From an uncultured archaeon (lineage in GTDB: Archaea > Asgardarchaeota > Lokiarchaeia > Sigyniarchaeales > SOKP01), in the NCBI GenBank assembly GCA_964508365.1, contig CAZDTP010000025.1, positions 1 to 50,013 on the forward strand: a DNA stretch of 50,013 nucleotides, written 5' to 3'. Both the position numbers and the translations under genes were made by a program. Positions 1 to 50,013 of this stretch are shown here, in pieces; position 1 is the first letter of the stretch, and each line of letters starts with the position of its first letter. The notes under the pieces are model-generated. The model was not told the DNA's origin. It did not search any database and was given only the letters and a program-made list of their open reading frames with translations.

Positions 1-482
1 TAAGTAAAAGAAAAAAAATTTGGTTATCACCTAAAAGGTGTTAATACCAAAAATTCCACAAAAGTATTAAGCTAAATCAGATATTATTTGAATTGCCCTT
101 TTATAATAAGTTATTATTCTGGTTATTAAGTAGAGTAAAAAAGAATTAATTTAACACTCTAAAGTTCTTTTAAAAAGAACTCTTAAAACTTTGCAAAATT
201 GCTTAAAATTAGAAAAAAAATCTATAACACATATAAGCCTGAAATCAAAATGTTTGAATTAAGAATAAACAACGAACAGGCGATAAAGTTTAGAGAAAAA
301 AGAAAAGACTATTCTCTATCGATAAAGTACAATCTAACTTTTCAATAAAGTCTTGGAAATCTAGTAAACTATTAAAGCTAATTAAGAGAGAAGTAATACA
401 ACAAATAGTTTAGATATTTTTCTAAAAACTTTAATTAAGATACTCATTTTACTTTCTCGAAGACAAAAATGTGTGTACGGTT

Positions 483-1691
483 ATGAAAATTCCTAGGTTT
501 GGAAAAGATTTTTTACTTTTAGCGCTTCGCATAAACAAAATTGATAAAGGTTATGTTGATTTTTATGTTGGTCCAAAAAAAATATGCAAAATTGTCAACA
601 AAGAGTCAATAAAGTCACCAAACAAACTGCTAGGTGATTGCATAACTTTGGAAACAAAATTGTTTAATCAAGGTTATGATAAAAAACGTGAACAATACTT
701 AGAAAAAATGTTGGTATCGATGAAGACTTCAATCGAAATTTTGAATGGAGTCAAAATCCCTTTCAAAGAGCAGTTTTTAGGGTTATATGATGTGAATTTG
801 GGACCTGTCAACGAATCTGAATTAACTGACTTAAAAGAAGAGTTTAACGAGGCTTACGGAAGATCAGGGAGTCTAAAAGAAGGGATGAATGGTATAAGAA
901 TTCGACGAAAAGTTCCTCAGAATAGAGTTCTTACAATGTTTAAAAAAGCATTGAGCATTACAGAAGAACGAACCAAAGAACTATTTACGGATCTCATACC
1001 AAAAAAAGAGAAAATTTTTATCAAGTTAGTGAATAATACCAATAGCGATGATTTGAAATGGCCTTATTACGAGTGGTATTTAGGTAATTTTCGCTCTCGA
1101 TTAGAGATCAATCCATCTTATAACATGTATTGGAGTGCTTTCTTGTCTGCTGCCGCTCACGAGGGGTATCCTGGACACCACACGGAATTTTCTGTCAAAG
1201 AACAGAAGTTGTATCGTGAGTTAAATCAATTTGAACATTCAATATTAGTACTTAAATCACCAAAGCTCATTATTAGCGAAGGGATAGCAAATATCGCTGC
1301 TAATGTGCTCTTCTCTTATCGAGATCACGCAGAAATTGAATTGCATAATTTTTGTCCAGACTCGTCAAAAGAAGATTCTCATGAAATGTTAGCAATGCAA
1401 TACAAAGCAAAAAGAAAACAATCGCTTTTATGGTATAATCTTGCTTATCACGCGCTTGTAGACAAGTGGAGCGAAGAAAGGTTAATTCGATACGCAAATA
1501 ATTATGAAATCTTTAACCAAAAAGACATAAAAAATTTACTAAAATTAATTTCTGACCCTACCTATTCAACAACTGTTTTTTCGTATAATCTTGGTCGTAA
1601 TCTCATAAAAAACAAATATGGTGAATTTCCTTCTGTAAAAAACTTTCGAAATCTGCTCGTAAACCCGATTTTACCTTCAGATTTACAGTAA
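483..1691 (+). CDS. DUF885-like zincin metallopeptidase, copy 1 (likely start ATG 483; ORF track starts at GTG 471)
   Basis: AAHEGYPGHH and downstream SEGIAN motifs match the DUF885 HExxPGH / EGxA pattern; paralogous to 7930-9126 and 18552-19763; no signal peptide visible. Confidence 0.75.
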   Translation: MKIPRFGKDFLLLALRINKIDKGYVDFYVGPKKICKIVNKESIKSPNKLLGDCITLETKLFNQGYDKKREQYLEKMLVSMKTSIEILNGVKIPFKEQFLGLYDVNLGPVNESELTDLKEEFNEAYGRSGSLKEGMNGIRIRRKVPQNRVLTMFKKALSITEERTKELFTDLIPKKEKIFIKLVNNTNSDDLKWPYYEWYLGNFRSRLEINPSYNMYWSAFLSAAAHEGYPGHHTEFSVKEQKLYRELNQFEHSILVLKSPKLIISEGIANIAANVLFSYRDHAEIELHNFCPDSSKEDSHEMLAMQYKAKRKQSLLWYNLAYHALVDKWSEERLIRYANNYEIFNQKDIKNLLKLISDPTYSTTVFSYNLGRNLIKNKYGEFPSVKNFRNLLVNPILPSDLQ

Positions 1692-1842
1692 AGCTAATTT
1701 TCTTCCATGTACTGTTTTTTATCAGTAAAAATTTCCAATTTAACAGAATATTTTTATAGTTCTTTATGTTAATTTATCAATTTTATAAAACAAATAGAGA
1801 ATTAGTCATTCAATTTAAATCACAATAATTTTAATTTTTGTC

Positions 1843-1854
1843 GAAGTTTAAATA
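1843..1854 (+). promoter_or_regulatory. TATA-like box upstream of nonapeptide ORF 1
   Basis: GAAGTTTAAATA, identical to 19841-19852 upstream of nonapeptide ORF 4. Confidence 0.5.
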
Positions 1855-1960
1855 AATTTCATCAGATAATAAAATAGGTTTAAAAGCGTCTCTAAGCAAA
1901 TTCGAATTTAAGAGAATAACGTGCTTATTGCATTTTATTTAACTAATGAAGTGAGAAAAA

Positions 1961-1990
1961 ATGCCTGGTCAATCAAATGCTATACCGTAA
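1961..1990 (+). CDS. Nonapeptide micro-ORF 1, MPGQSNAIP
   Basis: GTGAGAAAAA-ATG CCT GGT CAA TCA AAT GCT ATA CCG TAA; same length and consensus as three other copies, each downstream of a DUF885-like gene. Confidence 0.75.
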   Translation: MPGQSNAIP

Positions 1991-1993
1991 ACG

Positions 1994-2035
1994 GATGTGT
2001 TGTATTAGAACATCATGTATTTTCCTTTTTTTTTT
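1994..2035 (+). terminator. Weak hairpin plus U-tract after nonapeptide 1
   Basis: GATGT...ACATC (1994-2014) followed by a T run at about 2026-2035. Confidence 0.4.
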
Positions 2036-2447
2036 ACCTATATTATCGGTATTCCGATAAGTATCCACTGTCGGGATTGAAGAATGATCTTAAAGTTTCT
2101 AAGATGAAATAATAGGGCAAGAATAAGGATTAGGAATCTTTTTTATTTGATGTAATCATTTTTTGAATTATTAGCGAGGATCTCCTTACTAATATTTGGA
2201 CGAGTTGCTATAGTTATTAGACATTCTCCTGTACCTCTCTGCAGTAGAGCGATGTCTTCTAAATAACTCGTTAATTTTGACTTTCGGGTTAAGCCTTGAG
2301 GGGAAAAATTCTGAGCATCTTTGATTATAGTGATACGGTGTAATATAAAAATTAAATTAATGAATTTTGAATTCAATTGATAATATTCATCAGTATTATT
2401 GGACTCTGTATTTTTTTAAATATAGTTAATCTAATTTAAGTATTAAC

Positions 2448-3656
2448 TTGAGATTATCTGAAACAATACACATAAATAAATCTGACCAACTTTCTAAATT
2501 GTGTCATTTAGCTAAGAATTTACATAATATTGCTAATTGGTATGTAAGACAAGATTTTCTTAAATTAAATAATTTTCTCAATTACTACGATCTGGATTAT
2601 ATCTTAAAAGATAAACAAGTATATAGAAAATTACCCTCCCAGACTTCGCAACAGATTCTAAAGCTAGTTGATAGAAATTGGAGATCGTATTTTAGAGCAT
2701 TGAAGGAATATAGAGCGAAACCAATGAAATTTAAGAAAAAGCCAAGAATTCCACATTATAAAAAGAAGAATGGAGAATATATCGTTATTTTTACAAACCA
2801 GCAATGCAGAATTAAAGAGGGGTATTTATATTTTCCAAAAAAAGTTAATCTCAAACTGTTAAAAACAAGAATAAAGGAAAAAATAAAAGAAGTAAGAATT
2901 TTACCATTAGGAATAAAATATAAAATAGAAATTGTCTATGAAAAAGAAGAGCAGGATTTAGGACTAAATAAAAATAAGATACTGTCAATTGATTTAGGGT
3001 TGAATAACCTTATAGCTGCTGTAAATAATATTGGAGTTGACCCATTTATTATTAAAGGTAAGGTGATAAAATCCATAAATCAATATTACAACAAGCAACT
3101 AGCACATTTCAGAAGCATAGAAAATAAGAAAGGTAATTTTCAAGACACTAAGAGAATTCAAAAACTACATTTAATCAGAAACAATAAAATAAACACCATA
3201 TTTCACCGAATTTCCAAGAATGTAATCAAGTATTGCATTCTAAATAACATAGGAACAATTGTAATGGGTTATAACAATGGATGGAAACAGAAGATAAATA
3301 TCGGAAAAAAGAATAATCAGAACTTTGTTCAAACCCCCTTATTGAAATTGGTAAAACAAATAGAATATAAAGCTCAATTAAAAGGAATTGGCTTCTTAAC
3401 CATTGATGAAGCCTATACTTCTAAGTGTAGTTTTTTGGATAAAGAATCCATTGAAAAACATGAAATATATTTAGGAAAGAGAATTAAAAGAGGGTTGTTT
3501 AGAACATCAAAAGGATTAAAAATCAATGCCGACATAAATGGAGCATATAATATCATGAAAAAAGCATTCCCAAACGCCATTTCGGTTGATGGGATAGAGG
3601 TATTCGGACTAATGCCACAAATAATCCAACAAAACATCGTTGATAATATTATTTGA
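2448..3656 (+). mobile_element. tnpB: IS200/IS605-type TnpB RNA-guided endonuclease, solo (no recognisable tnpA)
   Basis: RuvC-I LSIDLGLNN, IVMGYNNGWKQ, DEAYTSKCS, RuvC-III INADINGAYNI; N-terminal SQTSQQIL helix typical of TnpB. Confidence 0.92.
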
Positions 3657-3860
3657 AATAAAATGAGAACAGTTTAACTCTTTTTAGTAGTCTCAAAGTT
3701 TCTATGATGAAATGTTTTAATGAAACTAGACATAGGAATTATGAATATTTGTTGTGTGGTGGGATTATTTTTCGAAAACTTTTTTAGTTTTATGACTTAG
3801 AGATCATTATATAATTAATAATAATAACTAAGTAAAATATCGAAAAAAAGTGATTTTAAT

Positions 3861-5462
3861 ATGGCACAGTTATCCGGAGTACCTATCCTAATTTTAAAAG
3901 AAGGTGCAGAAAGAAAACAAGGAAAGGATGCCCAAAGAAATAATATAGCTGCAGCTAAAGCGGTAGCAGAAGCCGTAAGAACCACTCTAGGCCCAAAAGG
4001 AATGGACAAAATGCTCGTTGATTCACTAGGAGATGTTACAATTACAAACGATGGAGCAACGATTCTTGATACAATTGATGTCGAACATCCCGCCGCAAAA
4101 ATGATTGTAGAGGTTGCCAAAACGCAAGATGATAAAGTTGGAGATGGAACAACCACAAGCGTAATCATCGCTGGTGAATTATTAAATCTTGCTGAAGAAC
4201 TAATGGAACAAGGTGTACACCCCTCAATTATTTTCAGAGGTTATCGAAAAGCTTTAGTAAAATCTAAGCAAATTTTGCAAGATTTAGCAATAAAAATTGA
4301 TAGTAATGACACTCAAACCCTAATAAAAGTAGCAGAGACCTCAATGAATAGCAAATTGATTGTTGGTGTTAAAAATCATTTTGCTGATATCGCAGTTAGA
4401 GCTGTAAGTCAAGTTAAAGAGGAAAGAGGCGGAAATATATTAATAGATTTAGATCAAATTCAAATTATCAAAAAAGAAGGAAAAAGCTTACTAGATACAA
4501 ATTTGATCGAGGGGATCATTGTAGATAAAGAAATCGTACATCCTATGATGCCAAAATCTCTTAGAAACGCAAAAATTGCGTTAGTCAGTTCTTCTCTCGA
4601 GGTGGAAAAAACGGAGTTTGATGCTGAAATTAGAATACAAACACCTGATCAAATAAATAAATTCCTCGAAGAAGAATCTAATATGTTAAAGTCTCGGGTA
4701 AATAAACTTAAGGATGTGGGTGCAAATGTTGTTTTTTGTCAGAAAGGCATTGACGATAAAGCTCAAAACTTTCTCGCTCAAGAAAACATTATCACCATCC
4801 GTAGAGTGAAACGTTCTGATATGGAAAAACTTGCTCGAGCTACAAATGCAAAAATAATAAACAACATATTTGAAGTTACAAGTGAGGATTTAGGAAAGGC
4901 CGGGAAAGTAGAAGAAAAGAAAATTGGCGATGACAATATGATTTTCGTTTCAGAATGTACCAATCCTAAAGCAGTTAGTATTTTAATAAGAGCAGGCATT
5001 GAACATGTAGTCGATGAGGCAGAAAGAATGCTTCATGATGCATTATCTGTAGTAAGGGCAGCGATAGAAAACCCATATATTTTACCAGGGGGAGGTGCTT
5101 CTGAAATCGAGCTCGCTAAGCGATTGAGGGTTTATGCTCAATCAATTGGGGGAAGAGAACAATTAGCAATTGAAGTTTATGCTAACGCTTTAGAAATTAT
5201 ACCTAAAACTTTGGTTGAAAATGCAGGTTATAATCCTGTTGATTTGTTACTAGAATTACGCTCAAAACACGAATCAGAATCTGGAAATGCGTATGGAATA
5301 AATATGCAATTAGGAAAACCTGATAATATGGAAAATCTGGGTATTATCGAGCCGTTGATGATATTGTCTCAAGCTATTCAATCAGCTACCGAAGTAGCTT
5401 CAATGATTTTAAAAATAGACGATGTAATTGCTGCTTCCGGACTCTCAAAGGGCCCTGAATAA
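3861..5462 (+). CDS. ths: Thermosome (group II chaperonin) subunit
   Basis: [35 protein letters not shown] motifs. Confidence 0.97.
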
Positions 5463-5506
5463 GAATCAAATTTCTTTTTCTTTTTTTTAAAATTTAAAAA
5501 TATATT

Positions 5507-5968
5507 CTAAAAATCATTTAATCTTTTAAATTCAGCTCCCCAAGAGAATTTAGAGAGAATTAGGTCAGCGTGTTCATTAAAACCTGTAATGTATAATGCA
5601 GCTGCCAACGCCTCAGCTGAACTTAATTTTTCCCATTTACCAAAATTTACAGGATTTGAAGCTAGTAATGAAGGTAATTTCCTGCTATTAGGTAAATTGA
5701 GATTCTTATGAGTAAGAATTTTATTCCAAGAACAATCTACAACCATAAGGCCATAGTTTTCAATAATGGTTCGTTCGTTAATATTTATGATTTTTTTAGA
5801 TAGAGGATTAAGAATAACAGAATTACGGTTTTTTCCTTTTATGTCAGAAACAATTTCTAAAATACCTAATTTCATTAATTTTAGAGCTGTGCATTTTTTT
5901 CTGTCACACTCATTAAGGTGAAGACACACTAATTTTGGAATGGGTTCCTTTGAACTCTGTTTAATCAT
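5507..5968 (-). CDS. tsr3: 16S rRNA aminocarboxypropyltransferase Tsr3
   Basis: ECDRKKCTALKL, VVDCSW, LLASNPVNFGK, LSSAEALAAAL, FSWG motifs. Confidence 0.93.
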   Translation of the reverse strand: MIKQSSKEPIPKLVCLHLNECDRKKCTALKLMKLGILEIVSDIKGKNRNSVILNPLSKKIININERTIIENYGLMVVDCSWNKILTHKNLNLPNSRKLPSLLASNPVNFGKWEKLSSAEALAAALYITGFNEHADLILSKFSWGAEFKRLNDF

Positions 5969-6959
5969 ACTTGAAACTTGTAAGTACGTTAACTGACTTA
6001 ATAAAATTATCAGTAATTTTTTCTGAACCTATTATTTTCATTATAGAGAATATTATGTTCCTTGATTCACACATAATTGGAATACCTCCGTATGAAAGCG
6101 TAAAAAGCGCAACAAATGAAATTTCTTCAGCATTGAGACTTCCTTCTGCCTCTGAAAATTTCAATCTTCCGGAAGGACTAGTTATTATACCAAAGAAATT
6201 CTCAGGATCTTGACCAGATATTGCAATGTAACATAATAAATCACCGATCGAGCTTCCTCCAGACTCCTCTTTCATTTTCTGAAAGGCAACATTAGCACTC
6301 GCAGAAAATGCCTCGACAGAAATCTGTAAATTCTGACCACTAACTTCTCTCGCATCTAATGTTAAGCCTGTTGGACTCACTAAACTATATCTTATAAAAA
6401 TAGGATTTTGCATCGAATCCAGAACGTAACTTATTGCGGGTAAGAGGTTAGTCTGATCAAATTTTTCTGGTGCATAAGATATGAAAGGCACTTCAGATCC
6501 CATACCAAATAGATAAACGGCACTCCGTACTTTATTTGAAAAATCTTCAAAATCTTTCTCAGTTTCACTATTATTACCAAAAAACTCTCCAAGTTTTTGT
6601 TTTATATAATACATAGAACTTGCTAGATTATCAGCATCTAAAGGCCATTCTTTCCGATAATCGTGAACTATAGTTAGAAGAGTATCATTAATCCTAATTG
6701 TTATTAAACAAACTTTGTCAAAAAATGTAAATGAAATAACTTGATCTTTAATATTTAGGTCTTCCCAACTTTCTTCACTTGCTGAGAACGCTGCCGAAGC
6801 TAAACTTGTAATTTGGTTAGGATTAATCTCAATCTCACTTTTTCTTCCAATTTTTGCTATAGATAGTCCATTTAGATCACACAGTATCACCAAAATTGTA
6901 CCTTGAGACGCTCTTAAGATTGACGTCAGGTACTTTATTAAAGAATCTCTCACACTCAT
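5961..6959 (-). CDS. Tandem roadblock/LC7 (LAMTOR-like) domain protein
   Basis: Two repeats of the roadblock pattern: LCDLNGLSI...SLASAAFSASE and LVSPTGLTL...EAFSASANVAF. Confidence 0.7.
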   Translation of the reverse strand: MSVRDSLIKYLTSILRASQGTILVILCDLNGLSIAKIGRKSEIEINPNQITSLASAAFSASEESWEDLNIKDQVISFTFFDKVCLITIRINDTLLTIVHDYRKEWPLDADNLASSMYYIKQKLGEFFGNNSETEKDFEDFSNKVRSAVYLFGMGSEVPFISYAPEKFDQTNLLPAISYVLDSMQNPIFIRYSLVSPTGLTLDAREVSGQNLQISVEAFSASANVAFQKMKEESGGSSIGDLLCYIAISGQDPENFFGIITSPSGRLKFSEAEGSLNAEEISFVALFTLSYGGIPIMCESRNIIFSIMKIIGSEKITDNFIKSVNVLTSFKYD

Positions 6960-7041
6960 AAGAAAACCATATCCTTTCTATCTTTACTATAAATTCTCTC
7001 TGCTTTAATAACAATAATATTAATTCTTAAATATTATCTAC

Positions 7042-7087
7042 TTGACATACTTTTGACATACTTTTGACATACTTTTGACATACTTTT
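7042..7087. repeat. Perfect 11-bp tandem repeat (TTGACATACTT)x4
   Basis: Read directly: ttgacatactt four times plus tt. Confidence 0.97.
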
Positions 7088-7185
7088 AATGAAAAGATAA
7101 TAGATGTCTATTATAAAAAGAAAGAAGTTCAGTTTTAAAAATTTAAGTTAATAACGAGATTGATAATAAAAAAAAAAAATATATT

Positions 7186-7227
7186 GTGAGCTTATATTTC
7201 TTTGTTAAACCTATAAGCAACACCAAA
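7186..7227 (-). terminator. Conserved hairpin after nonapeptide 2, followed by a long U-tract
   Basis: Minus strand TTTGGTGTTGCTTATA...TATAAGCTCAC then a long T run; same flanks as 19983-20033. Confidence 0.7.
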
Positions 7228-7257
7228 TTATGGTACTATTCCGTCAGTATGAGGCAT
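7228..7257 (-). CDS. Nonapeptide micro-ORF 2, MPHTDGIVP
   Basis: Minus strand GTGAGAATA-ATG CCT CAT ACT GAC GGA ATA GTA CCA TAA. Confidence 0.75.
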   Translation of the reverse strand: MPHTDGIVP

Positions 7258-7342
7258 TATTCTCACTTAAATTAATCTTGAAAGTCTAAAGCAATGTAAA
7301 TTTTAACACAATTGCTTTAATCAATTCAATTATTCAAAAAAT

Positions 7343-7354
7343 TATTTAAACTAC
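7343..7354 (-). promoter_or_regulatory. TATA-like box upstream of nonapeptide ORF 2
   Basis: Minus strand GTAGTTTAAATA, 11/12 identical to the boxes of copies 1 and 4. Confidence 0.5.
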
Positions 7355-7369
7355 TAAAAAAACTAGGTT

Positions 7370-7753
7370 TTAAAATAGATCGGACGGAAGAATTGGTTTT
7401 GTAAGCAATTCTTAAAATTTTTTAACCGGAGGAAATTCACCATACCTATCCATTATTAACTTACTTCCTGTATAATATGAGAAGGGTGTGGTTGATAATA
7501 CGGGATCATCTAAAATTTTAATTCGATTTTTAATATCCTTTTCACTATATATTTCGAAAGTATCTGCATATCGAAATAATTTATCTTCGCTCCATTTCTC
7601 AACATGGGCGTAATATCCAAGATTAAACATAATATAACTTACTCTTCTTCTCACACGATTTTGATATGTAAGCTTATTAAGAGAATCTTCTTGTAGTTTA
7701 TTAGGGCAAAATTCATTTAAACCAATTTCTGCTTGTTCTCGATAATTAAAAAT
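7370..7753 (-). pseudogene. 3' remnant of a fourth DUF885-like gene
   Basis: Reads FNYREQAEIGLNEFCP...EFPPVKKF*ELLTKPILPSDLF*, matching the C-termini of the intact copies; N-terminal two thirds including HExxPGH are absent; in-frame TAA at 7412-7414. Confidence 0.88.
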
Positions 7754-7811
7754 TTAATTTAATATCAGGAATTTTACACATTAGAAAAAAAAAAGAAAGT
7801 ATCAAAAATCA

Positions 7812-7841
7812 TTAAGGAACAATGTTACCATCAACAGGCAT
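7812..7841 (-). CDS. Nonapeptide micro-ORF 3, MPVDGNIVP
   Basis: Minus strand GTGAGGGATTTTTTT-ATG CCT GTT GAT GGT AAC ATT GTT CCT TAA, followed by a U-tract. Confidence 0.72.
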   Translation of the reverse strand: MPVDGNIVP

Positions 7842-7893
7842 AAAAAAATCCCTCACTAAATTGATTTGAATTATAATAAATACTAGAAGTGAT

Positions 7894-7905
7894 TATTTAA
7901 AATCC
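7894..7905 (-). promoter_or_regulatory. TATA-like box upstream of nonapeptide ORF 3
   Basis: Minus strand GGATTTTAAATA. Confidence 0.4.
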
Positions 7906-7929
7906 ACAAAAAAAATTATTTTCGAATAA

Positions 7930-9126
7930 TTAGACTAGATCTGAAGATATAACTGGATTGGATAACAAATATTTAAAATCATCTAAATTTGGGGGGAAAC
8001 CAAATTTTTTAGAAATTAAAGCTCTCCCATAATTATAGGTATAATGTACAATTCGATATTTTGGATTTAAGATAAAATCAATATCACTCTCTAAATTTGC
8101 TTTAGGAGTAAAGCCAAATGTCATACCATAATCAATTAATTCTTTCTTAGATAAACCTTCTATATATGTTAGGTTAGTAAGATGAATTTTAAATTTCTTT
8201 AATTTATACTTTAATTCAAATTGTTTAATTAAAGTCTCGACTGAATCTTCTTCTATAGGATTTGGACAAAATTCTTTTATTTCAATCCTAAATTTCTCAA
8301 TTGGAGAGAAAAGAATATACGGAGCGGTTTCAGCGATTCCTTCAATAATAACGCCTACGGGTGTATTCATTAGGACTAGACAATGCTCATTCCAATTTAA
8401 TTTATCATGTAGAAGTTTATTTTTTACAGCAAGTTCAGTATGATGCCCAGGATAACCTTCATGAGCCGCAAGAGGAAAGAAAGTAGTCCAATAATATGGT
8501 TGAGATGGATTTATTTCAATAAGCGAATGAAAATTTCCCTGATATTTATTGTACATCGCCCAGCCAACTCTTTCTTTGGTAAACTGAACATGATATGACT
8601 CTGTTTCAGGGAGTAAATCAGGAAATAATTCTCTTGTGCGACTACGTGTTATTTCAAGGGCTTTTTTAAAATATGGAATTACATGATTCTGAGGAATATA
8701 TCTACGTTCTTTATATGATTCCATTTTCTCCGCTAGAGTTCCTACTCCTAGATAAGCCTCATTAAATTGTTCTTGAAGATCATAGAATTCATCATCCTTA
8801 AATAAATCGGGTTTAATCCCAAGTATGGTTTCAATTTGTTCAAAAAAATCTATATTTTCACCATCAAGCACTTTTAAAAAGGTTTCCATAGCTCCTAAAA
8901 TAGCTCTGAGATAATTTTGTCGTGCAGGATCATCAATCGCTTCAGATAAGTCTTTTTGAAGACTTTTTACCGTTTTAATTAATTGTTTTGGAGATTTAAT
9001 CGGTTCACTTTCAACCATCTTTTTAAATTTTGGAGAACCGTAATAGGCATCAATATAACCATCAAATAGTTTATTAATTCTTAATGCAAGAATTATATAT
9101 TCTTTTATGAATGGATCAATTGTCAT
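7930..9126 (-). CDS. DUF885-like zincin metallopeptidase, copy 2 (likely start MTIDP at 9126; the ORF-track extension to 9354 is probably not coding)
   Basis: LAAHEGYPGHHTE and IIEGIAE motifs; N-terminus aligns with the other copies from MTIDPFIKEYIILALRINK. Confidence 0.78.
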   Translation of the reverse strand: MTIDPFIKEYIILALRINKLFDGYIDAYYGSPKFKKMVESEPIKSPKQLIKTVKSLQKDLSEAIDDPARQNYLRAILGAMETFLKVLDGENIDFFEQIETILGIKPDLFKDDEFYDLQEQFNEAYLGVGTLAEKMESYKERRYIPQNHVIPYFKKALEITRSRTRELFPDLLPETESYHVQFTKERVGWAMYNKYQGNFHSLIEINPSQPYYWTTFFPLAAHEGYPGHHTELAVKNKLLHDKLNWNEHCLVLMNTPVGVIIEGIAETAPYILFSPIEKFRIEIKEFCPNPIEEDSVETLIKQFELKYKLKKFKIHLTNLTYIEGLSKKELIDYGMTFGFTPKANLESDIDFILNPKYRIVHYTYNYGRALISKKFGFPPNLDDFKYLLSNPVISSDLV

Positions 9127-9457
9127 TTTTGTATTTTTTTGATAGATATAATTATATTCAATGAGTTCTTTGATTTTAAATCTTTTATTGGTTATCCATG
9201 ACTCTTTCTTTGTAAAATATATATATAAAAATCTTGATAATTTCAAATAAGAGAATATTGAGTAAAGGAAAGAGAGATAATTGGTTTTTTTGTGTGATTC
9301 GGGAAAAACAATATTAATTCTTAAATATATCTCATTTCTTTTTTTAACCATCAATTTAATCGCAAATAAATTCCATTTTATTTCATTTCTAACTAAAAAA
9401 TTTATTTAGTTTTCTCACCTTAATTACTAAAACAAAAACAAATTTTTATACTTTAAA

Positions 9458-9542
9458 GCGGGAATTGCCAAGTCTGGTCTACGGCGCTGGACTTAGAATC
9501 CAGTCTCAGAGGAGTTCGGGGGTTCAAATCCCTCTTCCCGCA
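9458..9542 (+). tRNA. tRNA-Leu(TAG), intronless, long variable arm
   Basis: Acceptor GCGGGAA/TTCCCGC, anticodon arm CTGGA-CTTAGAA-TCCAG, T-loop TTCAAAT. Confidence 0.97.
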
Positions 9543-9703
9543 TTTAATTTACAATAATAAAAATAGTATATTTTTAATAAGGTAATCATTTCTATTTCTA
9601 TTATAAAAAAATTTAAAATCAAACGTTAATTAAAAAATTATATTTAGAATAGATTTTATTCAATTCTAATAATCATTTTGACATAATTTAAAACAAATAA
9701 TAA

Positions 9704-9805
9704 GCTCTCGTAGTGTAGTCCGGCCAAACTTTCCAAAAAAGAAAGGGCTTGGCATGCTAGGCTTTCACCCTGGTGACCCGGGTTCGAATCCCGGCGAGAG
9801 CACCA
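9704..9805 (+). tRNA. tRNA-Glu(TTC) with a 24-nt D-loop intron at 21/22 (9728-9751); CCA encoded
   Basis: Anticodon loop CTTTCAC; BHB helix GGCC/GGCT, bulges AAA and TGG, outer helix CTTTC/GAAAG; removal restores D-stem GTGT/GCAT. Confidence 0.93.
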
Positions 9806-9846
9806 CCAATAATTGGTGTGAAGCATTGGAAAATTAATATAACCGC

Positions 9847-10027
9847 GCCTCGATAGCTCAGCTAGGTAGAGCTCCGTTTCGGTGTGCCTAAAGCACCCGG
9901 CTAAGGTAAAATCATTTTACCTCCGGAAGTTAACCGGGCGGTCGCATGTTCGATTTGTTGACTAGTTTCTGGGCAATACGAGAACCATAAAACTATCGAT
10001 TTCCGAAGTTTGGTTTAGCTCGGGGCG
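9847..10027 (+). tRNA. tRNA-Asn(GTT) with four introns: 9870-9891 (22/23), 9903-9928 (33/34), 9955-9984 (59/60), 9989-10017 (63/64)
   Basis: Each intron has a 4-bp helix with two 3-nt bulges; the spliced product is a 74-nt cloverleaf with stems GCCTCGA/TCGGGGC, GCTC/GAGC, CCCGG/CCGGG and GCATG/CATGC. Confidence 0.9.
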
Positions 10028-10083
10028 CTTTTATTCCTTTTTATCTAATCAAATAAGACGATCTCTATTTTTAATTCGAAAAA

Positions 10084-10698
10084 TTAAAGAAATAAAGGAA
10101 GGCTAGTAGTAAATCCTGCTAACAATCCCGTCACGATGCCACTTATTAAAGAGACCATTGATTTTTTTGTTTTAGTTCCTTCTTTATTAATGATCTGCCA
10201 TATGCTTATTGTAATCGTCAAGAGCGCCATAAAGGAAACTATAGCTACTCCGTAATAAATAGTTTTCTCGTATGGATAGGTTGTCTTATTAATATCTGAA
10301 ACGCTGTTTAATGCAAAGGGATCAAATATTCCTGATAAAGAAATAAAATTAAAAATGAGCCTATCAGGTAAGGGATCTAAAACAGCCAGCAAGAAGAATG
10401 TGAACCAATCGAATAGAATTCCGAACGCAAAAAGGATGTAAAGCGTAGCTAGAATTAATCGAGGCTTCGTCATGGGATTATCCGCTAGCTTTTGTTCCTT
10501 TTTGTATTTCATCCGCGCTAAAATGTACTTTCCTCTTAAACTAAAAAAGGTTAAGATTCCGATAATGAGCAGTATACCAAAAAAAACATATTTCAAATAC
10601 CCAAATACCAATTCAATAAAAGAATTAATCTCGATAAACAAATCGTCAAAGTTGGGTAAAAATGGGATTATTTGATAGAAAATGTGGGTGATCATCAA
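10084..10698 (-). CDS. Hypothetical multi-pass membrane protein
   Basis: 204-aa ORF with about four hydrophobic segments; no recognised family. Confidence 0.7.
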   Translation of the reverse strand: MMITHIFYQIIPFLPNFDDLFIEINSFIELVFGYLKYVFFGILLIIGILTFFSLRGKYILARMKYKKEQKLADNPMTKPRLILATLYILFAFGILFDWFTFFLLAVLDPLPDRLIFNFISLSGIFDPFALNSVSDINKTTYPYEKTIYYGVAIVSFMALLTITISIWQIINKEGTKTKKSMVSLISGIVTGLLAGFTTSLPLFL

Positions 10699-10832
10699 TA
10701 ATATCTTAAAAATTAGCTATTTAAATTCTACAGATTAAATTATGTTCAATCACAAAATCTTAATAACCAATCATTAGAGTATCAATTTTATTTAAAATAT
10801 ACAGAAATAATACTTATCAAAAGAGGTTAAAA

Positions 10833-11369
10833 TTAAGCTTGGTTTGCGTAAAATATAAGCCATTTTGCCATGGCTTGAAACGATTCGTTTACGTTTATAT
10901 TTTCTTTAGATGAGGTGAAAACGCATTGATTGCATTTAGCTTTTTGAGCGTAATCGTTAGCGATATCGAAGTCAACTTCGTGATTTTGCAGGTCCCACTT
11001 CATCCCCATTAGTATGATTGGCACGAAACCTGCTTTTTGACGAATAATTTTAAGCCAAACTGGAATCTCTCTAAATGTGTCGTAATCTGTGATATCAAAA
11101 CAAATTAATCCTCCACTTGCGCCTTTACAATAATCTGGTAAAAGTTCTCGGAATCTTTTTTCTCCAGCAAAATCCCATAATTGCATTTTTACGGATTCTC
11201 CTGTGTCTAGCGTTTCTGACTTAGTATGAAATCCAGCACCTATCGTCATTTTATAACCTTCTTCAAATTTACCCGTACAATACCGAGTTACCATTGCCGT
11301 TTTTCCAACTCCACCGGCTCCAGCAACGATCACTTTAAAAATCCATGAACTCATCATTTTTTGTTTCAA
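10833..11369 (-). CDS. Rab/Ras-like small GTPase (Asgard eukaryotic signature protein)
   Basis: G1 GAGGVGKT, G2 TIG, G3 WDFAGE, G4 MKWD, G5 SSK; no C-terminal prenylation motif. Confidence 0.93.
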   Translation of the reverse strand: MKQKMMSSWIFKVIVAGAGGVGKTAMVTRYCTGKFEEGYKMTIGAGFHTKSETLDTGESVKMQLWDFAGEKRFRELLPDYCKGASGGLICFDITDYDTFREIPVWLKIIRQKAGFVPIILMGMKWDLQNHEVDFDIANDYAQKAKCNQCVFTSSKENINVNESFQAMAKWLIFYANQA

Positions 11370-11565
11370 GAATCGTTAATTTTTTATACTTAGAAAGAAT
11401 TTGTTTGGTTTACAATTTTAATCCAAACTACACTTTGTATAAAACTTTGCATTTTTAAAATTATTCAAAACTAAAATAAAAAAAGGTTTTTATAAGATTT
11501 AGGTCTATTATTTTTTAGTATTGTATTTTTATATGTTACAATAATAAAGGTTGTGAAAAAAGAGT

Positions 11566-11907
11566 ATTAAAGACGACGATATTTGTCCAATATGTAGTTT
11601 TCCGAAAGACTTATGTATATGCGATAGTTTAAGCGCAGATGAACAACAAATTATTATTTCTAACGATCGACGTAAATGGGGGCGAGTTGTTTCAGTTATC
11701 AAATTCCAAGGGAACATAGATGCAAATCTAAAAGATATTCTTACGCAAGCTAAGAAAAAATGTGCTTCTGGAGGGACTGTGAGAGGTAATGAAATCGAAC
11801 TTCAAGGTGATCACAAATTCAAGCTAAAAAAATTTCTAATAGATTTAGGATTCCCCGAGGAAAATATTATCATTCAAGAACGTATGATGGGAACACCGCG
11901 AGGATAA
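11566..11907 (+). CDS. sui1: Translation initiation factor aIF1/SUI1, not in the ORF track; proposed ATT start
   Basis: ICPICSFPKDLCICD, KKKCASGGTV and IELQGDH motifs; an in-frame TGA at 11554-11556 precedes it with no ATG/GTG/TTG before the conserved N-terminus; start position uncertain. Confidence 0.88.
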   Translation: MKDDDICPICSFPKDLCICDSLSADEQQIIISNDRRKWGRVVSVIKFQGNIDANLKDILTQAKKKCASGGTVRGNEIELQGDHKFKLKKFLIDLGFPEENIIIQERMMGTPRG

Positions 11908-11983
11908 CGACCCCTTAAAAGTCAGAAGTTCATTTGCTTTTTTTTAAATCTCGTAATTTCAAATAATAATAAAATAGGATTCA

Positions 11984-12427
11984 ATGAGTTCGATATTTTA
12001 CAAGGTTATTTTTGAAGGGACAAAAGAGGATTCTAGCGATTCATACTCGCTAACATTTAAAGATATATTTAGTGATAATCAAATTCAAATTTCTTCTCAA
12101 TTCTTTACCACTCTGAGAGTTTTGAGCCAGAAAGATTCTAATATCGTCCACTTTCAAAATATAAAAGAGGTAATAAAAAAGGGGAATCCATCCATTAAAA
12201 TCGATATCAATTATTATATCGTCATTCTCTACACAAAATTAAACGATGGAAAAAAAGAAGGTTTTTTAATAGGAAATATAAAAAATATGGGAGATATGTT
12301 AATAGGTAAGTGGCCATTTAATGAAGAAAATATATCTGATTCAAAAGATCTTCATATAAAGAAATTAGATTTACTTACAAATAGTAGCAAATTTAATAAC
12401 ATCTGTGTAATTTATCCTATGAAATAA
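11984..12427 (+). CDS. Hypothetical protein
   Basis: 147-aa ORF filling the gap between convergent genes; no motif recognised. Confidence 0.65.
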   Translation: MSSIFYKVIFEGTKEDSSDSYSLTFKDIFSDNQIQISSQFFTTLRVLSQKDSNIVHFQNIKEVIKKGNPSIKIDINYYIVILYTKLNDGKKEGFLIGNIKNMGDMLIGKWPFNEENISDSKDLHIKKLDLLTNSSKFNNICVIYPMK

Positions 12428-12447
12428 AAAAATACGATAATTAAAGG

Positions 12448-13395
12448 TTAAAAGAAATTAGCTTCGTTCTCTTTTAGAAAATCATAAATTTCTCGATTGT
12501 TTGGCATTCCAGTTCTCGCACCTAATTTTTGAATTTTTAATGAAGCTGCTGCATTGGCAAACATACAGGATTTTTCTAAATCCCAACCTTTAATCCAATA
12601 AGCTAAAGAAAAAGCACCATTGAAAGTATCACCTGCACCTGTTGTATCTACAATATTTTCTATATGGTAAGCAGGTATCTTTTTTTGATAATTATTTGTT
12701 GTTAATAAAGCACCATTTTTTCCTAATGTGATAATTACTACAGGTACCCCTTTTTTCACTAAAATTTTCGCTGCTTTTTGAGGATTATCGCTATTTGTAA
12801 TTAACTTTGCCCCTTCTTTGTTCGGAAGTAAAACATCCGCCTTTAGTAGAATATTTTTTAATTTATCCCAACCCCTTAATGCAATTTGAGACTCTAAATC
12901 GATACTTACTTTTACTTCATTATTCTTTGCTATTTCAAGTGCTTTCTCAGTTAATTCCTGATGAATAATAGTAGTATGCAATAGTTTAGAATCTACTATG
13001 GAGGATTCTTGTAATTCTTCAATATCCAATCTTGTTGTTTGCATATGTGGTGATTGAATAATAGATTTCTCACCTTTAGCCACAAATATAAAGTTAACTG
13101 GCGTTTTTTTATTGAGTTTTCTAACAATATAACTTGTATCTACGTTTTCTTTTAAAAAATCATCGATTAACAAATCAGCATACTGGTCATCTCCAACGGC
13201 TCCAATAAATCCACAACAACCTTCCAATCTAGCTAGAGCCACTAAATAATTAGCAGTGACTCCACCAGGAAAATAATTTTCACTTAAAGCATCTATTTTT
13301 TCATCTGGCTTTGGAAAATGGGGCACTTCTGCAACCCAATCTAAAACTACTTCCCCTAATCCAACGATATTTACTTGTTTCATAGTTCTTTTCAA
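12448..13395 (-). CDS. PfkB/ribokinase-family carbohydrate kinase
   Basis: PGGVTAN, GAVGDDQY, DTTGAGDTFNG motifs. Confidence 0.93.
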   Translation of the reverse strand: MKRTMKQVNIVGLGEVVLDWVAEVPHFPKPDEKIDALSENYFPGGVTANYLVALARLEGCCGFIGAVGDDQYADLLIDDFLKENVDTSYIVRKLNKKTPVNFIFVAKGEKSIIQSPHMQTTRLDIEELQESSIVDSKLLHTTIIHQELTEKALEIAKNNEVKVSIDLESQIALRGWDKLKNILLKADVLLPNKEGAKLITNSDNPQKAAKILVKKGVPVVIITLGKNGALLTTNNYQKKIPAYHIENIVDTTGAGDTFNGAFSLAYWIKGWDLEKSCMFANAAASLKIQKLGARTGMPNNREIYDFLKENEANFF

Positions 13396-13477
13396 TACAT
13401 TTAACTTTTTTATCTAATTATAATTTAATGAACTAGAAACAAAATAGATGTAGATGGTTTTAATTATTATTATGTAT

Positions 13478-15202
13478 TTAAGTCATAATTTCTTTTATTC
13501 GATTCTCTAAATCATCATCAATATTAATATCTTGAAAATTTGAAGCCACTATTTCATAAGAATCACTGTAATCATTAAATTTTACTCGGCCTTTAATCAT
13601 AATATCCCTACCAATGATATCTGAAGAAAACTTTTTCAACAATTTTTCATAATCGGGAGTGTCTTTAACCTTTACAATTATCTCTGCTTTTTCTCCAACT
13701 AATTTCTCTGCTGCTTCTCCAATAAATGTCGCTCTGATTTTTCCACTCTCATCTTCAAGAAAGTGACTAGTAATCATTGTAAGTTTTTTATCACCTGTTT
13801 TATCACATGTACAATTATCTATTTTTCTTCTACATTCAGAACAAGCTTCGTAAAATCTGATATTTTTTAATTCGTTAGATATTACACCTTTTATTTCAAA
13901 AAATCCAGAGCTTTGGATAGTACTAATATCAGTAAAATTTCCTGAAAAATTATTTTGTTTGAATTTTGACGATGGTTCAGATACTTTAATATTTTCAATC
14001 TCTAAATTTATTTTTTCTATACTCGAGTCAATAGCAATGGTTACTTCGTTTTTCTGTGAATAATTACTATATCTAAGTTCAACATTTTTCAGTAAAACTC
14101 CGTCTCCGTTCTTCAGGGACATTGAAAGTTCATCTGCTTTCTCCCGCCAAGCTGTAACTCTTATAGAATCAGTATTATCACTTACATTAAACCCTAATAA
14201 TGAAATTTCTTCACCAGATTTTAAAGTTATTCTCCTTAAATCATCTATTGCAGAAATTATTCCTTGAAAAGATATATATCCTTTTTGATTTTGAAGTGTA
14301 TCAATGCTATCAATTTTTTGTACGTCAAATTTTACTTTCTTGTCTTTTTTCGTAATTTGTGTCCAAGAAGTTGCGTGTAAATCTATTTGACCTTCAGTAA
14401 AATTACTTTTTCTAGGATTTAAGTTACTGAGAGAAATGAAATCACCAATTTCAATGTTTTCTATTTTATCGATATCCTCATTCCAAAAACTTATTCTAAT
14501 TTTACCTGATGAATCCCGGGCTAATATCGAGCTTACCTTTCCATTTTGGCCGTCCTTCCGAATGAAGTCGCGTACCGGGAAACGATTCATCACTTTTCCT
14601 TCAATTGTTATAGATCCTGATTTTTCGTCAATCTCATTTATTAATTTAAATTCCTCCTTTATTTTGGCGTATTTCTTATAATCAACATCCTCAGGGGCCA
14701 AAACAATTTTACTAAATCTTCCAATATGAATCTCTATTCCCCCATATCTTCCTTGTTTTGCATTTCCATTCAAGATTTTAACGATTTCATTTTTCTCAAA
14801 TCGTTCATCTTTAAAAACATTTACTTGGTCATCCCATAATACAATTCGAATATCCCCCGTATTATCGTGTAATTGAAAAGATCCCACATATCCGACTTCC
14901 CCATTGCTTTTATTAAAACTATTGAGATTGAAAATATCCTTAATTCTACCAACTAATACAATATTTTTCATGTTCAAGGTAATGTCAGAAATGTTTAATT
15001 CGATTTCATTCAAAAGTTCTTGATTTTCACCTGAAACTTCTACACCTAGTTCTTTAGCTATTACAAACAATGCTCCTTCATCTGAAATTAAACCCTTTAA
15101 TTCCTCTTTTTTCTCTTCCATTAAACTTTGTATTTCCTTTTTAGAAAGTCCAGTATCTTCAATGATTTTATTAAGGTACGCTTCAGTCTTCATTTCTCTC
15201 AC
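13478..15202 (-). CDS. rpa: Replication protein A large subunit (multi-OB fold with Zn finger)
   Basis: Repeated OB motifs (LHDNTGDIRIVLW, RDSSGKIRISFW, VSDNTDSIRVTAW, EDESGKIRATF) and CSEC...CTC. Confidence 0.88.
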   Translation of the reverse strand: MREMKTEAYLNKIIEDTGLSKKEIQSLMEEKKEELKGLISDEGALFVIAKELGVEVSGENQELLNEIELNISDITLNMKNIVLVGRIKDIFNLNSFNKSNGEVGYVGSFQLHDNTGDIRIVLWDDQVNVFKDERFEKNEIVKILNGNAKQGRYGGIEIHIGRFSKIVLAPEDVDYKKYAKIKEEFKLINEIDEKSGSITIEGKVMNRFPVRDFIRKDGQNGKVSSILARDSSGKIRISFWNEDIDKIENIEIGDFISLSNLNPRKSNFTEGQIDLHATSWTQITKKDKKVKFDVQKIDSIDTLQNQKGYISFQGIISAIDDLRRITLKSGEEISLLGFNVSDNTDSIRVTAWREKADELSMSLKNGDGVLLKNVELRYSNYSQKNEVTIAIDSSIEKINLEIENIKVSEPSSKFKQNNFSGNFTDISTIQSSGFFEIKGVISNELKNIRFYEACSECRRKIDNCTCDKTGDKKLTMITSHFLEDESGKIRATFIGEAAEKLVGEKAEIIVKVKDTPDYEKLLKKFSSDIIGRDIMIKGRVKFNDYSDSYEIVASNFQDINIDDDLENRIKEIMT

Positions 15203-15366
15203 TATTTTGTTTAGTTTTCTTTATTCAAAGATAAAATTAGATTTTATACTTTAAAAATGAAATTATTTAATACTTAATTAATCATTATTTTTAAAAAAAA
15301 AGAGTATCTCATATTGGTAATTTGTTATTGATAATTTAAATCAAATGTTATATTTTTGTTGTAATT

Positions 15367-16110
15367 ATGAATAGATTTAGGATCATTCCAGTTATTGATA
15401 TATTATGTTCTCAAGCTGTGCACGCAATCAAAGGAGAACGAGAAAACTATAAGCCCTTGAAATCAGTTTTAATTAATGATAGCAATCCAATACAAGTTGC
15501 ATCAAAATTAAAAAATAAGTATTTATTCAATGAATTTTACATTGCCGATTTGGATGCTATACTTCAAAGAAAGCCTAATATCACAATCCTTTCAAAAATA
15601 CTCGATATTCCTGGGATTGAGATCATAATTGACCCCGGAATAAAAACTAAAAAGAATATAGAAAAATATTTTAGACATAATCTAAAATCGTTAGTTTTAG
15701 GATTAGAAACCTTAAGAGATCTAAAAGTTATTACAGAGTGTTTAAAACTTTTTGATACTAATAAGATTATTGTAAGTATCGATATGTATAACGAAGATAT
15801 TCTAACTAATATCACGGAAATTAGGAATCAAGATATACTTGAAATTGTTTCTAAAATTGAAGATTTAGGTGTAAATAATATCCTTTTACTTGATCTCTTT
15901 AAAGTTGGACAGAAAATGGGAGGAATTCCCGCGCTTTATTTAAAGATAAGAGAAGTGTTTAATGGTGAAATACTAGTTGGAGGTGGAATAAAAGACATTC
16001 AAGATATTAAGGAATATAAAAGTAATAACTTCTCAGGGGTTCTGATTGGGACAGCTTTACACGATGGGTCTATAAAAATCGAAGAACTAAGAAGCTTTCT
16101 CAAAATTTAA
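15367..16110 (+). CDS. HisA/HisF-like TIM-barrel protein (archaeal C1-cofactor-associated HisA-related family)
   Basis: IIPVIDI...AVHAIKGERENY, YIADLDAI, ILVGGGIKD, GVLIGTALH. Confidence 0.8.
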   Translation: MNRFRIIPVIDILCSQAVHAIKGERENYKPLKSVLINDSNPIQVASKLKNKYLFNEFYIADLDAILQRKPNITILSKILDIPGIEIIIDPGIKTKKNIEKYFRHNLKSLVLGLETLRDLKVITECLKLFDTNKIIVSIDMYNEDILTNITEIRNQDILEIVSKIEDLGVNNILLLDLFKVGQKMGGIPALYLKIREVFNGEILVGGGIKDIQDIKEYKSNNFSGVLIGTALHDGSIKIEELRSFLKI

Positions 16111-16637
16111 TCAATAAAAATAACACCCGAGCTTGAAACATTTAAAGATTTCTTACATACGGGGCAAGCGTGCTTCATTCTAACCCAATCGGTTATGTGA
16201 TCCTTATGAGCTTTCGCTTCGCAAATTGGACAGCCAGCCACTTCGTCAAAAATCTCGATATTCTTTCCACACACCGCACACTTGGTTTTTGATGCCGTAG
16301 AAATCCGTATTACTTCTTTTTTTATATCGAGCACAATATTATCTGTGTTTTCCGCTGTAGGATTAATTTGTTTCAATTCGGTTCGGGTATCAACACAAAA
16401 GATAGTTCCCTCACTATCATCTTTACGATTCCCTATCCAAACCACTTTACCCTTAAAATAACTAGATCCCTCGTTTTCTAACGAGAGGTTTAACCTTCGA
16501 TCTTCCATCACAAATGTTTGAATTACTTTAGTATATTTCAACCCATCTAAATTTGAGGATATTTGTTTAATCACTTCAAATGGTTCTCTGAATACTTCAT
16601 TTGTTATATCGACTTTTGTGATTTCTTTCGGAGACAT
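16107..16637 (-). CDS. RING-like zinc-finger protein (putative E3 ligase)
   Basis: C-terminal CAVC-x12-CPIC-x4-HKDH-ITDW-x6-CPVC: eight ligands plus the RING Trp. Confidence 0.65.
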   Translation of the reverse strand: MSPKEITKVDITNEVFREPFEVIKQISSNLDGLKYTKVIQTFVMEDRRLNLSLENEGSSYFKGKVVWIGNRKDDSEGTIFCVDTRTELKQINPTAENTDNIVLDIKKEVIRISTASKTKCAVCGKNIEIFDEVAGCPICEAKAHKDHITDWVRMKHACPVCKKSLNVSSSGVIFID

Positions 16638-16838
16638 AATAATTCATAATTTTTTTGATATTTAATAATAATTATTTAATTTAAATTTTTATATCATTTT
16701 CTTTCTTTAACATTTTTAATCACATTTTAAATATCCCAAAATAAAAGATAATTTATAGCTTGAAGAATAAAAGATCTAGTATTAGAAGAATCTAATTAGA
16801 TATTTGGGTTAATTATAATTACTTCATATAATAAGTGA

Positions 16839-17579
16839 TTGGTTATGCAAAAAAGTATCAAATTGCTTGTAAGCCCTAAATCATTAGAAGAAGCCAAAGT
16901 TGTGGTTCGACAAAAAGATGTAGATTATATAGATTGTAAGAATCCCATTGAAGGTTCTTTAGGAGCTAATTTTCCGTGGATTATAAAGAAAATGAAGAGT
17001 CTAATACCTCCAAATAGCTCTCAATTATTAAGTGCAGCCATAGGGGACTTCCCAAATTTACCTGGATCAGCTTCTTTGGCCGCTTTAGGCGCCGCAGTAT
17101 CCGGAGCTGATATTATTAAAATAGGTCTTAAAGAATCAACTACAGAGGATGATTGTATATATTTAATGAAAAATGTTGTGAAAGCTGTAAAAACCTATAA
17201 TGAAAATATAAAAATTGTAGTAGCCGGGTATGCAGACAGAATAAGGATGGTTTCATCACCGGATTTTTTATTACTCCCAAATATTGCAGCCAAATCTGGG
17301 GCCAATATAGTGATGCTTGATACATTCATCAAAGATGGAAAAGGTTTATTTGATTTTTTAAGCGTTGAGCAATTAAAGCTTTTTAAAAAGAAAGCAAAAA
17401 AACTCAATCTAGAAGTCGCTTTAGCGGGGTATTTAATGATGGAATCCCTCCCAATGGTAAAAAAGATAATGCCAGATATAATTGGCGTAAGGAGTATAGT
17501 ATGTGAAGGATATGACAGGAATAATGGAATGATTAAAGGACATCTCATAGAAGAGTTAAAAGCTGAGTTATATACTTAA
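16839..17579 (+). CDS. mfnB: (5-formylfuran-3-yl)methyl phosphate synthase (methanofuran biosynthesis, DUF556)
   Basis: LLVSP..EEA, IDCKNPIEGSLGANFP, SAAIGD, IKIGL, MLDT..KDGK, GVRS..C. Confidence 0.9.
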   Translation: MVMQKSIKLLVSPKSLEEAKVVVRQKDVDYIDCKNPIEGSLGANFPWIIKKMKSLIPPNSSQLLSAAIGDFPNLPGSASLAALGAAVSGADIIKIGLKESTTEDDCIYLMKNVVKAVKTYNENIKIVVAGYADRIRMVSSPDFLLLPNIAAKSGANIVMLDTFIKDGKGLFDFLSVEQLKLFKKKAKKLNLEVALAGYLMMESLPMVKKIMPDIIGVRSIVCEGYDRNNGMIKGHLIEELKAELYT

Positions 17580-17672
17580 AGCTTTTAAAAATAGATACAA
17601 TGAGTAATTAAATACTCATATTTTTAGTTCATTTTAATAATATTAATTTGGTTACATTGTTGATTTGTTATT

Positions 17673-18506
17673 ATGTACGAAAAGGAATTAGGAATAATTG
17701 GTGTTGGTAAAATTGGTTCTGCTCTCTTAAAAAGACTAATTTCTACTAATACGATTGATAAGAACAAAATTATAATTTTTGATGTAGATAAAGAGAAATT
17801 GCACAATCTTTCAAAAGACTTGGATGTAGATTGTGCTAAAAGCAATACCGATTTAGTTAATTCAACTAAACATGTCTTAATTGCTGTTATCCCTCAAGTA
17901 ATGGATATTGTTTTGAGAGAAATAGAAACGGCAATATCTACACAGCATGTAATAATATCTATTGCAGCTGGAGTTTCTTTTACTCATATAACTAAAATAA
18001 TTAGCAAACCCGTATCATTAATACGAATAATGACTAACACTCCAGCTCTTGTAGGTGCAGCTGCTACAGCGATAGCTCGTAATGAAAATGTTAAAGAATA
18101 CCAACTAGAGTTCGTTAAAAAAATCTTTAGTTCTGTAGGGATGGTAGTAGAATTAGAAGAAAGACATTTAGACGCGGTAACTGGTTTATCCGGAAGTGGT
18201 CCTGCTTATATATTTATAATTATTGAAGCTTTAGCCGATGGGGGTGTAAAAATGGGATTACCTAGGGACATTGCCCTAAAACTAGCTGCTCAGACCGCTT
18301 TAGGTTCTGCAAAACTTCTATTGGAAACAAACATACACCCCGCAGCACTGAAAGATATGGTAGCAACTCCAGGAGGCACTACTATTACTGCTATACACGA
18401 ACTTGAATCTGCAAAGATAAGAGCCACCTTAATTGGAGCAGTAGAAGCTGCTACCATAAAATCCAAATCATTAAATTCAGCAAAAACAAATAATGCTCAT
18501 AATTAG
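17673..18506 (+). CDS. proC: Pyrroline-5-carboxylate reductase
   Basis: GVGKIG, ISIAAG, RIMTNTP, VTGLSGSGPAY, VATPGGTT. Confidence 0.96.
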   Translation: MYEKELGIIGVGKIGSALLKRLISTNTIDKNKIIIFDVDKEKLHNLSKDLDVDCAKSNTDLVNSTKHVLIAVIPQVMDIVLREIETAISTQHVIISIAAGVSFTHITKIISKPVSLIRIMTNTPALVGAAATAIARNENVKEYQLEFVKKIFSSVGMVVELEERHLDAVTGLSGSGPAYIFIIIEALADGGVKMGLPRDIALKLAAQTALGSAKLLLETNIHPAALKDMVATPGGTTITAIHELESAKIRATLIGAVEAATIKSKSLNSAKTNNAHN

Positions 18507-18551
18507 TTAAATAAAACTTTTTATACAAGATTTTCTTGTTATCTGTTAGAA

Positions 18552-19763
18552 ATGGCAAAAATTTCCAAGTTTGGAGAAGATTTTTTACTACTGGCACTCA
18601 GAATTGACAAACATATTAAAGGTTATGTCGATTTTTATTTTGGTCCGGAAAAACACCGACAAATTGTAGATAATGAACCTCTAACAGTTCCAAACAGATT
18701 GTTAAATGACTCCAACAATTTGATAAAACAATTGGGAGCTCAAGGTTTTGACAAAAAACGCGAACGGTATATCGAAAAGTTATTGGTAGCTATGAAAACC
18801 TCAATAGAAATTTTAAAAGGTTCTGATATATCTATTAAGGATCGATTTAAAAAACTTTATGATGTAGATTTACAACCCGCTAAAGAAGCTGAGTTAGATA
18901 ATTTAAAGGAAGAGTTTGAGGACGCCTACAGAGGGCATGGAAGCTTAGAAGAACGTATGAATAGATTAAGAATTAGTCGTAAAGTTCCTGAATCTAAGGT
19001 TTATAATTTCTTTAAGAAAGCACTCCAAATTACAGAAATACGGACAAAGGAATTATTCGTTGATTTATTGCCAAATAATGAAAAAATAATTATTGATATA
19101 GTAAAAAAGGATGAATCAAAAGAGAAAGTAAAATGGAGGTTCTATAATTGGTATTTGGGTAAATATGTTAGCCGGATTGAGGTTAATCCTAATTATCAAA
19201 TGTATTGGACTGTTATTTTACAATCTACATCTCATGAAACATATCCAGGACATCATACTGAGTTTGTATTAAAGGAAAAGAGACTTTATCGAGAGTTAAA
19301 CCAATTTGAGCACTCTATTTTAATTCTCCATTCGCCAAAATTAGTAATTTCAGAGGGAATTGCCAATAAAGCAATTTCTGTACTCTTTTCAAATCAAGAA
19401 GTAGCAGAAATTGGATTAAATGAATTTTGTTCAGATCCTTTAAAAGAAGTGTCTCTTGAAGAGTTGGAGCAACAAAATATAGTGAAAGCTAAAATTCCTC
19501 TTTTTTGGTATAATTTTGTATATCATGCCCTTGTTGATAAGTATAATAAGAAAGAATTAATGAGATATGGAAAAAGTTATGAATTTTTTAGCGATGAAGA
19601 TTTGATCACCGGAATAGAAAGAATGTCAAATCCCGCATATTCAAATAACTCTTTTATGTACTACCTTGGAAACAATATTTTACAAAAATACGGAGATGTA
19701 CCTTCATTAAAAGAATTTAAAAATTTACTGGTTAATCCAATTTTGCCATCTGATTTTATATAA
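18552..19763 (+). CDS. DUF885-like zincin metallopeptidase, copy 3
   Basis: SHETYPGHHTE and ISEGIAN motifs; close paralogue of 483-1691. Confidence 0.78.
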   Translation: MAKISKFGEDFLLLALRIDKHIKGYVDFYFGPEKHRQIVDNEPLTVPNRLLNDSNNLIKQLGAQGFDKKRERYIEKLLVAMKTSIEILKGSDISIKDRFKKLYDVDLQPAKEAELDNLKEEFEDAYRGHGSLEERMNRLRISRKVPESKVYNFFKKALQITEIRTKELFVDLLPNNEKIIIDIVKKDESKEKVKWRFYNWYLGKYVSRIEVNPNYQMYWTVILQSTSHETYPGHHTEFVLKEKRLYRELNQFEHSILILHSPKLVISEGIANKAISVLFSNQEVAEIGLNEFCSDPLKEVSLEELEQQNIVKAKIPLFWYNFVYHALVDKYNKKELMRYGKSYEFFSDEDLITGIERMSNPAYSNNSFMYYLGNNILQKYGDVPSLKEFKNLLVNPILPSDFI

Positions 19764-19840
19764 CAAAATTCTTGTAGCCATTTTAAATTTAGATGGATAA
19801 AATTTAATTTTCTGAAAAAAATAATTCACTAAATTTTATT

Positions 19841-19852
19841 GAAGTTTAAATA
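19841..19852 (+). promoter_or_regulatory. TATA-like box upstream of nonapeptide ORF 4
   Basis: GAAGTTTAAATA, identical to 1843-1854. Confidence 0.5.
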
Positions 19853-19952
19853 TACCATTTGGAAATGGAATATATAAGAGAAAAAAGCTATTCAGATTCA
19901 AAATTATAAGAATAGAATAAAAAAATTTAAATTCAAAAATAAGGTGAACAAA

Positions 19953-19982
19953 ATGCCTGGTCAAGCAGGAGCAGTACCTTAA
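19953..19982 (+). CDS. Nonapeptide micro-ORF 4, MPGQAGAVP
   Basis: AGGTGA (19942-19947) lies 5 nt before ATG CCT GGT CAA GCA GGA GCA GTA CCT TAA. Confidence 0.78.
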   Translation: MPGQAGAVP

Positions 19983-20033
19983 TTTGGTGCTGCTTATAAG
20001 AGCAATTTACTCTAATGCTCTTTATAAGCTCAC
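19983..20033 (+). terminator. Conserved hairpin after nonapeptide 4, followed by a U-rich tract
   Basis: GCTTATAAGAGCA...TGCTCTTTATAAGC stem within TTTGGTG...CTCAC flanks. Confidence 0.72.
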
Positions 20034-20084
20034 TATTTATTTTTCTTTCTTTTTTTACTTAATATAATTGTAGATGATAAAAAA

Positions 20085-21062
20085 TTATAAATTTTTTCTT
20101 CTTTCTTCTTTAAAATTAATAGTTTTTTTACTGTTAATTTTTAACTCAAATGTCTTTATAAAAGGCTTATATGTATTAAAAATTTCAAAGACTTCCTTTT
20201 CTTTTCCTTTTTTGCAAAAAGTGTACACTGAACGGCCTAATTGATTCATACTTGCTCCTATAATATCCAATTTGCGTAAATCATTTAATAAATCCTTTGT
20301 TTTTTCTAAATTTAAAATTTCCATTATGTGTGTGTTTTCTACAAATTGGAAAGAAACGTTAACAAAATTTTTGTAATTGGGCTCTAATAATAGTTTGTTC
20401 AAAGCAATCTTGCCAGCTCGCTTTATATTTGAACTTAAAATTTCGTCTGATAAGATCGATTTAGTTTGTATCGTTCCAAAAGATCCACAAATAACTAAAA
20501 GATCGTTAGGACTTTTTAAACGCTCGAAGGTACATGGATAACCAGGTTCCTTTAAAACGCACAAACCTCCCCCTAATTGTCCACAAACAGTCCCTAATCC
20601 CGTTCTATTAACAACTTCAGCAATGTGAGCTATCCTTCCACTTTCAGAATTACTCAAGTTTAAGTTCAATAGTTTATTCAATCCAAAAATCGTTCCTAGT
20701 GCTCCTGAACCGCTTGCACCGTACCCACAACCAACAGGTAAATCAAAAACATGTTGAATTTTTAGATTAATAGGGAAATCTATCAGTTTTTTAACATATT
20801 CGTAAATATAATATGTAGTTTCTGCTTTTTTATCCAATTTCTCTTCATTAATATAAATCAAGCAGCTACTTTTTTCCCCTTTTTCGAGTTTTTTATATGA
20901 AATAATTGTCTCCCCTACCCCACTTACGTTAAATCCGGCTCCTCGAGACCCAATATTTTCCGGATCTTTAATAGGGTTTCCATTTTCTTTATCTACAATT
21001 TCAAAAAACCCCGAAATGCGGTGAGGAACTTCAACAATAATTTTATTTGTATTACTAACCAT
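20085..21062 (-). CDS. poK: Pantoate kinase (GHMP family, archaeal CoA pathway)
   Basis: VPHRISGFF, GSRGAG, LPVGCGYGASG, AHIAEV..RTGLGTV, ASMNQLG. Confidence 0.88.
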   Translation of the reverse strand: MVSNTNKIIVEVPHRISGFFEIVDKENGNPIKDPENIGSRGAGFNVSGVGETIISYKKLEKGEKSSCLIYINEEKLDKKAETTYYIYEYVKKLIDFPINLKIQHVFDLPVGCGYGASGSGALGTIFGLNKLLNLNLSNSESGRIAHIAEVVNRTGLGTVCGQLGGGLCVLKEPGYPCTFERLKSPNDLLVICGSFGTIQTKSILSDEILSSNIKRAGKIALNKLLLEPNYKNFVNVSFQFVENTHIMEILNLEKTKDLLNDLRKLDIIGASMNQLGRSVYTFCKKGKEKEVFEIFNTYKPFIKTFELKINSKKTINFKEERRKNL

Positions 21063-21135
21063 ATCCCGTAAATATTTACATTTTTCAATTTTAATACATA
21101 TATACTTAAAAAATAAAAATCAATTATAGTTTATT

Positions 21136-21843
21136 ATGACCCAGAATATTGTGATTAAATTCGGCGGTTCCCTCTTATTTTCTGATGATAGAATGTTGAA
21201 CTATAGAAGAATTTCAGAATTTTGCAAAATTATTAAAAATAGTAAAGATTATTATCGAATTGTTGTAGTATGTGGAGGAGGAACTACTGCAAGACAATAT
21301 ATTAACGCAATGAGAGAATTTACCCATAACGAAATACTATGTGATATAATAGGAATCGATATATCGCGTATAAACTCCCGATTAATGATAGCTAACATGA
21401 AAGAGTTTGCTTCTCCTCAGGTTCCAAAATCTTTCGAAGAACTAGCAATTACTCTTAGTTCACATAAAATTGTAGTAATGGGAGGATTACAACCGGGACA
21501 ATCAACAACTTCTGTAGCTATTCAAGTAGCAGAATTTTTAAAAGCAGTGCGCTTAGTAATCCTCACTGATGTTGATGGCATTTACGATAAAGATCCAAAA
21601 GTATTTGATGACGCAAAATTATTGAGAGAACTTAATTACGATTCCCTTCAAAAAATGATTTTAGAAAGGTCCGAAGATACTCAAGCTGCGGCTGGAGAAT
21701 ATAGGATTTTTGACGCAGTTTCTTTGCAGATATTAAAAAGAAGTAATGTCGTTGTATCGGTAATTTCGGGCTTGAAGCTAGATCAGTTTAAAAAATTATG
21801 GAATAACGAAAAAGTGAATATAGGCACAACAATCACGAAATAA
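21136..21843 (+). CDS. pyrH: Uridylate kinase
   Basis: VIKFGGS, VVCGGG..ARQYI, MGGLQPGQSTT, TDVDGIYDKDP. Confidence 0.93.
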   Translation: MTQNIVIKFGGSLLFSDDRMLNYRRISEFCKIIKNSKDYYRIVVVCGGGTTARQYINAMREFTHNEILCDIIGIDISRINSRLMIANMKEFASPQVPKSFEELAITLSSHKIVVMGGLQPGQSTTSVAIQVAEFLKAVRLVILTDVDGIYDKDPKVFDDAKLLRELNYDSLQKMILERSEDTQAAAGEYRIFDAVSLQILKRSNVVVSVISGLKLDQFKKLWNNEKVNIGTTITK

Positions 21844-21909
21844 CTTTTTTTATAATAAAATATTAAAATTTAGCACCTTTTTCTAACATAGTAATTAAAA
21901 ACTTAACAC

Positions 21910-22155
21910 TTGAGTAAAAAGAGAATGTCTCAATCTACTTGGAAAGATCAGATTAAAAAGAAATGGGGACCTCATAGCCATTGTCCTATTTGCGGAAAAG
22001 CAATGCCAACAGATAAGCAATTTTGTAGCCAAAGTTGTCGAGATAATTATCACACCAGTCAAAAAAAGCAGAAAAAGAAAAGCAGAGTTCAAATGATATT
22101 CATGTTTGGTATGATGGCGGTTGTTTTCGTATTCATGTTTATTTTCACAGGGTAA
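21910..22155 (+). CDS. DUF2116-like Zn-ribbon membrane protein
   Basis: PHSHCPICGKAMP....FCSQSC plus a C-terminal TM helix. Confidence 0.82.
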   Translation: MSKKRMSQSTWKDQIKKKWGPHSHCPICGKAMPTDKQFCSQSCRDNYHTSQKKQKKKSRVQMIFMFGMMAVVFVFMFIFTG

Positions 22156-22232
22156 AAATCAAGCAAAATTGTGCATCCATCTTCTATTTAACAATGACTT
22201 GATAACAATTCGATAAATAGCTCCTTAGAGTA

Positions 22233-22355
22233 GCAGGGATAGCCAAGCGGTCAACGGCGGTGGACACAATCGAGAACACATAATAATGTAGTTCTTGAGC
22301 CACACTCAAGATCCATTGACATAGGTCTACAGGGGTTCAAATCCCCTTCCCTGCA
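22233..22355 (+). tRNA. tRNA-Leu(CAA) with a 40-nt intron at 32/33 (22266-22305)
   Basis: BHB helix GTGG/CCAC, bulges ACA and ACT; spliced anticodon arm GTGGA-CTCAAGA-TCCAT; acceptor GCAGGGA/TCCCTGC. Confidence 0.93.
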
Positions 22356-22410
22356 TTTTTAATATTTACACGAAGAATAGAAACCCGTAAGGTTATTTCT
22401 AAAATATTCA

Positions 22411-22779
22411 TTACTTCATATCTTTCTGAGAAATTTCAGTTAATGTTTCTTTCAGTAATTCCATTAAAGGTTTGGTAACCTCTTGATCTTCTTTGATGTG
22501 TTTTAAAAAAAGTAGCAACAATACGGGCTCTTTGAGGTAGGAAGAAATCTTTTCGACGATAATCTTACCTAAAATATTACTTTGAACTCCAAATATTTGG
22601 TGAGACGCGGAAGTAGTTTTCATTTTCTCAATTATAGAAGGGATTCCTAATGTTACAGTTCCGATACCCATACCTTCTTCATCGGAAATAAGTACGAGAT
22701 AACTTTTCACTAATTTAAAAATAGAAATATATAAAAAAATGCTATCAAATTGCTTCCGTTTTTCAATAATTGGTTTCAT
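22411..22779 (-). CDS. Hypothetical protein, possibly proteasome assembly chaperone 4 (PAC4/PSMG4)-like
   Basis: Pattern YLVLIS..GIGTVTLGIP...SHQIFG..S..LGKIIVEKIS...PVLL resembles PAC4; judged by eye only. Confidence 0.45.
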   Translation of the reverse strand: MKPIIEKRKQFDSIFLYISIFKLVKSYLVLISDEEGMGIGTVTLGIPSIIEKMKTTSASHQIFGVQSNILGKIIVEKISSYLKEPVLLLLFLKHIKEDQEVTKPLMELLKETLTEISQKDMK

Positions 22780-22813
22780 TTTAAAATATTACCTTAATCG
22801 TAAAAATAGTGTT

Positions 22814-23617
22814 TTAAATCCTAATTTCTTTCATAGCTTCACTTACTTCGTAATTTCTATGAACAACTAAATATAGTGCTTTAACAACTTTTGTAGGATC
22901 TTCTGCTTGAAACACATTCCTTCCATACGCCACGCCTGCTCCGCCAACTTCTATGGATTGTTTAGTTACTTCTAAAAGTTCTCTCACACTTGCCTTTACG
23001 CCTCCAGCGATAATAACTGGTGCCATACAACCTGCAACAACTTCTTTAAAGGAATCAGGGTCTCCTGTCCAATTTGTTTTTACTATGTCTGCTCCGAGTT
23101 CCGCAGCAACTCTTGCGGCGATTTTAACAACTTGAACATCGTACTCATTATCAATATTTTCTCCACGAGGATACATCATTGCTAAAAGTGGCATCCCAAA
23201 TTCTCTACATTCGCGTGAAACATTTCCCAAGATTTCTAACATTTCTGGATCAGTTTTAGTTCCAATGTTAATATGTAAAGATACACCATCAGCACCTAGC
23301 TTTACGGCTTCTAATACATTATTTACTAAGACTTTGTAATTTAATTCTGGGCTTAATGATGTGGATCCCGATAAATGTAATATCAATCCGATATCCGGAC
23401 CATATCCCCTATGACCATAAAGTGGAATCCCAACATGTCCTAAAACCGCATTAGCGCCACCTAAGGCAATTTTGTTAACCATTTCACCTAAATTTCTTTC
23501 TATTCCTTTAATAGGACCTAATGTTAATCCATGATCCATAGGAACTATAATTGTTCTTTTTGTTTCTCTATTAAATATTCGTTCTAACCTAATATTTTTA
23601 CCAATGTAACCAGAAAT
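22814..23617 (-). CDS. Class I aldolase (DhnA/FbaB / ADH synthase AroA' family); proposed ATT start at 23617
   Basis: IGKNIRLERIFNRETKRTIIVPMDHG N-terminus continues upstream of the ORF-track start at 23539; AMMYPRG, ELGADIVKT, IAGG, AYGRNVFQ. Confidence 0.9.
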   Translation of the reverse strand: MSGYIGKNIRLERIFNRETKRTIIVPMDHGLTLGPIKGIERNLGEMVNKIALGGANAVLGHVGIPLYGHRGYGPDIGLILHLSGSTSLSPELNYKVLVNNVLEAVKLGADGVSLHINIGTKTDPEMLEILGNVSRECREFGMPLLAMMYPRGENIDNEYDVQVVKIAARVAAELGADIVKTNWTGDPDSFKEVVAGCMAPVIIAGGVKASVRELLEVTKQSIEVGGAGVAYGRNVFQAEDPTKVVKALYLVVHRNYEVSEAMKEIRI

Positions 23618-23731
23618 AGTTTAATCACCTATAAATTCAATGATTTTATAATTAAATTTAACTTTAGAATATATATTATAATTGTTAGCATTTTTTTAAT
23701 TCTTTTAAATCAAATTAGTTATTAATATTGA

Positions 23732-23956
23732 ATGTTAGAATCTGAGGAAAATTATTCGATTAGAGAAAATAATGGAAATACTACCTGCTATTATTGCGGT
23801 AATAAAATTTCTTATGTCAATCATAAATATTGCGATAATTGTAATACTATATTAAATCCAAACGATTTAAAGTGGAAAAACAGTTTTATTTATTTTATCA
23901 GCTTACTATGTTTAATTCCTATCCTAATAGCGATTTTTTCTAGTTGGTTGTCTTAA
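23732..23956 (+). CDS. Small Zn-ribbon membrane protein
   Basis: CYYC...CDNC plus a C-terminal TM helix. Confidence 0.65.
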   Translation: MLESEENYSIRENNGNTTCYYCGNKISYVNHKYCDNCNTILNPNDLKWKNSFIYFISLLCLIPILIAIFSSWLS

Positions 23957-24055
23957 CTCTAAAAAATCTTGTTAAAACATATTTAATTATAGCTAAAGAT
24001 TGTAACTCAACCATTTAATAATTAGGGTTTAAATTAGAAATCAAGATAAATAAAA

Positions 24056-24562
24056 TTATTCAGGAGAAAAAACTACATCAGAAATCCGTTGTCTACGGAT
24101 GTCAAAATCATGATCAAGATGAAGTGTAATACAATGTTGATCCTTCATGTGAGAATTACTATGAACATAGCTTATTGGAACGACAGGTAAGTCAGATTTT
24201 ATAACATAATTTTTAGGGATAGGTACTGGAATTATTTCCCTGCATCGTTCACAATTTACTAAAACAACTTTAATATTATCAGATTCTAACTTTTTCAATT
24301 TTTGCAAAAGATCAGCAGATAACCCAGGAGAATTAATTGTTAGCTTATTCTTCTTTTTTGGCGATTCTGGAACTAATGGGATTTCTAATTCAACATCCTC
24401 TACAATTGAGGTATCTAAATTCGATTTGTCAATATTTTTCTTTTCTTTAGCTAAAGGTTTCTTCTGGTTTTTATTTTTTTCTCTGGAAAATTTAGGATTT
24501 GATTTATGAGGTGATTTTTTGATGATTGTAGGTTTTTTATTGTCTTTCCTTGGATTTTCCAA
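24056..24562 (-). CDS. Hypothetical protein with Lys-rich N-terminus and CxxC
   Basis: 168-aa ORF; CERC, HSN..HCITLHLD. Confidence 0.65.
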   Translation of the reverse strand: MENPRKDNKKPTIIKKSPHKSNPKFSREKNKNQKKPLAKEKKNIDKSNLDTSIVEDVELEIPLVPESPKKKNKLTINSPGLSADLLQKLKKLESDNIKVVLVNCERCREIIPVPIPKNYVIKSDLPVVPISYVHSNSHMKDQHCITLHLDHDFDIRRQRISDVVFSPE

Positions 24563-24646
24563 TTATATCACTATATTTAATACTCAAACTCTATAATAAT
24601 ATTAATCATAAATCTTATATATCTTTGTACATAAGCTCGTGAGAAC

Positions 24647-25255
24647 CTAAACTCCAAAAATCTGCCTTAACTCTGAATATATTTTTGAAAGCTCTGATAT
24701 GATAGATGTGTTGTTTTGCTGAAGATAATAATTTATATATCCCGAAAGCCCCTCACTATCTTTAATCCATTCTAAAAACGACTGAACCTCTCCCTTCAGT
24801 TGAGGATCTATGTTAGCTCCAATACTTGGCTGAAGTTTGTCACCAACAGCGCCTAATTGGGAATTTGGATCTATGTAAATGTGTTTTGAGCTTAATTCTG
24901 AAACCGCTCTAGCTGTGTCCATTGTAGCTCCCATTGGTTCCCCATCGGGTTCGAGATAAATAAGTATTTTATGTTCTTCATCTTTCGACCCTATAATGTG
25001 TCCTTCACCTCGAATTGAAGTAGCAACTAGTCTTTCTGACGTACACTGAAGAACTGAATATTTCACGCCTGAAACCATTATGAATTGTGCGTTCATACTA
25101 TTCCAGCTAGAAATTACTTTACCAACATCAGAACGAATATCCCAATTGTCTGTGGAGTAAAGAATATTATCTCCTCCTTGAACTACAGCAGCAGCAATAA
25201 TACTTGGATCTTTTTGTATTAAATTGAAAATAACGGTAGCTGGATCAGTTGGCAT
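24647..25255 (-). CDS. Asgard (Loki-type) profilin with a C-terminal extension of about 80 aa
   Basis: IIAAAVV...ILYSTDNWD, W...FIMVSGVKYSVLQCTSERLVATSIRGEGHIIG pattern of lokiprofilins. Confidence 0.8.
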   Translation of the reverse strand: MPTDPATVIFNLIQKDPSIIAAAVVQGGDNILYSTDNWDIRSDVGKVISSWNSMNAQFIMVSGVKYSVLQCTSERLVATSIRGEGHIIGSKDEEHKILIYLEPDGEPMGATMDTARAVSELSSKHIYIDPNSQLGAVGDKLQPSIGANIDPQLKGEVQSFLEWIKDSEGLSGYINYYLQQNNTSIISELSKIYSELRQIFGV

Positions 25256-25359
25256 TTTTTTCTCCAATTTTTTAGATTAAAATATCGTATACAGAATTAA
25301 TAATAATAATAGTATAAATATAATTATAAAATTTGTATTAAAAATTTGTGGTTAATAGT

Positions 25360-25830
25360 CTATTCATCTTTTGATGTCTTAATATTGATTCTTCCAAACT
25401 TAGGTTTATGTTGAGCTGTACTAGGGTTAGTGTATGAATTGTTTATAGAACTATTTATGTTCTGGAATGTCAGTTTATTACCAGAAAACATTTTATGCTC
25501 TAAGTCAATTTTCCTTTGTGTATTAAAGTGATCTTTTAAGGAACCCTGATCTCTAAACATTTTTCCACACACAGCACAGTTATAATATGGTTCTCCTAAT
25601 AGACCCGTAGGTGTTTTAACAATAATTGGAAAACTTTTTTTTCCCCCCAATAATCCATGAGCTTTCCGACAATTATGCCTTACTAATTTTCCATACGGGG
25701 GGTATTCAAAAAAAAGTTTACTTCCATGAGTACATTCCCAGTATAAAACATCAGCACCGCACTTTTTACAAATTGTTTGAAAAGATCGAAGATAACAGTG
25801 CTTTCCGTGGCTTTTATAAAAATGTCGCAT
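25360..25830 (-). CDS. Zinc-finger hypothetical protein
   Basis: CKKC...CTHG and a C2H2-like CAVC...H...H. Confidence 0.65.
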   Translation of the reverse strand: MRHFYKSHGKHCYLRSFQTICKKCGADVLYWECTHGSKLFFEYPPYGKLVRHNCRKAHGLLGGKKSFPIIVKTPTGLLGEPYYNCAVCGKMFRDQGSLKDHFNTQRKIDLEHKMFSGNKLTFQNINSSINNSYTNPSTAQHKPKFGRINIKTSKDE

Positions 25831-25998
25831 TATATAATTAGAAATTTCTATCTTATTAAAAATTTTTGGTGAAATGACTTAAGCTAAATTTTTTAAAGAG
25901 GATTTTTATTAACTGATAAATCCATAAAACGCAAACATTTAAATGTATGATTTTAATTATAGGAATTAAGGAATTGAACTTAATATGGGTATAAGTAA

Positions 25999-26928
25999 TT
26001 GGATCTTTCAATGCCTCAAAATAATTTAAATTTATGCCCAGAATGTGGGAATATAGATCTAATTTCTGATAACGCAAGGGGCGAAGTAGTCTGCAATGTA
26101 TGTGGTTTAGTTTTAAGCCAAAATATTATTGATTCTGGTCCAGAATGGAGAGCTTTTTCCTCAGAAGAAGCAAATAAAAAAGTCAGAGTAGGAGCACCAA
26201 CAACATTGACGCTTCATGATAAAGGACTAAGTACTATGATAGGTTGGAAAAATAAAGACGCTTTTGGTAAGAGCATAAGCCCTAAAATGAAAGCCGAAGT
26301 CTATCGATTGAGAAAATGGCATGTTCGCACGAGAACTAACAAATCAATAGATAGGAATTTAGCTTACGCAATGAACGAGTTAGATCGATTTTCATCGCAA
26401 TTGAACGTGTCAAAAGAACTAAAAGAATCTGCAGCTCACATTTATAGAAAAATGGCCCATAAGAACCTTATACGTGGAAGGTCAATTGAAGCAATGTTGA
26501 TAGCATCTATTTATTTATCATGCAGATTAAATAATATTCCTAAAACTCTAGATGATTTTATCGAGTTTGCTTTAGTTGATAAAAAGAAAATAGCTCGATG
26601 TTATAGGCTAATTTTAACTGAATTGAAGGTAAATATTCAAGTTTCTTCACCGATTAATTTTATTCCTCGCTTTTGCGCCGAATTAAAACTTTCAGGTAGA
26701 ACTCAAAACCGAGCTGCGGAATTATTAAAATTAGCTAAAAAATATCATTTAACTGCTGGAAAAGCACCAACAGGTCTGGCTGGGGCTGCGTTATATGTAG
26801 CAGCAATACAAGAAGGAGAAAGGAGGACTCAGAAAGAAATTTCACTAGCTGCTGGTGTTACCGAAGCTACTATTAGGAACAGGTATAAGGAAATAATAAA
26901 TCACTTAAGATTTGATTTAAAACCCTAA
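25999..26928 (+). CDS. tfb: Transcription initiation factor B (TFB)
   Basis: Zn ribbon CPECG...CNVCG, IDSGPEWRAF, HDKGLST, cyclin repeats, GVTEATIRNRYKE. Confidence 0.97.
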   Translation: MDLSMPQNNLNLCPECGNIDLISDNARGEVVCNVCGLVLSQNIIDSGPEWRAFSSEEANKKVRVGAPTTLTLHDKGLSTMIGWKNKDAFGKSISPKMKAEVYRLRKWHVRTRTNKSIDRNLAYAMNELDRFSSQLNVSKELKESAAHIYRKMAHKNLIRGRSIEAMLIASIYLSCRLNNIPKTLDDFIEFALVDKKKIARCYRLILTELKVNIQVSSPINFIPRFCAELKLSGRTQNRAAELLKLAKKYHLTAGKAPTGLAGAALYVAAIQEGERRTQKEISLAAGVTEATIRNRYKEIINHLRFDLKP

Positions 26929-26968
26929 AGAGCATTGAAAATGAAATACCACTAAAATTTGTGAAGAA

Positions 26969-27118
26969 TTAGCGAATTTTAATCCGTTTTATTACATCAG
27001 GGCGTTTTTTGTATAATATACGAAATCCACAGTGAGAACACTTTATCCCTGGAAGTGCGTTTAATTCTTTTTTAGAGACTTCTTTTCCACAGCTTTTTCG
27101 AGCACAAACATAATTCAT
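26969..27118 (-). CDS. rpoP: RNA polymerase subunit P (Rpo12), 49 aa, not in the ORF track
   Basis: MNYVCARKSCGKEV...IKCSHCGFRILYKKRPDVIKRIKIR. Confidence 0.93.
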   Translation of the reverse strand: MNYVCARKSCGKEVSKKELNALPGIKCSHCGFRILYKKRPDVIKRIKIR

Positions 27119-27218
27119 AATTTTTAAAATTAATTAAAGTTAAAAAATTTTTCGCACATAATTAAAAATGTTGACAAAATTCCTTAAAATATAGAATTTG
27201 TTAAGAAAATAAATTGGA

Positions 27219-28034
27219 TTATATATATAATGACTTTCTCTTATCCTCAGTGTCAACAAACTCAAAAGTGTTTAAATCTTTTTCTAATTGGTCTCTTTTG
27301 TTTTGTAAATTTTTAGTTATATCCTCTATATTATCAAGTGAATATTTCTTTTTAATTGGTAAAGTGAACGATTTCTTAATCATCTCCAAAAGTGTTATTG
27401 ACGCCTTTAAATCAGTTATATCTTCATTTACCATTGCGATGTTATCTGTTTCTGCTAAAAGAACTATTCCGTCTAAATTAAACCGTGCTTTTGCTAGGGT
27501 AGGGATTAACCCATTAGCACCGATAATTACGCCTTTTTGAATCTTATCGCAATTGGTTTTAGCAAGAAATTCTTGTAACAATTCTCGGTTTGTCGAACTT
27601 GCATATATTTTAGGAATTTTTGTATTGATTTTACGACTATTTACTGGATAAGCCCCTAAGGCTATTATCAAGTTAACTCTAAATTGATAGATAATTTCAG
27701 CAAGGAAATTTGAAATTTTATAGATACCTTTAGGTGTTAAACTCTGAGCGTCCGCAGTGATTAAAAAAATATCTCTCTTTTGTTCAGGATCTTTCCAAAA
27801 TAAAATTTCTGCTTTAGGAGCGGATAACATACTATCATCCACTATAGCTCCTGCTGGATAATCATCAAATATAAAATCCATTATGTTTTTAGCGTCTAAT
27901 TGTCCTATTAAAGAATCAATTGCAAATTTTCCGACATCGGCTATTCCTGGCATGCCTAAAATACATATTGGATCGTTAAAATCATCCTCGTTAAAATCAA
28001 AATGCTTAATTATTCTTATCCCAGACTCTGTCAT
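27219..28034 (-). CDS. PAC2-family proteasome assembly chaperone (PbaA/B-like)
   Basis: GMPGIADVGK, IIALGAY, IIGANGLI, LLAET. Confidence 0.85.
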   Translation of the reverse strand: MTESGIRIIKHFDFNEDDFNDPICILGMPGIADVGKFAIDSLIGQLDAKNIMDFIFDDYPAGAIVDDSMLSAPKAEILFWKDPEQKRDIFLITADAQSLTPKGIYKISNFLAEIIYQFRVNLIIALGAYPVNSRKINTKIPKIYASSTNRELLQEFLAKTNCDKIQKGVIIGANGLIPTLAKARFNLDGIVLLAETDNIAMVNEDITDLKASITLLEMIKKSFTLPIKKKYSLDNIEDITKNLQNKRDQLEKDLNTFEFVDTEDKRKSLYI

Positions 28035-28233
28035 TTTTTTAGCTGAACTATTATTATATGATATAATAAGAGTCTTTATTCTGTCTATAAAATCAATGTG
28101 TTATCCTAATAGACACATAATTTACCGTAAAAGTAATATTTTAATAATATCACAAAAATTTTATTTTCTTAAGTATCATTAGATATATAGGATTTCTTAC
28201 CGACAATTTAAAAAAATTTTTTATCATTTAGAA

Positions 28234-28827
28234 GTGACCGAGCCATACTATGCATGTCTGAAATGCGGATCATGCTGCCACGAAATTGAATACAAAAAAA
28301 GAATCCCTTTGTATCCCGAAGAGGCGAATCTCTTAATCGAAATAGCCAAAAAACGAGGAATTGCTTTTAAGATTATAGAAGACTTAGTTTTTCCTGATAT
28401 TTTAAATAAAAAAATTTTAATTGTGACATACAAAATATTATTCGACAAAGAAACTAATGGTTGCTCCTTTTATGATAACACTTATGGTTGCACAGTTCAT
28501 GATACAAAACCGTTAGCATGCAAAGCATATCCTTTGGCTTTGAAACAAGTAGATGCTTTTAATTTTCAAATTAGCGTTGATCCCTTATGTCATTATGTAA
28601 ATAACCAATATGACCTATTAAAAAATGCTAGTTTCTCGAGTATGAAAGAAATTTTTAAAAACGAATATCCAAATGCTCAAAACCATTTAATGAAAAATAA
28701 AAAGTTAATGTTAAAAATTAAGAAACTTGAATTTAAAAACAAAATTAAGATATCTAGACAAATAAGTTTAGAGGATTTCAATAAATATTTGAAAGAATGG
28801 GAAAGGGAAGAACTAACTACTAAATAA
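28234..28827 (+). CDS. YkgJ/UPF0153 cysteine-cluster (Fe-S/Zn) protein
   Basis: CLKCGSCC, CSFY...CTVHDTKPLACKAYP. Confidence 0.85.
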   Translation: MTEPYYACLKCGSCCHEIEYKKRIPLYPEEANLLIEIAKKRGIAFKIIEDLVFPDILNKKILIVTYKILFDKETNGCSFYDNTYGCTVHDTKPLACKAYPLALKQVDAFNFQISVDPLCHYVNNQYDLLKNASFSSMKEIFKNEYPNAQNHLMKNKKLMLKIKKLEFKNKIKISRQISLEDFNKYLKEWEREELTTK

Positions 28828-28830
28828 AAA

Positions 28831-29478
28831 TTGAGTCTCATTATGAATAAATTTGTATCTTTACTCTCCGGAGGTTTGGATAGTCCAATAGCAGCATTTT
28901 TAATGATAAGGAAAAATTATATTCCTACTTTTTTGTCTTTTTTAACAGCAGACGACGACAATAATTCTATGAAGAAAAAGATTATTAAGATTATCAATAT
29001 CTTAAAAAAATACATAGATTCCGAAGTGGTAATATATTTTATTTATCATGATAATAACTTAAACGTTTTTAAAGAATTATGTGACCGAAAATTAACATGT
29101 GTTTTATGTAAGCGATTAATGCTAAGAATAGCAAAGAAATTAGGAGAATTAATTCAAACTAACATAATAGTAACTGGTGATATTTTAGGAGAACAAGCAA
29201 GTCAAACTCTTGACAATCTATATGCCTATAATAACATTACCTCTGGTTGTGTAATGTTAAGGCCGTTAATAGGATGCGATAAACAAGAAGTTATCGATAT
29301 AAACAAGCGAATAGGGTCCTATAACACCTCTTCTGAACCCTCAGCGGGGTGCAATTTTAACCCTCAATACCCTGAAACTCATGCGAAACTTGATGAAGTC
29401 CTCAATTCAGAAAAAAGAGTAAACATAGAGGAATTGATAATGAATTCGATTAAGAATGCAGAGATTTTAAAATTTTAA
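28831..29478 (+). CDS. thiI: ThiI-like tRNA sulfurtransferase, PP-loop domain only
   Basis: LLSGGLDSPIA, CVLCKRLM, TGDILGEQASQTLDNL, RPLIGCDKQEVI; no N-terminal THUMP domain. Confidence 0.8.
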   Translation: MSLIMNKFVSLLSGGLDSPIAAFLMIRKNYIPTFLSFLTADDDNNSMKKKIIKIINILKKYIDSEVVIYFIYHDNNLNVFKELCDRKLTCVLCKRLMLRIAKKLGELIQTNIIVTGDILGEQASQTLDNLYAYNNITSGCVMLRPLIGCDKQEVIDINKRIGSYNTSSEPSAGCNFNPQYPETHAKLDEVLNSEKRVNIEELIMNSIKNAEILKF

Positions 29479-29859
29479 AACTAATTCATCAATAACTTCA
29501 TTAAATTTATCATCTTCCAGTTCAGATTCGTTAAAATCAGGCAAATTTTCGCAGATTACTTGAGCTAATAGATGTTTACAAAACGATCTTCTTCTTTGTA
29601 TCACTACTGCTTTATAAAAGTCTTGGCAAGAGCAGTACAATTTTGGATATAACAAATATTCGTCGTTTTCTCCCAAAGCTATCCAAACAACTCTCTTCGA
29701 AGGATTAAAGGTATATTTTGTTATACCTCTTTTTATAACTTTTAATACTTTGTCGACTTTGTCAGGAAAAATCCTATCAATGAAATTCAACAATTCTTCA
29801 TCAATAACACCTTTCTTTTCAGCCATTAAAGATATATCAAATAATAAATCTTTTGACAT
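29467..29859 (-). CDS. SWIM zinc-finger protein
   Basis: YCSCQDFY...CKHLLA. Confidence 0.85.
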   Translation of the reverse strand: MSKDLLFDISLMAEKKGVIDEELLNFIDRIFPDKVDKVLKVIKRGITKYTFNPSKRVVWIALGENDEYLLYPKLYCSCQDFYKAVVIQRRRSFCKHLLAQVICENLPDFNESELEDDKFNEVIDELVLKF

Positions 29860-29908
29860 TTGATTATCATATATTAATTATAATTGATAAATAAAAAGGA
29901 TCTTAAGA

Positions 29909-31204
29909 TTGAATCATATTTTGTATTTTCCAACAAGATATTTCCCCGCTATTTCGGGTGCAGAATTTTACCTCCAAAGCATAGCAGAAATTATGAATTC
30001 GAAATATAATTATACAGTTGATGTTTACACTTCCACAGCAGTAGATTTTAAAGGTTTAAGACATGCTGATGGTAAAATTATAAACCCTGGAGATAAGAAT
30101 TATGATTACATTAATAAGTTAAAAATTTCTCGTTATCCAATAAAATACAATATAGATATAGATGAAAAACTTCACAAGATTAAAAGTTTCTCATCTTACG
30201 AGAAACTACAATTGTCAGATGAATGTTTGATAGAATTCTTAAAAAACGGACCGTATTTGGATAGTTTAATTGAAAAAATAGAATTTCCAATAAATTTTAC
30301 CTTTGATTTAATTCATACGACATTTTTTCCCTACTTCAATTTATTAATTGCACTAATGCTTGGGAAACTTATAAATAAACCAACTGTTTGTACTCCTTTT
30401 TTCCATTTTTCAAATCCACGATATCATAATAAACACCTTATTGAGGCCCTTAAAAAGTTTGATAGGATAATCGCTTGTACAGCTTTGGAGAAAAAAGTAT
30501 TAACGAAAAAACTAGGTATTTCAGAAAGTAAAATAAAAATAATTTCAATGGGAGTAAATTTCAAGAAATTTAATCACTCTTCAGAACAAATCAAAAACGA
30601 ATTTCGCTTTAAACATAAATTTTTTAGACCAAATGAAAAAGACTATAAAATGGTATTATTTTGTGGTTACAAAAACTATGAAAAAGGAGCTATCTCTATC
30701 TTAAAGACAATTCCTAATATTTTAAAGAAGTTCCCTAAAGTTTATTTTGTATTTATTGGTCCTTCCACAATTGCTTTCAATAGAGAGCTTTCTAAACTCC
30801 AAAAGATTATCAAACCACGGATAGTCAACTTAACTCCAGATAATTTAAAAGGATATTACGATCCAAAAAAAATAGCAGCGTTTAGAGAAACAGACATTTA
30901 TCTGATGCCAAGTAGAAGCGACGCTTACGGAATTGCTTATTTGGAAGCTTGGGCTTCAGGTAAACCTGTTATTGGGGCGAATATAGGAGCAACTCCAGAA
31001 GTCATTAGAAATAACTTAGATGGACTACTTGTTGAATTTAACAATTATGAGGATATTGCAAATAAAGTTGTATCACTCCTGAAAAACGAGCATTTTAGTA
31101 ATAAAATGGGACAAGAAGGTAAAAGAAAAGTACAAAAAAACCTTTCTTGGCATGATGTAGCAAAAAAAACCCATCAAGTTTACATAGAACTAATTCATAA
31201 CTGA
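29909..31204 (+). CDS. GT4-family glycosyltransferase
   Basis: YFPAISGAE, EKG, PSRSDAYGIAYLEAWASGKPVIG. Confidence 0.9.
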   Translation: MNHILYFPTRYFPAISGAEFYLQSIAEIMNSKYNYTVDVYTSTAVDFKGLRHADGKIINPGDKNYDYINKLKISRYPIKYNIDIDEKLHKIKSFSSYEKLQLSDECLIEFLKNGPYLDSLIEKIEFPINFTFDLIHTTFFPYFNLLIALMLGKLINKPTVCTPFFHFSNPRYHNKHLIEALKKFDRIIACTALEKKVLTKKLGISESKIKIISMGVNFKKFNHSSEQIKNEFRFKHKFFRPNEKDYKMVLFCGYKNYEKGAISILKTIPNILKKFPKVYFVFIGPSTIAFNRELSKLQKIIKPRIVNLTPDNLKGYYDPKKIAAFRETDIYLMPSRSDAYGIAYLEAWASGKPVIGANIGATPEVIRNNLDGLLVEFNNYEDIANKVVSLLKNEHFSNKMGQEGKRKVQKNLSWHDVAKKTHQVYIELIHN

Positions 31205-31205
31205 G

Positions 31206-32435
31206 GTGAACAAATTGAAAAAATTATCAGGAAATCCCCATTTGATAAAAAAAGATGGGAAGTTATTGATTGGTGATATAAAAGCAAGTGAAATTTTTAA
31301 AAACAAACAAACCCCATTTATGATTTTTTTAGCAAAAAGAATAAAAAATAACATTAACTCTTTTTGTCGAGCATTCCAGTCAGTATTTGATAACTTCCAA
31401 TGTTTCTATTCATTCAAAGCTAATTATCTGCCCGATATTTGCAGAATTGTCCAATCGGAAGGTGTAGGTGCTGAACTAATTGGGCTACCTGAATTAAAAT
31501 TGGCGTTAAAGCTACAATTTCCATCTGAAAAAATTATTGTGGGGGGGCCATATTTACCTCAAGAACTTATTGAAAAATGTATCTTGGAGAACATTAAGGA
31601 AATCGTCGTATACAACTTAAATGATGTAATTCTAATCGATTCCATTGCTAAAAAGTATAAAAAGGTTCAAGAAATTTGCCTTAGATTAAATCTTCAGAAG
31701 TTTGGAAGCAAATTAGGAATTGATCTTGATGAATTCGACCTTACATTACTAAAAAAAATAAAAAATGAATATAAGAATGTTAAAATAACAACCATATTAT
31801 CTCATTATTCTACTCAGATGAATAACTTTGAGCAATTTAAACAAAATCTAAGAAATGTTCTAGAAAAAATTAAAATTTTATTAAAAGCAGGATTTAGAAT
31901 AGAAAATATAAATTTGGGAGGTGGATTTCCTGAAGCAGCTATTATGCCCGAGTACCAATTGGTTGAAATAGCTAAAAAAATTAAGTTAATTTTAACTAAT
32001 TTCGATTATGAATTTAAGCATATCTATTTTGAACCAGGACGTTATTTTGTTGGAGATGCTGGGATATTCTTAGCAAAAGTTATTAAAGTGTATAAAGATA
32101 GATGGATTTTTTTAAATATTGGTAATCATATATGTCCCAAATTTGCTAAAGCTTCTTTAAGGTTTTACAATATAACTCGACTAAATGACCCTCATAAATA
32201 CAAAACCTCTATTGCTGGAATTGTACCCACCGATCAAGATGTTCTAGCCAAAAATTACTTTTTCACAAAAGAATTAAAAGAAGGAGATCTTGTTTTGATT
32301 ACTAATGTTGGGGCATATTGTTTAACCTTTTCAAATCGATTTCCTTATCTTCTCCCAGATATATCTCTAATAGAAGATGGAACCATTTCTCAAATTTTTG
32401 ATCCATTCGTTCACCACGATTTTTCTCTAAATTAA
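31206..32435 (+). CDS. Fold-type III PLP-dependent decarboxylase (LysA/ODC family)
   Basis: YSFKAN (PLP Lys), SKLG, NLGGGF, EPGRY, VGAY. Confidence 0.85.
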   Translation: MNKLKKLSGNPHLIKKDGKLLIGDIKASEIFKNKQTPFMIFLAKRIKNNINSFCRAFQSVFDNFQCFYSFKANYLPDICRIVQSEGVGAELIGLPELKLALKLQFPSEKIIVGGPYLPQELIEKCILENIKEIVVYNLNDVILIDSIAKKYKKVQEICLRLNLQKFGSKLGIDLDEFDLTLLKKIKNEYKNVKITTILSHYSTQMNNFEQFKQNLRNVLEKIKILLKAGFRIENINLGGGFPEAAIMPEYQLVEIAKKIKLILTNFDYEFKHIYFEPGRYFVGDAGIFLAKVIKVYKDRWIFLNIGNHICPKFAKASLRFYNITRLNDPHKYKTSIAGIVPTDQDVLAKNYFFTKELKEGDLVLITNVGAYCLTFSNRFPYLLPDISLIEDGTISQIFDPFVHHDFSLN

Positions 32436-32538
32436 ACCCATAATTCTTGATGTGTGCGTAATATGTGAATATTATATTCATTCTAATTTTTTATTTATAT
32501 TATTTCTATAACGAAAATATAACATCGCGTCGTTTTTA

Positions 32539-33651
32539 ATGGAATCTCTAATAAAGAATGCTAAAAAAAGAGAAGTAGTAAGACCAACCCGAGAAAATTT
32601 TGGCTACGCAAATATTAAAATAGTCGGATGCGGGGGAGCTGGTAACAATACTATCAATCGATTAATGAAAATAGGAATTCGAGGAGCGAAATGTGTGGCT
32701 GTAAATACAGATCTCCAGCATTTAGAAAGTGTGGAATCTCATATAAAATTATTAATTGGAAAAAATTTGACAAGGGGATTAGGTGCTGGAGGTAATCCAG
32801 ATGTGGGAAGAGCAGCCGCAGAAGAGTCTCGTGAAGATTTAACTAAAATACTTAGAGATTCTAATTTAGTTTTTATAACTTGCGGAGAAGGGGGTGGAAC
32901 GGGAACTGGCAGTGCGCCTATTGTAGCAGAAATAGCTAAACTTGAAGGGGCTATAGTCGTTGGGGTAGTTACTTTACCTTTTGAAACCGAAATTGGACGT
33001 ATTAATAAAGCACAAATCGGTCTTAACGAATTAAAAAAATATGCAGACACGCTAGTGGTAATAGATAATAACCGCCTTTTAGACATAGCTCCAGACTTGC
33101 CCATTATCGAGGCGTTTAGCGTTGCAGACGAAGTATTAGCAACTATGGTCAAAGGAATAACTGAAACGATTTCGCTACCATCACTGATTAACTTAGATTT
33201 TGCTGATGTTAGAACAATTTTGAGTACTGGAGGAGTTGCAATAGTCGGAGTAGGCGAGTCTGGTGACAAAAATAATCGGGTAGAAGACGCTATCGAAGAC
33301 GCTCTCAACTCACCGCTGTTAGATGTATCGATTGATGGCGCAAAAGGAGCTCTGATTCATATTTGTGGAGGGAACGATATGACTTTAGCCGAAGCAAATT
33401 CAGTTGCAAAGAAAATATCGGAAAAGATGGATGTAAACAATGCTATGGTTATTTGGGGCGCTCGCGTAAACGATGAATTTGACGGTTACCTACGAGTTAT
33501 GCTCCTTATTACAGGCATAAAATCACCACAGATTTTTGGGAAAAATATCTCAAGCATTTCCTCTTTTAGCGAAAATATTTCACCTAAGAATCTTAATGAA
33601 AGCAAACTTTCTAATGATATCCTAAATATTAGAGAGCTTTCTATTGACTGA
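32539..33651 (+). CDS. ftsZ: Cell division GTPase FtsZ
   Basis: GCGGAGNN, GGGTGTG tubulin signature, T7 loop INLDFADV. Confidence 0.97.
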   Translation: MESLIKNAKKREVVRPTRENFGYANIKIVGCGGAGNNTINRLMKIGIRGAKCVAVNTDLQHLESVESHIKLLIGKNLTRGLGAGGNPDVGRAAAEESREDLTKILRDSNLVFITCGEGGGTGTGSAPIVAEIAKLEGAIVVGVVTLPFETEIGRINKAQIGLNELKKYADTLVVIDNNRLLDIAPDLPIIEAFSVADEVLATMVKGITETISLPSLINLDFADVRTILSTGGVAIVGVGESGDKNNRVEDAIEDALNSPLLDVSIDGAKGALIHICGGNDMTLAEANSVAKKISEKMDVNNAMVIWGARVNDEFDGYLRVMLLITGIKSPQIFGKNISSISSFSENISPKNLNESKLSNDILNIRELSID

Positions 33652-34057
33652 AATATTTTTTCTCCTCCTTTTTAAATCTTCTTCTATAATCAATTATATG
33701 AACGATAAATACCGCGTAAAAACTCAAAATGAAATTAATACAATTTTAAAGAGATTAGACGAGTGGAAAGACTTGTTTTTTTTTGAAGTGAGGTATTTTT
33801 ATGAAGGATGGGCGATCTTTATGAAAGAGAAAAACACATATCCAAGAAGTCTTGTAATATTTAAATCGTATTCTGACAATTATTACTCTATTAAAAGTTT
33901 TGAAATTCATTCCAGTGAAAAAAAGGAAACTTATAAAGAGCTTTATATTAATGAGAAGATTGACACGGTCCAACAGCTACAGTCTGAAATTAAAGAAATT
34001 ATATATGGGAAAGATATTTTAGATTCAATTACAAAATTAAATTATGAACCCATTTAA
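33644..34057 (+). CDS. Hypothetical protein (likely start ATG near 33698)
   Basis: ORF directly downstream of ftsZ; no motif recognised. Confidence 0.6.
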   Translation: MTEIFFLLLFKSSSIINYMNDKYRVKTQNEINTILKRLDEWKDLFFFEVRYFYEGWAIFMKEKNTYPRSLVIFKSYSDNYYSIKSFEIHSSEKKETYKELYINEKIDTVQQLQSEIKEIIYGKDILDSITKLNYEPI

Positions 34058-34097
34058 AACTTCATCGCTTAAATACTTAAATTTGGATGAATTAATA

Positions 34098-34655
34098 TTA
34101 AAATTGAGGTTTGTACATTTTTCGGAATTCTTCTTTCTTTTTCTCGTTATATTTATCTTCTAAAAATTTCAATACAGAGTGGTGAGGCATTCCACTTAAC
34201 AACATATTTACTGCTTTTCTCGAAATTTGTAGATTGTCATAGTCAGATATGATCGAAACTGTTTTTCCATAAACAGAGACGTGACTCTCGGCAAATCTTT
34301 CTATAGCCCTTCTCATCTCTCCATTTCTACCAATAATTCTACCCTTCAATCTTTTTATTTTCTTCTCTGATTTTCCTAACAAATTGTATAGATTAAAAAC
34401 CTCAATGTCAAAAGTCTCATCTAATAACTTCATGGCTTTTGTCGGATTAAATCCTCTATTGATGGCGTTCAATATTTTTTCAGCACTAAATGTATTAAGA
34501 GCGCTATATTTAGGGTGTTCAATTAAAGGTTTTACTTCGCAATCTCCAGTTTTACTATCTAAATTTATTTGTACTCCCAAAACATCTTCTATCTCTTTTT
34601 TAGTTTCACCATTTTTTCCGATTATTACCGCAATTCGATTTTGTCCTATTTTCAT
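34098..34655 (-). CDS. KH-domain rRNA processing protein Dim2/Pno1
   Basis: Two KH GxxG loops: IIGKNGETKK and GRIIGRNGEMRR. Confidence 0.93.
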   Translation of the reverse strand: MKIGQNRIAVIIGKNGETKKEIEDVLGVQINLDSKTGDCEVKPLIEHPKYSALNTFSAEKILNAINRGFNPTKAMKLLDETFDIEVFNLYNLLGKSEKKIKRLKGRIIGRNGEMRRAIERFAESHVSVYGKTVSIISDYDNLQISRKAVNMLLSGMPHHSVLKFLEDKYNEKKKEEFRKMYKPQF

Positions 34656-34705
34656 GTTCCTAATTTAAATCATATGTTTTCAACAAAATATATTTTTTCA
34701 TTTTT

Positions 34706-35566
34706 CTATTCTAAGTTTATAACTTCATAGTAAAAGTCTTCTCGATTTGGTACCTCTACTCCTATCGTATCAAAATAATTAAAAATATTTGTGATATCCC
34801 TTACCAATAATACTTCTGCTTTTGGATGATGTATTGTTACCGCCTGTGATATGTCAATTATTACCGGTTTTTGATTATGGTATAAAATATTAAATTCAGA
34901 TAAATCACCATGTACTAAAGCTGCTTTTTGATATAAATTTTTAATAAAATAGAGGATTTCGTTTAATAATTTGATAGGGTTCGTAGGAAATTTTATATCT
35001 TTGAGTTTAGGTGCTGGTATTGAACCAAAACCGATGTAATCCATTATCAGAATATTATTTTTTATATAAAGAGGTTCAGGTACGCTTAAACCCTCTCTGT
35101 AAGCTCTTTTAAGATTTTTAAACTCTTTACTTGCCCATAGATATATTATTTTAGAAACATTATTTGGAACCCTTTTAAATCTAGGATCTCCGATAATGTA
35201 ATTTCTCATCCATTTTGAAGTATTTGTATCAATTTTATATATTTTTACTGCGTATTCTTTATTATCTTGACCATAAGCAAGATATACATTTGCTTCTTTA
35301 CCCGCAGAAATTATCCCTTCGATACGGCTTAAAACTCCAGATTTTAATAATTTGCTAACTTGTAAATACATTCTTTCATCAAATACTGAATCCACCGTAG
35401 CCCTCTTCTTAGTTTGATCGATATTTTTAACGCGTTTTGAATCAATCTGCTTTTTTACTAAATTATCTATATTTTTATCGAAGCTGTTCTCCATATTGTC
35501 GTTACTATCGTGATTATCGAGTTCTTCTTCGTCGTTCCGCTCCTCTTCGGTGTGATTTTTTCCCAA
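34706..35566 (-). CDS. rio1: Rio1 serine kinase
   Basis: ISAGKEANVY, AVKIY, WASKEFKNL, VHGDLSEFNIL, IIDISQAV. Confidence 0.95.
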   Translation of the reverse strand: MGKNHTEEERNDEEELDNHDSNDNMENSFDKNIDNLVKKQIDSKRVKNIDQTKKRATVDSVFDERMYLQVSKLLKSGVLSRIEGIISAGKEANVYLAYGQDNKEYAVKIYKIDTNTSKWMRNYIIGDPRFKRVPNNVSKIIYLWASKEFKNLKRAYREGLSVPEPLYIKNNILIMDYIGFGSIPAPKLKDIKFPTNPIKLLNEILYFIKNLYQKAALVHGDLSEFNILYHNQKPVIIDISQAVTIHHPKAEVLLVRDITNIFNYFDTIGVEVPNREDFYYEVINLE

Positions 35567-36490
35567 TCAATCCGCCCCCTTAATAATCTTTAAAGATATT
35601 TTATCCTTAATAAAAAAAGAAAAGTTCTTAACATGTTTAAAACTGTTTTCATCTCTTAGTACGACTCTATTCTTAGTAATATTTTCAACTAAATATCTGA
35701 CATTATTGATCATAACAGCGTCGTTTTTCTTAAATGGTAAGAATTTTATAAGGGCTTTTAATCTATAAATACCTCTTCCTTTTTGAGAATCTCTGCCTAC
35801 CAACTTTTTTGATCGATTTAAAATAAAGTTAAAATTCGCTTTCATATATAAAATAATTCGGTTCATCAACTCATTTGTGCTTAAGTAGAGATCCACACCA
35901 AGATTTTGATCTTCTATTTTCGAAATATACTGGGTACTATTTTTAGCAAATAAATTTTCTACGAAAAACGAGATCTGGTCTAAAGCTTCTTTAATAACTT
36001 CAAATTGAGACCTATCAGTCACCCTCAATTGGATGATCGAAAGATAATACATTCCTGCCCTTAAATTAGTGCAATTTTTGCATAGATCATAATTAATGTT
36101 CAGTTTTAGGGTTTGTTGATGTGAAATCTTTTGATTATCCCTTAATTTCCCCAATATCGTAACATCTAAAGAAGTTAAAAGATCTCGTGAAGAGTATACA
36201 AATGTATCGAATGAGAACGAGAATATTATCATATCTTGTTTTACATAATTTCTTAATAAAAAGCGAATTAACGCGTCCTCAATGATTTTGAACAAATTGT
36301 TACTCTCAGATTCTATCCATTCCTCTTTTTTTGAGTATTTTTGGCAATCAATACATAACTTAAAGTTATAATTATTCGGTAACTCAAATAATGGATGTTC
36401 CTCTAAATAACAATTAAGGCACATACCAAAATGAGGTGCTAATTCATCAATTACTGTACCACATATTGCACAAAATCTGTGAGGCATCAA
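35567..36490 (-). CDS. nmd3: 60S export/biogenesis factor Nmd3
   Basis: FCAICG...CLNC, CIDC, CKNC, YYLSIIQLR. Confidence 0.88.
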   Translation of the reverse strand: MMPHRFCAICGTVIDELAPHFGMCLNCYLEEHPLFELPNNYNFKLCIDCQKYSKKEEWIESESNNLFKIIEDALIRFLLRNYVKQDMIIFSFSFDTFVYSSRDLLTSLDVTILGKLRDNQKISHQQTLKLNINYDLCKNCTNLRAGMYYLSIIQLRVTDRSQFEVIKEALDQISFFVENLFAKNSTQYISKIEDQNLGVDLYLSTNELMNRIILYMKANFNFILNRSKKLVGRDSQKGRGIYRLKALIKFLPFKKNDAVMINNVRYLVENITKNRVVLRDENSFKHVKNFSFFIKDKISLKIIKGAD

Positions 36491-36783
36491 AACATCATTT
36501 TCATAGCCATTGGTATATTATTTATCTTTCTAACTCCTTCTTTGGAAAGTATTTTCTGTGCTATAGCCATGTTAGTTATATTTTCTCCAACGATATTAAA
36601 ATATGACGCGCCTTTTAGTATTTCAATCGCTTTGTCTATAGCTAGAAGATCTCCTCCAAAAAAGGTGGAACTAATCTCAATTCTTAAATTACCTTCAGTA
36701 AAAATTTGATTTAATAAAGCCTCATCGCAACAAGCGATTGTTTCAATGTCACTATGTCTATGGATTTTAAGATATACTTTCAT
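36487..36783 (-). CDS. DUF424 family protein
   Basis: IACCDEALL, ISSTFFGG, NIVGENI. Confidence 0.85.
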   Translation of the reverse strand: MKVYLKIHRHSDIETIACCDEALLNQIFTEGNLRIEISSTFFGGDLLAIDKAIEILKGASYFNIVGENITNMAIAQKILSKEGVRKINNIPMAMKMMF

Positions 36784-36804
36784 TTAATTCTCATTAATAG
36801 ACGA

Positions 36805-37227
36805 TTATTTCTCTTTAATTTCTTCTCTCGCTCCGCAAGCTGTGCATTTGAGAAAATTTTTTTTACCTTCTTTTTGAATATTTGTATCTGGTTTATTACA
36901 GATTTTACATAATACATATGTTTTTGAGTAAAGTTCAATGAGTCTGTTTAATACTTGTTCTTTGTAAATTCCCTTTAAAAACAATTGTTGCCCTCTTATT
37001 TCTCCCATAGTTCCTACTTTTTTGAGAAATACTCCTATAAAATGCTTTCGATCTCTATTCAAAATATTGATAATCCTGTTAAAGTTTGTAATGTATGTGT
37101 TTTTTGCTTCAAATCTTATTTCAACTTTAGGTATCTCAAACCTAGATAATTTCTTTACATTCTCTGGAATTTTTTCATAAGCTTTATCAATTAAATCGTC
37201 ATAATTATTTAAATCCATTTCATTCAA
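36805..37227 (-). CDS. aIF2b: Translation initiation factor aIF2 beta
   Basis: YDDLIDKAY, RFEIP, CKICNKPDT...CTACGA. Confidence 0.95.
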   Translation of the reverse strand: MNEMDLNNYDDLIDKAYEKIPENVKKLSRFEIPKVEIRFEAKNTYITNFNRIINILNRDRKHFIGVFLKKVGTMGEIRGQQLFLKGIYKEQVLNRLIELYSKTYVLCKICNKPDTNIQKEGKKNFLKCTACGAREEIKEK

Positions 37228-37334
37228 CCTGTCCTTAATATTTCTACAATATCCTATAATTAACCTTACAAAATTAATTTTACGATTTTGAGAATGAAAT
37301 TAGCGATAAAGAACAATCTTGTGAATGATGCTGT

Positions 37335-38093
37335 TTAATAACTTTGGTAGATATTTTCCTCAGTTGGGTAAATCCTTGATTCCATAACCAAATCATTAAT
37401 ATAAGTTCTCAGTTTGTTTTCAGAAACATTCATTCTTCGCTGTAGTTCTTCAAGGCTTATTCCGTTCCCGTTTTGTGAATACTCATAAATTATACCAAAA
37501 ATCTCCTCTTTAATTTTATCTACCTTAGGCGATTCCGTTTCACTAAACAATTTTTCTACATCAATATCGCTCGGAATATCGTCAAAAAACGAATCTTCTT
37601 CTAGCTCAGAACCGATAACAGTATCTTCAGGGATCTCAACGAGATTTCCTGATTTGATCTTTTTAATTACATCAGCTTCTCTTAATAAAACATAGTTAGG
37701 ATTGATTATTTTCTTGATAAAGGCAATGTTATTAATTTGAACTTTTTCACCAAAAAAACCTACCCTTCCTAATACATCAACTGATACTCCTTTATTTAAA
37801 TCTCCAAAATTTTCTACATCTACATCCCACTTTACCGCAGAAATTATACCTGTGCCATCATCAAGTTCAAATCTTAAATTAGTGCTAACTTCTTCTGATG
37901 TAGAATTTATATCGCTATTTCTCTTACTCATAAATTCTTCTCGATTAGTGATCGTAGCAACAATTCTAACTCTTTTAAGAGTTCCAAAAATAGTATATAG
38001 TGAATTTTCAGTAGCATTATACCTACCTTCTAACAGATGCTTTATACAACAACGAATTGGAGGCGTATATTCGTAGGATCTTGCGTCACTCAT
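37335..38093 (-). CDS. RPA32-like subunit (OB fold plus C-terminal winged helix)
   Basis: RVRIVATI, FELDDGTGII OB fold; C-terminal GISLEEL...LVMESRIY. Confidence 0.78.
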   Translation of the reverse strand: MSDARSYEYTPPIRCCIKHLLEGRYNATENSLYTIFGTLKRVRIVATITNREEFMSKRNSDINSTSEEVSTNLRFELDDGTGIISAVKWDVDVENFGDLNKGVSVDVLGRVGFFGEKVQINNIAFIKKIINPNYVLLREADVIKKIKSGNLVEIPEDTVIGSELEEDSFFDDIPSDIDVEKLFSETESPKVDKIKEEIFGIIYEYSQNGNGISLEELQRRMNVSENKLRTYINDLVMESRIYPTEENIYQSY

Positions 38094-38218
38094 AATTCTT
38101 TTTTTTTAATTTTCTTTTTTGCTTGATAGTATTTTTCAATTTATATCACATAAAGAATTGATTATTAAACACTAAATATAACCTAATAACTCTAAATTTT
38201 ATACTTTTCTGTTATGAA

Positions 38219-38482
38219 TTGGTTGAAACGCTTAAAGAAACCCTTCAAAATTTAAATGAACTCCCAATTTCAGAAATGATTAAAATATACAATGATTTAA
38301 TAGAAGAGCATAGTTTGCCTAAATACCTAAAACTGTCTGTAAACAATCTAAAACGTAATATTGCTTTAATTGGGTATAAAAATCACCACAAGGAATGGTA
38401 TATTAATCGAAATTTAAATTTAAGACTTAATGCGAATGCATTTAAGAAAAAATTAATAGAACTCCTTGAGAAAAGTAAATAA
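38219..38482 (+). CDS. Small hypothetical protein
   Basis: 87-aa ORF; no motif recognised. Confidence 0.5.
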   Translation: MVETLKETLQNLNELPISEMIKIYNDLIEEHSLPKYLKLSVNNLKRNIALIGYKNHHKEWYINRNLNLRLNANAFKKKLIELLEKSK

Positions 38483-38498
38483 CATAAAGAAAAATAAG

Positions 38499-38639
38499 TA
38501 GCGGGGGTTCGAATCCCAATCTGCTGGAAACCAGCGATGCAAGATTTTTGAACGAACGACTCTGACGCTAGCTCGTAAGAGGGCAAGCGTTCTCAGGGTT
38601 ATGAGCCCTGCGGCATAAACCAGGCTAGCCCACCCCGCT
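38499..38639 (-). tRNA. Initiator tRNA-Met(CAT) with two introns: 46/47 (38560-38590, 31 nt) and 59/60 (38513-38546, 34 nt)
   Basis: A1:U72 pair and three G-C pairs in the anticodon stem; BHB CTGA/TCAG with bulges GAA/AGT, and TTCA/TGGG with bulges AAA/ATT; spliced T-stem GTTCG/CGAAC. Confidence 0.92.
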
Positions 38640-38867
38640 ATGTTTTTTTTTGAGTACCACTAGTAAGTTTCAAATCTTATAATTATTTTATATTTTAATT
38701 TTTTTCCATTTTTATTGCGATTATTAAGGATTTCTTCTGATTAAAACATTTTCATCTAATTTTTTCTATTAATTTCTTTTCATTTTTAAAGTGGATATTA
38801 GTGGTGTTTTTGTAGTATAATGTATATTAACATGTAATTATTTAAAATAACACACAAATTTATCGAA

Positions 38868-39587
38868 ATGGCTGATTCTCATTCAAAAAGCTTTTTTGGG
38901 CAGAATACAGGAATAATCGTTAGCAGTTCTTCAAGCTCAGACCCATTTATGTTTATCCATTGCTTTAAAAAAAAACCGAACGGAGTTTGGGAAAAACCTT
39001 CTTCTAGCGAGGGCAAAGCGATTAAGTTATCATTAGAAGAGATTGTAATGATATTAAGAGTTTTAAATAATAAAACTCATAAATGGCAATGTCAACACAT
39101 CTTTAAAGGTAAAGAATCCTCCGTATCTTTTAATTGGGAAGATAACAATCATGATGTTCTTTGGATTAATGTAGATAAATACTCAAAAAGGCTCAATTTA
39201 GCTCAAACTGAAATTTTGCGACTTCTTTTAATCCACTTCCTTGATGAAAAAATAATCTATTCTACTTTACAAAAAAAAGGTAATACTGACAGAATAAAGA
39301 AACACAATCAAAAAAATCAATTTCAATCAGACGAAATTAACACCCCACTAGGCAATCAAAACCTTCCTCGTGAACTTAATAAGGCAAAAAAAGACCCAAA
39401 TGACACCAGTAATCTTTATGGATCCATCGTAGGAGAAACGGAAAAAGCAGTTTTAATTGACTTTACAAAAAAAGAAGAGTGGATACCAAAATCTGCCATT
39501 AATAACCTATATCTTCCGCAGAAAAATGTTAAACAAAAATTTATGATTAATAATTGGATTTTAAAGAAGTTAGAATTAATTTTATAG
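38868..39587 (+). CDS. Two-domain hypothetical protein, possibly nucleic-acid binding
   Basis: 239-aa ORF; C-terminal ETEKAVL...WIPKS small beta domain. Confidence 0.65.
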   Translation: MADSHSKSFFGQNTGIIVSSSSSSDPFMFIHCFKKKPNGVWEKPSSSEGKAIKLSLEEIVMILRVLNNKTHKWQCQHIFKGKESSVSFNWEDNNHDVLWINVDKYSKRLNLAQTEILRLLLIHFLDEKIIYSTLQKKGNTDRIKKHNQKNQFQSDEINTPLGNQNLPRELNKAKKDPNDTSNLYGSIVGETEKAVLIDFTKKEEWIPKSAINNLYLPQKNVKQKFMINNWILKKLELIL

Positions 39588-39680
39588 CTATTAAAAACAT
39601 TTTTAAAATAAAAAGAATAACCTTAATTTTTACTCTAAATTAACCTTTTTATTACGTGAATTAGCGATTACTAGCGTTTT

Positions 39681-41474
39681 ATGACCTTACTCGATCTTAT
39701 TATAGATTTTTTGTTAAACCCTTGGTTTATAATATCTTTAATTTTTTGGGTTATTGTGATTATTTTTGTCTTTTTACTCAGAAACAAAAAAGAGGCTTAC
39801 ACTTTCTTTTTCCCTTTACTCGCTATGTTTAAGACCAAAAAACTCAATAACCTCATTCGAAGAATATCGAAAAAAAGCCCTAGATTTTGGAGGGTATTTT
39901 GGAATATAGGTATATTCGTATCTTTTGGATTTACAATTTATGGCTTTTACTTTTTCTTTACGAACATTTTAAACCTTTTTATCCAACCTAGCATAGAAAA
40001 CGCTATTGTCCCACTTATTCCCGGGGTTACTATCGACTTACCCGTTTTCTTTTATCTGTTATTGCCATTATTATTTATTATGACTACTCATGAGTTTGCT
40101 CATGGCATTTCTGCGAATATTGACGGCGTAGACATTAAATCAACAGGTGTACTCGGAGCTGGTTTGTTTTTTTTAGTTGGATTTGGCGCTTTTGTAGAAG
40201 TTGATGAAAGAGAATTAAGATCCCCCAAATTTAAAAGAAACACCCGGTTTAGAATAGCTACTTCAGGAACATTTGTGAATGCTATAACTGCAGGTGTGGC
40301 GTTCCTATTAATATTAAGTTTTCCAACTCTTGTTTCTCCTTTCTACGGACAGGTGACCCAAGTTTATAGCGTGTTAACACCTCAAGACGGAGGTTTTAAT
40401 TATGGAAATCTTGAGAGTGGTGATGCTATCGTTGCAATCAAACATCAAAACGATCCAGATAGCCAATTTTTAAACCTTGATTTAAATCAGGGCATAAGCC
40501 TTACTTCAATACTAAGTAACTCTACTCGCGTTAAATTCGCAATAGGAGAAAATCTAACTTTTAATATTTACAATCCGTATAGCGATTCTTACTCTGAGAA
40601 AAATGTTACTGTAGGTCCTCGATATGATATAGGAATCCGTTATGAGTATATACCAAACGGTACAGGATTAATAATTACCTATAATTACTCGAGTAGTACT
40701 GAAACTAACATAGTGATCTCAAAAGTGAACGGAACAGCTATTAATACCTCAAATGGCAAAACTTTAGAACTGTTGCTAACCGACTTTAATCTAAAAGCGA
40801 TAAACCTTACAACAAACACAGGAAGCGATTACATTTTAGATGTAGAAATTGTTGGTGTTTTCATTGGTGTTCAAAGTAATTCTTATTGGATGCATAAAAA
40901 TGACTTGGCAAAATTATTTACGAGTAATTGGCCTGATTTTCTCATCAAAGAGCTTTTATGGCTTTTTGTTATCGCATTTAGTATAACTATCTTTAATATG
41001 ATGCCCCTGCCCATTTTTGATGGGGATAGATTTGTAAAAGAATTAATTAATTGGATATTTGGCGAAGACTATAAAACTAAAAAGAAAAAAACAGATCGAT
41101 TAGTCTATAAAGGAACCGATACGGAGTGCAAATTAACAGAATACCGGGTTGAAAATATAGAATATGTTAAAATTTTATTGAAGGAGGATTATAAGAGCAA
41201 TCAAAATGGTGAGGTCCTCTTGGGAAAAGATAATTATGAATTAATTGACTCAATAGGAGACGGATATAAAGACACAGTATCTGTGAAACTTCCTGAGACT
41301 ACGAAACTAAAAAAGAATTCAGTTTTTGAGGTCTCTTTCGAATACTGGTACGATAATAAACGAAAAATAAAAAATAATGTCTTAAATGCGATAAGAATTG
41401 TAGCGTTAAGTCTCATTCTTGGGAACTTCGTGTTATCATATCTGATGTTTGGATTTGATCTTTTTTGGATTTAA
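39681..41474 (+). CDS. Site-2 protease (M50) intramembrane metalloprotease with large soluble insert
   Basis: HEFAH in a TM segment, GAFVE, NMMPLPIFDG. Confidence 0.92.
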   Translation: MTLLDLIIDFLLNPWFIISLIFWVIVIIFVFLLRNKKEAYTFFFPLLAMFKTKKLNNLIRRISKKSPRFWRVFWNIGIFVSFGFTIYGFYFFFTNILNLFIQPSIENAIVPLIPGVTIDLPVFFYLLLPLLFIMTTHEFAHGISANIDGVDIKSTGVLGAGLFFLVGFGAFVEVDERELRSPKFKRNTRFRIATSGTFVNAITAGVAFLLILSFPTLVSPFYGQVTQVYSVLTPQDGGFNYGNLESGDAIVAIKHQNDPDSQFLNLDLNQGISLTSILSNSTRVKFAIGENLTFNIYNPYSDSYSEKNVTVGPRYDIGIRYEYIPNGTGLIITYNYSSSTETNIVISKVNGTAINTSNGKTLELLLTDFNLKAINLTTNTGSDYILDVEIVGVFIGVQSNSYWMHKNDLAKLFTSNWPDFLIKELLWLFVIAFSITIFNMMPLPIFDGDRFVKELINWIFGEDYKTKKKKTDRLVYKGTDTECKLTEYRVENIEYVKILLKEDYKSNQNGEVLLGKDNYELIDSIGDGYKDTVSVKLPETTKLKKNSVFEVSFEYWYDNKRKIKNNVLNAIRIVALSLILGNFVLSYLMFGFDLFWI

Positions 41475-41487
41475 TTAAAACGCGGAT

Positions 41488-42489
41488 GTGATTTTCATTA
41501 ACAATTTTGATAGTTCCTATAATGTTTTTCTTAAAACTGCTACTTGCGACTATTGCAATAAAAATTCTCTAGTAGTCCACAGAAAATATTCTGGGGAATT
41601 AATATGTACTAATTGTTTTACGAAAAGAATTGAGAAAAATATTTCTCAGACAATATCTAAATATAATATGATAAAACCAAATGATAAAATCGTTGTTGGT
41701 ATTTCTGGTGGAAAAGATTCTCTCTCTTTACTATATAACATTAAACTTATTCAAGCAAATAGTTATCATTCGAATCCCATAATAGCAGTAACCATTGATG
41801 AAGGAATTAGAGACTATAGAACTAATAGTATAAAGAATGCAATTGAATTCTGTAAACTACATAAAATCGACCATGAAATTGTTTCGTTTAAAGAGATAAC
41901 CGGTAAAACATTAGATGAGATAGTAGAATTGAAAAAGAACGCAACCAAAAATATATACGCATGCAATTTTTGTGCTACGCTTAGGAGAAGAATTTTAAAC
42001 GAAACCGCAAAAAACTTAGGTGCTGATGTCCTCGCAATGGGTCATAATTTAACAGATATAGCAGAAACTTATTTAATGAATATTCTTTTTAAAAGATTTA
42101 AGCTAATTGCTAATCAATATCTTTTTAAAGAAGAAAGTAAAGAAGTAAAGAAGTACTTCATTAGGCGAATCACTCCGCTAATAAAAATTCCAGAAGAAGA
42201 AATATTCCTTTATGCAAACCTGAAAAAAATTAACTATTACCCTTCACATTGCCCCTATAGAGAGCAAGATCCAATTTTAAGGAAACGTGTGTTAGAATTC
42301 ATTCAGGAATGCAAAAAATTCAGCCCCGAAATAGAATTCAATTTACTCAACGGATTTTTGGAGATGTCTGAAGTTTTTTCTAAACATTACATACCTGAAT
42401 CTTATAATTCTTGCAAAAAATGTGGGTATCCGTGTGGAAAAACAAATATCTGTTTATACTGTAAATATCTAAGTGAGTTCCGTAACTAA
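41488..42489 (+). CDS. ttuA: TtuA/Ncs6 (Ctu1) tRNA 2-thiolation protein
   Basis: CDYC..C..C, SGGKDS, CNFC..LRR, GHNLTD, CPY, C-terminal CKKC...CLYC. Confidence 0.88.
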   Translation: MIFINNFDSSYNVFLKTATCDYCNKNSLVVHRKYSGELICTNCFTKRIEKNISQTISKYNMIKPNDKIVVGISGGKDSLSLLYNIKLIQANSYHSNPIIAVTIDEGIRDYRTNSIKNAIEFCKLHKIDHEIVSFKEITGKTLDEIVELKKNATKNIYACNFCATLRRRILNETAKNLGADVLAMGHNLTDIAETYLMNILFKRFKLIANQYLFKEESKEVKKYFIRRITPLIKIPEEEIFLYANLKKINYYPSHCPYREQDPILRKRVLEFIQECKKFSPEIEFNLLNGFLEMSEVFSKHYIPESYNSCKKCGYPCGKTNICLYCKYLSEFRN

Positions 42490-42491
42490 TT

Positions 42492-43478
42492 TCATTTAAC
42501 GAGTTGCTCTCCAAATATTTTCAAATTGTCATATTCTCTGATTTCTCCCCTAAAAAGTGGAATCTCGATTATATTTTTTCCGAGTTCATCTCTAAAGACT
42601 TTCTGAATTTTAAGCAAATTACTAGCTTGCATCTTTCTTCTCGATCGGCAAAAATCACATAAATCATCGTCATCTTGATATAATTGGTTCACAACAATAT
42701 TTGAAACAGGAATATTATATTTTAATAATTCGTTTAAAAGGCGCCCCGTTTCTGAAATAGCCATTTCTTCTGGTATCATTACTACAACAAACGAATTTTT
42801 CATAGGGTTAGTAAGATCATCTCGTGCTCTAATGATTGAATCTTTTAATCTCTCTAATACTTCTAAAGAATTATCTTTCTTTTTTTTTTCCCCGCTTGTA
42901 AAAAAACTCTTCATCATTCCCATAAGATTTCCTAATTTTAATCTCATCTTCAACAGTTTACCTATCCAACCTGACAATGTTTCTGGAAGGCTCAAAAATC
43001 TCAAGGTATGACCCGTTGGTGCCGTGTCAAATATAACTAAATCGTAATCGTGATCCGTCTCTATGAATTCTAAAACCTTTAATAATGCGAAAGCTTCGTC
43101 TATCCCCGGAGGGCTCATCGAGGTAATATCTTGTAAATCTTCCATCATTGGCAATCCGCCCATTATATCCGGCATCTCCGTTCCTTCTACCGGGTTCATG
43201 CTAGTTAAACCTCTATATTCTGACATATCCGCTTTAGGATCTATTTCTAAAGCAGTTAAGCGTTCTACACCGGGTATTTTTGTTGGTTCGCCGGGAGGAA
43301 GTGCTATCCCGAAACTGTCTCCTAAAGAATGAGCAGGGTCAGTACTGATAATTAAAGTGTTTCTTCCATGCTCTGCGGTCCATATCGCAGAACTTGAAGC
43401 GCAAGTTGTTTTCCCGACACCTCCCTTTCCACCAAACATTATTATTTTTAAAGTTAATAACATTTCAGGTAAGTTCAT
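42492..43478 (-). CDS. Get3/TRC40/ArsA ATPase (single domain)
   Basis: GGKGGVGKTT, STDPAHSL, PGIDEA, DTAPTGHT, CDFC dimerisation motif. Confidence 0.92.
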   Translation of the reverse strand: MNLPEMLLTLKIIMFGGKGGVGKTTCASSSAIWTAEHGRNTLIISTDPAHSLGDSFGIALPPGEPTKIPGVERLTALEIDPKADMSEYRGLTSMNPVEGTEMPDIMGGLPMMEDLQDITSMSPPGIDEAFALLKVLEFIETDHDYDLVIFDTAPTGHTLRFLSLPETLSGWIGKLLKMRLKLGNLMGMMKSFFTSGEKKKKDNSLEVLERLKDSIIRARDDLTNPMKNSFVVVMIPEEMAISETGRLLNELLKYNIPVSNIVVNQLYQDDDDLCDFCRSRRKMQASNLLKIQKVFRDELGKNIIEIPLFRGEIREYDNLKIFGEQLVK

Positions 43479-43567
43479 ATTAATCTACAATAATTTTTTT
43501 CGTCTATATCTGTAATACTCTTACATTTTTTTTATGAGGCTCTAAAATAAATACTAAAAAATTTACT

Positions 43568-44854
43568 CTAATAAGTTAATTTAAATCGAAGAATCGCGAC
43601 CATTCCACCGAAAGTGCTATATAACATCTCTCCTTCTTCTGTATCCGGAGAAATTATTATTACATCAGTTCCCATCGTTTCTGCGATGGAACCAAGCGCT
43701 TCAATTATTAAAACAGTACTACTTACATTAAAGGCGTTAGAACCGCAATCAGGGCAACTCTCATCTTGAATAAACAACTCTAATTTATCTAGTTCCCGCT
43801 CCCTTGCTGTTCTAGATTCTTTGTAATTACAATTGGAACAAGTGATATGTACTTGATAGGTATCTAATTTTTCAGAAAGAATTAATTTGTCTACGGCACC
43901 CATATTTAAAGCTTTTTGTACTTCCTCAAGACCGTATGCGACTAATCCAGTATCGTTTGAAATTTCCTTCAGAAATAATTGCATTACTTGTTTTTCTCTA
44001 ATGTACTTTACATTTGCTATTTGATCTTTTATTTTTTCTACCAACGCCCGGACTCCCTCAATTCCACCATAACCAAGATCAACAACATCTAAAATTTTTT
44101 CTCGTAATCGATAATCTAAGCTTTCGTCGTTTACAAATTTTTCTTTAGAAGGTCCAGGTCCGCCTATGAAAATTCCTTGTAAGTCTTCCATGCCTAAAAA
44201 TAATTTGTTGACTTCATCAGAGATTCTTCTGTAAAACCTAGTTTCTGCTTCTTCCATTTGCCGTTCGAATCTTTTCTGAGACTGACCTCCAGCTCTATGC
44301 TTACCATGGACCCCTGAAGTAAAATCCCTCACTATTTCCAAATGGTTTCCTCTTAAGTATCCTACAGCAGACTCCTTTCTTCCTATACAAAGTAATCCAT
44401 AAGTTTCCTTTGTTTCGAGCATATCTTCTAGCGGCCATAATAGAAACTCACTTGCACAATGATATCTAAAAGTTAAGACTTTTTCAGGGGGATGTACAAT
44501 ATATAATTCATTCCTCTCTGTCCCAGGAGTATTATTTTGCGGGATCGCACCAGAAAACATAACTAAGCCATTCTCAGGAACATCATTAATATTTTTCAGT
44601 TGACCTACTATACTTGATATGCTATCTAAAACATTTTTTCGCGTTAATTTTGACTTTATATTCTGACTTTCGCTTACTTCATTCTTAAGATGATTGGTAA
44701 CATCAGAAATCTTACGATCGTGAGGAATATATAACGAAACTAACTCCGTGTGAAAACCCTTTTTCTCCTTTAACTGATTAAGTAACCTCTTTGTTTGATA
44801 TATTTGTAAATCATTACTTTTACTCTCTTCGGTTAAAGCCATACGAATCAACAA
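43568..44854 (-). CDS. prf1: Peptide chain release factor aRF1
   Basis: NIKS, YxCxxxF, GGQ motifs; Zn-ribbon insert in domain 3. Confidence 0.97.
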   Translation of the reverse strand: MLIRMALTEESKSNDLQIYQTKRLLNQLKEKKGFHTELVSLYIPHDRKISDVTNHLKNEVSESQNIKSKLTRKNVLDSISSIVGQLKNINDVPENGLVMFSGAIPQNNTPGTERNELYIVHPPEKVLTFRYHCASEFLLWPLEDMLETKETYGLLCIGRKESAVGYLRGNHLEIVRDFTSGVHGKHRAGGQSQKRFERQMEEAETRFYRRISDEVNKLFLGMEDLQGIFIGGPGPSKEKFVNDESLDYRLREKILDVVDLGYGGIEGVRALVEKIKDQIANVKYIREKQVMQLFLKEISNDTGLVAYGLEEVQKALNMGAVDKLILSEKLDTYQVHITCSNCNYKESRTARERELDKLELFIQDESCPDCGSNAFNVSSTVLIIEALGSIAETMGTDVIIISPDTEEGEMLYSTFGGMVAILRFKLTY

Positions 44855-44935
44855 AAATTAGAAAGATCCAAAAGATTAATAGTTTTTCTTTATTTCAAAC
44901 TATATAAACAACTATATATGTGAAACCTTTAAATT

Positions 44936-45745
44936 ATGACTACTAATAATAACCAAGATCACGATGTCCCTAAAGATCATCCCCGTTCTGAAAGTCTAAA
45001 ATATCGACAAAAAATAATTGAGGGAATGAAAACATTAGTTGTAGCTGAAGCGGGTTTGATCGCGCATGGTAGAGGAGAATGTTTTGATTATATGTTAGGG
45101 GAAAAAACCAATATCCCAGCAAAGGAAGCTATAAAAGTAGCAGTTGCGTTGCTTCTTACAGCAACACATGCCATTATTAGCGTTAACGGGAACACTGCAG
45201 CTTTATGTCCAAATGAGTTGGTAGAACTATCAGAGATTATAAATGCACCACTTGAAATTAACTTATTTTATAGAAAGGAAGGCAGGATTGAAGCAATTAA
45301 GAATTTATTACAGGGTGCGGGAGCTAAAAAGATTTTGGGACTCGACGAACAAAATATGGTCGAAATAGAAGAATTATCTAGCAATAGAAGAAATGTGGAT
45401 CCAAACGGCATAAAAATAGCTGATGTCGTATTCGTCCCCCTAGAGGACGGAGATAGAACAGAAGCTTTAAAAAAAATTGGGAAAAAAGTAGTCGCAGTCG
45501 ATTTAAATCCAATAAGTAGAACTTCCTTATGGGCTGATATTACAATCGTAGACAATATCATAAGAGTATTGCCGGAAATGATTAAGATTGCAAAGAAATT
45601 AAAAAACGCCAATGAAAAAGATTTGAAAAATATTATAGAAAAGTTTGATAATAAAAAAAATATTCAATTGACTTTAGACGCAATAATTAAATACACAAAA
45701 CAACAAAAAAAAGACGCTTTTATAAAATTAAGAAACAGCATTTAA
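44936..45745 (+). CDS. pps: 4-phosphopantoate--beta-alanine ligase (phosphopantothenate synthetase)
   Basis: HPRSESL, AHGRGECFDY.LGE, ISVNGN, VPLEDGDR, VDLNPISRT. Confidence 0.94.
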   Translation: MTTNNNQDHDVPKDHPRSESLKYRQKIIEGMKTLVVAEAGLIAHGRGECFDYMLGEKTNIPAKEAIKVAVALLLTATHAIISVNGNTAALCPNELVELSEIINAPLEINLFYRKEGRIEAIKNLLQGAGAKKILGLDEQNMVEIEELSSNRRNVDPNGIKIADVVFVPLEDGDRTEALKKIGKKVVAVDLNPISRTSLWADITIVDNIIRVLPEMIKIAKKLKNANEKDLKNIIEKFDNKKNIQLTLDAIIKYTKQQKKDAFIKLRNSI

Positions 45746-45843
45746 AGCTTTTAATTAATTAAAAAAGCTTAAAAAGTTCTAAAATAATATTTATTTAGCA
45801 ACTATTTAATATATAAAGAACAATATCTAAGACTCATATAATT

Positions 45844-46368
45844 ATGGGCACAGACAAAGATACGCAGATCAAATACTCTGGCAATTTTAGCGATACTAAT
45901 CCTATTGTTGTAAGAAGATGTACTTTAGAGGATCTAGAAGGCGTTATCGAAGTAAACGAACAAGAATTACCAGAAGACTACCCCTATTTTTTTTATAAAA
46001 GTATCTTAGATAATTATCCTGAGTCATTCCTCATAGCGTGTAACAGTAATGAAGAAATTATTGGATACATAATGTGGAGAGTTGAAAGAACCCCCGCAAT
46101 TACTAGTCTGAAATTAAAAAATAATGGCCATTTAGTGTCTATTGCAGTCTCAAAAAGCTACAGGCGATTAGGAGTTGCTATGACGCTGTTATCTCACTCT
46201 ATGAAAAAAATAAAAAAATACAAAGTTGACGAGTTTGTGTTAGAAGTAAGGATTAGTAACTACGAGGCTATTAACCTATACAAGAAATTTAATTTCCAAA
46301 CTCACAGCATAAAAGAAAAGTATTATAGAGACGGGGAAAATGCCTATTACATGACCCTCAAAGCGTAA
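45844..46368 (+). CDS. N-terminal acetyltransferase (Ard1/RimI, NAA10-like GNAT)
   Basis: LPEDYP, GHLVSIAV..YRRLGVA, LEVRISN..AINLY, YYRDGENAY. Confidence 0.92.
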   Translation: MGTDKDTQIKYSGNFSDTNPIVVRRCTLEDLEGVIEVNEQELPEDYPYFFYKSILDNYPESFLIACNSNEEIIGYIMWRVERTPAITSLKLKNNGHLVSIAVSKSYRRLGVAMTLLSHSMKKIKKYKVDEFVLEVRISNYEAINLYKKFNFQTHSIKEKYYRDGENAYYMTLKA

Positions 46369-46376
46369 ATCTCAAA

Positions 46377-47381
46377 TTAAAACGAACTTTCTAAACCTTT
46401 AATTAAAGCAGTTAATATCTCATTTGTAACTACTTCTATCCCTAATTTTTTACCAAATTCTACAATTCTGCCGTTTATGAAGTCAATTTCGGTAGGTTTT
46501 CCCTTTAAAACATCCTGTAACATTGAATTTTTGTTGTTATACGTTTTCTTAGCTACAGCATACATTAACTCTACATAATCTCTATTCGATAAATCTATGT
46601 GCTTCATGTGTGCTACTTCTAAAGCCTCCTTAACCGCATTTCCCATCATTTTTCTTAAAGAATTTCTCTCTAATAGCTGACCATTTTTTAAGCCTGTAAG
46701 AGCACCTATTGCATTAATACCAATATTTACAAAAACTTTTTCCCAAGAACATTTAATTATGTCCTCAACAATTTCTGTCTGCAAACCCCCAGCGCTCAAT
46801 AGATTCTTTAAAACCATTAAACTCTCCTCTGCTCTACCGTAATCTTTAACATTTAGATTATCTGGTTTTAAATATGCAAATCCAATTTTTGTAAAACCTA
46901 CACCAGTGTGACGCACACGCCCATGATTCTCTAACAGAGCACCGTGAGATGTAACTATTCTTAGAATCTTATCCTCGTTGCAATATTCTTTTACTAACGC
47001 CTCGTTACCAATACCATTTTGTAGGATTATAAACCAGTTACTTGATTCAATTATACTCTTAAACTGAACCATGGCTCTCTCGGTATCGTATGCCTTTGTC
47101 GTTAGAAAAAGGAAATCAAACTTAGATGCATCACCTATTTCTGAGGATCCCGTAAAATCATTCGCACTTTCGTAAGCCTTAACGTTTTTTAAATACAACT
47201 CTTTATTGCCAGCAATCAAGCGTAAACCTTCCTTCTTTATCGCAAGCGCGTGATTTCTCCTTCCAAAAAAAATAATCTCTAAAGGATTCTCGTCAGAGTG
47301 AACAGACGCAAGATATCCTCCGAACAGACTACCTATAGACCCCGCTCCAATAAATCCAATTTTAACTACTTTTCGACTCAA
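46377..47381 (-). CDS. panE: 2-dehydropantoate 2-reductase
   Basis: GAGSIG, TKAYD, LQNGIG, WEKVFVNIGIN, NSMLQD, EIDFING. Confidence 0.93.
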   Translation of the reverse strand: MSRKVVKIGFIGAGSIGSLFGGYLASVHSDENPLEIIFFGRRNHALAIKKEGLRLIAGNKELYLKNVKAYESANDFTGSSEIGDASKFDFLFLTTKAYDTERAMVQFKSIIESSNWFIILQNGIGNEALVKEYCNEDKILRIVTSHGALLENHGRVRHTGVGFTKIGFAYLKPDNLNVKDYGRAEESLMVLKNLLSAGGLQTEIVEDIIKCSWEKVFVNIGINAIGALTGLKNGQLLERNSLRKMMGNAVKEALEVAHMKHIDLSNRDYVELMYAVAKKTYNNKNSMLQDVLKGKPTEIDFINGRIVEFGKKLGIEVVTNEILTALIKGLESSF

Positions 47382-47444
47382 AGGTTAACTAACTCTTCTT
47401 AGCAATAAAAATCCTACTCAGTTCTCAAATGATACTCACGCATA

Positions 47445-48314
47445 TTAGTTTAAAAACTTATCTAACCCCGTTTGACCCGAAGAAAGCGTACCCGATTTTT
47501 TTTTTATGTCTAATATACTAACTCGCTCAGGGGCGTTTCTTGGTTCTAAATCCAGTTCACGCATCATCATAATCGAATTTTTAGCAGCATAACCCGAAAA
47601 GTGATTGTTAAAATAGATTCCGACAGTATCAGCTTGATTTATTACCTCCCTAATAGATACCGCCCATTTCCTTATTTCTTCGTCTTTGAAGTAATAGTCG
47701 AACCAGGGCTTTTTACCATAACCGTGAAATCTAATATACGCAAATCTTGGATCAGTAACATCCATTCTAGGAGGTAATAACGGTTCTATCACAGCACAAT
47801 ACGTAAGCTCCCTATTTTTCAGATACGCAAATACTTCATCATCCATCCAGGATAAATGCCTAAATTCTATAATCAAATGATACCCATCCTCTTTTAAATC
47901 ACCTGGCCAAGAACGAATGAATTCTTTAAGCGCTCCGAAATGATCTGTCCTATTAAACGAAGGAGGTAACTGGATTAAGAACCCCAACAACTTTCCCGAG
48001 TCAATTAAAGGCTTCATCGCCGATAAATAGTAATTCAAATCAGCCGAGCACAGGTCAACATCCAATTTATGCTCGTGAGTTATAGCTTTATGCACTTTTG
48101 CCGTAAATAAAAAATTTGAAGGAGTCTTATCTGCCCAGCTCTTAACTATCCATTTTGAAGGAATGTTATAAAAGGTGGTGTTTATCTCGTTAGTGTAAAA
48201 TATCTCCGAATAATACGAAAGATAATCCTCCTTTTTTAACCCTTTTGGATAAAAAGGCCCTAACCACTCATCATAACCCCATCCAGAGGTCCCTATTAAT
48301 ACTCTCTTTCCCAT
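47445..48314 (-). CDS. DUF72 (YecE-like) protein
   Basis: IGTSGW.Y..W.GPFYP, EINTTFY, QLPPSF, EFRH.SW, YIRFHG, YFNNH. Confidence 0.92.
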   Translation of the reverse strand: MGKRVLIGTSGWGYDEWLGPFYPKGLKKEDYLSYYSEIFYTNEINTTFYNIPSKWIVKSWADKTPSNFLFTAKVHKAITHEHKLDVDLCSADLNYYLSAMKPLIDSGKLLGFLIQLPPSFNRTDHFGALKEFIRSWPGDLKEDGYHLIIEFRHLSWMDDEVFAYLKNRELTYCAVIEPLLPPRMDVTDPRFAYIRFHGYGKKPWFDYYFKDEEIRKWAVSIREVINQADTVGIYFNNHFSGYAAKNSIMMMRELDLEPRNAPERVSILDIKKKSGTLSSGQTGLDKFLN

Positions 48315-49104
48315 GATTAAACCTTTTTATTCTTTTTATTCTTTTTAATCTTTTAAATCCTTTAATTGTTGAACATTTCGTAAAATTTGAAATTATACTC
48401 CTATTCGAACCAAGTATCTTAGCATCCATTGACATATATTATACTCGTCTTATCTGGTTTCTTAATTTTTTATTTTTCCCCGTAATTACCCCTTAATACA
48501 ATCTCTCCTAAATATCCACCATAATTAAAATTTTATCGCTGCTTCATAGTAACCATTCGTAATATTTATAGGAATGCTCACACCCCCCTTTTATAGTTTA
48601 TGAATTCCGACCATAAAATTTTTATCTAACAAATTACTCTAATATTTCGTCGATGATTTTTTAATTTGTGATCGAAGTTTATCCCTATTACCATCGACAA
48701 GTTATTGGATGTGATAAATATCTCATCGAACCATGATGACATACCGCCAATAACGGACACCGGCCTTATGGAAGTATATCAGAAGAGACTACGGTCAAAA
48801 TGCATGATACTACAGGAAATAAGTGCCTAAAACGACCTATTCCTCGGTTGTTTCAGGATTCCGGACCAAGCACGAGCGTACGAACAAAAATATACAAAAC
48901 AAAAGAAACAGAAGAAATAAAAAAATACAAAAAAATAACAACGATTCGTGCTCAAAGGAACATACTCCCCATAAGTATGAAAATATACAATATTTTCGTC
49001 TCAATTTTAATTTCAATTTCAATTTCCAAAAATGTATCGTTTCCGAATACATAAGCCTTTTCACAAGCAATCTGAATCTTTCCTCAAGTAGACGCCAATA
49101 CGCC

Positions 49105-50013
49105 AACGCTATTTGGTGGATATCTTGGCTTGGGCACCGATGAAGAGCGTGACAAGCTGCGATAAGCTCGGGTTAGTCGCATGTAGACGTTGACCCCGAG
49201 ATTCTCGAATTGGACATCCACTTGCGGCCCAATAATCCGCAAGATTCCCAATAGGGAAAGGGAACCCTGGGAAGTAAAACATTTTAGTACCAGGAGGAAA
49301 AGAAAACAATCGTGATTCCGTTAGTAACGGCGAGCGAAAGCGGAACAGATCAAACCGAATCCCCTGGGGATAACCCAAGGGAGATGTGGAGTGTGGACCT
49401 CGTACGGCCTAACCAAAGAAGGTGAATACCCCTGAAATGTCGAGCCATAGAGCGTGATAGCCGCGTAACCGTAACTTGGAAGGCTGCTGCGAGGTATCCC
49501 GAGTAGTGCGGGATGGTTTTCCCGTACGAATGTGCCAGATACACGCTGGCAAATCTAAATATGTCCCAAGACCGATAGTGAAATAGTAGCGTGAGCAAAA
49601 GATGAAAAGAAACCCGGAAGGGCCGTGAAAAGCGCTTGAAACCAAATAGTTTAGTAAGGATGCAGCCTGAAAGGATAGATTCTGCGCGAATGAGTTCTGG
49701 TGACAGAACGTCAGAGCACAGAGGACTAGGGTTGCATCATCAGTCTGGAATCATTGGCCAGGGAGTTCATAGTAGTGGCGAGCTTAAGTGTCTCGCGGCA
49801 CGAAGGCAAAGGGAAACCAATATTCTTGCAATCTAATTATCACATTAGGATGACTCGCGTACCACGGAGTAGTTTTGCTATTCCAACGGGACGTTACGAC
49901 TCCTTCTAAGGAATTAGACCAGAAGAATGGTCTCAAAGGGCCTATAGTCACTGTTGTGATACCCGAAGCCGGTCGATCTATTCCTGGTCAAGATGAAGTC
50001 GCTCGAAAGGGTG
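49105..50013 (+). rRNA. rrl: 23S rRNA, 5' part (truncated by window end; 5' boundary approximate)
   Basis: GGTGGAT 5' motif, GATGAAGAGCGTG, TAGTAACGGCGAGCGAAAGCGGAA, AGACCGATAG, GTGAAAAG, ACCCGAAGCCGG conserved LSU motifs. Confidence 0.96.

Follow-up and report, generated by a model that had tools for sequence, protein, structure and literature searches.

To our knowledge, function has been demonstrated for very few genes of 9–11 codons in any organism (mccA and the streptococcal SIP/LCP genes), and we know of none in archaea. The microcin C gene mccA, whose 7 codons place it among the shortest genes, is followed by a hairpin that gives a short stable transcript; the microcin C system also has an MFS exporter and an immunity enzyme of peptidase type, and the MccA peptide, which ends in Asn, needs the adenylyltransferase MccB. 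Arrest ORFs of 6–9 codons are also known (MAGDIS, the Erm and Cat leaders, and TnaC, which ends in Pro-stop), and translation is slow both in forming a Pro-Gly bond and in terminating after Pro. The M3 peptidase PepF limits pheromone lifetime, and Pro shields bradykinin-type peptides from general exopeptidases. In Firmicutes, the LCP/SIP peptides are leaderless 8-residue signals produced from 24-bp ORFs and acting through RopB-type receptors (PMC10518010). The M13 peptidase PepO limits the lifetime of a regulatory peptide, according to PMC5167397, which cites Wilkening 2016.

The locus analysed here lies in a 50,013-nt stretch of DNA (the window) from an uncultured archaeon of a Loki-type Asgard family (GCA_964508365.1 CAZDTP010000025.1:1-50013), in which genes for a HExxPGHH zinc-peptidase-like protein, hereafter the zincin, are accompanied by micro-genes. 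Like the LCP genes, the micro-genes are ultrasmall (24 bp there, 27–33 bp here), encode a peptide of mature length with neither leader nor processing sites, are missed by annotation, adjoin the gene of a partner and use a lineage-specific sequence code. The partner, however, is an RRNPPA transcription factor (TPR plus HTH) in the LCP systems and a zinc peptidase here, and the LCPs are hydrophobic, whereas the predicted archaeal peptides are polar or acidic and Pro-capped. PepO and PepF are cytosolic zinc oligopeptidases acting on regulatory peptides of 5–10 residues, as the zincin is predicted to be, and the M3 oligoendopeptidase F is a structural relative (Z 12–13); they differ in being housekeeping enzymes of other families that are not encoded beside peptide genes. 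The microcin C system shares a very short gene followed by a hairpin, an MFS exporter and a peptidase, but the peptides described here end in Pro (an ending that our screens imposed), an MFS gene stands beside the second micro-gene class only, and the flanking ORFs examined included no ThiF-like gene. ACE/M2, M3 and M32 share the overall fold class (Z 12–15), and their ligands have 3–13 residues and in many cases a terminal Pro (bradykinin, bradykinin-potentiating peptides, the tripeptide IPP); sequence identity is approximately 10%, the motif is HExxH rather than HExxPGHH, and the ligands are not encoded beside the enzyme. In the arrest micro-ORFs, as here, conserved residues coincide with slow steps (Pro-Gly, Pro-stop), but those ORFs precede their target gene on a shared transcript, whereas the zincin-linked units are downstream or convergent and have their own terminator. 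No publication on the combination of zincin and micro-gene was found, and the module is undescribed.

Table 1 Zincin genes, micro-genes and bordering genes of the window
Feature	Position	Strand	Evidence
Zincin paralogue pA, 402 aa, clade I, HEGYPGHH motif	483..1691	+	AF2 model pLDDT 93.8; DUF885 fold Z 22.9
Conserved TATA-like cassette element TTTAAATA within GAAGTTTAAATA, 114 nt upstream of micro-ORF 1	1847..1854	+	read from sequence
Micro-gene 1: GTGAG ribosome-binding motif 1951-1955; 9-codon ORF MPGQSNAIP-TAA 1961-1990	1951..1990	+	
3' hairpin (GATGT/ACATC) and T-tract behind micro-gene 1	1993..2036	+	family-wide hairpin covariation
Micro-gene 2: GTGAG 7266-7262; MPHTDGIVP-TAA 7257-7228; long hairpin and T-tract 7224-7168	7168..7266	-	
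Zincin pseudogene, 5'-truncated, matching pA residues 278-405, two in-frame TAA stops	7376..7759	-	
Micro-gene 3: GTGAGG 7856-7851; MPVDGNIVP-TAA 7841-7812; T-tract	7783..7856	-	
Zincin paralogue pB, 398 aa from aligned start	7930..9126	-	
proC (pyrroline-5-carboxylate reductase), left border of module pC insertion site	17673..18506	+	
Zincin paralogue pC, 403 aa, clade I	18552..19763	+	
Micro-gene 4: GGTGA 19943-19947; MPGQAGAVP-TAA 19953-19982	19943..19982	+	
Long 3' hairpin GGTGCTGCTTATAAGAGCA...TGCTCTTTATAAGCTCAC and T-tract behind micro-gene 4	19986..20056	+	
GHMP-kinase family gene, right border of pC insertion site	20085..21062	-	

The zincin has approximately 400 residues, and its AF2 model (paralogue pA) matches the solved DUF885 structures best, with Z 22.9 for 3iuk (357 residues aligned, r.m.s.d. 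4.0), 19.7 for 3u24 and 19.3 for 3o0y. The next structural group, M32 at Z 13–15 followed by M3 and ACE at approximately 12, scores clearly below the range of 19–23 seen with DUF885; a complex of ACE with the tripeptide IPP is among the matches. Apart from noise, no PDB chain was matched by sequence at E ≤ 1. The DUF885 label given by the sequence-only reading is upheld by fold and motif, the best structural matches extending over approximately 355 of 402 residues with HExxPGHH common to both, but not by the Pfam score, which for pA is 16.2 bits against a PF05960 cut-off of 32.4; the PF05960 profile reaches 16 of 32 family members at E ≤ 0.01 (best 8.3e-6), and the zincin is approximately 150 residues shorter. 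The motif HE[GAVT]YPGHH is intact in 75 of 75 Asgard sequences, with H226, E227, Y229, P230, G231, H232 and H233 invariant even when bacterial homologues are included. It has the form HExxxxHH, unlike the HExxH of the gluzincins (clan MA), and the invariant E251 and E266 are candidate third zinc ligands. Judged by its predicted structure, the zincin is a DUF885-fold protein whose metal motif is intact. Of the three solved DUF885 entries, two bear the title of putative lipoprotein; the zincin, in contrast, looks cytosolic from its sequence, and neither an N-terminal signal peptide nor a hydrophobic segment was seen by eye in the translations. The DUF885 family itself has no known function. The ORF of paralogue pB can be extended to position 9354 through a TTG start, an extension that is probably spurious.

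All four 30-nt ORFs claimed from the sequence alone were found where they had been placed (Table 1), with TAA stops in 4/4 and the last Pro encoded by CCG, CCA, CCT and CCT in map order. They follow the upstream zincin gene or remnant on the same strand (4/4), with gaps of 269, approximately 118, 88 and 189 nt. The pattern ATGCCN-N16-RTN-CCN-TAA occurs four times in the window and in none of 100 dinucleotide shuffles. A Shine-Dalgarno motif, an MP start and a final P are combined in only 10 ORFs of 8–12 residues in the entire genome of 4.07 Mb; the six zincin loci account for six of these, and each locus has a micro-ORF at its 3' end. The placement of micro-ORFs beside zincin genes is far beyond chance. 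Co-orientation holds for the window copies but not throughout the genome, as the copy on contig C45 is convergent, and the proposed Ile or Val at peptide position 8 is a preference rather than a rule (T, G, N, L and others are also found). Gly3 is nearly invariant among main-clade peptides. A 10–12-mer of the TATA-like element stands upstream of five of the genome's six micro-ORFs and is not enriched genome-wide (64 observed, approximately 79 expected); we infer that it may act as a promoter. Micro-gene 2 is intact though the adjoining zincin remnant is dead.

The association extends to 36 genomes of two genera, where 57 of 60 loci in three zincin clades carry 1–3 micro-genes. Micro-genes are absent from the loci of the fourth zincin clade (14), of more distant Asgard homologues (20) and of bacterial homologues (56), so the claim that every DUF885-like locus has one stands for this genome and for three clades and falls beyond them. 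These micro-gene-less homologues imply that the enzyme has a function independent of the peptide. In clade I the micro-genes lie on the strand of the zincin and have the format MPG-x5-P, and in clade II they are convergent to it, mostly MPH...[IV]P, and have 9–11 codons. When the in-frame pattern MPG-x5-P-TAA was searched in 160 genomes, 85 of 99 matches fell within the 13 genomes that have clade-I zincins; as controls, a one-base-shorter pattern gave 11 matches and the reversed pattern approximately 11. Tandem arrays are frequent, a single zincin often having two or three different micro-genes, and about eight copies are orphans. Zincins are patchily distributed, occurring in 16 of 41 genomes from the genus, and reach 10 matches in one genome.

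More than 70 micro-genes with coding-type conservation were found by comparison alone. The unit spans approximately 200 nt and comprises an A/T-rich upstream element, a GTGA/GGTGA motif, 9–11 codons, TAA, a hairpin and a T-tract, the encoded format being M-P-[GH]-x(3-5)-[IVT]-P. Both the Shine-Dalgarno motif and the flanks are conserved across units. The hairpin starts 3–4 nt past the stop codon and has seven pairs, three of them with compensatory changes; zincin-linked units end in these terminators, often with no co-oriented gene following. Against Rfam 15, no unit gave a match at the gathering score or at E ≤ 1. Among paralogues the middle codons diverge more than the flanks (0.34–0.42 versus 0.14–0.28), with one orthologue group conserved. 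The pC orthologue group has 26 synonymous and 10 non-synonymous pairwise differences (ratio 0.16), and the peptide of micro-gene 4 recurs in three other genomes with synonymous differences only. An internal stop occurs in just one class-I-type copy, and no conserved longer ORF overlapping the micro-genes was found. Residue composition is strongly non-random, with almost no K, L or F and with G, Q, T, A, E and D enriched; at positions 4–8, K and L make up 0.7% and 2.0%, compared with 8.2% and 9.9% of the proteome. The C-terminal Pro was demanded by the screens, so that the Pro ending of all detected peptides is no independent sign of invariance (one pB-clade variant ends ...IIPE), whereas the screens did not call for a hydrophobic residue at position 8. 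Sequence comparison shows the micro-ORFs to be real, conserved and coding-like, with their residue composition under selection.

The order proC–[zincin and micro-gene]–kinase is found in at least seven genomes, and proC directly abuts the kinase gene in four genomes of the same genus that lack the zincin; at this site, zincin and micro-gene are either both there or both missing. Whole cassettes have been duplicated, some carrying proC fragments, and their flanks are conserved at the nucleotide level. Peptide type tracks zincin clade, for which duplication of cassettes with co-inheritance suffices and no co-evolution is needed. The flanking genes that were run against Pfam proved to be housekeeping genes or gave no match, neither an exporter nor an importer gene was found beside the zincin modules, and PADLOC gave no matches. 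As far as gene order and distribution tell, the zincin and its micro-gene(s) form a two-gene accessory module of one Lokiarchaeia family. Micro-genes of a second class, also MPG-x5-P, occur in the absence of a zincin between the gene of a conserved 1205-aa protein (no Pfam match; predicted structure not usable, with pLDDT 49.8) and that of an MFS transporter. They lie upstream of the MFS gene, from which a strong hairpin and T-tract separate them, and only this class has the layout of an attenuator. The flank types of the two classes are unrelated; the peptide format is the same.

Our best guess, which we rate at not quite an even chance, is that the module encodes a proline-capped peptide together with its dedicated peptidase. 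By its predicted fold the zincin shares the two-lobed architecture of the M32, M3 and ACE oligo- and carboxypeptidases, whose closed cleft admits short peptides only. Given the established specificity of methionine aminopeptidase, the initiator Met would be stripped, leaving a small, neutral-to-acidic peptide of 8–10 residues that has Pro at both ends and may thereby resist general amino- and carboxypeptidases. The adjoining zincin would bind this peptide in its cleft and cleave it for turnover or processing, and would in this way determine how much of a regulatory or signalling peptide is present. Parallels are offered by PepO and PepF, which act on the pheromones of streptococci and Bacillus, and by ACE and neurolysin, which act on bradykinin. 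The convergent layout in clade II argues for a link through the gene products rather than in cis. The proposal of cognate enzyme–peptide pairs survives as a genetic tie, with position kept in 36 genomes, in two orientations, and with joint presence and absence; strict one-to-one pairing does not, because of the tandem arrays, the micro-gene beside a dead zincin, the orphans and the zincin-less second class. The suggestion of a RiPP precursor with its maturase finds no support, as the peptides lack a leader and no modifying enzyme of the rSAM, YcaO, LanM or a similar type is encoded nearby, the sole radical SAM neighbour belonging to the zincin clade that has no micro-ORFs. A C-terminal Pro would suit an inhibitor equally well.

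The peptide could indeed control the enzyme, as a tight-binding, non-cleavable competitive inhibitor or regulator of the adjoining zincin, antitoxin- or zymogen-like, which we consider unlikely. Such a peptide would exploit a fold that binds Pro-terminated peptides well yet handles them poorly: classical ACE peptide inhibitors end in Pro, ACE is a fold relative with its IPP complex among our structural matches, and the M32 carboxypeptidases, fold relatives too, do not release a C-terminal Pro. The unforced preference at position 8 and the joint gain and loss of the two genes fit as well. However, one enzyme has several different peptides, the peptide gene is kept after enzyme decay, orphan and MFS-linked micro-genes exist, the peptide-less zincin clades give no sign of needing an inhibitor, and toxicity of the enzyme is without evidence. 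That the short ORFs have no functional link at all, being by-products of a conserved terminator or repeat copied with the gene, would agree with the nucleotide-level conservation of the flanks and the duplication of cassettes, some with proC fragments. We strongly disfavour this reading as highly improbable: frame, length, ATG, CCN and TAA persist while divergence is greater in the interior than in the flanks, orthologues have an excess of synonymous changes, composition is biased, and one peptide format is shared by two unrelated flank types and two orientations.

It is also improbable, in our estimation, that the ORF serves as a translation-level device or small regulatory RNA whose released peptide is functionless. 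The M-P-G start and Pro-stop, both slow, would then sense aIF5A, tRNA-Pro or the state of the ribosome and control the stability or termination of the short transcript or its neighbours. What stays fixed is precisely MPG, P and TAA, short arrest ORFs with such slow steps are known, the hairpin begins 3–4 nt after the stop, and class 2, in the same frame upstream of an MFS gene with hairpin and T-tract, is laid out as an attenuator. Zincin-linked units, by contrast, have terminators behind them and in many cases no gene of the same orientation after these, those of clade II run convergently to the zincin, complementarity of the variable segment is much the same for its own locus and for others (0.680 versus 0.670), no Rfam family matches, and the middle residues are selected at the amino-acid level with biased composition, a property that arrest peptides can share. 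A leader-peptide attenuator does not fit the zincin-linked units: these stand 3' of the zincin or converge with it, and a hairpin and T-tract come after them. Equally little weight is given to an intercellular role, in which leaderless communication peptides or narrow-spectrum toxins would be exported by the MFS protein, the zincin being an immunity or quenching enzyme or even a receptor, and paralogue diversity reflecting pherotypes or strain conflict. Middle codons outpacing the flanks among paralogues while one orthologue group is conserved, the patchy family (16 of 41 genomes) with up to 10 zincin matches in one genome, the presence/absence variation of the module and the position of class 2 between the 1205-aa protein and the MFS transporter are all in keeping with this. 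Precedents are the leaderless 8-residue signals from 24-bp ORFs of Firmicutes (PMC10518010) and the degradation of such pheromones by PepO (PMC5167397). Against it, zincin modules encode neither exporter nor importer alongside, the peptides are hydrophilic and lack a signal for export, a TPR or HTH receptor was not found (the 1205-aa protein matches no Pfam family, and its model stands at pLDDT 49.8), and PADLOC returned nothing.

A peptide with its dedicated peptidase remains our preferred reading. A broader picture of archaeal peptide signalling, possible though doubtful, would have leaderless, Pro-capped, lineage-coded signals of 8–10 residues, the neighbouring enzyme of the ACE/neurolysin fold class for processing or quenching, and, from elsewhere in the genome, the MFS transporter and 1205-aa protein as parts for export and sensing. 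Genes of 9–11 codons escape annotation, and the enzyme family to which these are linked, DUF885 and relatives, is common among bacteria and lacks a known substrate. Should the zincin have the peptide as its ligand, DUF885-type proteins would gain a first candidate substrate class, with a simple test system of one recombinant enzyme and one synthetic octapeptide. If the micro-ORFs are translational sensors instead, they would still be a new regulatory device in archaea. With a peptide ligand, peptide regulation or communication in Asgard archaea would become testable, which bears on the syntrophic consortia of the closest relatives of eukaryotes.

Four ORFs of 30 nt are present in the window where the sequence-only reading had placed them, and they encode the nonapeptides that it had claimed. 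The degenerate pattern describing these micro-ORFs has exactly four matches in the 50 kb, all of them accounted for by the four, and none in 100 dinucleotide-preserving shuffles. Each is preceded at positions −6 to −11 by GTGAG or GGTGA, a motif complementary to the archaeal 16S rRNA 3′ end, and each ends with TAA and a T-tract, with an intervening hairpin in three of the four. The neighbouring genes encode zincins (HExxPGHH zinc-peptidase-like proteins with a DUF885-like fold). Two further zincin paralogues lie outside the window (contig C25) in the whole assembly (4.07 Mb, 31.8% G+C), on contigs C34 and C45. The C34 gene has MPGQTDATP on its own strand, 203 nt downstream, and the C45 gene has MPHSPNTVP 39 nt past its stop on the opposite strand, forming a convergent pair. 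The proposed same-strand arrangement therefore holds for the window loci and C34, but not for C45. Genome-wide, ten ORFs of 8–12 residues combine a ribosome-binding motif with an MP start and a terminal P: six at zincin loci, two in a second class (class 2) and two that look random.

Features of the zincin/micro-gene modules and their surroundings (window positions unless a contig is named; G000 is the window's genome)
Feature	Position	Strand	Remarks
Zincin pA	483-1691	+	
Micro-ORF 1	1961-1990	+	MPGQSNAIP
TnpB-like ORF	2448-3656	+	OrfB_IS605 and Cas12f1-like TNB domains
Micro-ORF 2	7228-7257	-	MPHTDGIVP
Zincin remnant	7376-7759	-	5′-truncated, two in-frame stops
Micro-ORF 3	7812-7841	-	MPVDGNIVP
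Zincin pB	7930-9126	-	
tRNA match	9458-9542	+	85 nt
tRNA match	9704-9802	+	99 nt
proC	17673-18506		45 nt upstream of pC
Zincin pC	18552-19763	+	
Micro-ORF 4	19953-19982	+	MPGQAGAVP
GHMP-kinase family gene	20085-21062	-	just past micro-gene 4
Archaeal LSU rRNA	49092-50013	+	5′ 841 positions, runs off window end
Class 2 micro-ORF	G000 C8:70226-70255	-	
Class 2 micro-ORF	G000 C16:3595-3624	-	
Putative upstream element of units			TTTAAATA

The three full-length zincins of the window share 39–57% mutual identity and a common HEGYPGHH motif. The AF2 model (pLDDT of 93.8) is structurally closest to three DUF885 structures (Z 19–23), followed by M32 carboxypeptidases (Z 13–15), M3 oligopeptidases, Dcp and ACE/ACE2 (Z of approximately 12) and MATCAP (11.8). 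By sequence, DUF885 was matched in Pfam below threshold only, and no match was obtained in NCBIfam, the PDB or PADLOC; a literature search found no published function for DUF885. Residues H226, E227, Y229, P230, G231, H232, H233, E251 and E266 are invariant even when bacterial homologues are included, and the motif is intact in 75 of 75 Asgard copies. By eye, neither a signal peptide nor a hydrophobic segment is evident at the N-termini of the translations. A TTG start would lengthen the pB ORF by 76 upstream codons (7930-9354, -); these have no counterpart in any paralogue and are probably untranslated. The C-terminus, [NK]P[IV]LPSDL (for example, 1668-1688 and 19740-19760), is conserved in all clades and in the consensus with bacterial homologues; its ...ILP stretch is similar to the C-terminal ...[IV][IV]P of the peptides.

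A profile built from the five paralogues, searched against 160 genomes of the class, detected the family in 36, all from two genera of one family, with at most ten matches per genome. Approximately 90 loci were examined by scanning 700 nt beyond each zincin gene on both strands, and a quick maximum-likelihood tree built from 75 full-length proteins resolved four groups. Clade I comprises 45 loci, 43 of which have a same-strand nine-codon ORF at a downstream distance of 91–608 nt (median 267); at a further locus this ORF starts with TTG or carries an MVL extension. Among the 13 loci of Clade II, 11 have a convergent ORF of 9–11 codons, mostly 39–102 nt past the stop (peptides include MPHGPGGTVIP, MPIEGGGTTVP and MPHAGDAVP), and the two loci of the pB clade encode MPVDGNIVP and a variant, MPSGNIIPE. 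The 14 loci of Clade III have no micro-ORF, and a radical SAM or ferredoxin-type gene directly follows the zincin. The radical SAM gene (motif CQHGCIYCYA) lies approximately 30–70 nt behind the zincin at L113 and L150-L156; the ferredoxin-type gene occurs at L104, L105 and L148. Two or three micro-ORFs occur at ten zincin loci; those in tandem have a period of approximately 205–220 nt.

Of three Promethearchaeota zincin loci taken from a species-level genome collection, two have a micro-ORF and the third runs into a contig edge; across the phylum, the zincin family itself is found in 125 of 399 genomes. No conserved micro-ORF was detected at 20 inspected loci of more distant Asgard homologues, nor at 56 loci of bacterial homologues (22–29% identity), where P-ending ORFs (six downstream, none upstream) look random and share no motif. 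The claim that every DUF885-like locus is followed by such a gene thus stands for this genome and for 57 of 60 loci in Clade I, Clade II and the pB clade, which were sampled through the neighbouring gene rather than the ORF and have it intact, but fails for Clade III and for these distant Asgard and bacterial loci. The pattern ATGCCNGG-N16-CCNTAA has 99 matches in the 160 genomes, 85 of them in the 13 genomes with Clade I zincins; the remaining 14 occur singly in 14 genomes, and several of them have internal stops. Reversing the pattern gave approximately 11 matches, and removing one base from it, as an out-of-frame control, gave 11.

The ORFs remain intact even though 19–42% of positions in the five middle codons differ between copies. 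The peptides follow the consensus M-P-G-[QE]-x-[GD]-[IAT]-[VI]-P, and no longer ORF overlapping the micro-ORF is conserved across copies. Positions 4–8 are rich in G, Q, T, A, E, D, I and V and poor in K (0.7%, against 8.2% in the proteome) and L (2.0% against 9.9%), with F and Y also nearly absent, although the p-values exaggerate this bias because the copies are related. In the pC orthologue group, sampled in five genomes (MPGQAGAVP in three, MPGQAGAIP and MPGQAGGIP), pairwise differences comprise 26 synonymous and 10 non-synonymous changes (ratio of 0.16), and the flanks are less conserved than the micro-ORF. Recently duplicated paralogues have ratios of 0.8–1.0 over the whole ORF, and their codons 4–8 diverge by 0.34–0.42, compared with 0.14–0.28 for the 30 nt on either side. 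The peptide is therefore held constant in the one orthologue group examined, while paralogues diverge. The copy at G108:C174:1053-1082 is the only one of the class 1 (zincin-linked) type seen with an internal stop (ATGCCTGGTCAAACTTGA...) and is likely a decayed micro-gene.

The micro-gene and its flanks form a compact unit. A hairpin begins 3–4 nt past the stop, with seven pairs, three of which show compensatory changes, and is followed by the T-tract; its folding energy is −9.2 kcal/mol, compared with −4.3 for shuffled sequence. A second ORF, of 27 residues, that would begin within the hairpin behind copies 2 and 4 was rejected, as stem covariation (GATATT/AATATC) removes its ATG; conservation behind the stop is explained by the hairpin. 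Upstream, the 10-mer AGTTTAAATA, inside a purine-rich 12-mer, lies 93–120 nt ahead of four of the six micro-ORFs in the genome, and its variant ATTTTAAATA lies 61 nt ahead of a fifth. Genome-wide this motif shows no enrichment (64 seen, approximately 79 expected), nor is it associated with long-gene starts; it is therefore a cassette-specific element, which may act as a promoter. Metatranscriptomes contained small shares of the region in four runs. No Rfam family matched the units. A guide or antisense RNA was discarded, as complementarity of the variable 18 nt to its own locus (0.680) resembles that to other loci (0.670); so was a C/D-box RNA, since by eye a C-box-like AUGAUGC follows the stop in one subgroup only (others have GGUGCUG) and a D box is missing.

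Full-length proC precedes a Clade I zincin in at least six further genomes and one separately fetched locus, and two paralogous copies retain a proC fragment of 45–61 residues only, marking them as segmental duplicates of the proC-pC locus. Four genomes of the same genus lack the zincin, and in them proC is immediately adjacent to the convergent gene (approximately 320 residues, GHMP-kinase family); enzyme and micro-gene are thus an accessory unit of approximately 1.55 kb. A link to proline metabolism was dropped because of this direct adjacency, and because no proC lies near the other paralogues or the bacterial and distant Asgard loci among those fetched; we interpret proC as marking an insertion site rather than a shared pathway. 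Elsewhere in the window, the TnpB-like ORF, a mobile-element gene, adjoins one module approximately 460 nt downstream of micro-gene 1. The two tRNA matches exceed standard tRNA length, suggestive of introns; a weak match to YrlA (Y RNA-like family) overlaps this region (E of 0.008, far below the gathering score). No SSU rRNA was reported upstream of the LSU rRNA within the window.

Class 2 micro-ORFs have the nine-codon format MPG[CTQN]x[DGNS]xxP and no zincin, with two loci in this genome and 13 in others (L166-L179 are loci of this class). Their flanks are mutually conserved and unrelated to those of class 1: TTGAGGTAAGGCTAAA precedes the ATG, and CTCCCGC...GCGGGAAAACC with a T-tract follows the TAA. 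The terminator hairpin is strong and likewise unrelated to that of class 1. An MFS transporter gene (MFS_1) follows in 8 of the 15 loci, approximately 190–340 nt past the stop, and a conserved large protein is encoded divergently upstream in six. The only complete copy has 1205 residues, with no Pfam match and an unusable AF2 model (pLDDT of 49.8). The common denominator is therefore the peptide format, not the zincin.

The genetic link between micro-gene and zincin is firm, and that the two are functionally unlinked is scarcely credible. Of the cognate enzyme–peptide pairs proposed from sequence, the link endures, but a strict one-enzyme/one-peptide lock is contradicted by the tandem arrays, the intact micro-gene beside a dead remnant, the orphans and the zincin-free class. 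We consider a translational or RNA device improbable. The convergent arrangement of Clade II speaks against regulation acting purely in cis. Enzymes of the zincin's fold class take short peptides only, which is consistent with ligands of 8 to 10 residues. That the peptide inhibits the zincin seems unlikely.

We also regard it as doubtful that the peptide is a signal or toxin acting between cells and the zincin its quencher or an immunity enzyme. mccA is among the nearest described systems. Firmicutes provide another in their leaderless communication peptides (PMC10518010), and the pheromone-degrading PepO (PMC5167397) is a third. Defining features of each system were tested for and are lacking in the zincin/micro-gene module; a literature search returned nothing on this system or on Asgard micro-peptides. 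For the mechanism behind the link, we infer, at somewhat short of an even chance, that a dedicated oligopeptidase encoded next door determines the lifetime or processing of a Pro-capped peptide, a role that the neighbouring zincin would fill.

Follow-up and report, generated by a model that had tools for sequence, protein, structure and literature searches.

The closest described counterparts of the gene reported here come from other Asgard archaea. In three genomes of Atabeyarchaeia and Freyarchaeia, introns interrupt 92–95% of tRNA genes (Valentin-Alvarado et al. 2024, PMC11291895). Supplementary Data 4 of that work (PMC11291895) contains four-intron genes from both Freyarchaeia (Arg-TCT, Ile2-CAT and Leu-GAG) and Atabeyarchaeia-2 (Trp-CCA and Lys-TTT). 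More recently, 90 Asgard genomes were re-counted and up to five intervening sequences per gene were reported (Goswami et al., bioRxiv October 2026, 10.64898/2026.10.13.758758). The main text of this preprint mentions neither Lokiarchaeia nor Promethearchaeia. In both data sets, as in the genome studied here, the introns are short, mostly of a non-canonical bulge-helix-bulge (BHB) type, present in several copies per gene and often missed by standard finders, and positions in the D arm and the T arm are common.

Outside the Asgard archaea, heavy interruption of tRNA genes is best known from Thermoproteales, with at most three introns per tRNA gene (Sugahara et al. 2008; reviewed in PMC4033280). 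As at our locus, BHB introns of non-canonical type occupy many positions there, relaxed HBh′ motifs occur, and the splicing endonuclease (EndA) is (alpha-beta)2. Thermoproteales, however, are thermophiles of another phylum, and their tRNAs are rich in G+C. Sequence-related introns are found in different thermoproteal genes, whereas the 42 introns listed for the present genome, inspected by eye, show no obvious common sequence that would be a sign of transposition. A preferred order of intron removal was described for nuclear pre-tRNAs of the red alga Cyanidioschyzon merolae, in which several BHB introns leave in an order that follows motif stability, as seen by RT-PCR of the intermediates (PMC3728597). 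That system is eukaryotic, has no more than three introns per gene, and its motifs fold independently. Additionally, the same paper (PMC3728597) cites archaeal cases of nested introns, where one intron has to be removed before the motif of another can form.

Against this background, the four introns of the gene described below match the earlier four-intron Asgard reports. An earlier note on this DNA had supposed that four might match or exceed the described maximum; given the published four- and five-intron genes, the second half of this supposition does not hold, and the ceiling of three introns given there is the figure for Thermoproteales (PMC4033280). Published reports centre on Jordiarchaeia and Atabeyarchaeia, while this gene comes from the Promethearchaeia (Loki-type), in a genome of which four introns are the extreme. 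Its nearest named relatives are likewise Promethearchaeia and not members of the intron-rich classes described so far (Jordiarchaeia, Atabeyarchaeia). The shortest internal exons that can be derived from Supplementary Data 4 measure 7–9 nt, compared with 4 nt here, and Asn(GTT) has two introns in the Freyarchaeia and Atabeyarchaeia genomes, compared with four here (PMC11291895). The gene, from a class outside the published focus, has one exon of unusually small size and two splice motifs whose overlap is conserved. The current picture of archaeal tRNA splicing is unchanged by the locus. It offers a clean and comparatively well-supported case of heavy Asgard tRNA interruption in the Loki-type class, with two testable additions: a 4-nt exon, and overlapping intron recognition structures that are conserved across three intron lineages.

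The window (the whole stretch of DNA that was analysed, 50,013 nt) is an entire contig (C25) of a 4.07-Mb assembly with 30% G+C. We are confident that it carries a single functional tRNA-Asn(GUU) gene of Promethearchaeia (Lokiarchaeia-type Asgard) with four BHB introns, which would be spliced by EndA and the ligase RtcB, intron 4 likely leaving first. The five exons are collinear on the plus strand, and the precursor spans 181 nt (Table 1). Once joined, they form a perfect cloverleaf of 74 nt, identified by ARAGORN as tRNA-Asn(gtt). Exon coordinates, intron lengths, the four intron positions and every helix and bulge assignment proposed in the earlier note proved exact, both by hand reading and by motif computation, and cutting after the second bulge base does yield the perfect cloverleaf that it had predicted. 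Its statement that the anticodon is formed only by splicing needs rewording: GTT is contiguous in exon 3 (9929–9931), and it is the loop and the surrounding stem that arise by splicing.

Table 1. Features of the interrupted tRNA-Asn gene and of other tRNA genes discussed in the text. Coordinates refer to the window unless another contig is named; intron sites follow Sprinzl numbering, except for tRNA-His, where they are sequence positions.
Feature	Coordinates	Strand	Description
tRNA-Leu(TAG)	9458–9542	+	intron-free
tRNA-Glu(TTC)	9704–9802	+	25-nt D-arm intron 9728–9752, relaxed motif 3/0/4; CCA encoded 9803–9805
tRNA-Asn exon 1	9847–9869	+	23 nt; acceptor 5′ strand, U8-A9, D stem 5′ strand, D loop, G22
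tRNA-Asn intron 1	9870–9891	+	22 nt; 22/23, D stem; central helix AGGT/GCCT; bulges AGA, AAA
tRNA-Asn exon 2	9892–9902	+	11 nt; positions 23–33: D stem 3′ strand, A26, anticodon stem 5′ strand, C32, U33
tRNA-Asn intron 2	9903–9928	+	26 nt; 33/34, immediately 5′ of the wobble base; central helix CCGG/CCGG; bulges CTA, AAG
tRNA-Asn exon 3	9929–9954	+	26 nt; anticodon GTT, anticodon stem 3′ strand, variable loop, T stem 5′ strand, T loop to U59
tRNA-Asn intron 3	9955–9984	+	30 nt; 59/60, T loop; central helix TTCG/CGAG; bulges ATT, AAC; outer helix is the T stem
tRNA-Asn exon 4 (micro-exon CCAT)	9985–9988	+	4 nt; C60, C61, A62, U63
tRNA-Asn intron 4	9989–10017	+	29 nt; 63/64, T stem; central helix AACC/GGTT; bulges ATA, TAG; 5-bp inner hairpin
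tRNA-Asn exon 5	10018–10027	+	10 nt; G64, C65, acceptor 3′ strand, discriminator G73; CCA not encoded
T-rich tract	10029–10043	+	read from sequence, directly 3′ of the discriminator
tRNA(CAT)	38499–38639	−	two introns, both with 4/4 central-helix pairs; exons 49, 13 and 14 nt
tRNA-His(GTG)	G000:C29:9344–9507	−	three non-canonical introns after sequence positions 15, 32 and 45; second most interrupted gene

The spliced sequence has the stems of an ordinary tRNA: 7 acceptor pairs (one of them G-U), 4 in the D stem, 5 in the anticodon stem and 5 in the T stem. Read from this sequence, the anticodon GUU lies in a 7-nt loop with U33 and a purine at 37, and the discriminator is G73; our cloverleaf search scored all conserved positions. 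G73 is an identity element for asparagine. U8, A14, G18-G19, G53, U54-U55-C56, A58 and C61 are also in place; in the Sprinzl numbering that we adopted, the 9-nt D loop yields a position 17a. Exon 1 equals that of orthologues with fewer introns except for one D-loop base, and no CCAT other than exon 4 lies between exons 3 and 5. The exons reach 64% G+C and the introns 39%. We found neither separate loci nor a 3′ half upstream of the 5′ half, as would mark a split or a permuted tRNA gene. The T-rich tract behind the discriminator is, judging by its composition, likely an archaeal transcription stop.

Each intron was assessed against the standard BHB geometry, in which a 4-bp central helix (H) is accompanied by bulges of 3 nt, one per strand, and cleavage follows the second nucleotide of each bulge. 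In every intron, H is fully paired (4 of 4), the bulges measure 3 nt and at least one flanking helix has 2 pairs or more; the contiguous pairs of the flanking helices h/h′ number 1/2, 0/8, 3/5 and 4/5 in introns 1–4. Intron 1 is the weakest, of a relaxed HBh′ type with a weak outer helix and an inner hairpin of 5/6 pairs with one mismatch. Intron 2 has no outer helix (HBh′) and an 8-bp inner hairpin, and intron 4 shows the full hBHBh′ motif. A canonical motif (H 4/4 with a flanking helix) occurs at 0.6% of random boundary pairs with the same intron lengths within the window, and the chance of obtaining four out of four at fixed boundaries is about 1e-9. Folded with ViennaRNA, the full precursor has a minimum-energy structure that includes the H helices of introns 2 and 4 and lacks those of introns 1 and 3.

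The same structure was recovered by a purpose-written de novo cloverleaf search in which jumps are permitted only at BHB-like sites. Its top solution in the window consists of exactly the five exons, with a score of 86 in the first scoring and 77 when jump scores were capped at zero; for comparison, the intron-free tRNA-Leu scored 69 and tRNA-Glu 73–74. In a reversed-sequence control of 1.63 Mb, no solution scored above 60. On the window, both the Rfam tRNA model and ARAGORN missed the Asn gene. Near the locus, both found the tRNA-Leu, and Rfam additionally found the intron-bearing tRNA-Glu.

The genome encodes the enzymes that such a gene would need. Two EndA paralogues were identified, each about 200 residues long and carrying both of the Pfam endonuclease domains. 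On inspection of the sequences, one keeps the catalytic Tyr, His and Lys and the other lacks the His. One complete and one His-less chain fit an (alpha-beta)2 enzyme. The RtcB ligase was recognized with 559 bits. Asgard EndA is described as (alpha-beta)2 with a loop that gives broad specificity and permits relaxed motifs (PMC5829648). By analogy, the host is probably equipped with a broad-specificity splicing endonuclease in addition to the RNA ligase.

We propose that the gene is transcribed as a precursor of about 181 nt carrying four short BHB introns, that a heterotetrameric (alpha-beta)2 EndA would cleave each of them after the second base of its 3-nt bulges, and that RtcB would ligate the exons. 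Intron 4 would go first, fusing the 4-nt exon to exon 5 and completing the T stem, which would then serve as the outer helix for intron 3.

The proposed order follows from an overlap between the two motifs. CGAG (9979–9982) pairs with TTCG in the central helix of intron 3 and also with CTCG (10019–10022) as the outer helix of intron 4. The following AA (9983–9984), together with CC of the micro-exon (9985–9986), makes up the H strand of intron 4, opposite GGTT (10012–10015). The last 6 bases of intron 3 thus belong to the motif of intron 4 and, because bases are shared, the two motifs cannot form together. Since the tail of intron 3 supplies half of the central helix and the whole outer helix of intron 4, intron 4 is most likely removed before intron 3. 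Such an order would be imposed by a structure with shared bases rather than by relative stability as in C. merolae, and here it is deduced from the sequence. With intron 4 first, the 4-nt exon would never be released as a free piece.

The overlap might also be without functional meaning, the two introns leaving in either order or together. This is a real possibility, which we nevertheless consider rather doubtful. According to ViennaRNA, the intron-4 conformer (−22.4 kcal/mol) and its alternative (−19.8 kcal/mol) differ by only 2.6 kcal/mol, and after the loss of intron 3 a relaxed motif of intron 4 remains (3 H pairs and the 5-bp hairpin), which an EndA of broad specificity may accept. On the other hand, the nine distinct four-intron alleles, which represent three intron-sequence lineages, all show better pairing of intron 4 with the tail of intron 3 than with the exon left after splicing: the central helix of intron 4 has 3–4 pairs in the unspliced transcript and 1–3 once intron 3 is gone. 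The outer helix of intron 3, in turn, grows from 3 to 5 bp after removal of intron 4. Relatives that possess only intron 4 of the two (L014) have GGAA in place of GGTT. Moreover, simultaneous cutting would free a 4-nt exon held by three base pairs only. We thus favour the removal of intron 4 before intron 3.

A bolder reading is that CCAT is among the shortest exons joined by archaeal tRNA splicing. In that case, its survival would depend entirely on a pairing that intron 4 has evolved with the tail of intron 3 and that would fix the order as 4 and then 3. We put this forward tentatively, leaning slightly towards doubt. If it is true, the alleles with 0, 1, 3 and 4 introns in one genus would form a natural series for the arrival of a BHB intron and the adaptation of its neighbour.

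The interrupted gene is the only source of tRNA-Asn that we found in the genome. The de novo search of the whole assembly returned 37 loci, about 33 of them credible, with exactly one tRNA-Asn, which is the most interrupted gene. The census was incomplete, as several tRNAs detected by Rfam, such as Gln, Cys and two Ala, were missed. A BLAST search with the mature sequence and a pattern search for GTT anticodon arms, each over 4.07 Mb, revealed no second copy and no exon-like piece in a tRNA context. The same question had been raised in the earlier note, and all three approaches give the same answer, for an assembly rated 100% complete. About 25 of the 33 credible genes have at least one intron and 13 have at least two, or about 1.3 introns per detected gene: four in Asn, three in His(GTG), two in each of eleven genes and one in each of thirteen. 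The host is therefore an Asgard archaeon with most of its tRNA genes interrupted, many of them by several non-canonical introns. The 42 introns have a median length of 30 nt, around which their lengths are tightly clustered. The T-loop site 59/60 is an intron hot spot (an intron at or beside it in 12–14 tRNA genes, with a last exon of 14–15 nt) and the canonical 37/38 site is rare.

These figures have a bearing on annotation. The only asparagine tRNA of the genome is invisible to Rfam and ARAGORN, which give 27 and 29 tRNA calls, respectively, and miss about one third of the expected set. Because of such losses, Asgard genomes look tRNA-deficient unless intron-aware methods are used. A second hidden gene in the window, a tRNA(CAT) on the opposite strand, was reported neither by Rfam at its gathering threshold nor by ARAGORN; A1:U72 and three G-C pairs at the base of the anticodon stem suggest that it may be the initiator.

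Some candidates from these searches were set aside. The intron mode of ARAGORN, applied genome-wide, was rejected as a source of isotypes: its ‘Asn(att)’ on C14 is Thr(tgt) in the census, its ‘Phe(aaa)’ on C11 is Ala(ggc), and its ‘Leu(caa)’ at window positions 22233–22355 is absent from the census. Solutions with five or six introns, in some orthologues and at genome loci on C16 (twice), C45 and C72, were likewise rejected. They scored 61–69, mostly near the control maximum of 60, and two of them overlap genes that ARAGORN calls intron-free.

To place the locus among its relatives, we relied on a DNA search of 40 of them, on spliced alignment and on de novo searches of all loci. Exon 3 has exact matches on 68 contigs, all of them Asgard, with one genome searched per prokaryotic species; most of these contigs are assigned by their labels to Promethearchaeota or Promethearchaeia (the Loki-type class). 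In the same genus, one orthologue has no intron (L016), one has a single intron at 59/60 (L015), seven have three (L006–L012) and six have four (L002–L005, L013 and L014). Over all loci, the confident de novo solutions contain no intron in 7 cases, one in 17, two in 4, three in 24 and four in 11. Within one genus the intron count thus varies between 0 and 4, which supports the view that introns were gained or lost recently and repeatedly.

The two exons of L015 correspond to exons 1+2+3 and 4+5 of our gene. As these exons are identical, the sequence predicted for the spliced tRNA can be read as contiguous DNA in a sister species. Comparison with L002 reveals one exon difference in 74 bases; introns 1 and 2 differ in both length and sequence, and introns 3 and 4 at few bases. 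At the site of intron 1, the orthologues carry homologous introns whose 3′ end, GTGTGCC(T/A)AA, is conserved in more than 20 of them. The 3′ end CCGGAA, made up of the H strand and the bulge, is constant among the introns at 33/34, whose hairpins, of 4–11 bp, are unrelated in sequence. This is the pattern expected from selection on structure and not on sequence. In L013, the exon strand reads TCGG rather than CCGG, and the intron compensates with CCGA.

The micro-exon CCAT also occurs in nine distinct four-intron alleles of other species. Among Promethearchaeia, four-intron tRNA-Asn genes were found, for example, in JABCSY010000012.1 (HM4_B22), JAHQWH010000034.1 (ABR02) and loci L025, L032, L033, L071, L079 and L081. 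These orthologues share the same four positions, CCAT and the overlap of the intron 3 and 4 motifs; they differ in the sequences of the introns, and identity over the locus to the nearest relatives is about 80%.

It is worth asking whether the gene could instead be a decaying or silent pseudogene, with asparagine codons read by a tRNA-Asn that is unassembled or that is split or permuted elsewhere. The metagenome assembly is a draft in 149 contigs with an estimated contamination of 3.65%, which means that another Asn gene could lie in unassembled DNA, and the omissions of our census point the same way. We nevertheless consider this explanation very improbable. Relative to L002 and to the one-intron orthologue, the exons are strongly constrained while the introns diverge. 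The same interrupted architecture, in a syntenic place, is the only Asn gene recovered from many independent metagenome-assembled genomes. Moreover, across the 4.07 Mb no further exon-like piece and no further GTT anticodon arm lies in a tRNA context, and the four splice motifs are all intact. All of this argues for a functional gene.

Least probable of all, to the point of being hardly credible, is a real gene with another intron count or other boundaries, for example with 9955–10017 as one unit or with alternative sites that would give a different T arm: 5–7 nearby boundary pairs around introns 3 and 4 pass the motif test, and the search offers exon 4 as 9987–9989 or 9974–9980 with scores of 68 and 70, but these alternatives lie 7–9 points lower and give T loops and stems unlike those of every orthologue, whereas the parse of Table 1 reproduces exactly the T arm of the intron-free and one-intron orthologues, and relatives with only the 59/60 or only the 63/64 intron show that two separate introns are involved.

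Further variation was seen among the orthologues. In L013, of the same genus (genome G008; positions ~1455–1542 of the locus), two D-arm introns surround a 4-nt micro-exon, GTAG. Tetranucleotide exons in this genus are thus not limited to the T arm. Eight tRNA-Asn orthologues from other Asgard metagenome-assembled genomes (L022, L029, L036, L045, L050, L054, L055 and L086) carry a 60-nt insert at 63/64. Its outer boundaries form no BHB motif, and its first half resembles the usual 30-nt intron of this site. The insert may represent two tandem or nested introns, in which case L086 would have five. The spliced aligner additionally produced chains of tiny exons at the unrelated loci L017–L020 and in the acceptor stem of L013; these were rejected, and L013 was re-read by hand.

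In the window, an archaeal 23S rRNA gene begins at 49092 and is truncated by the end of the contig (49092–50013). The Rfam scan revealed no 16S rRNA gene in the 49 kb upstream of it, and the rRNA genes may be unlinked.

The tRNA-Asn gene itself lies behind those of tRNA-Leu and tRNA-Glu, all three on one strand and within 570 nt. A TATA-like TTAATATA is found 6–13 nt upstream of the mature 5′ end of tRNA-Asn; we discarded it as the promoter of a separate transcript, for which it is too near. The three genes may be co-transcribed, or tRNA-Asn may have a promoter of its own. The tRNA-Glu gene encodes its CCA end, and the adjoining tRNA-Asn gene does not.

Follow-up and report, generated by a model that had tools for sequence, protein, structure and literature searches.

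The window (the whole stretch of DNA analysed, 50,013 nucleotides) carries on its forward strand a tRNA-Asn(GTT) gene that is interrupted by four introns. A search with a neighbouring protein led to relatives whose MAGs bear the names Promethearchaeota or Promethearchaeia (Lokiarchaeia-type Asgard), and an archaeal 23S rRNA gene starts at window position 49092. ARAGORN and Rfam detect a tRNA-Leu gene at 9458–9542 and a second interrupted tRNA at 9704–9802 (+), 44 nt upstream of the Asn gene. The latter is probably tRNA-Glu(TTC); ~23 nt are inserted in its D-arm region and, unlike the Asn gene, it encodes its CCA end. Further upstream, an ORF at 2448–3656 (+) combines OrfB_IS605 and Cas12f1-like TNB domains, as in a TnpB-like transposon-associated nuclease.

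The tRNA-Asn(GTT) gene and its introns

The gene, its exons and its introns are as follows.

9847–10027, + strand: tRNA-Asn(GTT) gene with four introns, from the ARAGORN call of the spliced product
9847–9872 (or to 9875), 9895 (or 9898)–9902, 9929–9954, 9985–9988 and 10018–10027, + strand: exons of tRNA-Asn(GTT)
9873–9894, + strand: intron 1, 22 nt, near position 25/26, placed by orthologue comparison
9903–9928, + strand: intron 2, 26 nt, position 33/34, placed by sequence reading and intron-free orthologues
9955–9984, + strand: intron 3, 30 nt, position 59/60 in the T-loop; its homologue stands alone in 10 genomes of the genus
9985–9988, + strand: exon 4, the micro-exon CCAT, 4 nt, tRNA positions 60–63
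9989–10017, + strand: intron 4, 29 nt, position 63/64 in the T-stem

Joined, the five exons give a 74-nt canonical tRNA-Asn(GTT) cloverleaf in ARAGORN with either boundary of intron 1, and the A26 and T26 versions of the spliced product both fold as tRNA-Asn. The product loses its ARAGORN call when exon 4 (CCAT) is left out, and the unspliced gene (9847–10027) has neither an ARAGORN nor an Rfam match. G10027 is the discriminator, CCA is not encoded, and a T-rich tract lies downstream. The T-arm of the spliced product is the same as in intron-free orthologues, and excision at the bulges described below gives a canonical tRNA. Because the orthologues without T-arm introns (L049, L022) read TTCGATCCATGC, given also as ...GCATGTTCGATCCATGC..., the junctions of introns 3 and 4 are exact to the base.

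The boundary of intron 1 is ambiguous by up to 3 nt (9873–9894 to 9876–9897) because C is repeated there. Across orthologues the 3′ side of this intron is invariant (ACCCGG) and the 5′ side variable, and sequence inspection found no canonical BHB in any of the four registers. In some orthologues a homologous intron with the core TCGGTGTGC sits in the D-loop, against ~25/26 here, as if the intron had slid; this D-loop homologue includes a copy of the exon segment AGAGCACC (loci L002–L005, L013, L117). Intron 2 has a BHB with the central helix CCGG (9897–9900)/CCGG (9923–9926), the bulges CTA and AAG and the inner helix AGGTAAAA/TTTTACCT; orthologues that lack it read CCCGGCTGTTAACCGGG (L018).

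That the gene model is wrong, or that the gene is a pseudogene with motifs arisen by chance, is highly improbable. Such a reading can point to the missing ARAGORN and Rfam calls for the unspliced gene and to the lack of a canonical BHB for intron 1. Against it, the exons are kept in more than 40 genes of four genera, with a compensatory acceptor-stem change (A7-U66 vs G7-C66), and the spliced product is matched by the intron-free orthologues. Moreover, no second tRNA-Asn(GTT) gene was found in this genome, which is scored 100% complete, and the only copy found must therefore work. Orthologues are present in 25 of the 42 genomes of the genus. ARAGORN reports only 29 tRNA genes in the 4.07-Mb genome (G000), where most tRNA genes probably escape detection because their introns are non-canonical or multiple.

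Two BHB motifs with shared bases

Following the definition of Marck and Grosjean (2003) as quoted in later work, we took a motif to have a central helix (H) of 4 bp, made by the four bases that precede each 3-nt bulge, and to be cut within the bulges. The segments that matter for the motifs of introns 3 and 4 (BHB3 and BHB4) are listed here.

9949–9952, + strand: TTCG (T54–G57), 5′ strand of the BHB3 central helix, from the pair list
9979–9986, + strand: dual-use segment CGAGAACC, from the pair lists and covariation
10012–10015, + strand: GGTT, 3′ strand of the BHB4 central helix, from the pair list and covariation
10019–10022, + strand: CTCG (positions 65–68), optional 3′ strand of a BHB4 outer helix, in competition with the T-stem and acceptor stem

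In BHB3, T9949–G9952 (UUCG) pairs with C9979–G9982 (CGAG), including one G-U pair, the bulges are ATT (9953–9955) and AAC (9983–9985), and the inner helix h′ is TGTTG/CAATA (5 bp). Its outer helix is the T-stem itself, GCAUG/CAUGC. Intron 4 splits the T-stem, which leaves 3 bp of this helix before its removal and 5 bp after, and BHB3 is thus incomplete until intron 4 has gone. In BHB4, as it forms in the unspliced context, A9983–C9986 (AACC) makes four Watson-Crick pairs with G10012–T10015 (GGTT), the bulges are ATA (9987–9989) and TAG (10016–10018), and h′ is AAACT/AGTTT (5 bp). An outer helix is possible between CGAG (9979–9982) and CTCG (10019–10022). The h′ helices of both introns covary among orthologues.

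The two motifs draw on the same eight bases. In BHB3, the CGAG of CGAGAACC is the 3′ strand of the central helix, AAC is the bulge, and the base that follows is the first of its T-stem strand; in BHB4, CGAG is the 5′ strand of the outer helix and AACC the 5′ strand of the central helix. As the partners of 9979–9986 differ between BHB3 and BHB4, the motifs exclude each other. The pair lists thus agree with the original prediction that AAC at 9983–9985 is both the intron 3 bulge and part of the intron 4 helix, and its coordinates are correct; the overlap in the outer helix had been missed. It had likewise said, rightly, that the intron 4 helix would read ATCC/GGTT with a U-U mismatch if intron 3 were gone first.

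The overlap is partly forced: upstream of its 5′ cut a BHB takes up six bases, four of helix and two of bulge, and exon 4 has four. The two that BHB4 lacks come from intron 3 in the unspliced context, where T10014 and T10015 of intron 4 pair with its last two bases, or from exon 3 in the spliced context. In one sequence alone the complementarity is only mildly improbable; we put its chance at about 0.1, given the likeness of TTCG to CTCG and the fact that the tail is usually AA.

Covariation and turnover of the T-arm introns

Within the genus, both T-arm introns occur in five genomes (G000, G005, G021, G014, G009), intron 3 only in ten, intron 4 only in nine and neither in three; intron 4 homologues also stand alone in 7 genomes of two sister genera. 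Family pattern searches found four-intron tRNA-Asn genes in the genera g22 and g28, and further intron-4-only genes in g27 and g28. A metagenome scan, in which the pattern put no constraint on the critical bases, gave 37 matches, from which 12 two-intron genes were kept; many of the 37 were chance matches in unrelated GC-rich DNA, and L119 was removed from the comparison as spurious. The comparison set comprises 22 distinct two-intron genes, from three genera and the metagenomes, and 13 distinct genes with intron 4 alone.

In all 22 two-intron genes, the dinucleotide that ends intron 3 is complementary to the outer two bases of the intron 4 helix strand, a count which, given the kinship within each genus, amounts to about three independent covariation events rather than 22. 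The dinucleotides differ between lineages (tail/strand AA/TT in this genus and the metagenomes, TC/GA in g22, TT/AA in g28), and three different complementary dinucleotides are hard to account for unless the intron 4 helix is built on the tail of intron 3, which would mean that recognition of intron 4 takes place before intron 3 has left. With exon bases 58–59, by comparison, the same strand forms both pairs in none of the 22 genes, and the inner pair is broken in 18 of them. The g22 genes, which tolerate an internal C-A mismatch in the intron 4 helix, would keep only 1 or 2 of its 4 pairs after intron 3 removal, and L172 (g28) keeps 3 of 4 in either context.

In an alignment built in genomic context (A2), the pair formed by columns 8 and 39 is AU in 12 genes, UA in 11, CG in 4, UG in 4 and GC in 2, and it is unpaired in 0 of 33. 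It scores 0.362 for covariation, where shuffles give 0.165 and none of 500 came as high, and the covariation collapses when the partner is slid. In the 13 intron-4-only genes, the partner of the strand base is invariably exon base 59; the pair is U-A or U-G, and G-C in genes with G at 59. The contrast is seen most directly between L118, a metagenomic gene with both introns, and L017, which has intron 4 only: their fourth introns are identical except for GGTT vs GGAA. At the level of sequence comparison, the covariation shows that the complementarity in the overlap is not due to chance.

The outer helix of BHB4 has partial covariation, with A-U in this genus and G-C in g28. In the lineage of this genus, intron 3 has G as its third-last base in each of the 14 distinct two-intron genes (as CGAG or CGGG), from where it can pair with C65 in this helix, and all three intron-3-only genes of clades I+II have A, not G, at that place. 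The 13 intron-4-only genes have 3-of-4 central helices and essentially no outer helix, and are presumably spliced in this relaxed form.

Intron content varies across the genus and its sister genera, where introns 3 and 4 occur alone and together, and the two-intron module is found in two other genera. By parsimony on the tree of the linked RPA gene, each intron is present in all deep clades of the genus and each needs at least 6 to 7 changes. Under equal costs intron 3 comes out, by a slight margin, as the earlier of the two on the branch leading to this genome; when gains are at least twice as costly as losses, intron 4 is also ancestral. The proposal that intron 4 was gained after intron 3 is therefore neither supported nor contradicted, as the inferred order flips with the gain/loss cost. 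Two sister species (G006 and G016; L011 and L014) have identical 5′ halves of the gene, one with intron 3 only and the other with intron 4 only, and the G009 MAG holds two tRNA-Asn alleles (C148 and C430; L005 and L059), again with identical 5′ halves, of which one has both introns and the other intron 4 only. Either very fast turnover or exchange between strains may lie behind this distribution of introns.

The contigs of the closest relatives (G011:C159, G031:C264, G028:C113, G004:C268; L063–L066), whose RPA proteins are 89–97% identical, end before the tRNA-Asn gene or start just after it, that of G011 at the position matching window base 10208. This suggests that strain-level variation or repeats at the tRNA cluster break the assemblies. 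Even more heavily interrupted versions of the gene occur elsewhere. A 215-nt tRNA-Asn gene on the metagenome contig JABUBQ010001456.1 (L140:2817–2865 and upstream) seemingly has five introns, combining both the D-loop and the 25/26 types with those at 33/34, 59/60 and 63/64. In L169 and L170 (G094 and G096, g27), 31 nt more (GCCAGGGG) lie between a normal-looking intron 4, ending in GGGAAA, and exon 5, possibly a truly nested additional intron at the 63/64 junction.

Order of splicing in the T-arm

The genome encodes the enzymes that this splicing would call for. The EndA family (PF01974) is represented by two genes (200 and 201 aa), which lie in the regions G000:C9:62333–62557 and G000:C1:52100–52348. 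One of them has its closest matches in chains of the crenarchaeal catalytic subunit, 3p1z_B and 3ajv_B, and an RtcB ligase is present (E = 7e-168). The part of PMC5829648 that treats Asgard EndA describes it as an (alpha-beta)2 type with an L1 loop that permits relaxed motifs.

Calculated motif energies support removal of intron 4 before intron 3, without deciding it. At 37 °C the precursor form of BHB4 has a local energy of −9.7 kcal/mol, or −6.1 if its outer helix is left out, which weakens to about −0.3 to −2.2 kcal/mol once intron 3 is removed, while BHB3 goes from −5.4 kcal/mol in the precursor to −11.4 after intron 4 removal. The difference has the same direction in all 22 two-intron genes, and only this direction is used, since the energies of the intron-3-spliced forms become artificially positive when isolated pairs of the outer helix are forced. 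The folding ensembles have the same tendency: the probability of the intron 4 central helix is 0.7–0.8 in the precursor and ≤0.03 once intron 3 is removed, the intron 3 helix has 0.03 in the full precursor, and the T-stem has ≤0.07 before intron 4 removal and 0.99 (one pair 0.53) after, although whole-gene pair probabilities are noisy across orthologues, with P(H) near 0 for some functional single-intron genes, and were rejected as a test. The outer helix CGAG/CUCG, which competes with the acceptor stem, has an ensemble probability of ~0.002.

We consider it probable (about 0.7), from the comparison of orthologues, that the order in the T-arm is fixed or strongly biased, with intron 4 (63/64) removed first and intron 3 (59/60) second. 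The precursor would be matured by successive rounds of cutting by EndA and rejoining by RtcB. It would fold with AACC paired to GGUU, so that the last two bases of intron 3 complete the central helix of intron 4; in this genus, the four bases before them would also supply the outer helix of BHB4. EndA would cut both ends of intron 4 and RtcB would join CCAU to GC..., after which the T-stem GCAUG/CAUGC, the outer helix of BHB3, could close. At that point the shared bases would leave the helix and become the AAC bulge, and intron 3 would be taken out by EndA and RtcB. An intermediate with intron 3 kept and intron 4 gone, in which the tail of intron 3 is followed by exon 4 and exon 5 (…CGAGAACCATGCTCGG…), is predicted; one with intron 3 gone and intron 4 kept, in which exon 3 is followed by exon 4 and intron 4 (GGTTTA; …GTTCGATCCATAAAAC…GGTTTAGC…), is not. 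Because BHB3 and BHB4 cannot coexist, the two introns cannot be cut in one step, and we infer from this exclusivity that the 4-nt exon would be kept from release as a free fragment.

The most serious competing explanation is that there is no fixed order, the overlap being a geometric by-product of the 4-nt exon, and that a two-subunit endonuclease of broad specificity cuts whichever motif forms first, both routes ending in mature tRNA. Any exon shorter than 6 nt makes the downstream BHB borrow upstream bases; intron-4-only genes have relaxed helices with no outer helix; this genome has two paralogues of the EndA type to which, in the section of PMC5829648 concerned, acceptance of relaxed motifs is ascribed; and this gene without intron 3 (−2.2) comes close to the weakest of the natural intron-4-only motifs, which range from −2.4 to −13.9. 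This explanation leaves unaccounted for that intron 4 is complementary to the intron 3 tail, and not to base 59, in 22 of 22 genes with three different dinucleotides, and that the 8–39 pair is never broken in the unspliced context; we regard it as unlikely. Considerably less probable still is the reverse order, in which intron 3 is transcribed, folded and removed first and intron 4 is then cut from a relaxed ATCC/GGUU helix. In its favour, intron 3 is transcribed first, which could promote its earlier cutting, the precursor form of BHB3 retains its central and inner helices along with 3 bp of the outer one (−5.4 kcal/mol), and in the g22 and g28 precursors the local stability of BHB3 equals or exceeds that of BHB4. 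Under the reverse order, the second pair of the intron 4 helix would be broken in 18 of the 22 genes and those of g22 left with 1 or 2 pairs of 4, the probability of the helix in this gene would drop to the ≤0.03 given above, and the covariation of the tail would be functionless.

Removal of intron 4 before intron 3 is thus the direction to which tail covariation, energies and the splitting of the T-stem all point, as the original prediction had it. Its word "obligatory" goes too far: a relaxed intron 4 helix may still be cut after intron 3 removal, as the intron-4-only genes illustrate, and an obligatory order cannot be claimed on sequence alone because the Asgard type of endonuclease is reported to accept relaxed motifs.

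A removal order imposed by one intron interrupting the recognition structure of another is familiar from the twintrons (introns within introns) of Euglena plastids, where it is obligatory; these are self-splicing group II/III introns, not protein-cut BHB introns. Nested multi-intron pre-tRNAs of archaea were reportedly treated by Sugahara et al. in 2007 (RNA 13:671), by Sugahara in 2008 and by Tocchini-Valentini et al. in 2009 (PNAS 106:20246). As recounted in the relevant parts of two later papers (PMC3728597, PMC3978253), nested pre-tRNAs of Crenarchaeota have a last intron whose BHB forms only after the others have been removed. The likeness, judged through these citing papers, lies in the several BHB introns of one pre-tRNA, in the sequential cycles of cutting and joining, and in the nesting itself, intron 4 here lying within the outer helix of the motif of intron 3. 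In contrast to the crenarchaeal cases as described there, the host is a member of the Promethearchaeota/Lokiarchaeia rather than of the Thermoproteales or Sulfolobales, the introns number four rather than three, the stated maximum for Thermoproteales, introns 3 and 4 stand side by side at a distance of 4 nt, and the order is read from natural covariation rather than from cleavage in vitro.

In the multi-intron and permuted pre-tRNAs of Cyanidioschyzon merolae, according to the portion of Soma et al. (2013, PMC3728597) that deals with them, the order of BHB removal follows the free energy of the motifs, and splicing intermediates were seen by RT-PCR. The more stable motif would come first here as well (BHB4 −9.7 vs BHB3 −5.4), whereas the C. 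merolae motifs, stated in that portion not to be nested, fold independently and those described here share bases and are exclusive. For Asgard archaea, a recent census (2026, bioRxiv 10.64898/2026.10.13.758758) describes, in the text available to us, up to five intervening sequences per tRNA gene, with repeated gains and a preference for BHB-forming sites. That text centres on Jordiarchaeia and Atabeyarchaeia, scores every intron with all the others spliced out and is silent on splicing order; by its scoring, intron 4 of the present gene would rate only "relaxed" (3 of 4 pairs).

A stronger reading is that the tail of intron 3 is a recruited "surrogate exon" which the intron at 63/64 strictly needs, the two introns forming a co-evolving module with programmed refolding, in at least three genera of Promethearchaeota, whose function is to prevent release of the 4-nt exon. 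We hold this reading tentatively, at somewhat less than even odds.

Ordered splicing of neighbouring tRNA introns is a principle already known from other archaea, of which this gene is a well-supported example; it leaves the known mechanism of archaeal tRNA splicing unchanged. Its interest is moderate and lies chiefly in unusually clean comparative evidence, as one tRNA gene in ~40 related genomes offers a natural allelic series in which introns 3 and 4 each occur singly, occur together or are both missing. Compensatory changes alone suffice here to read the order of two splicing events, which is a cheap route to the RNA processing pathways of uncultured archaea. A BHB intron can depend on the sequence of an adjacent intron, and censuses that score motifs in the fully spliced context therefore misclassify such introns. 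If the surrogate-exon reading is true, scoring in that context would make the splice motifs of heavily interrupted Asgard tRNA genes seem poorer than they are.
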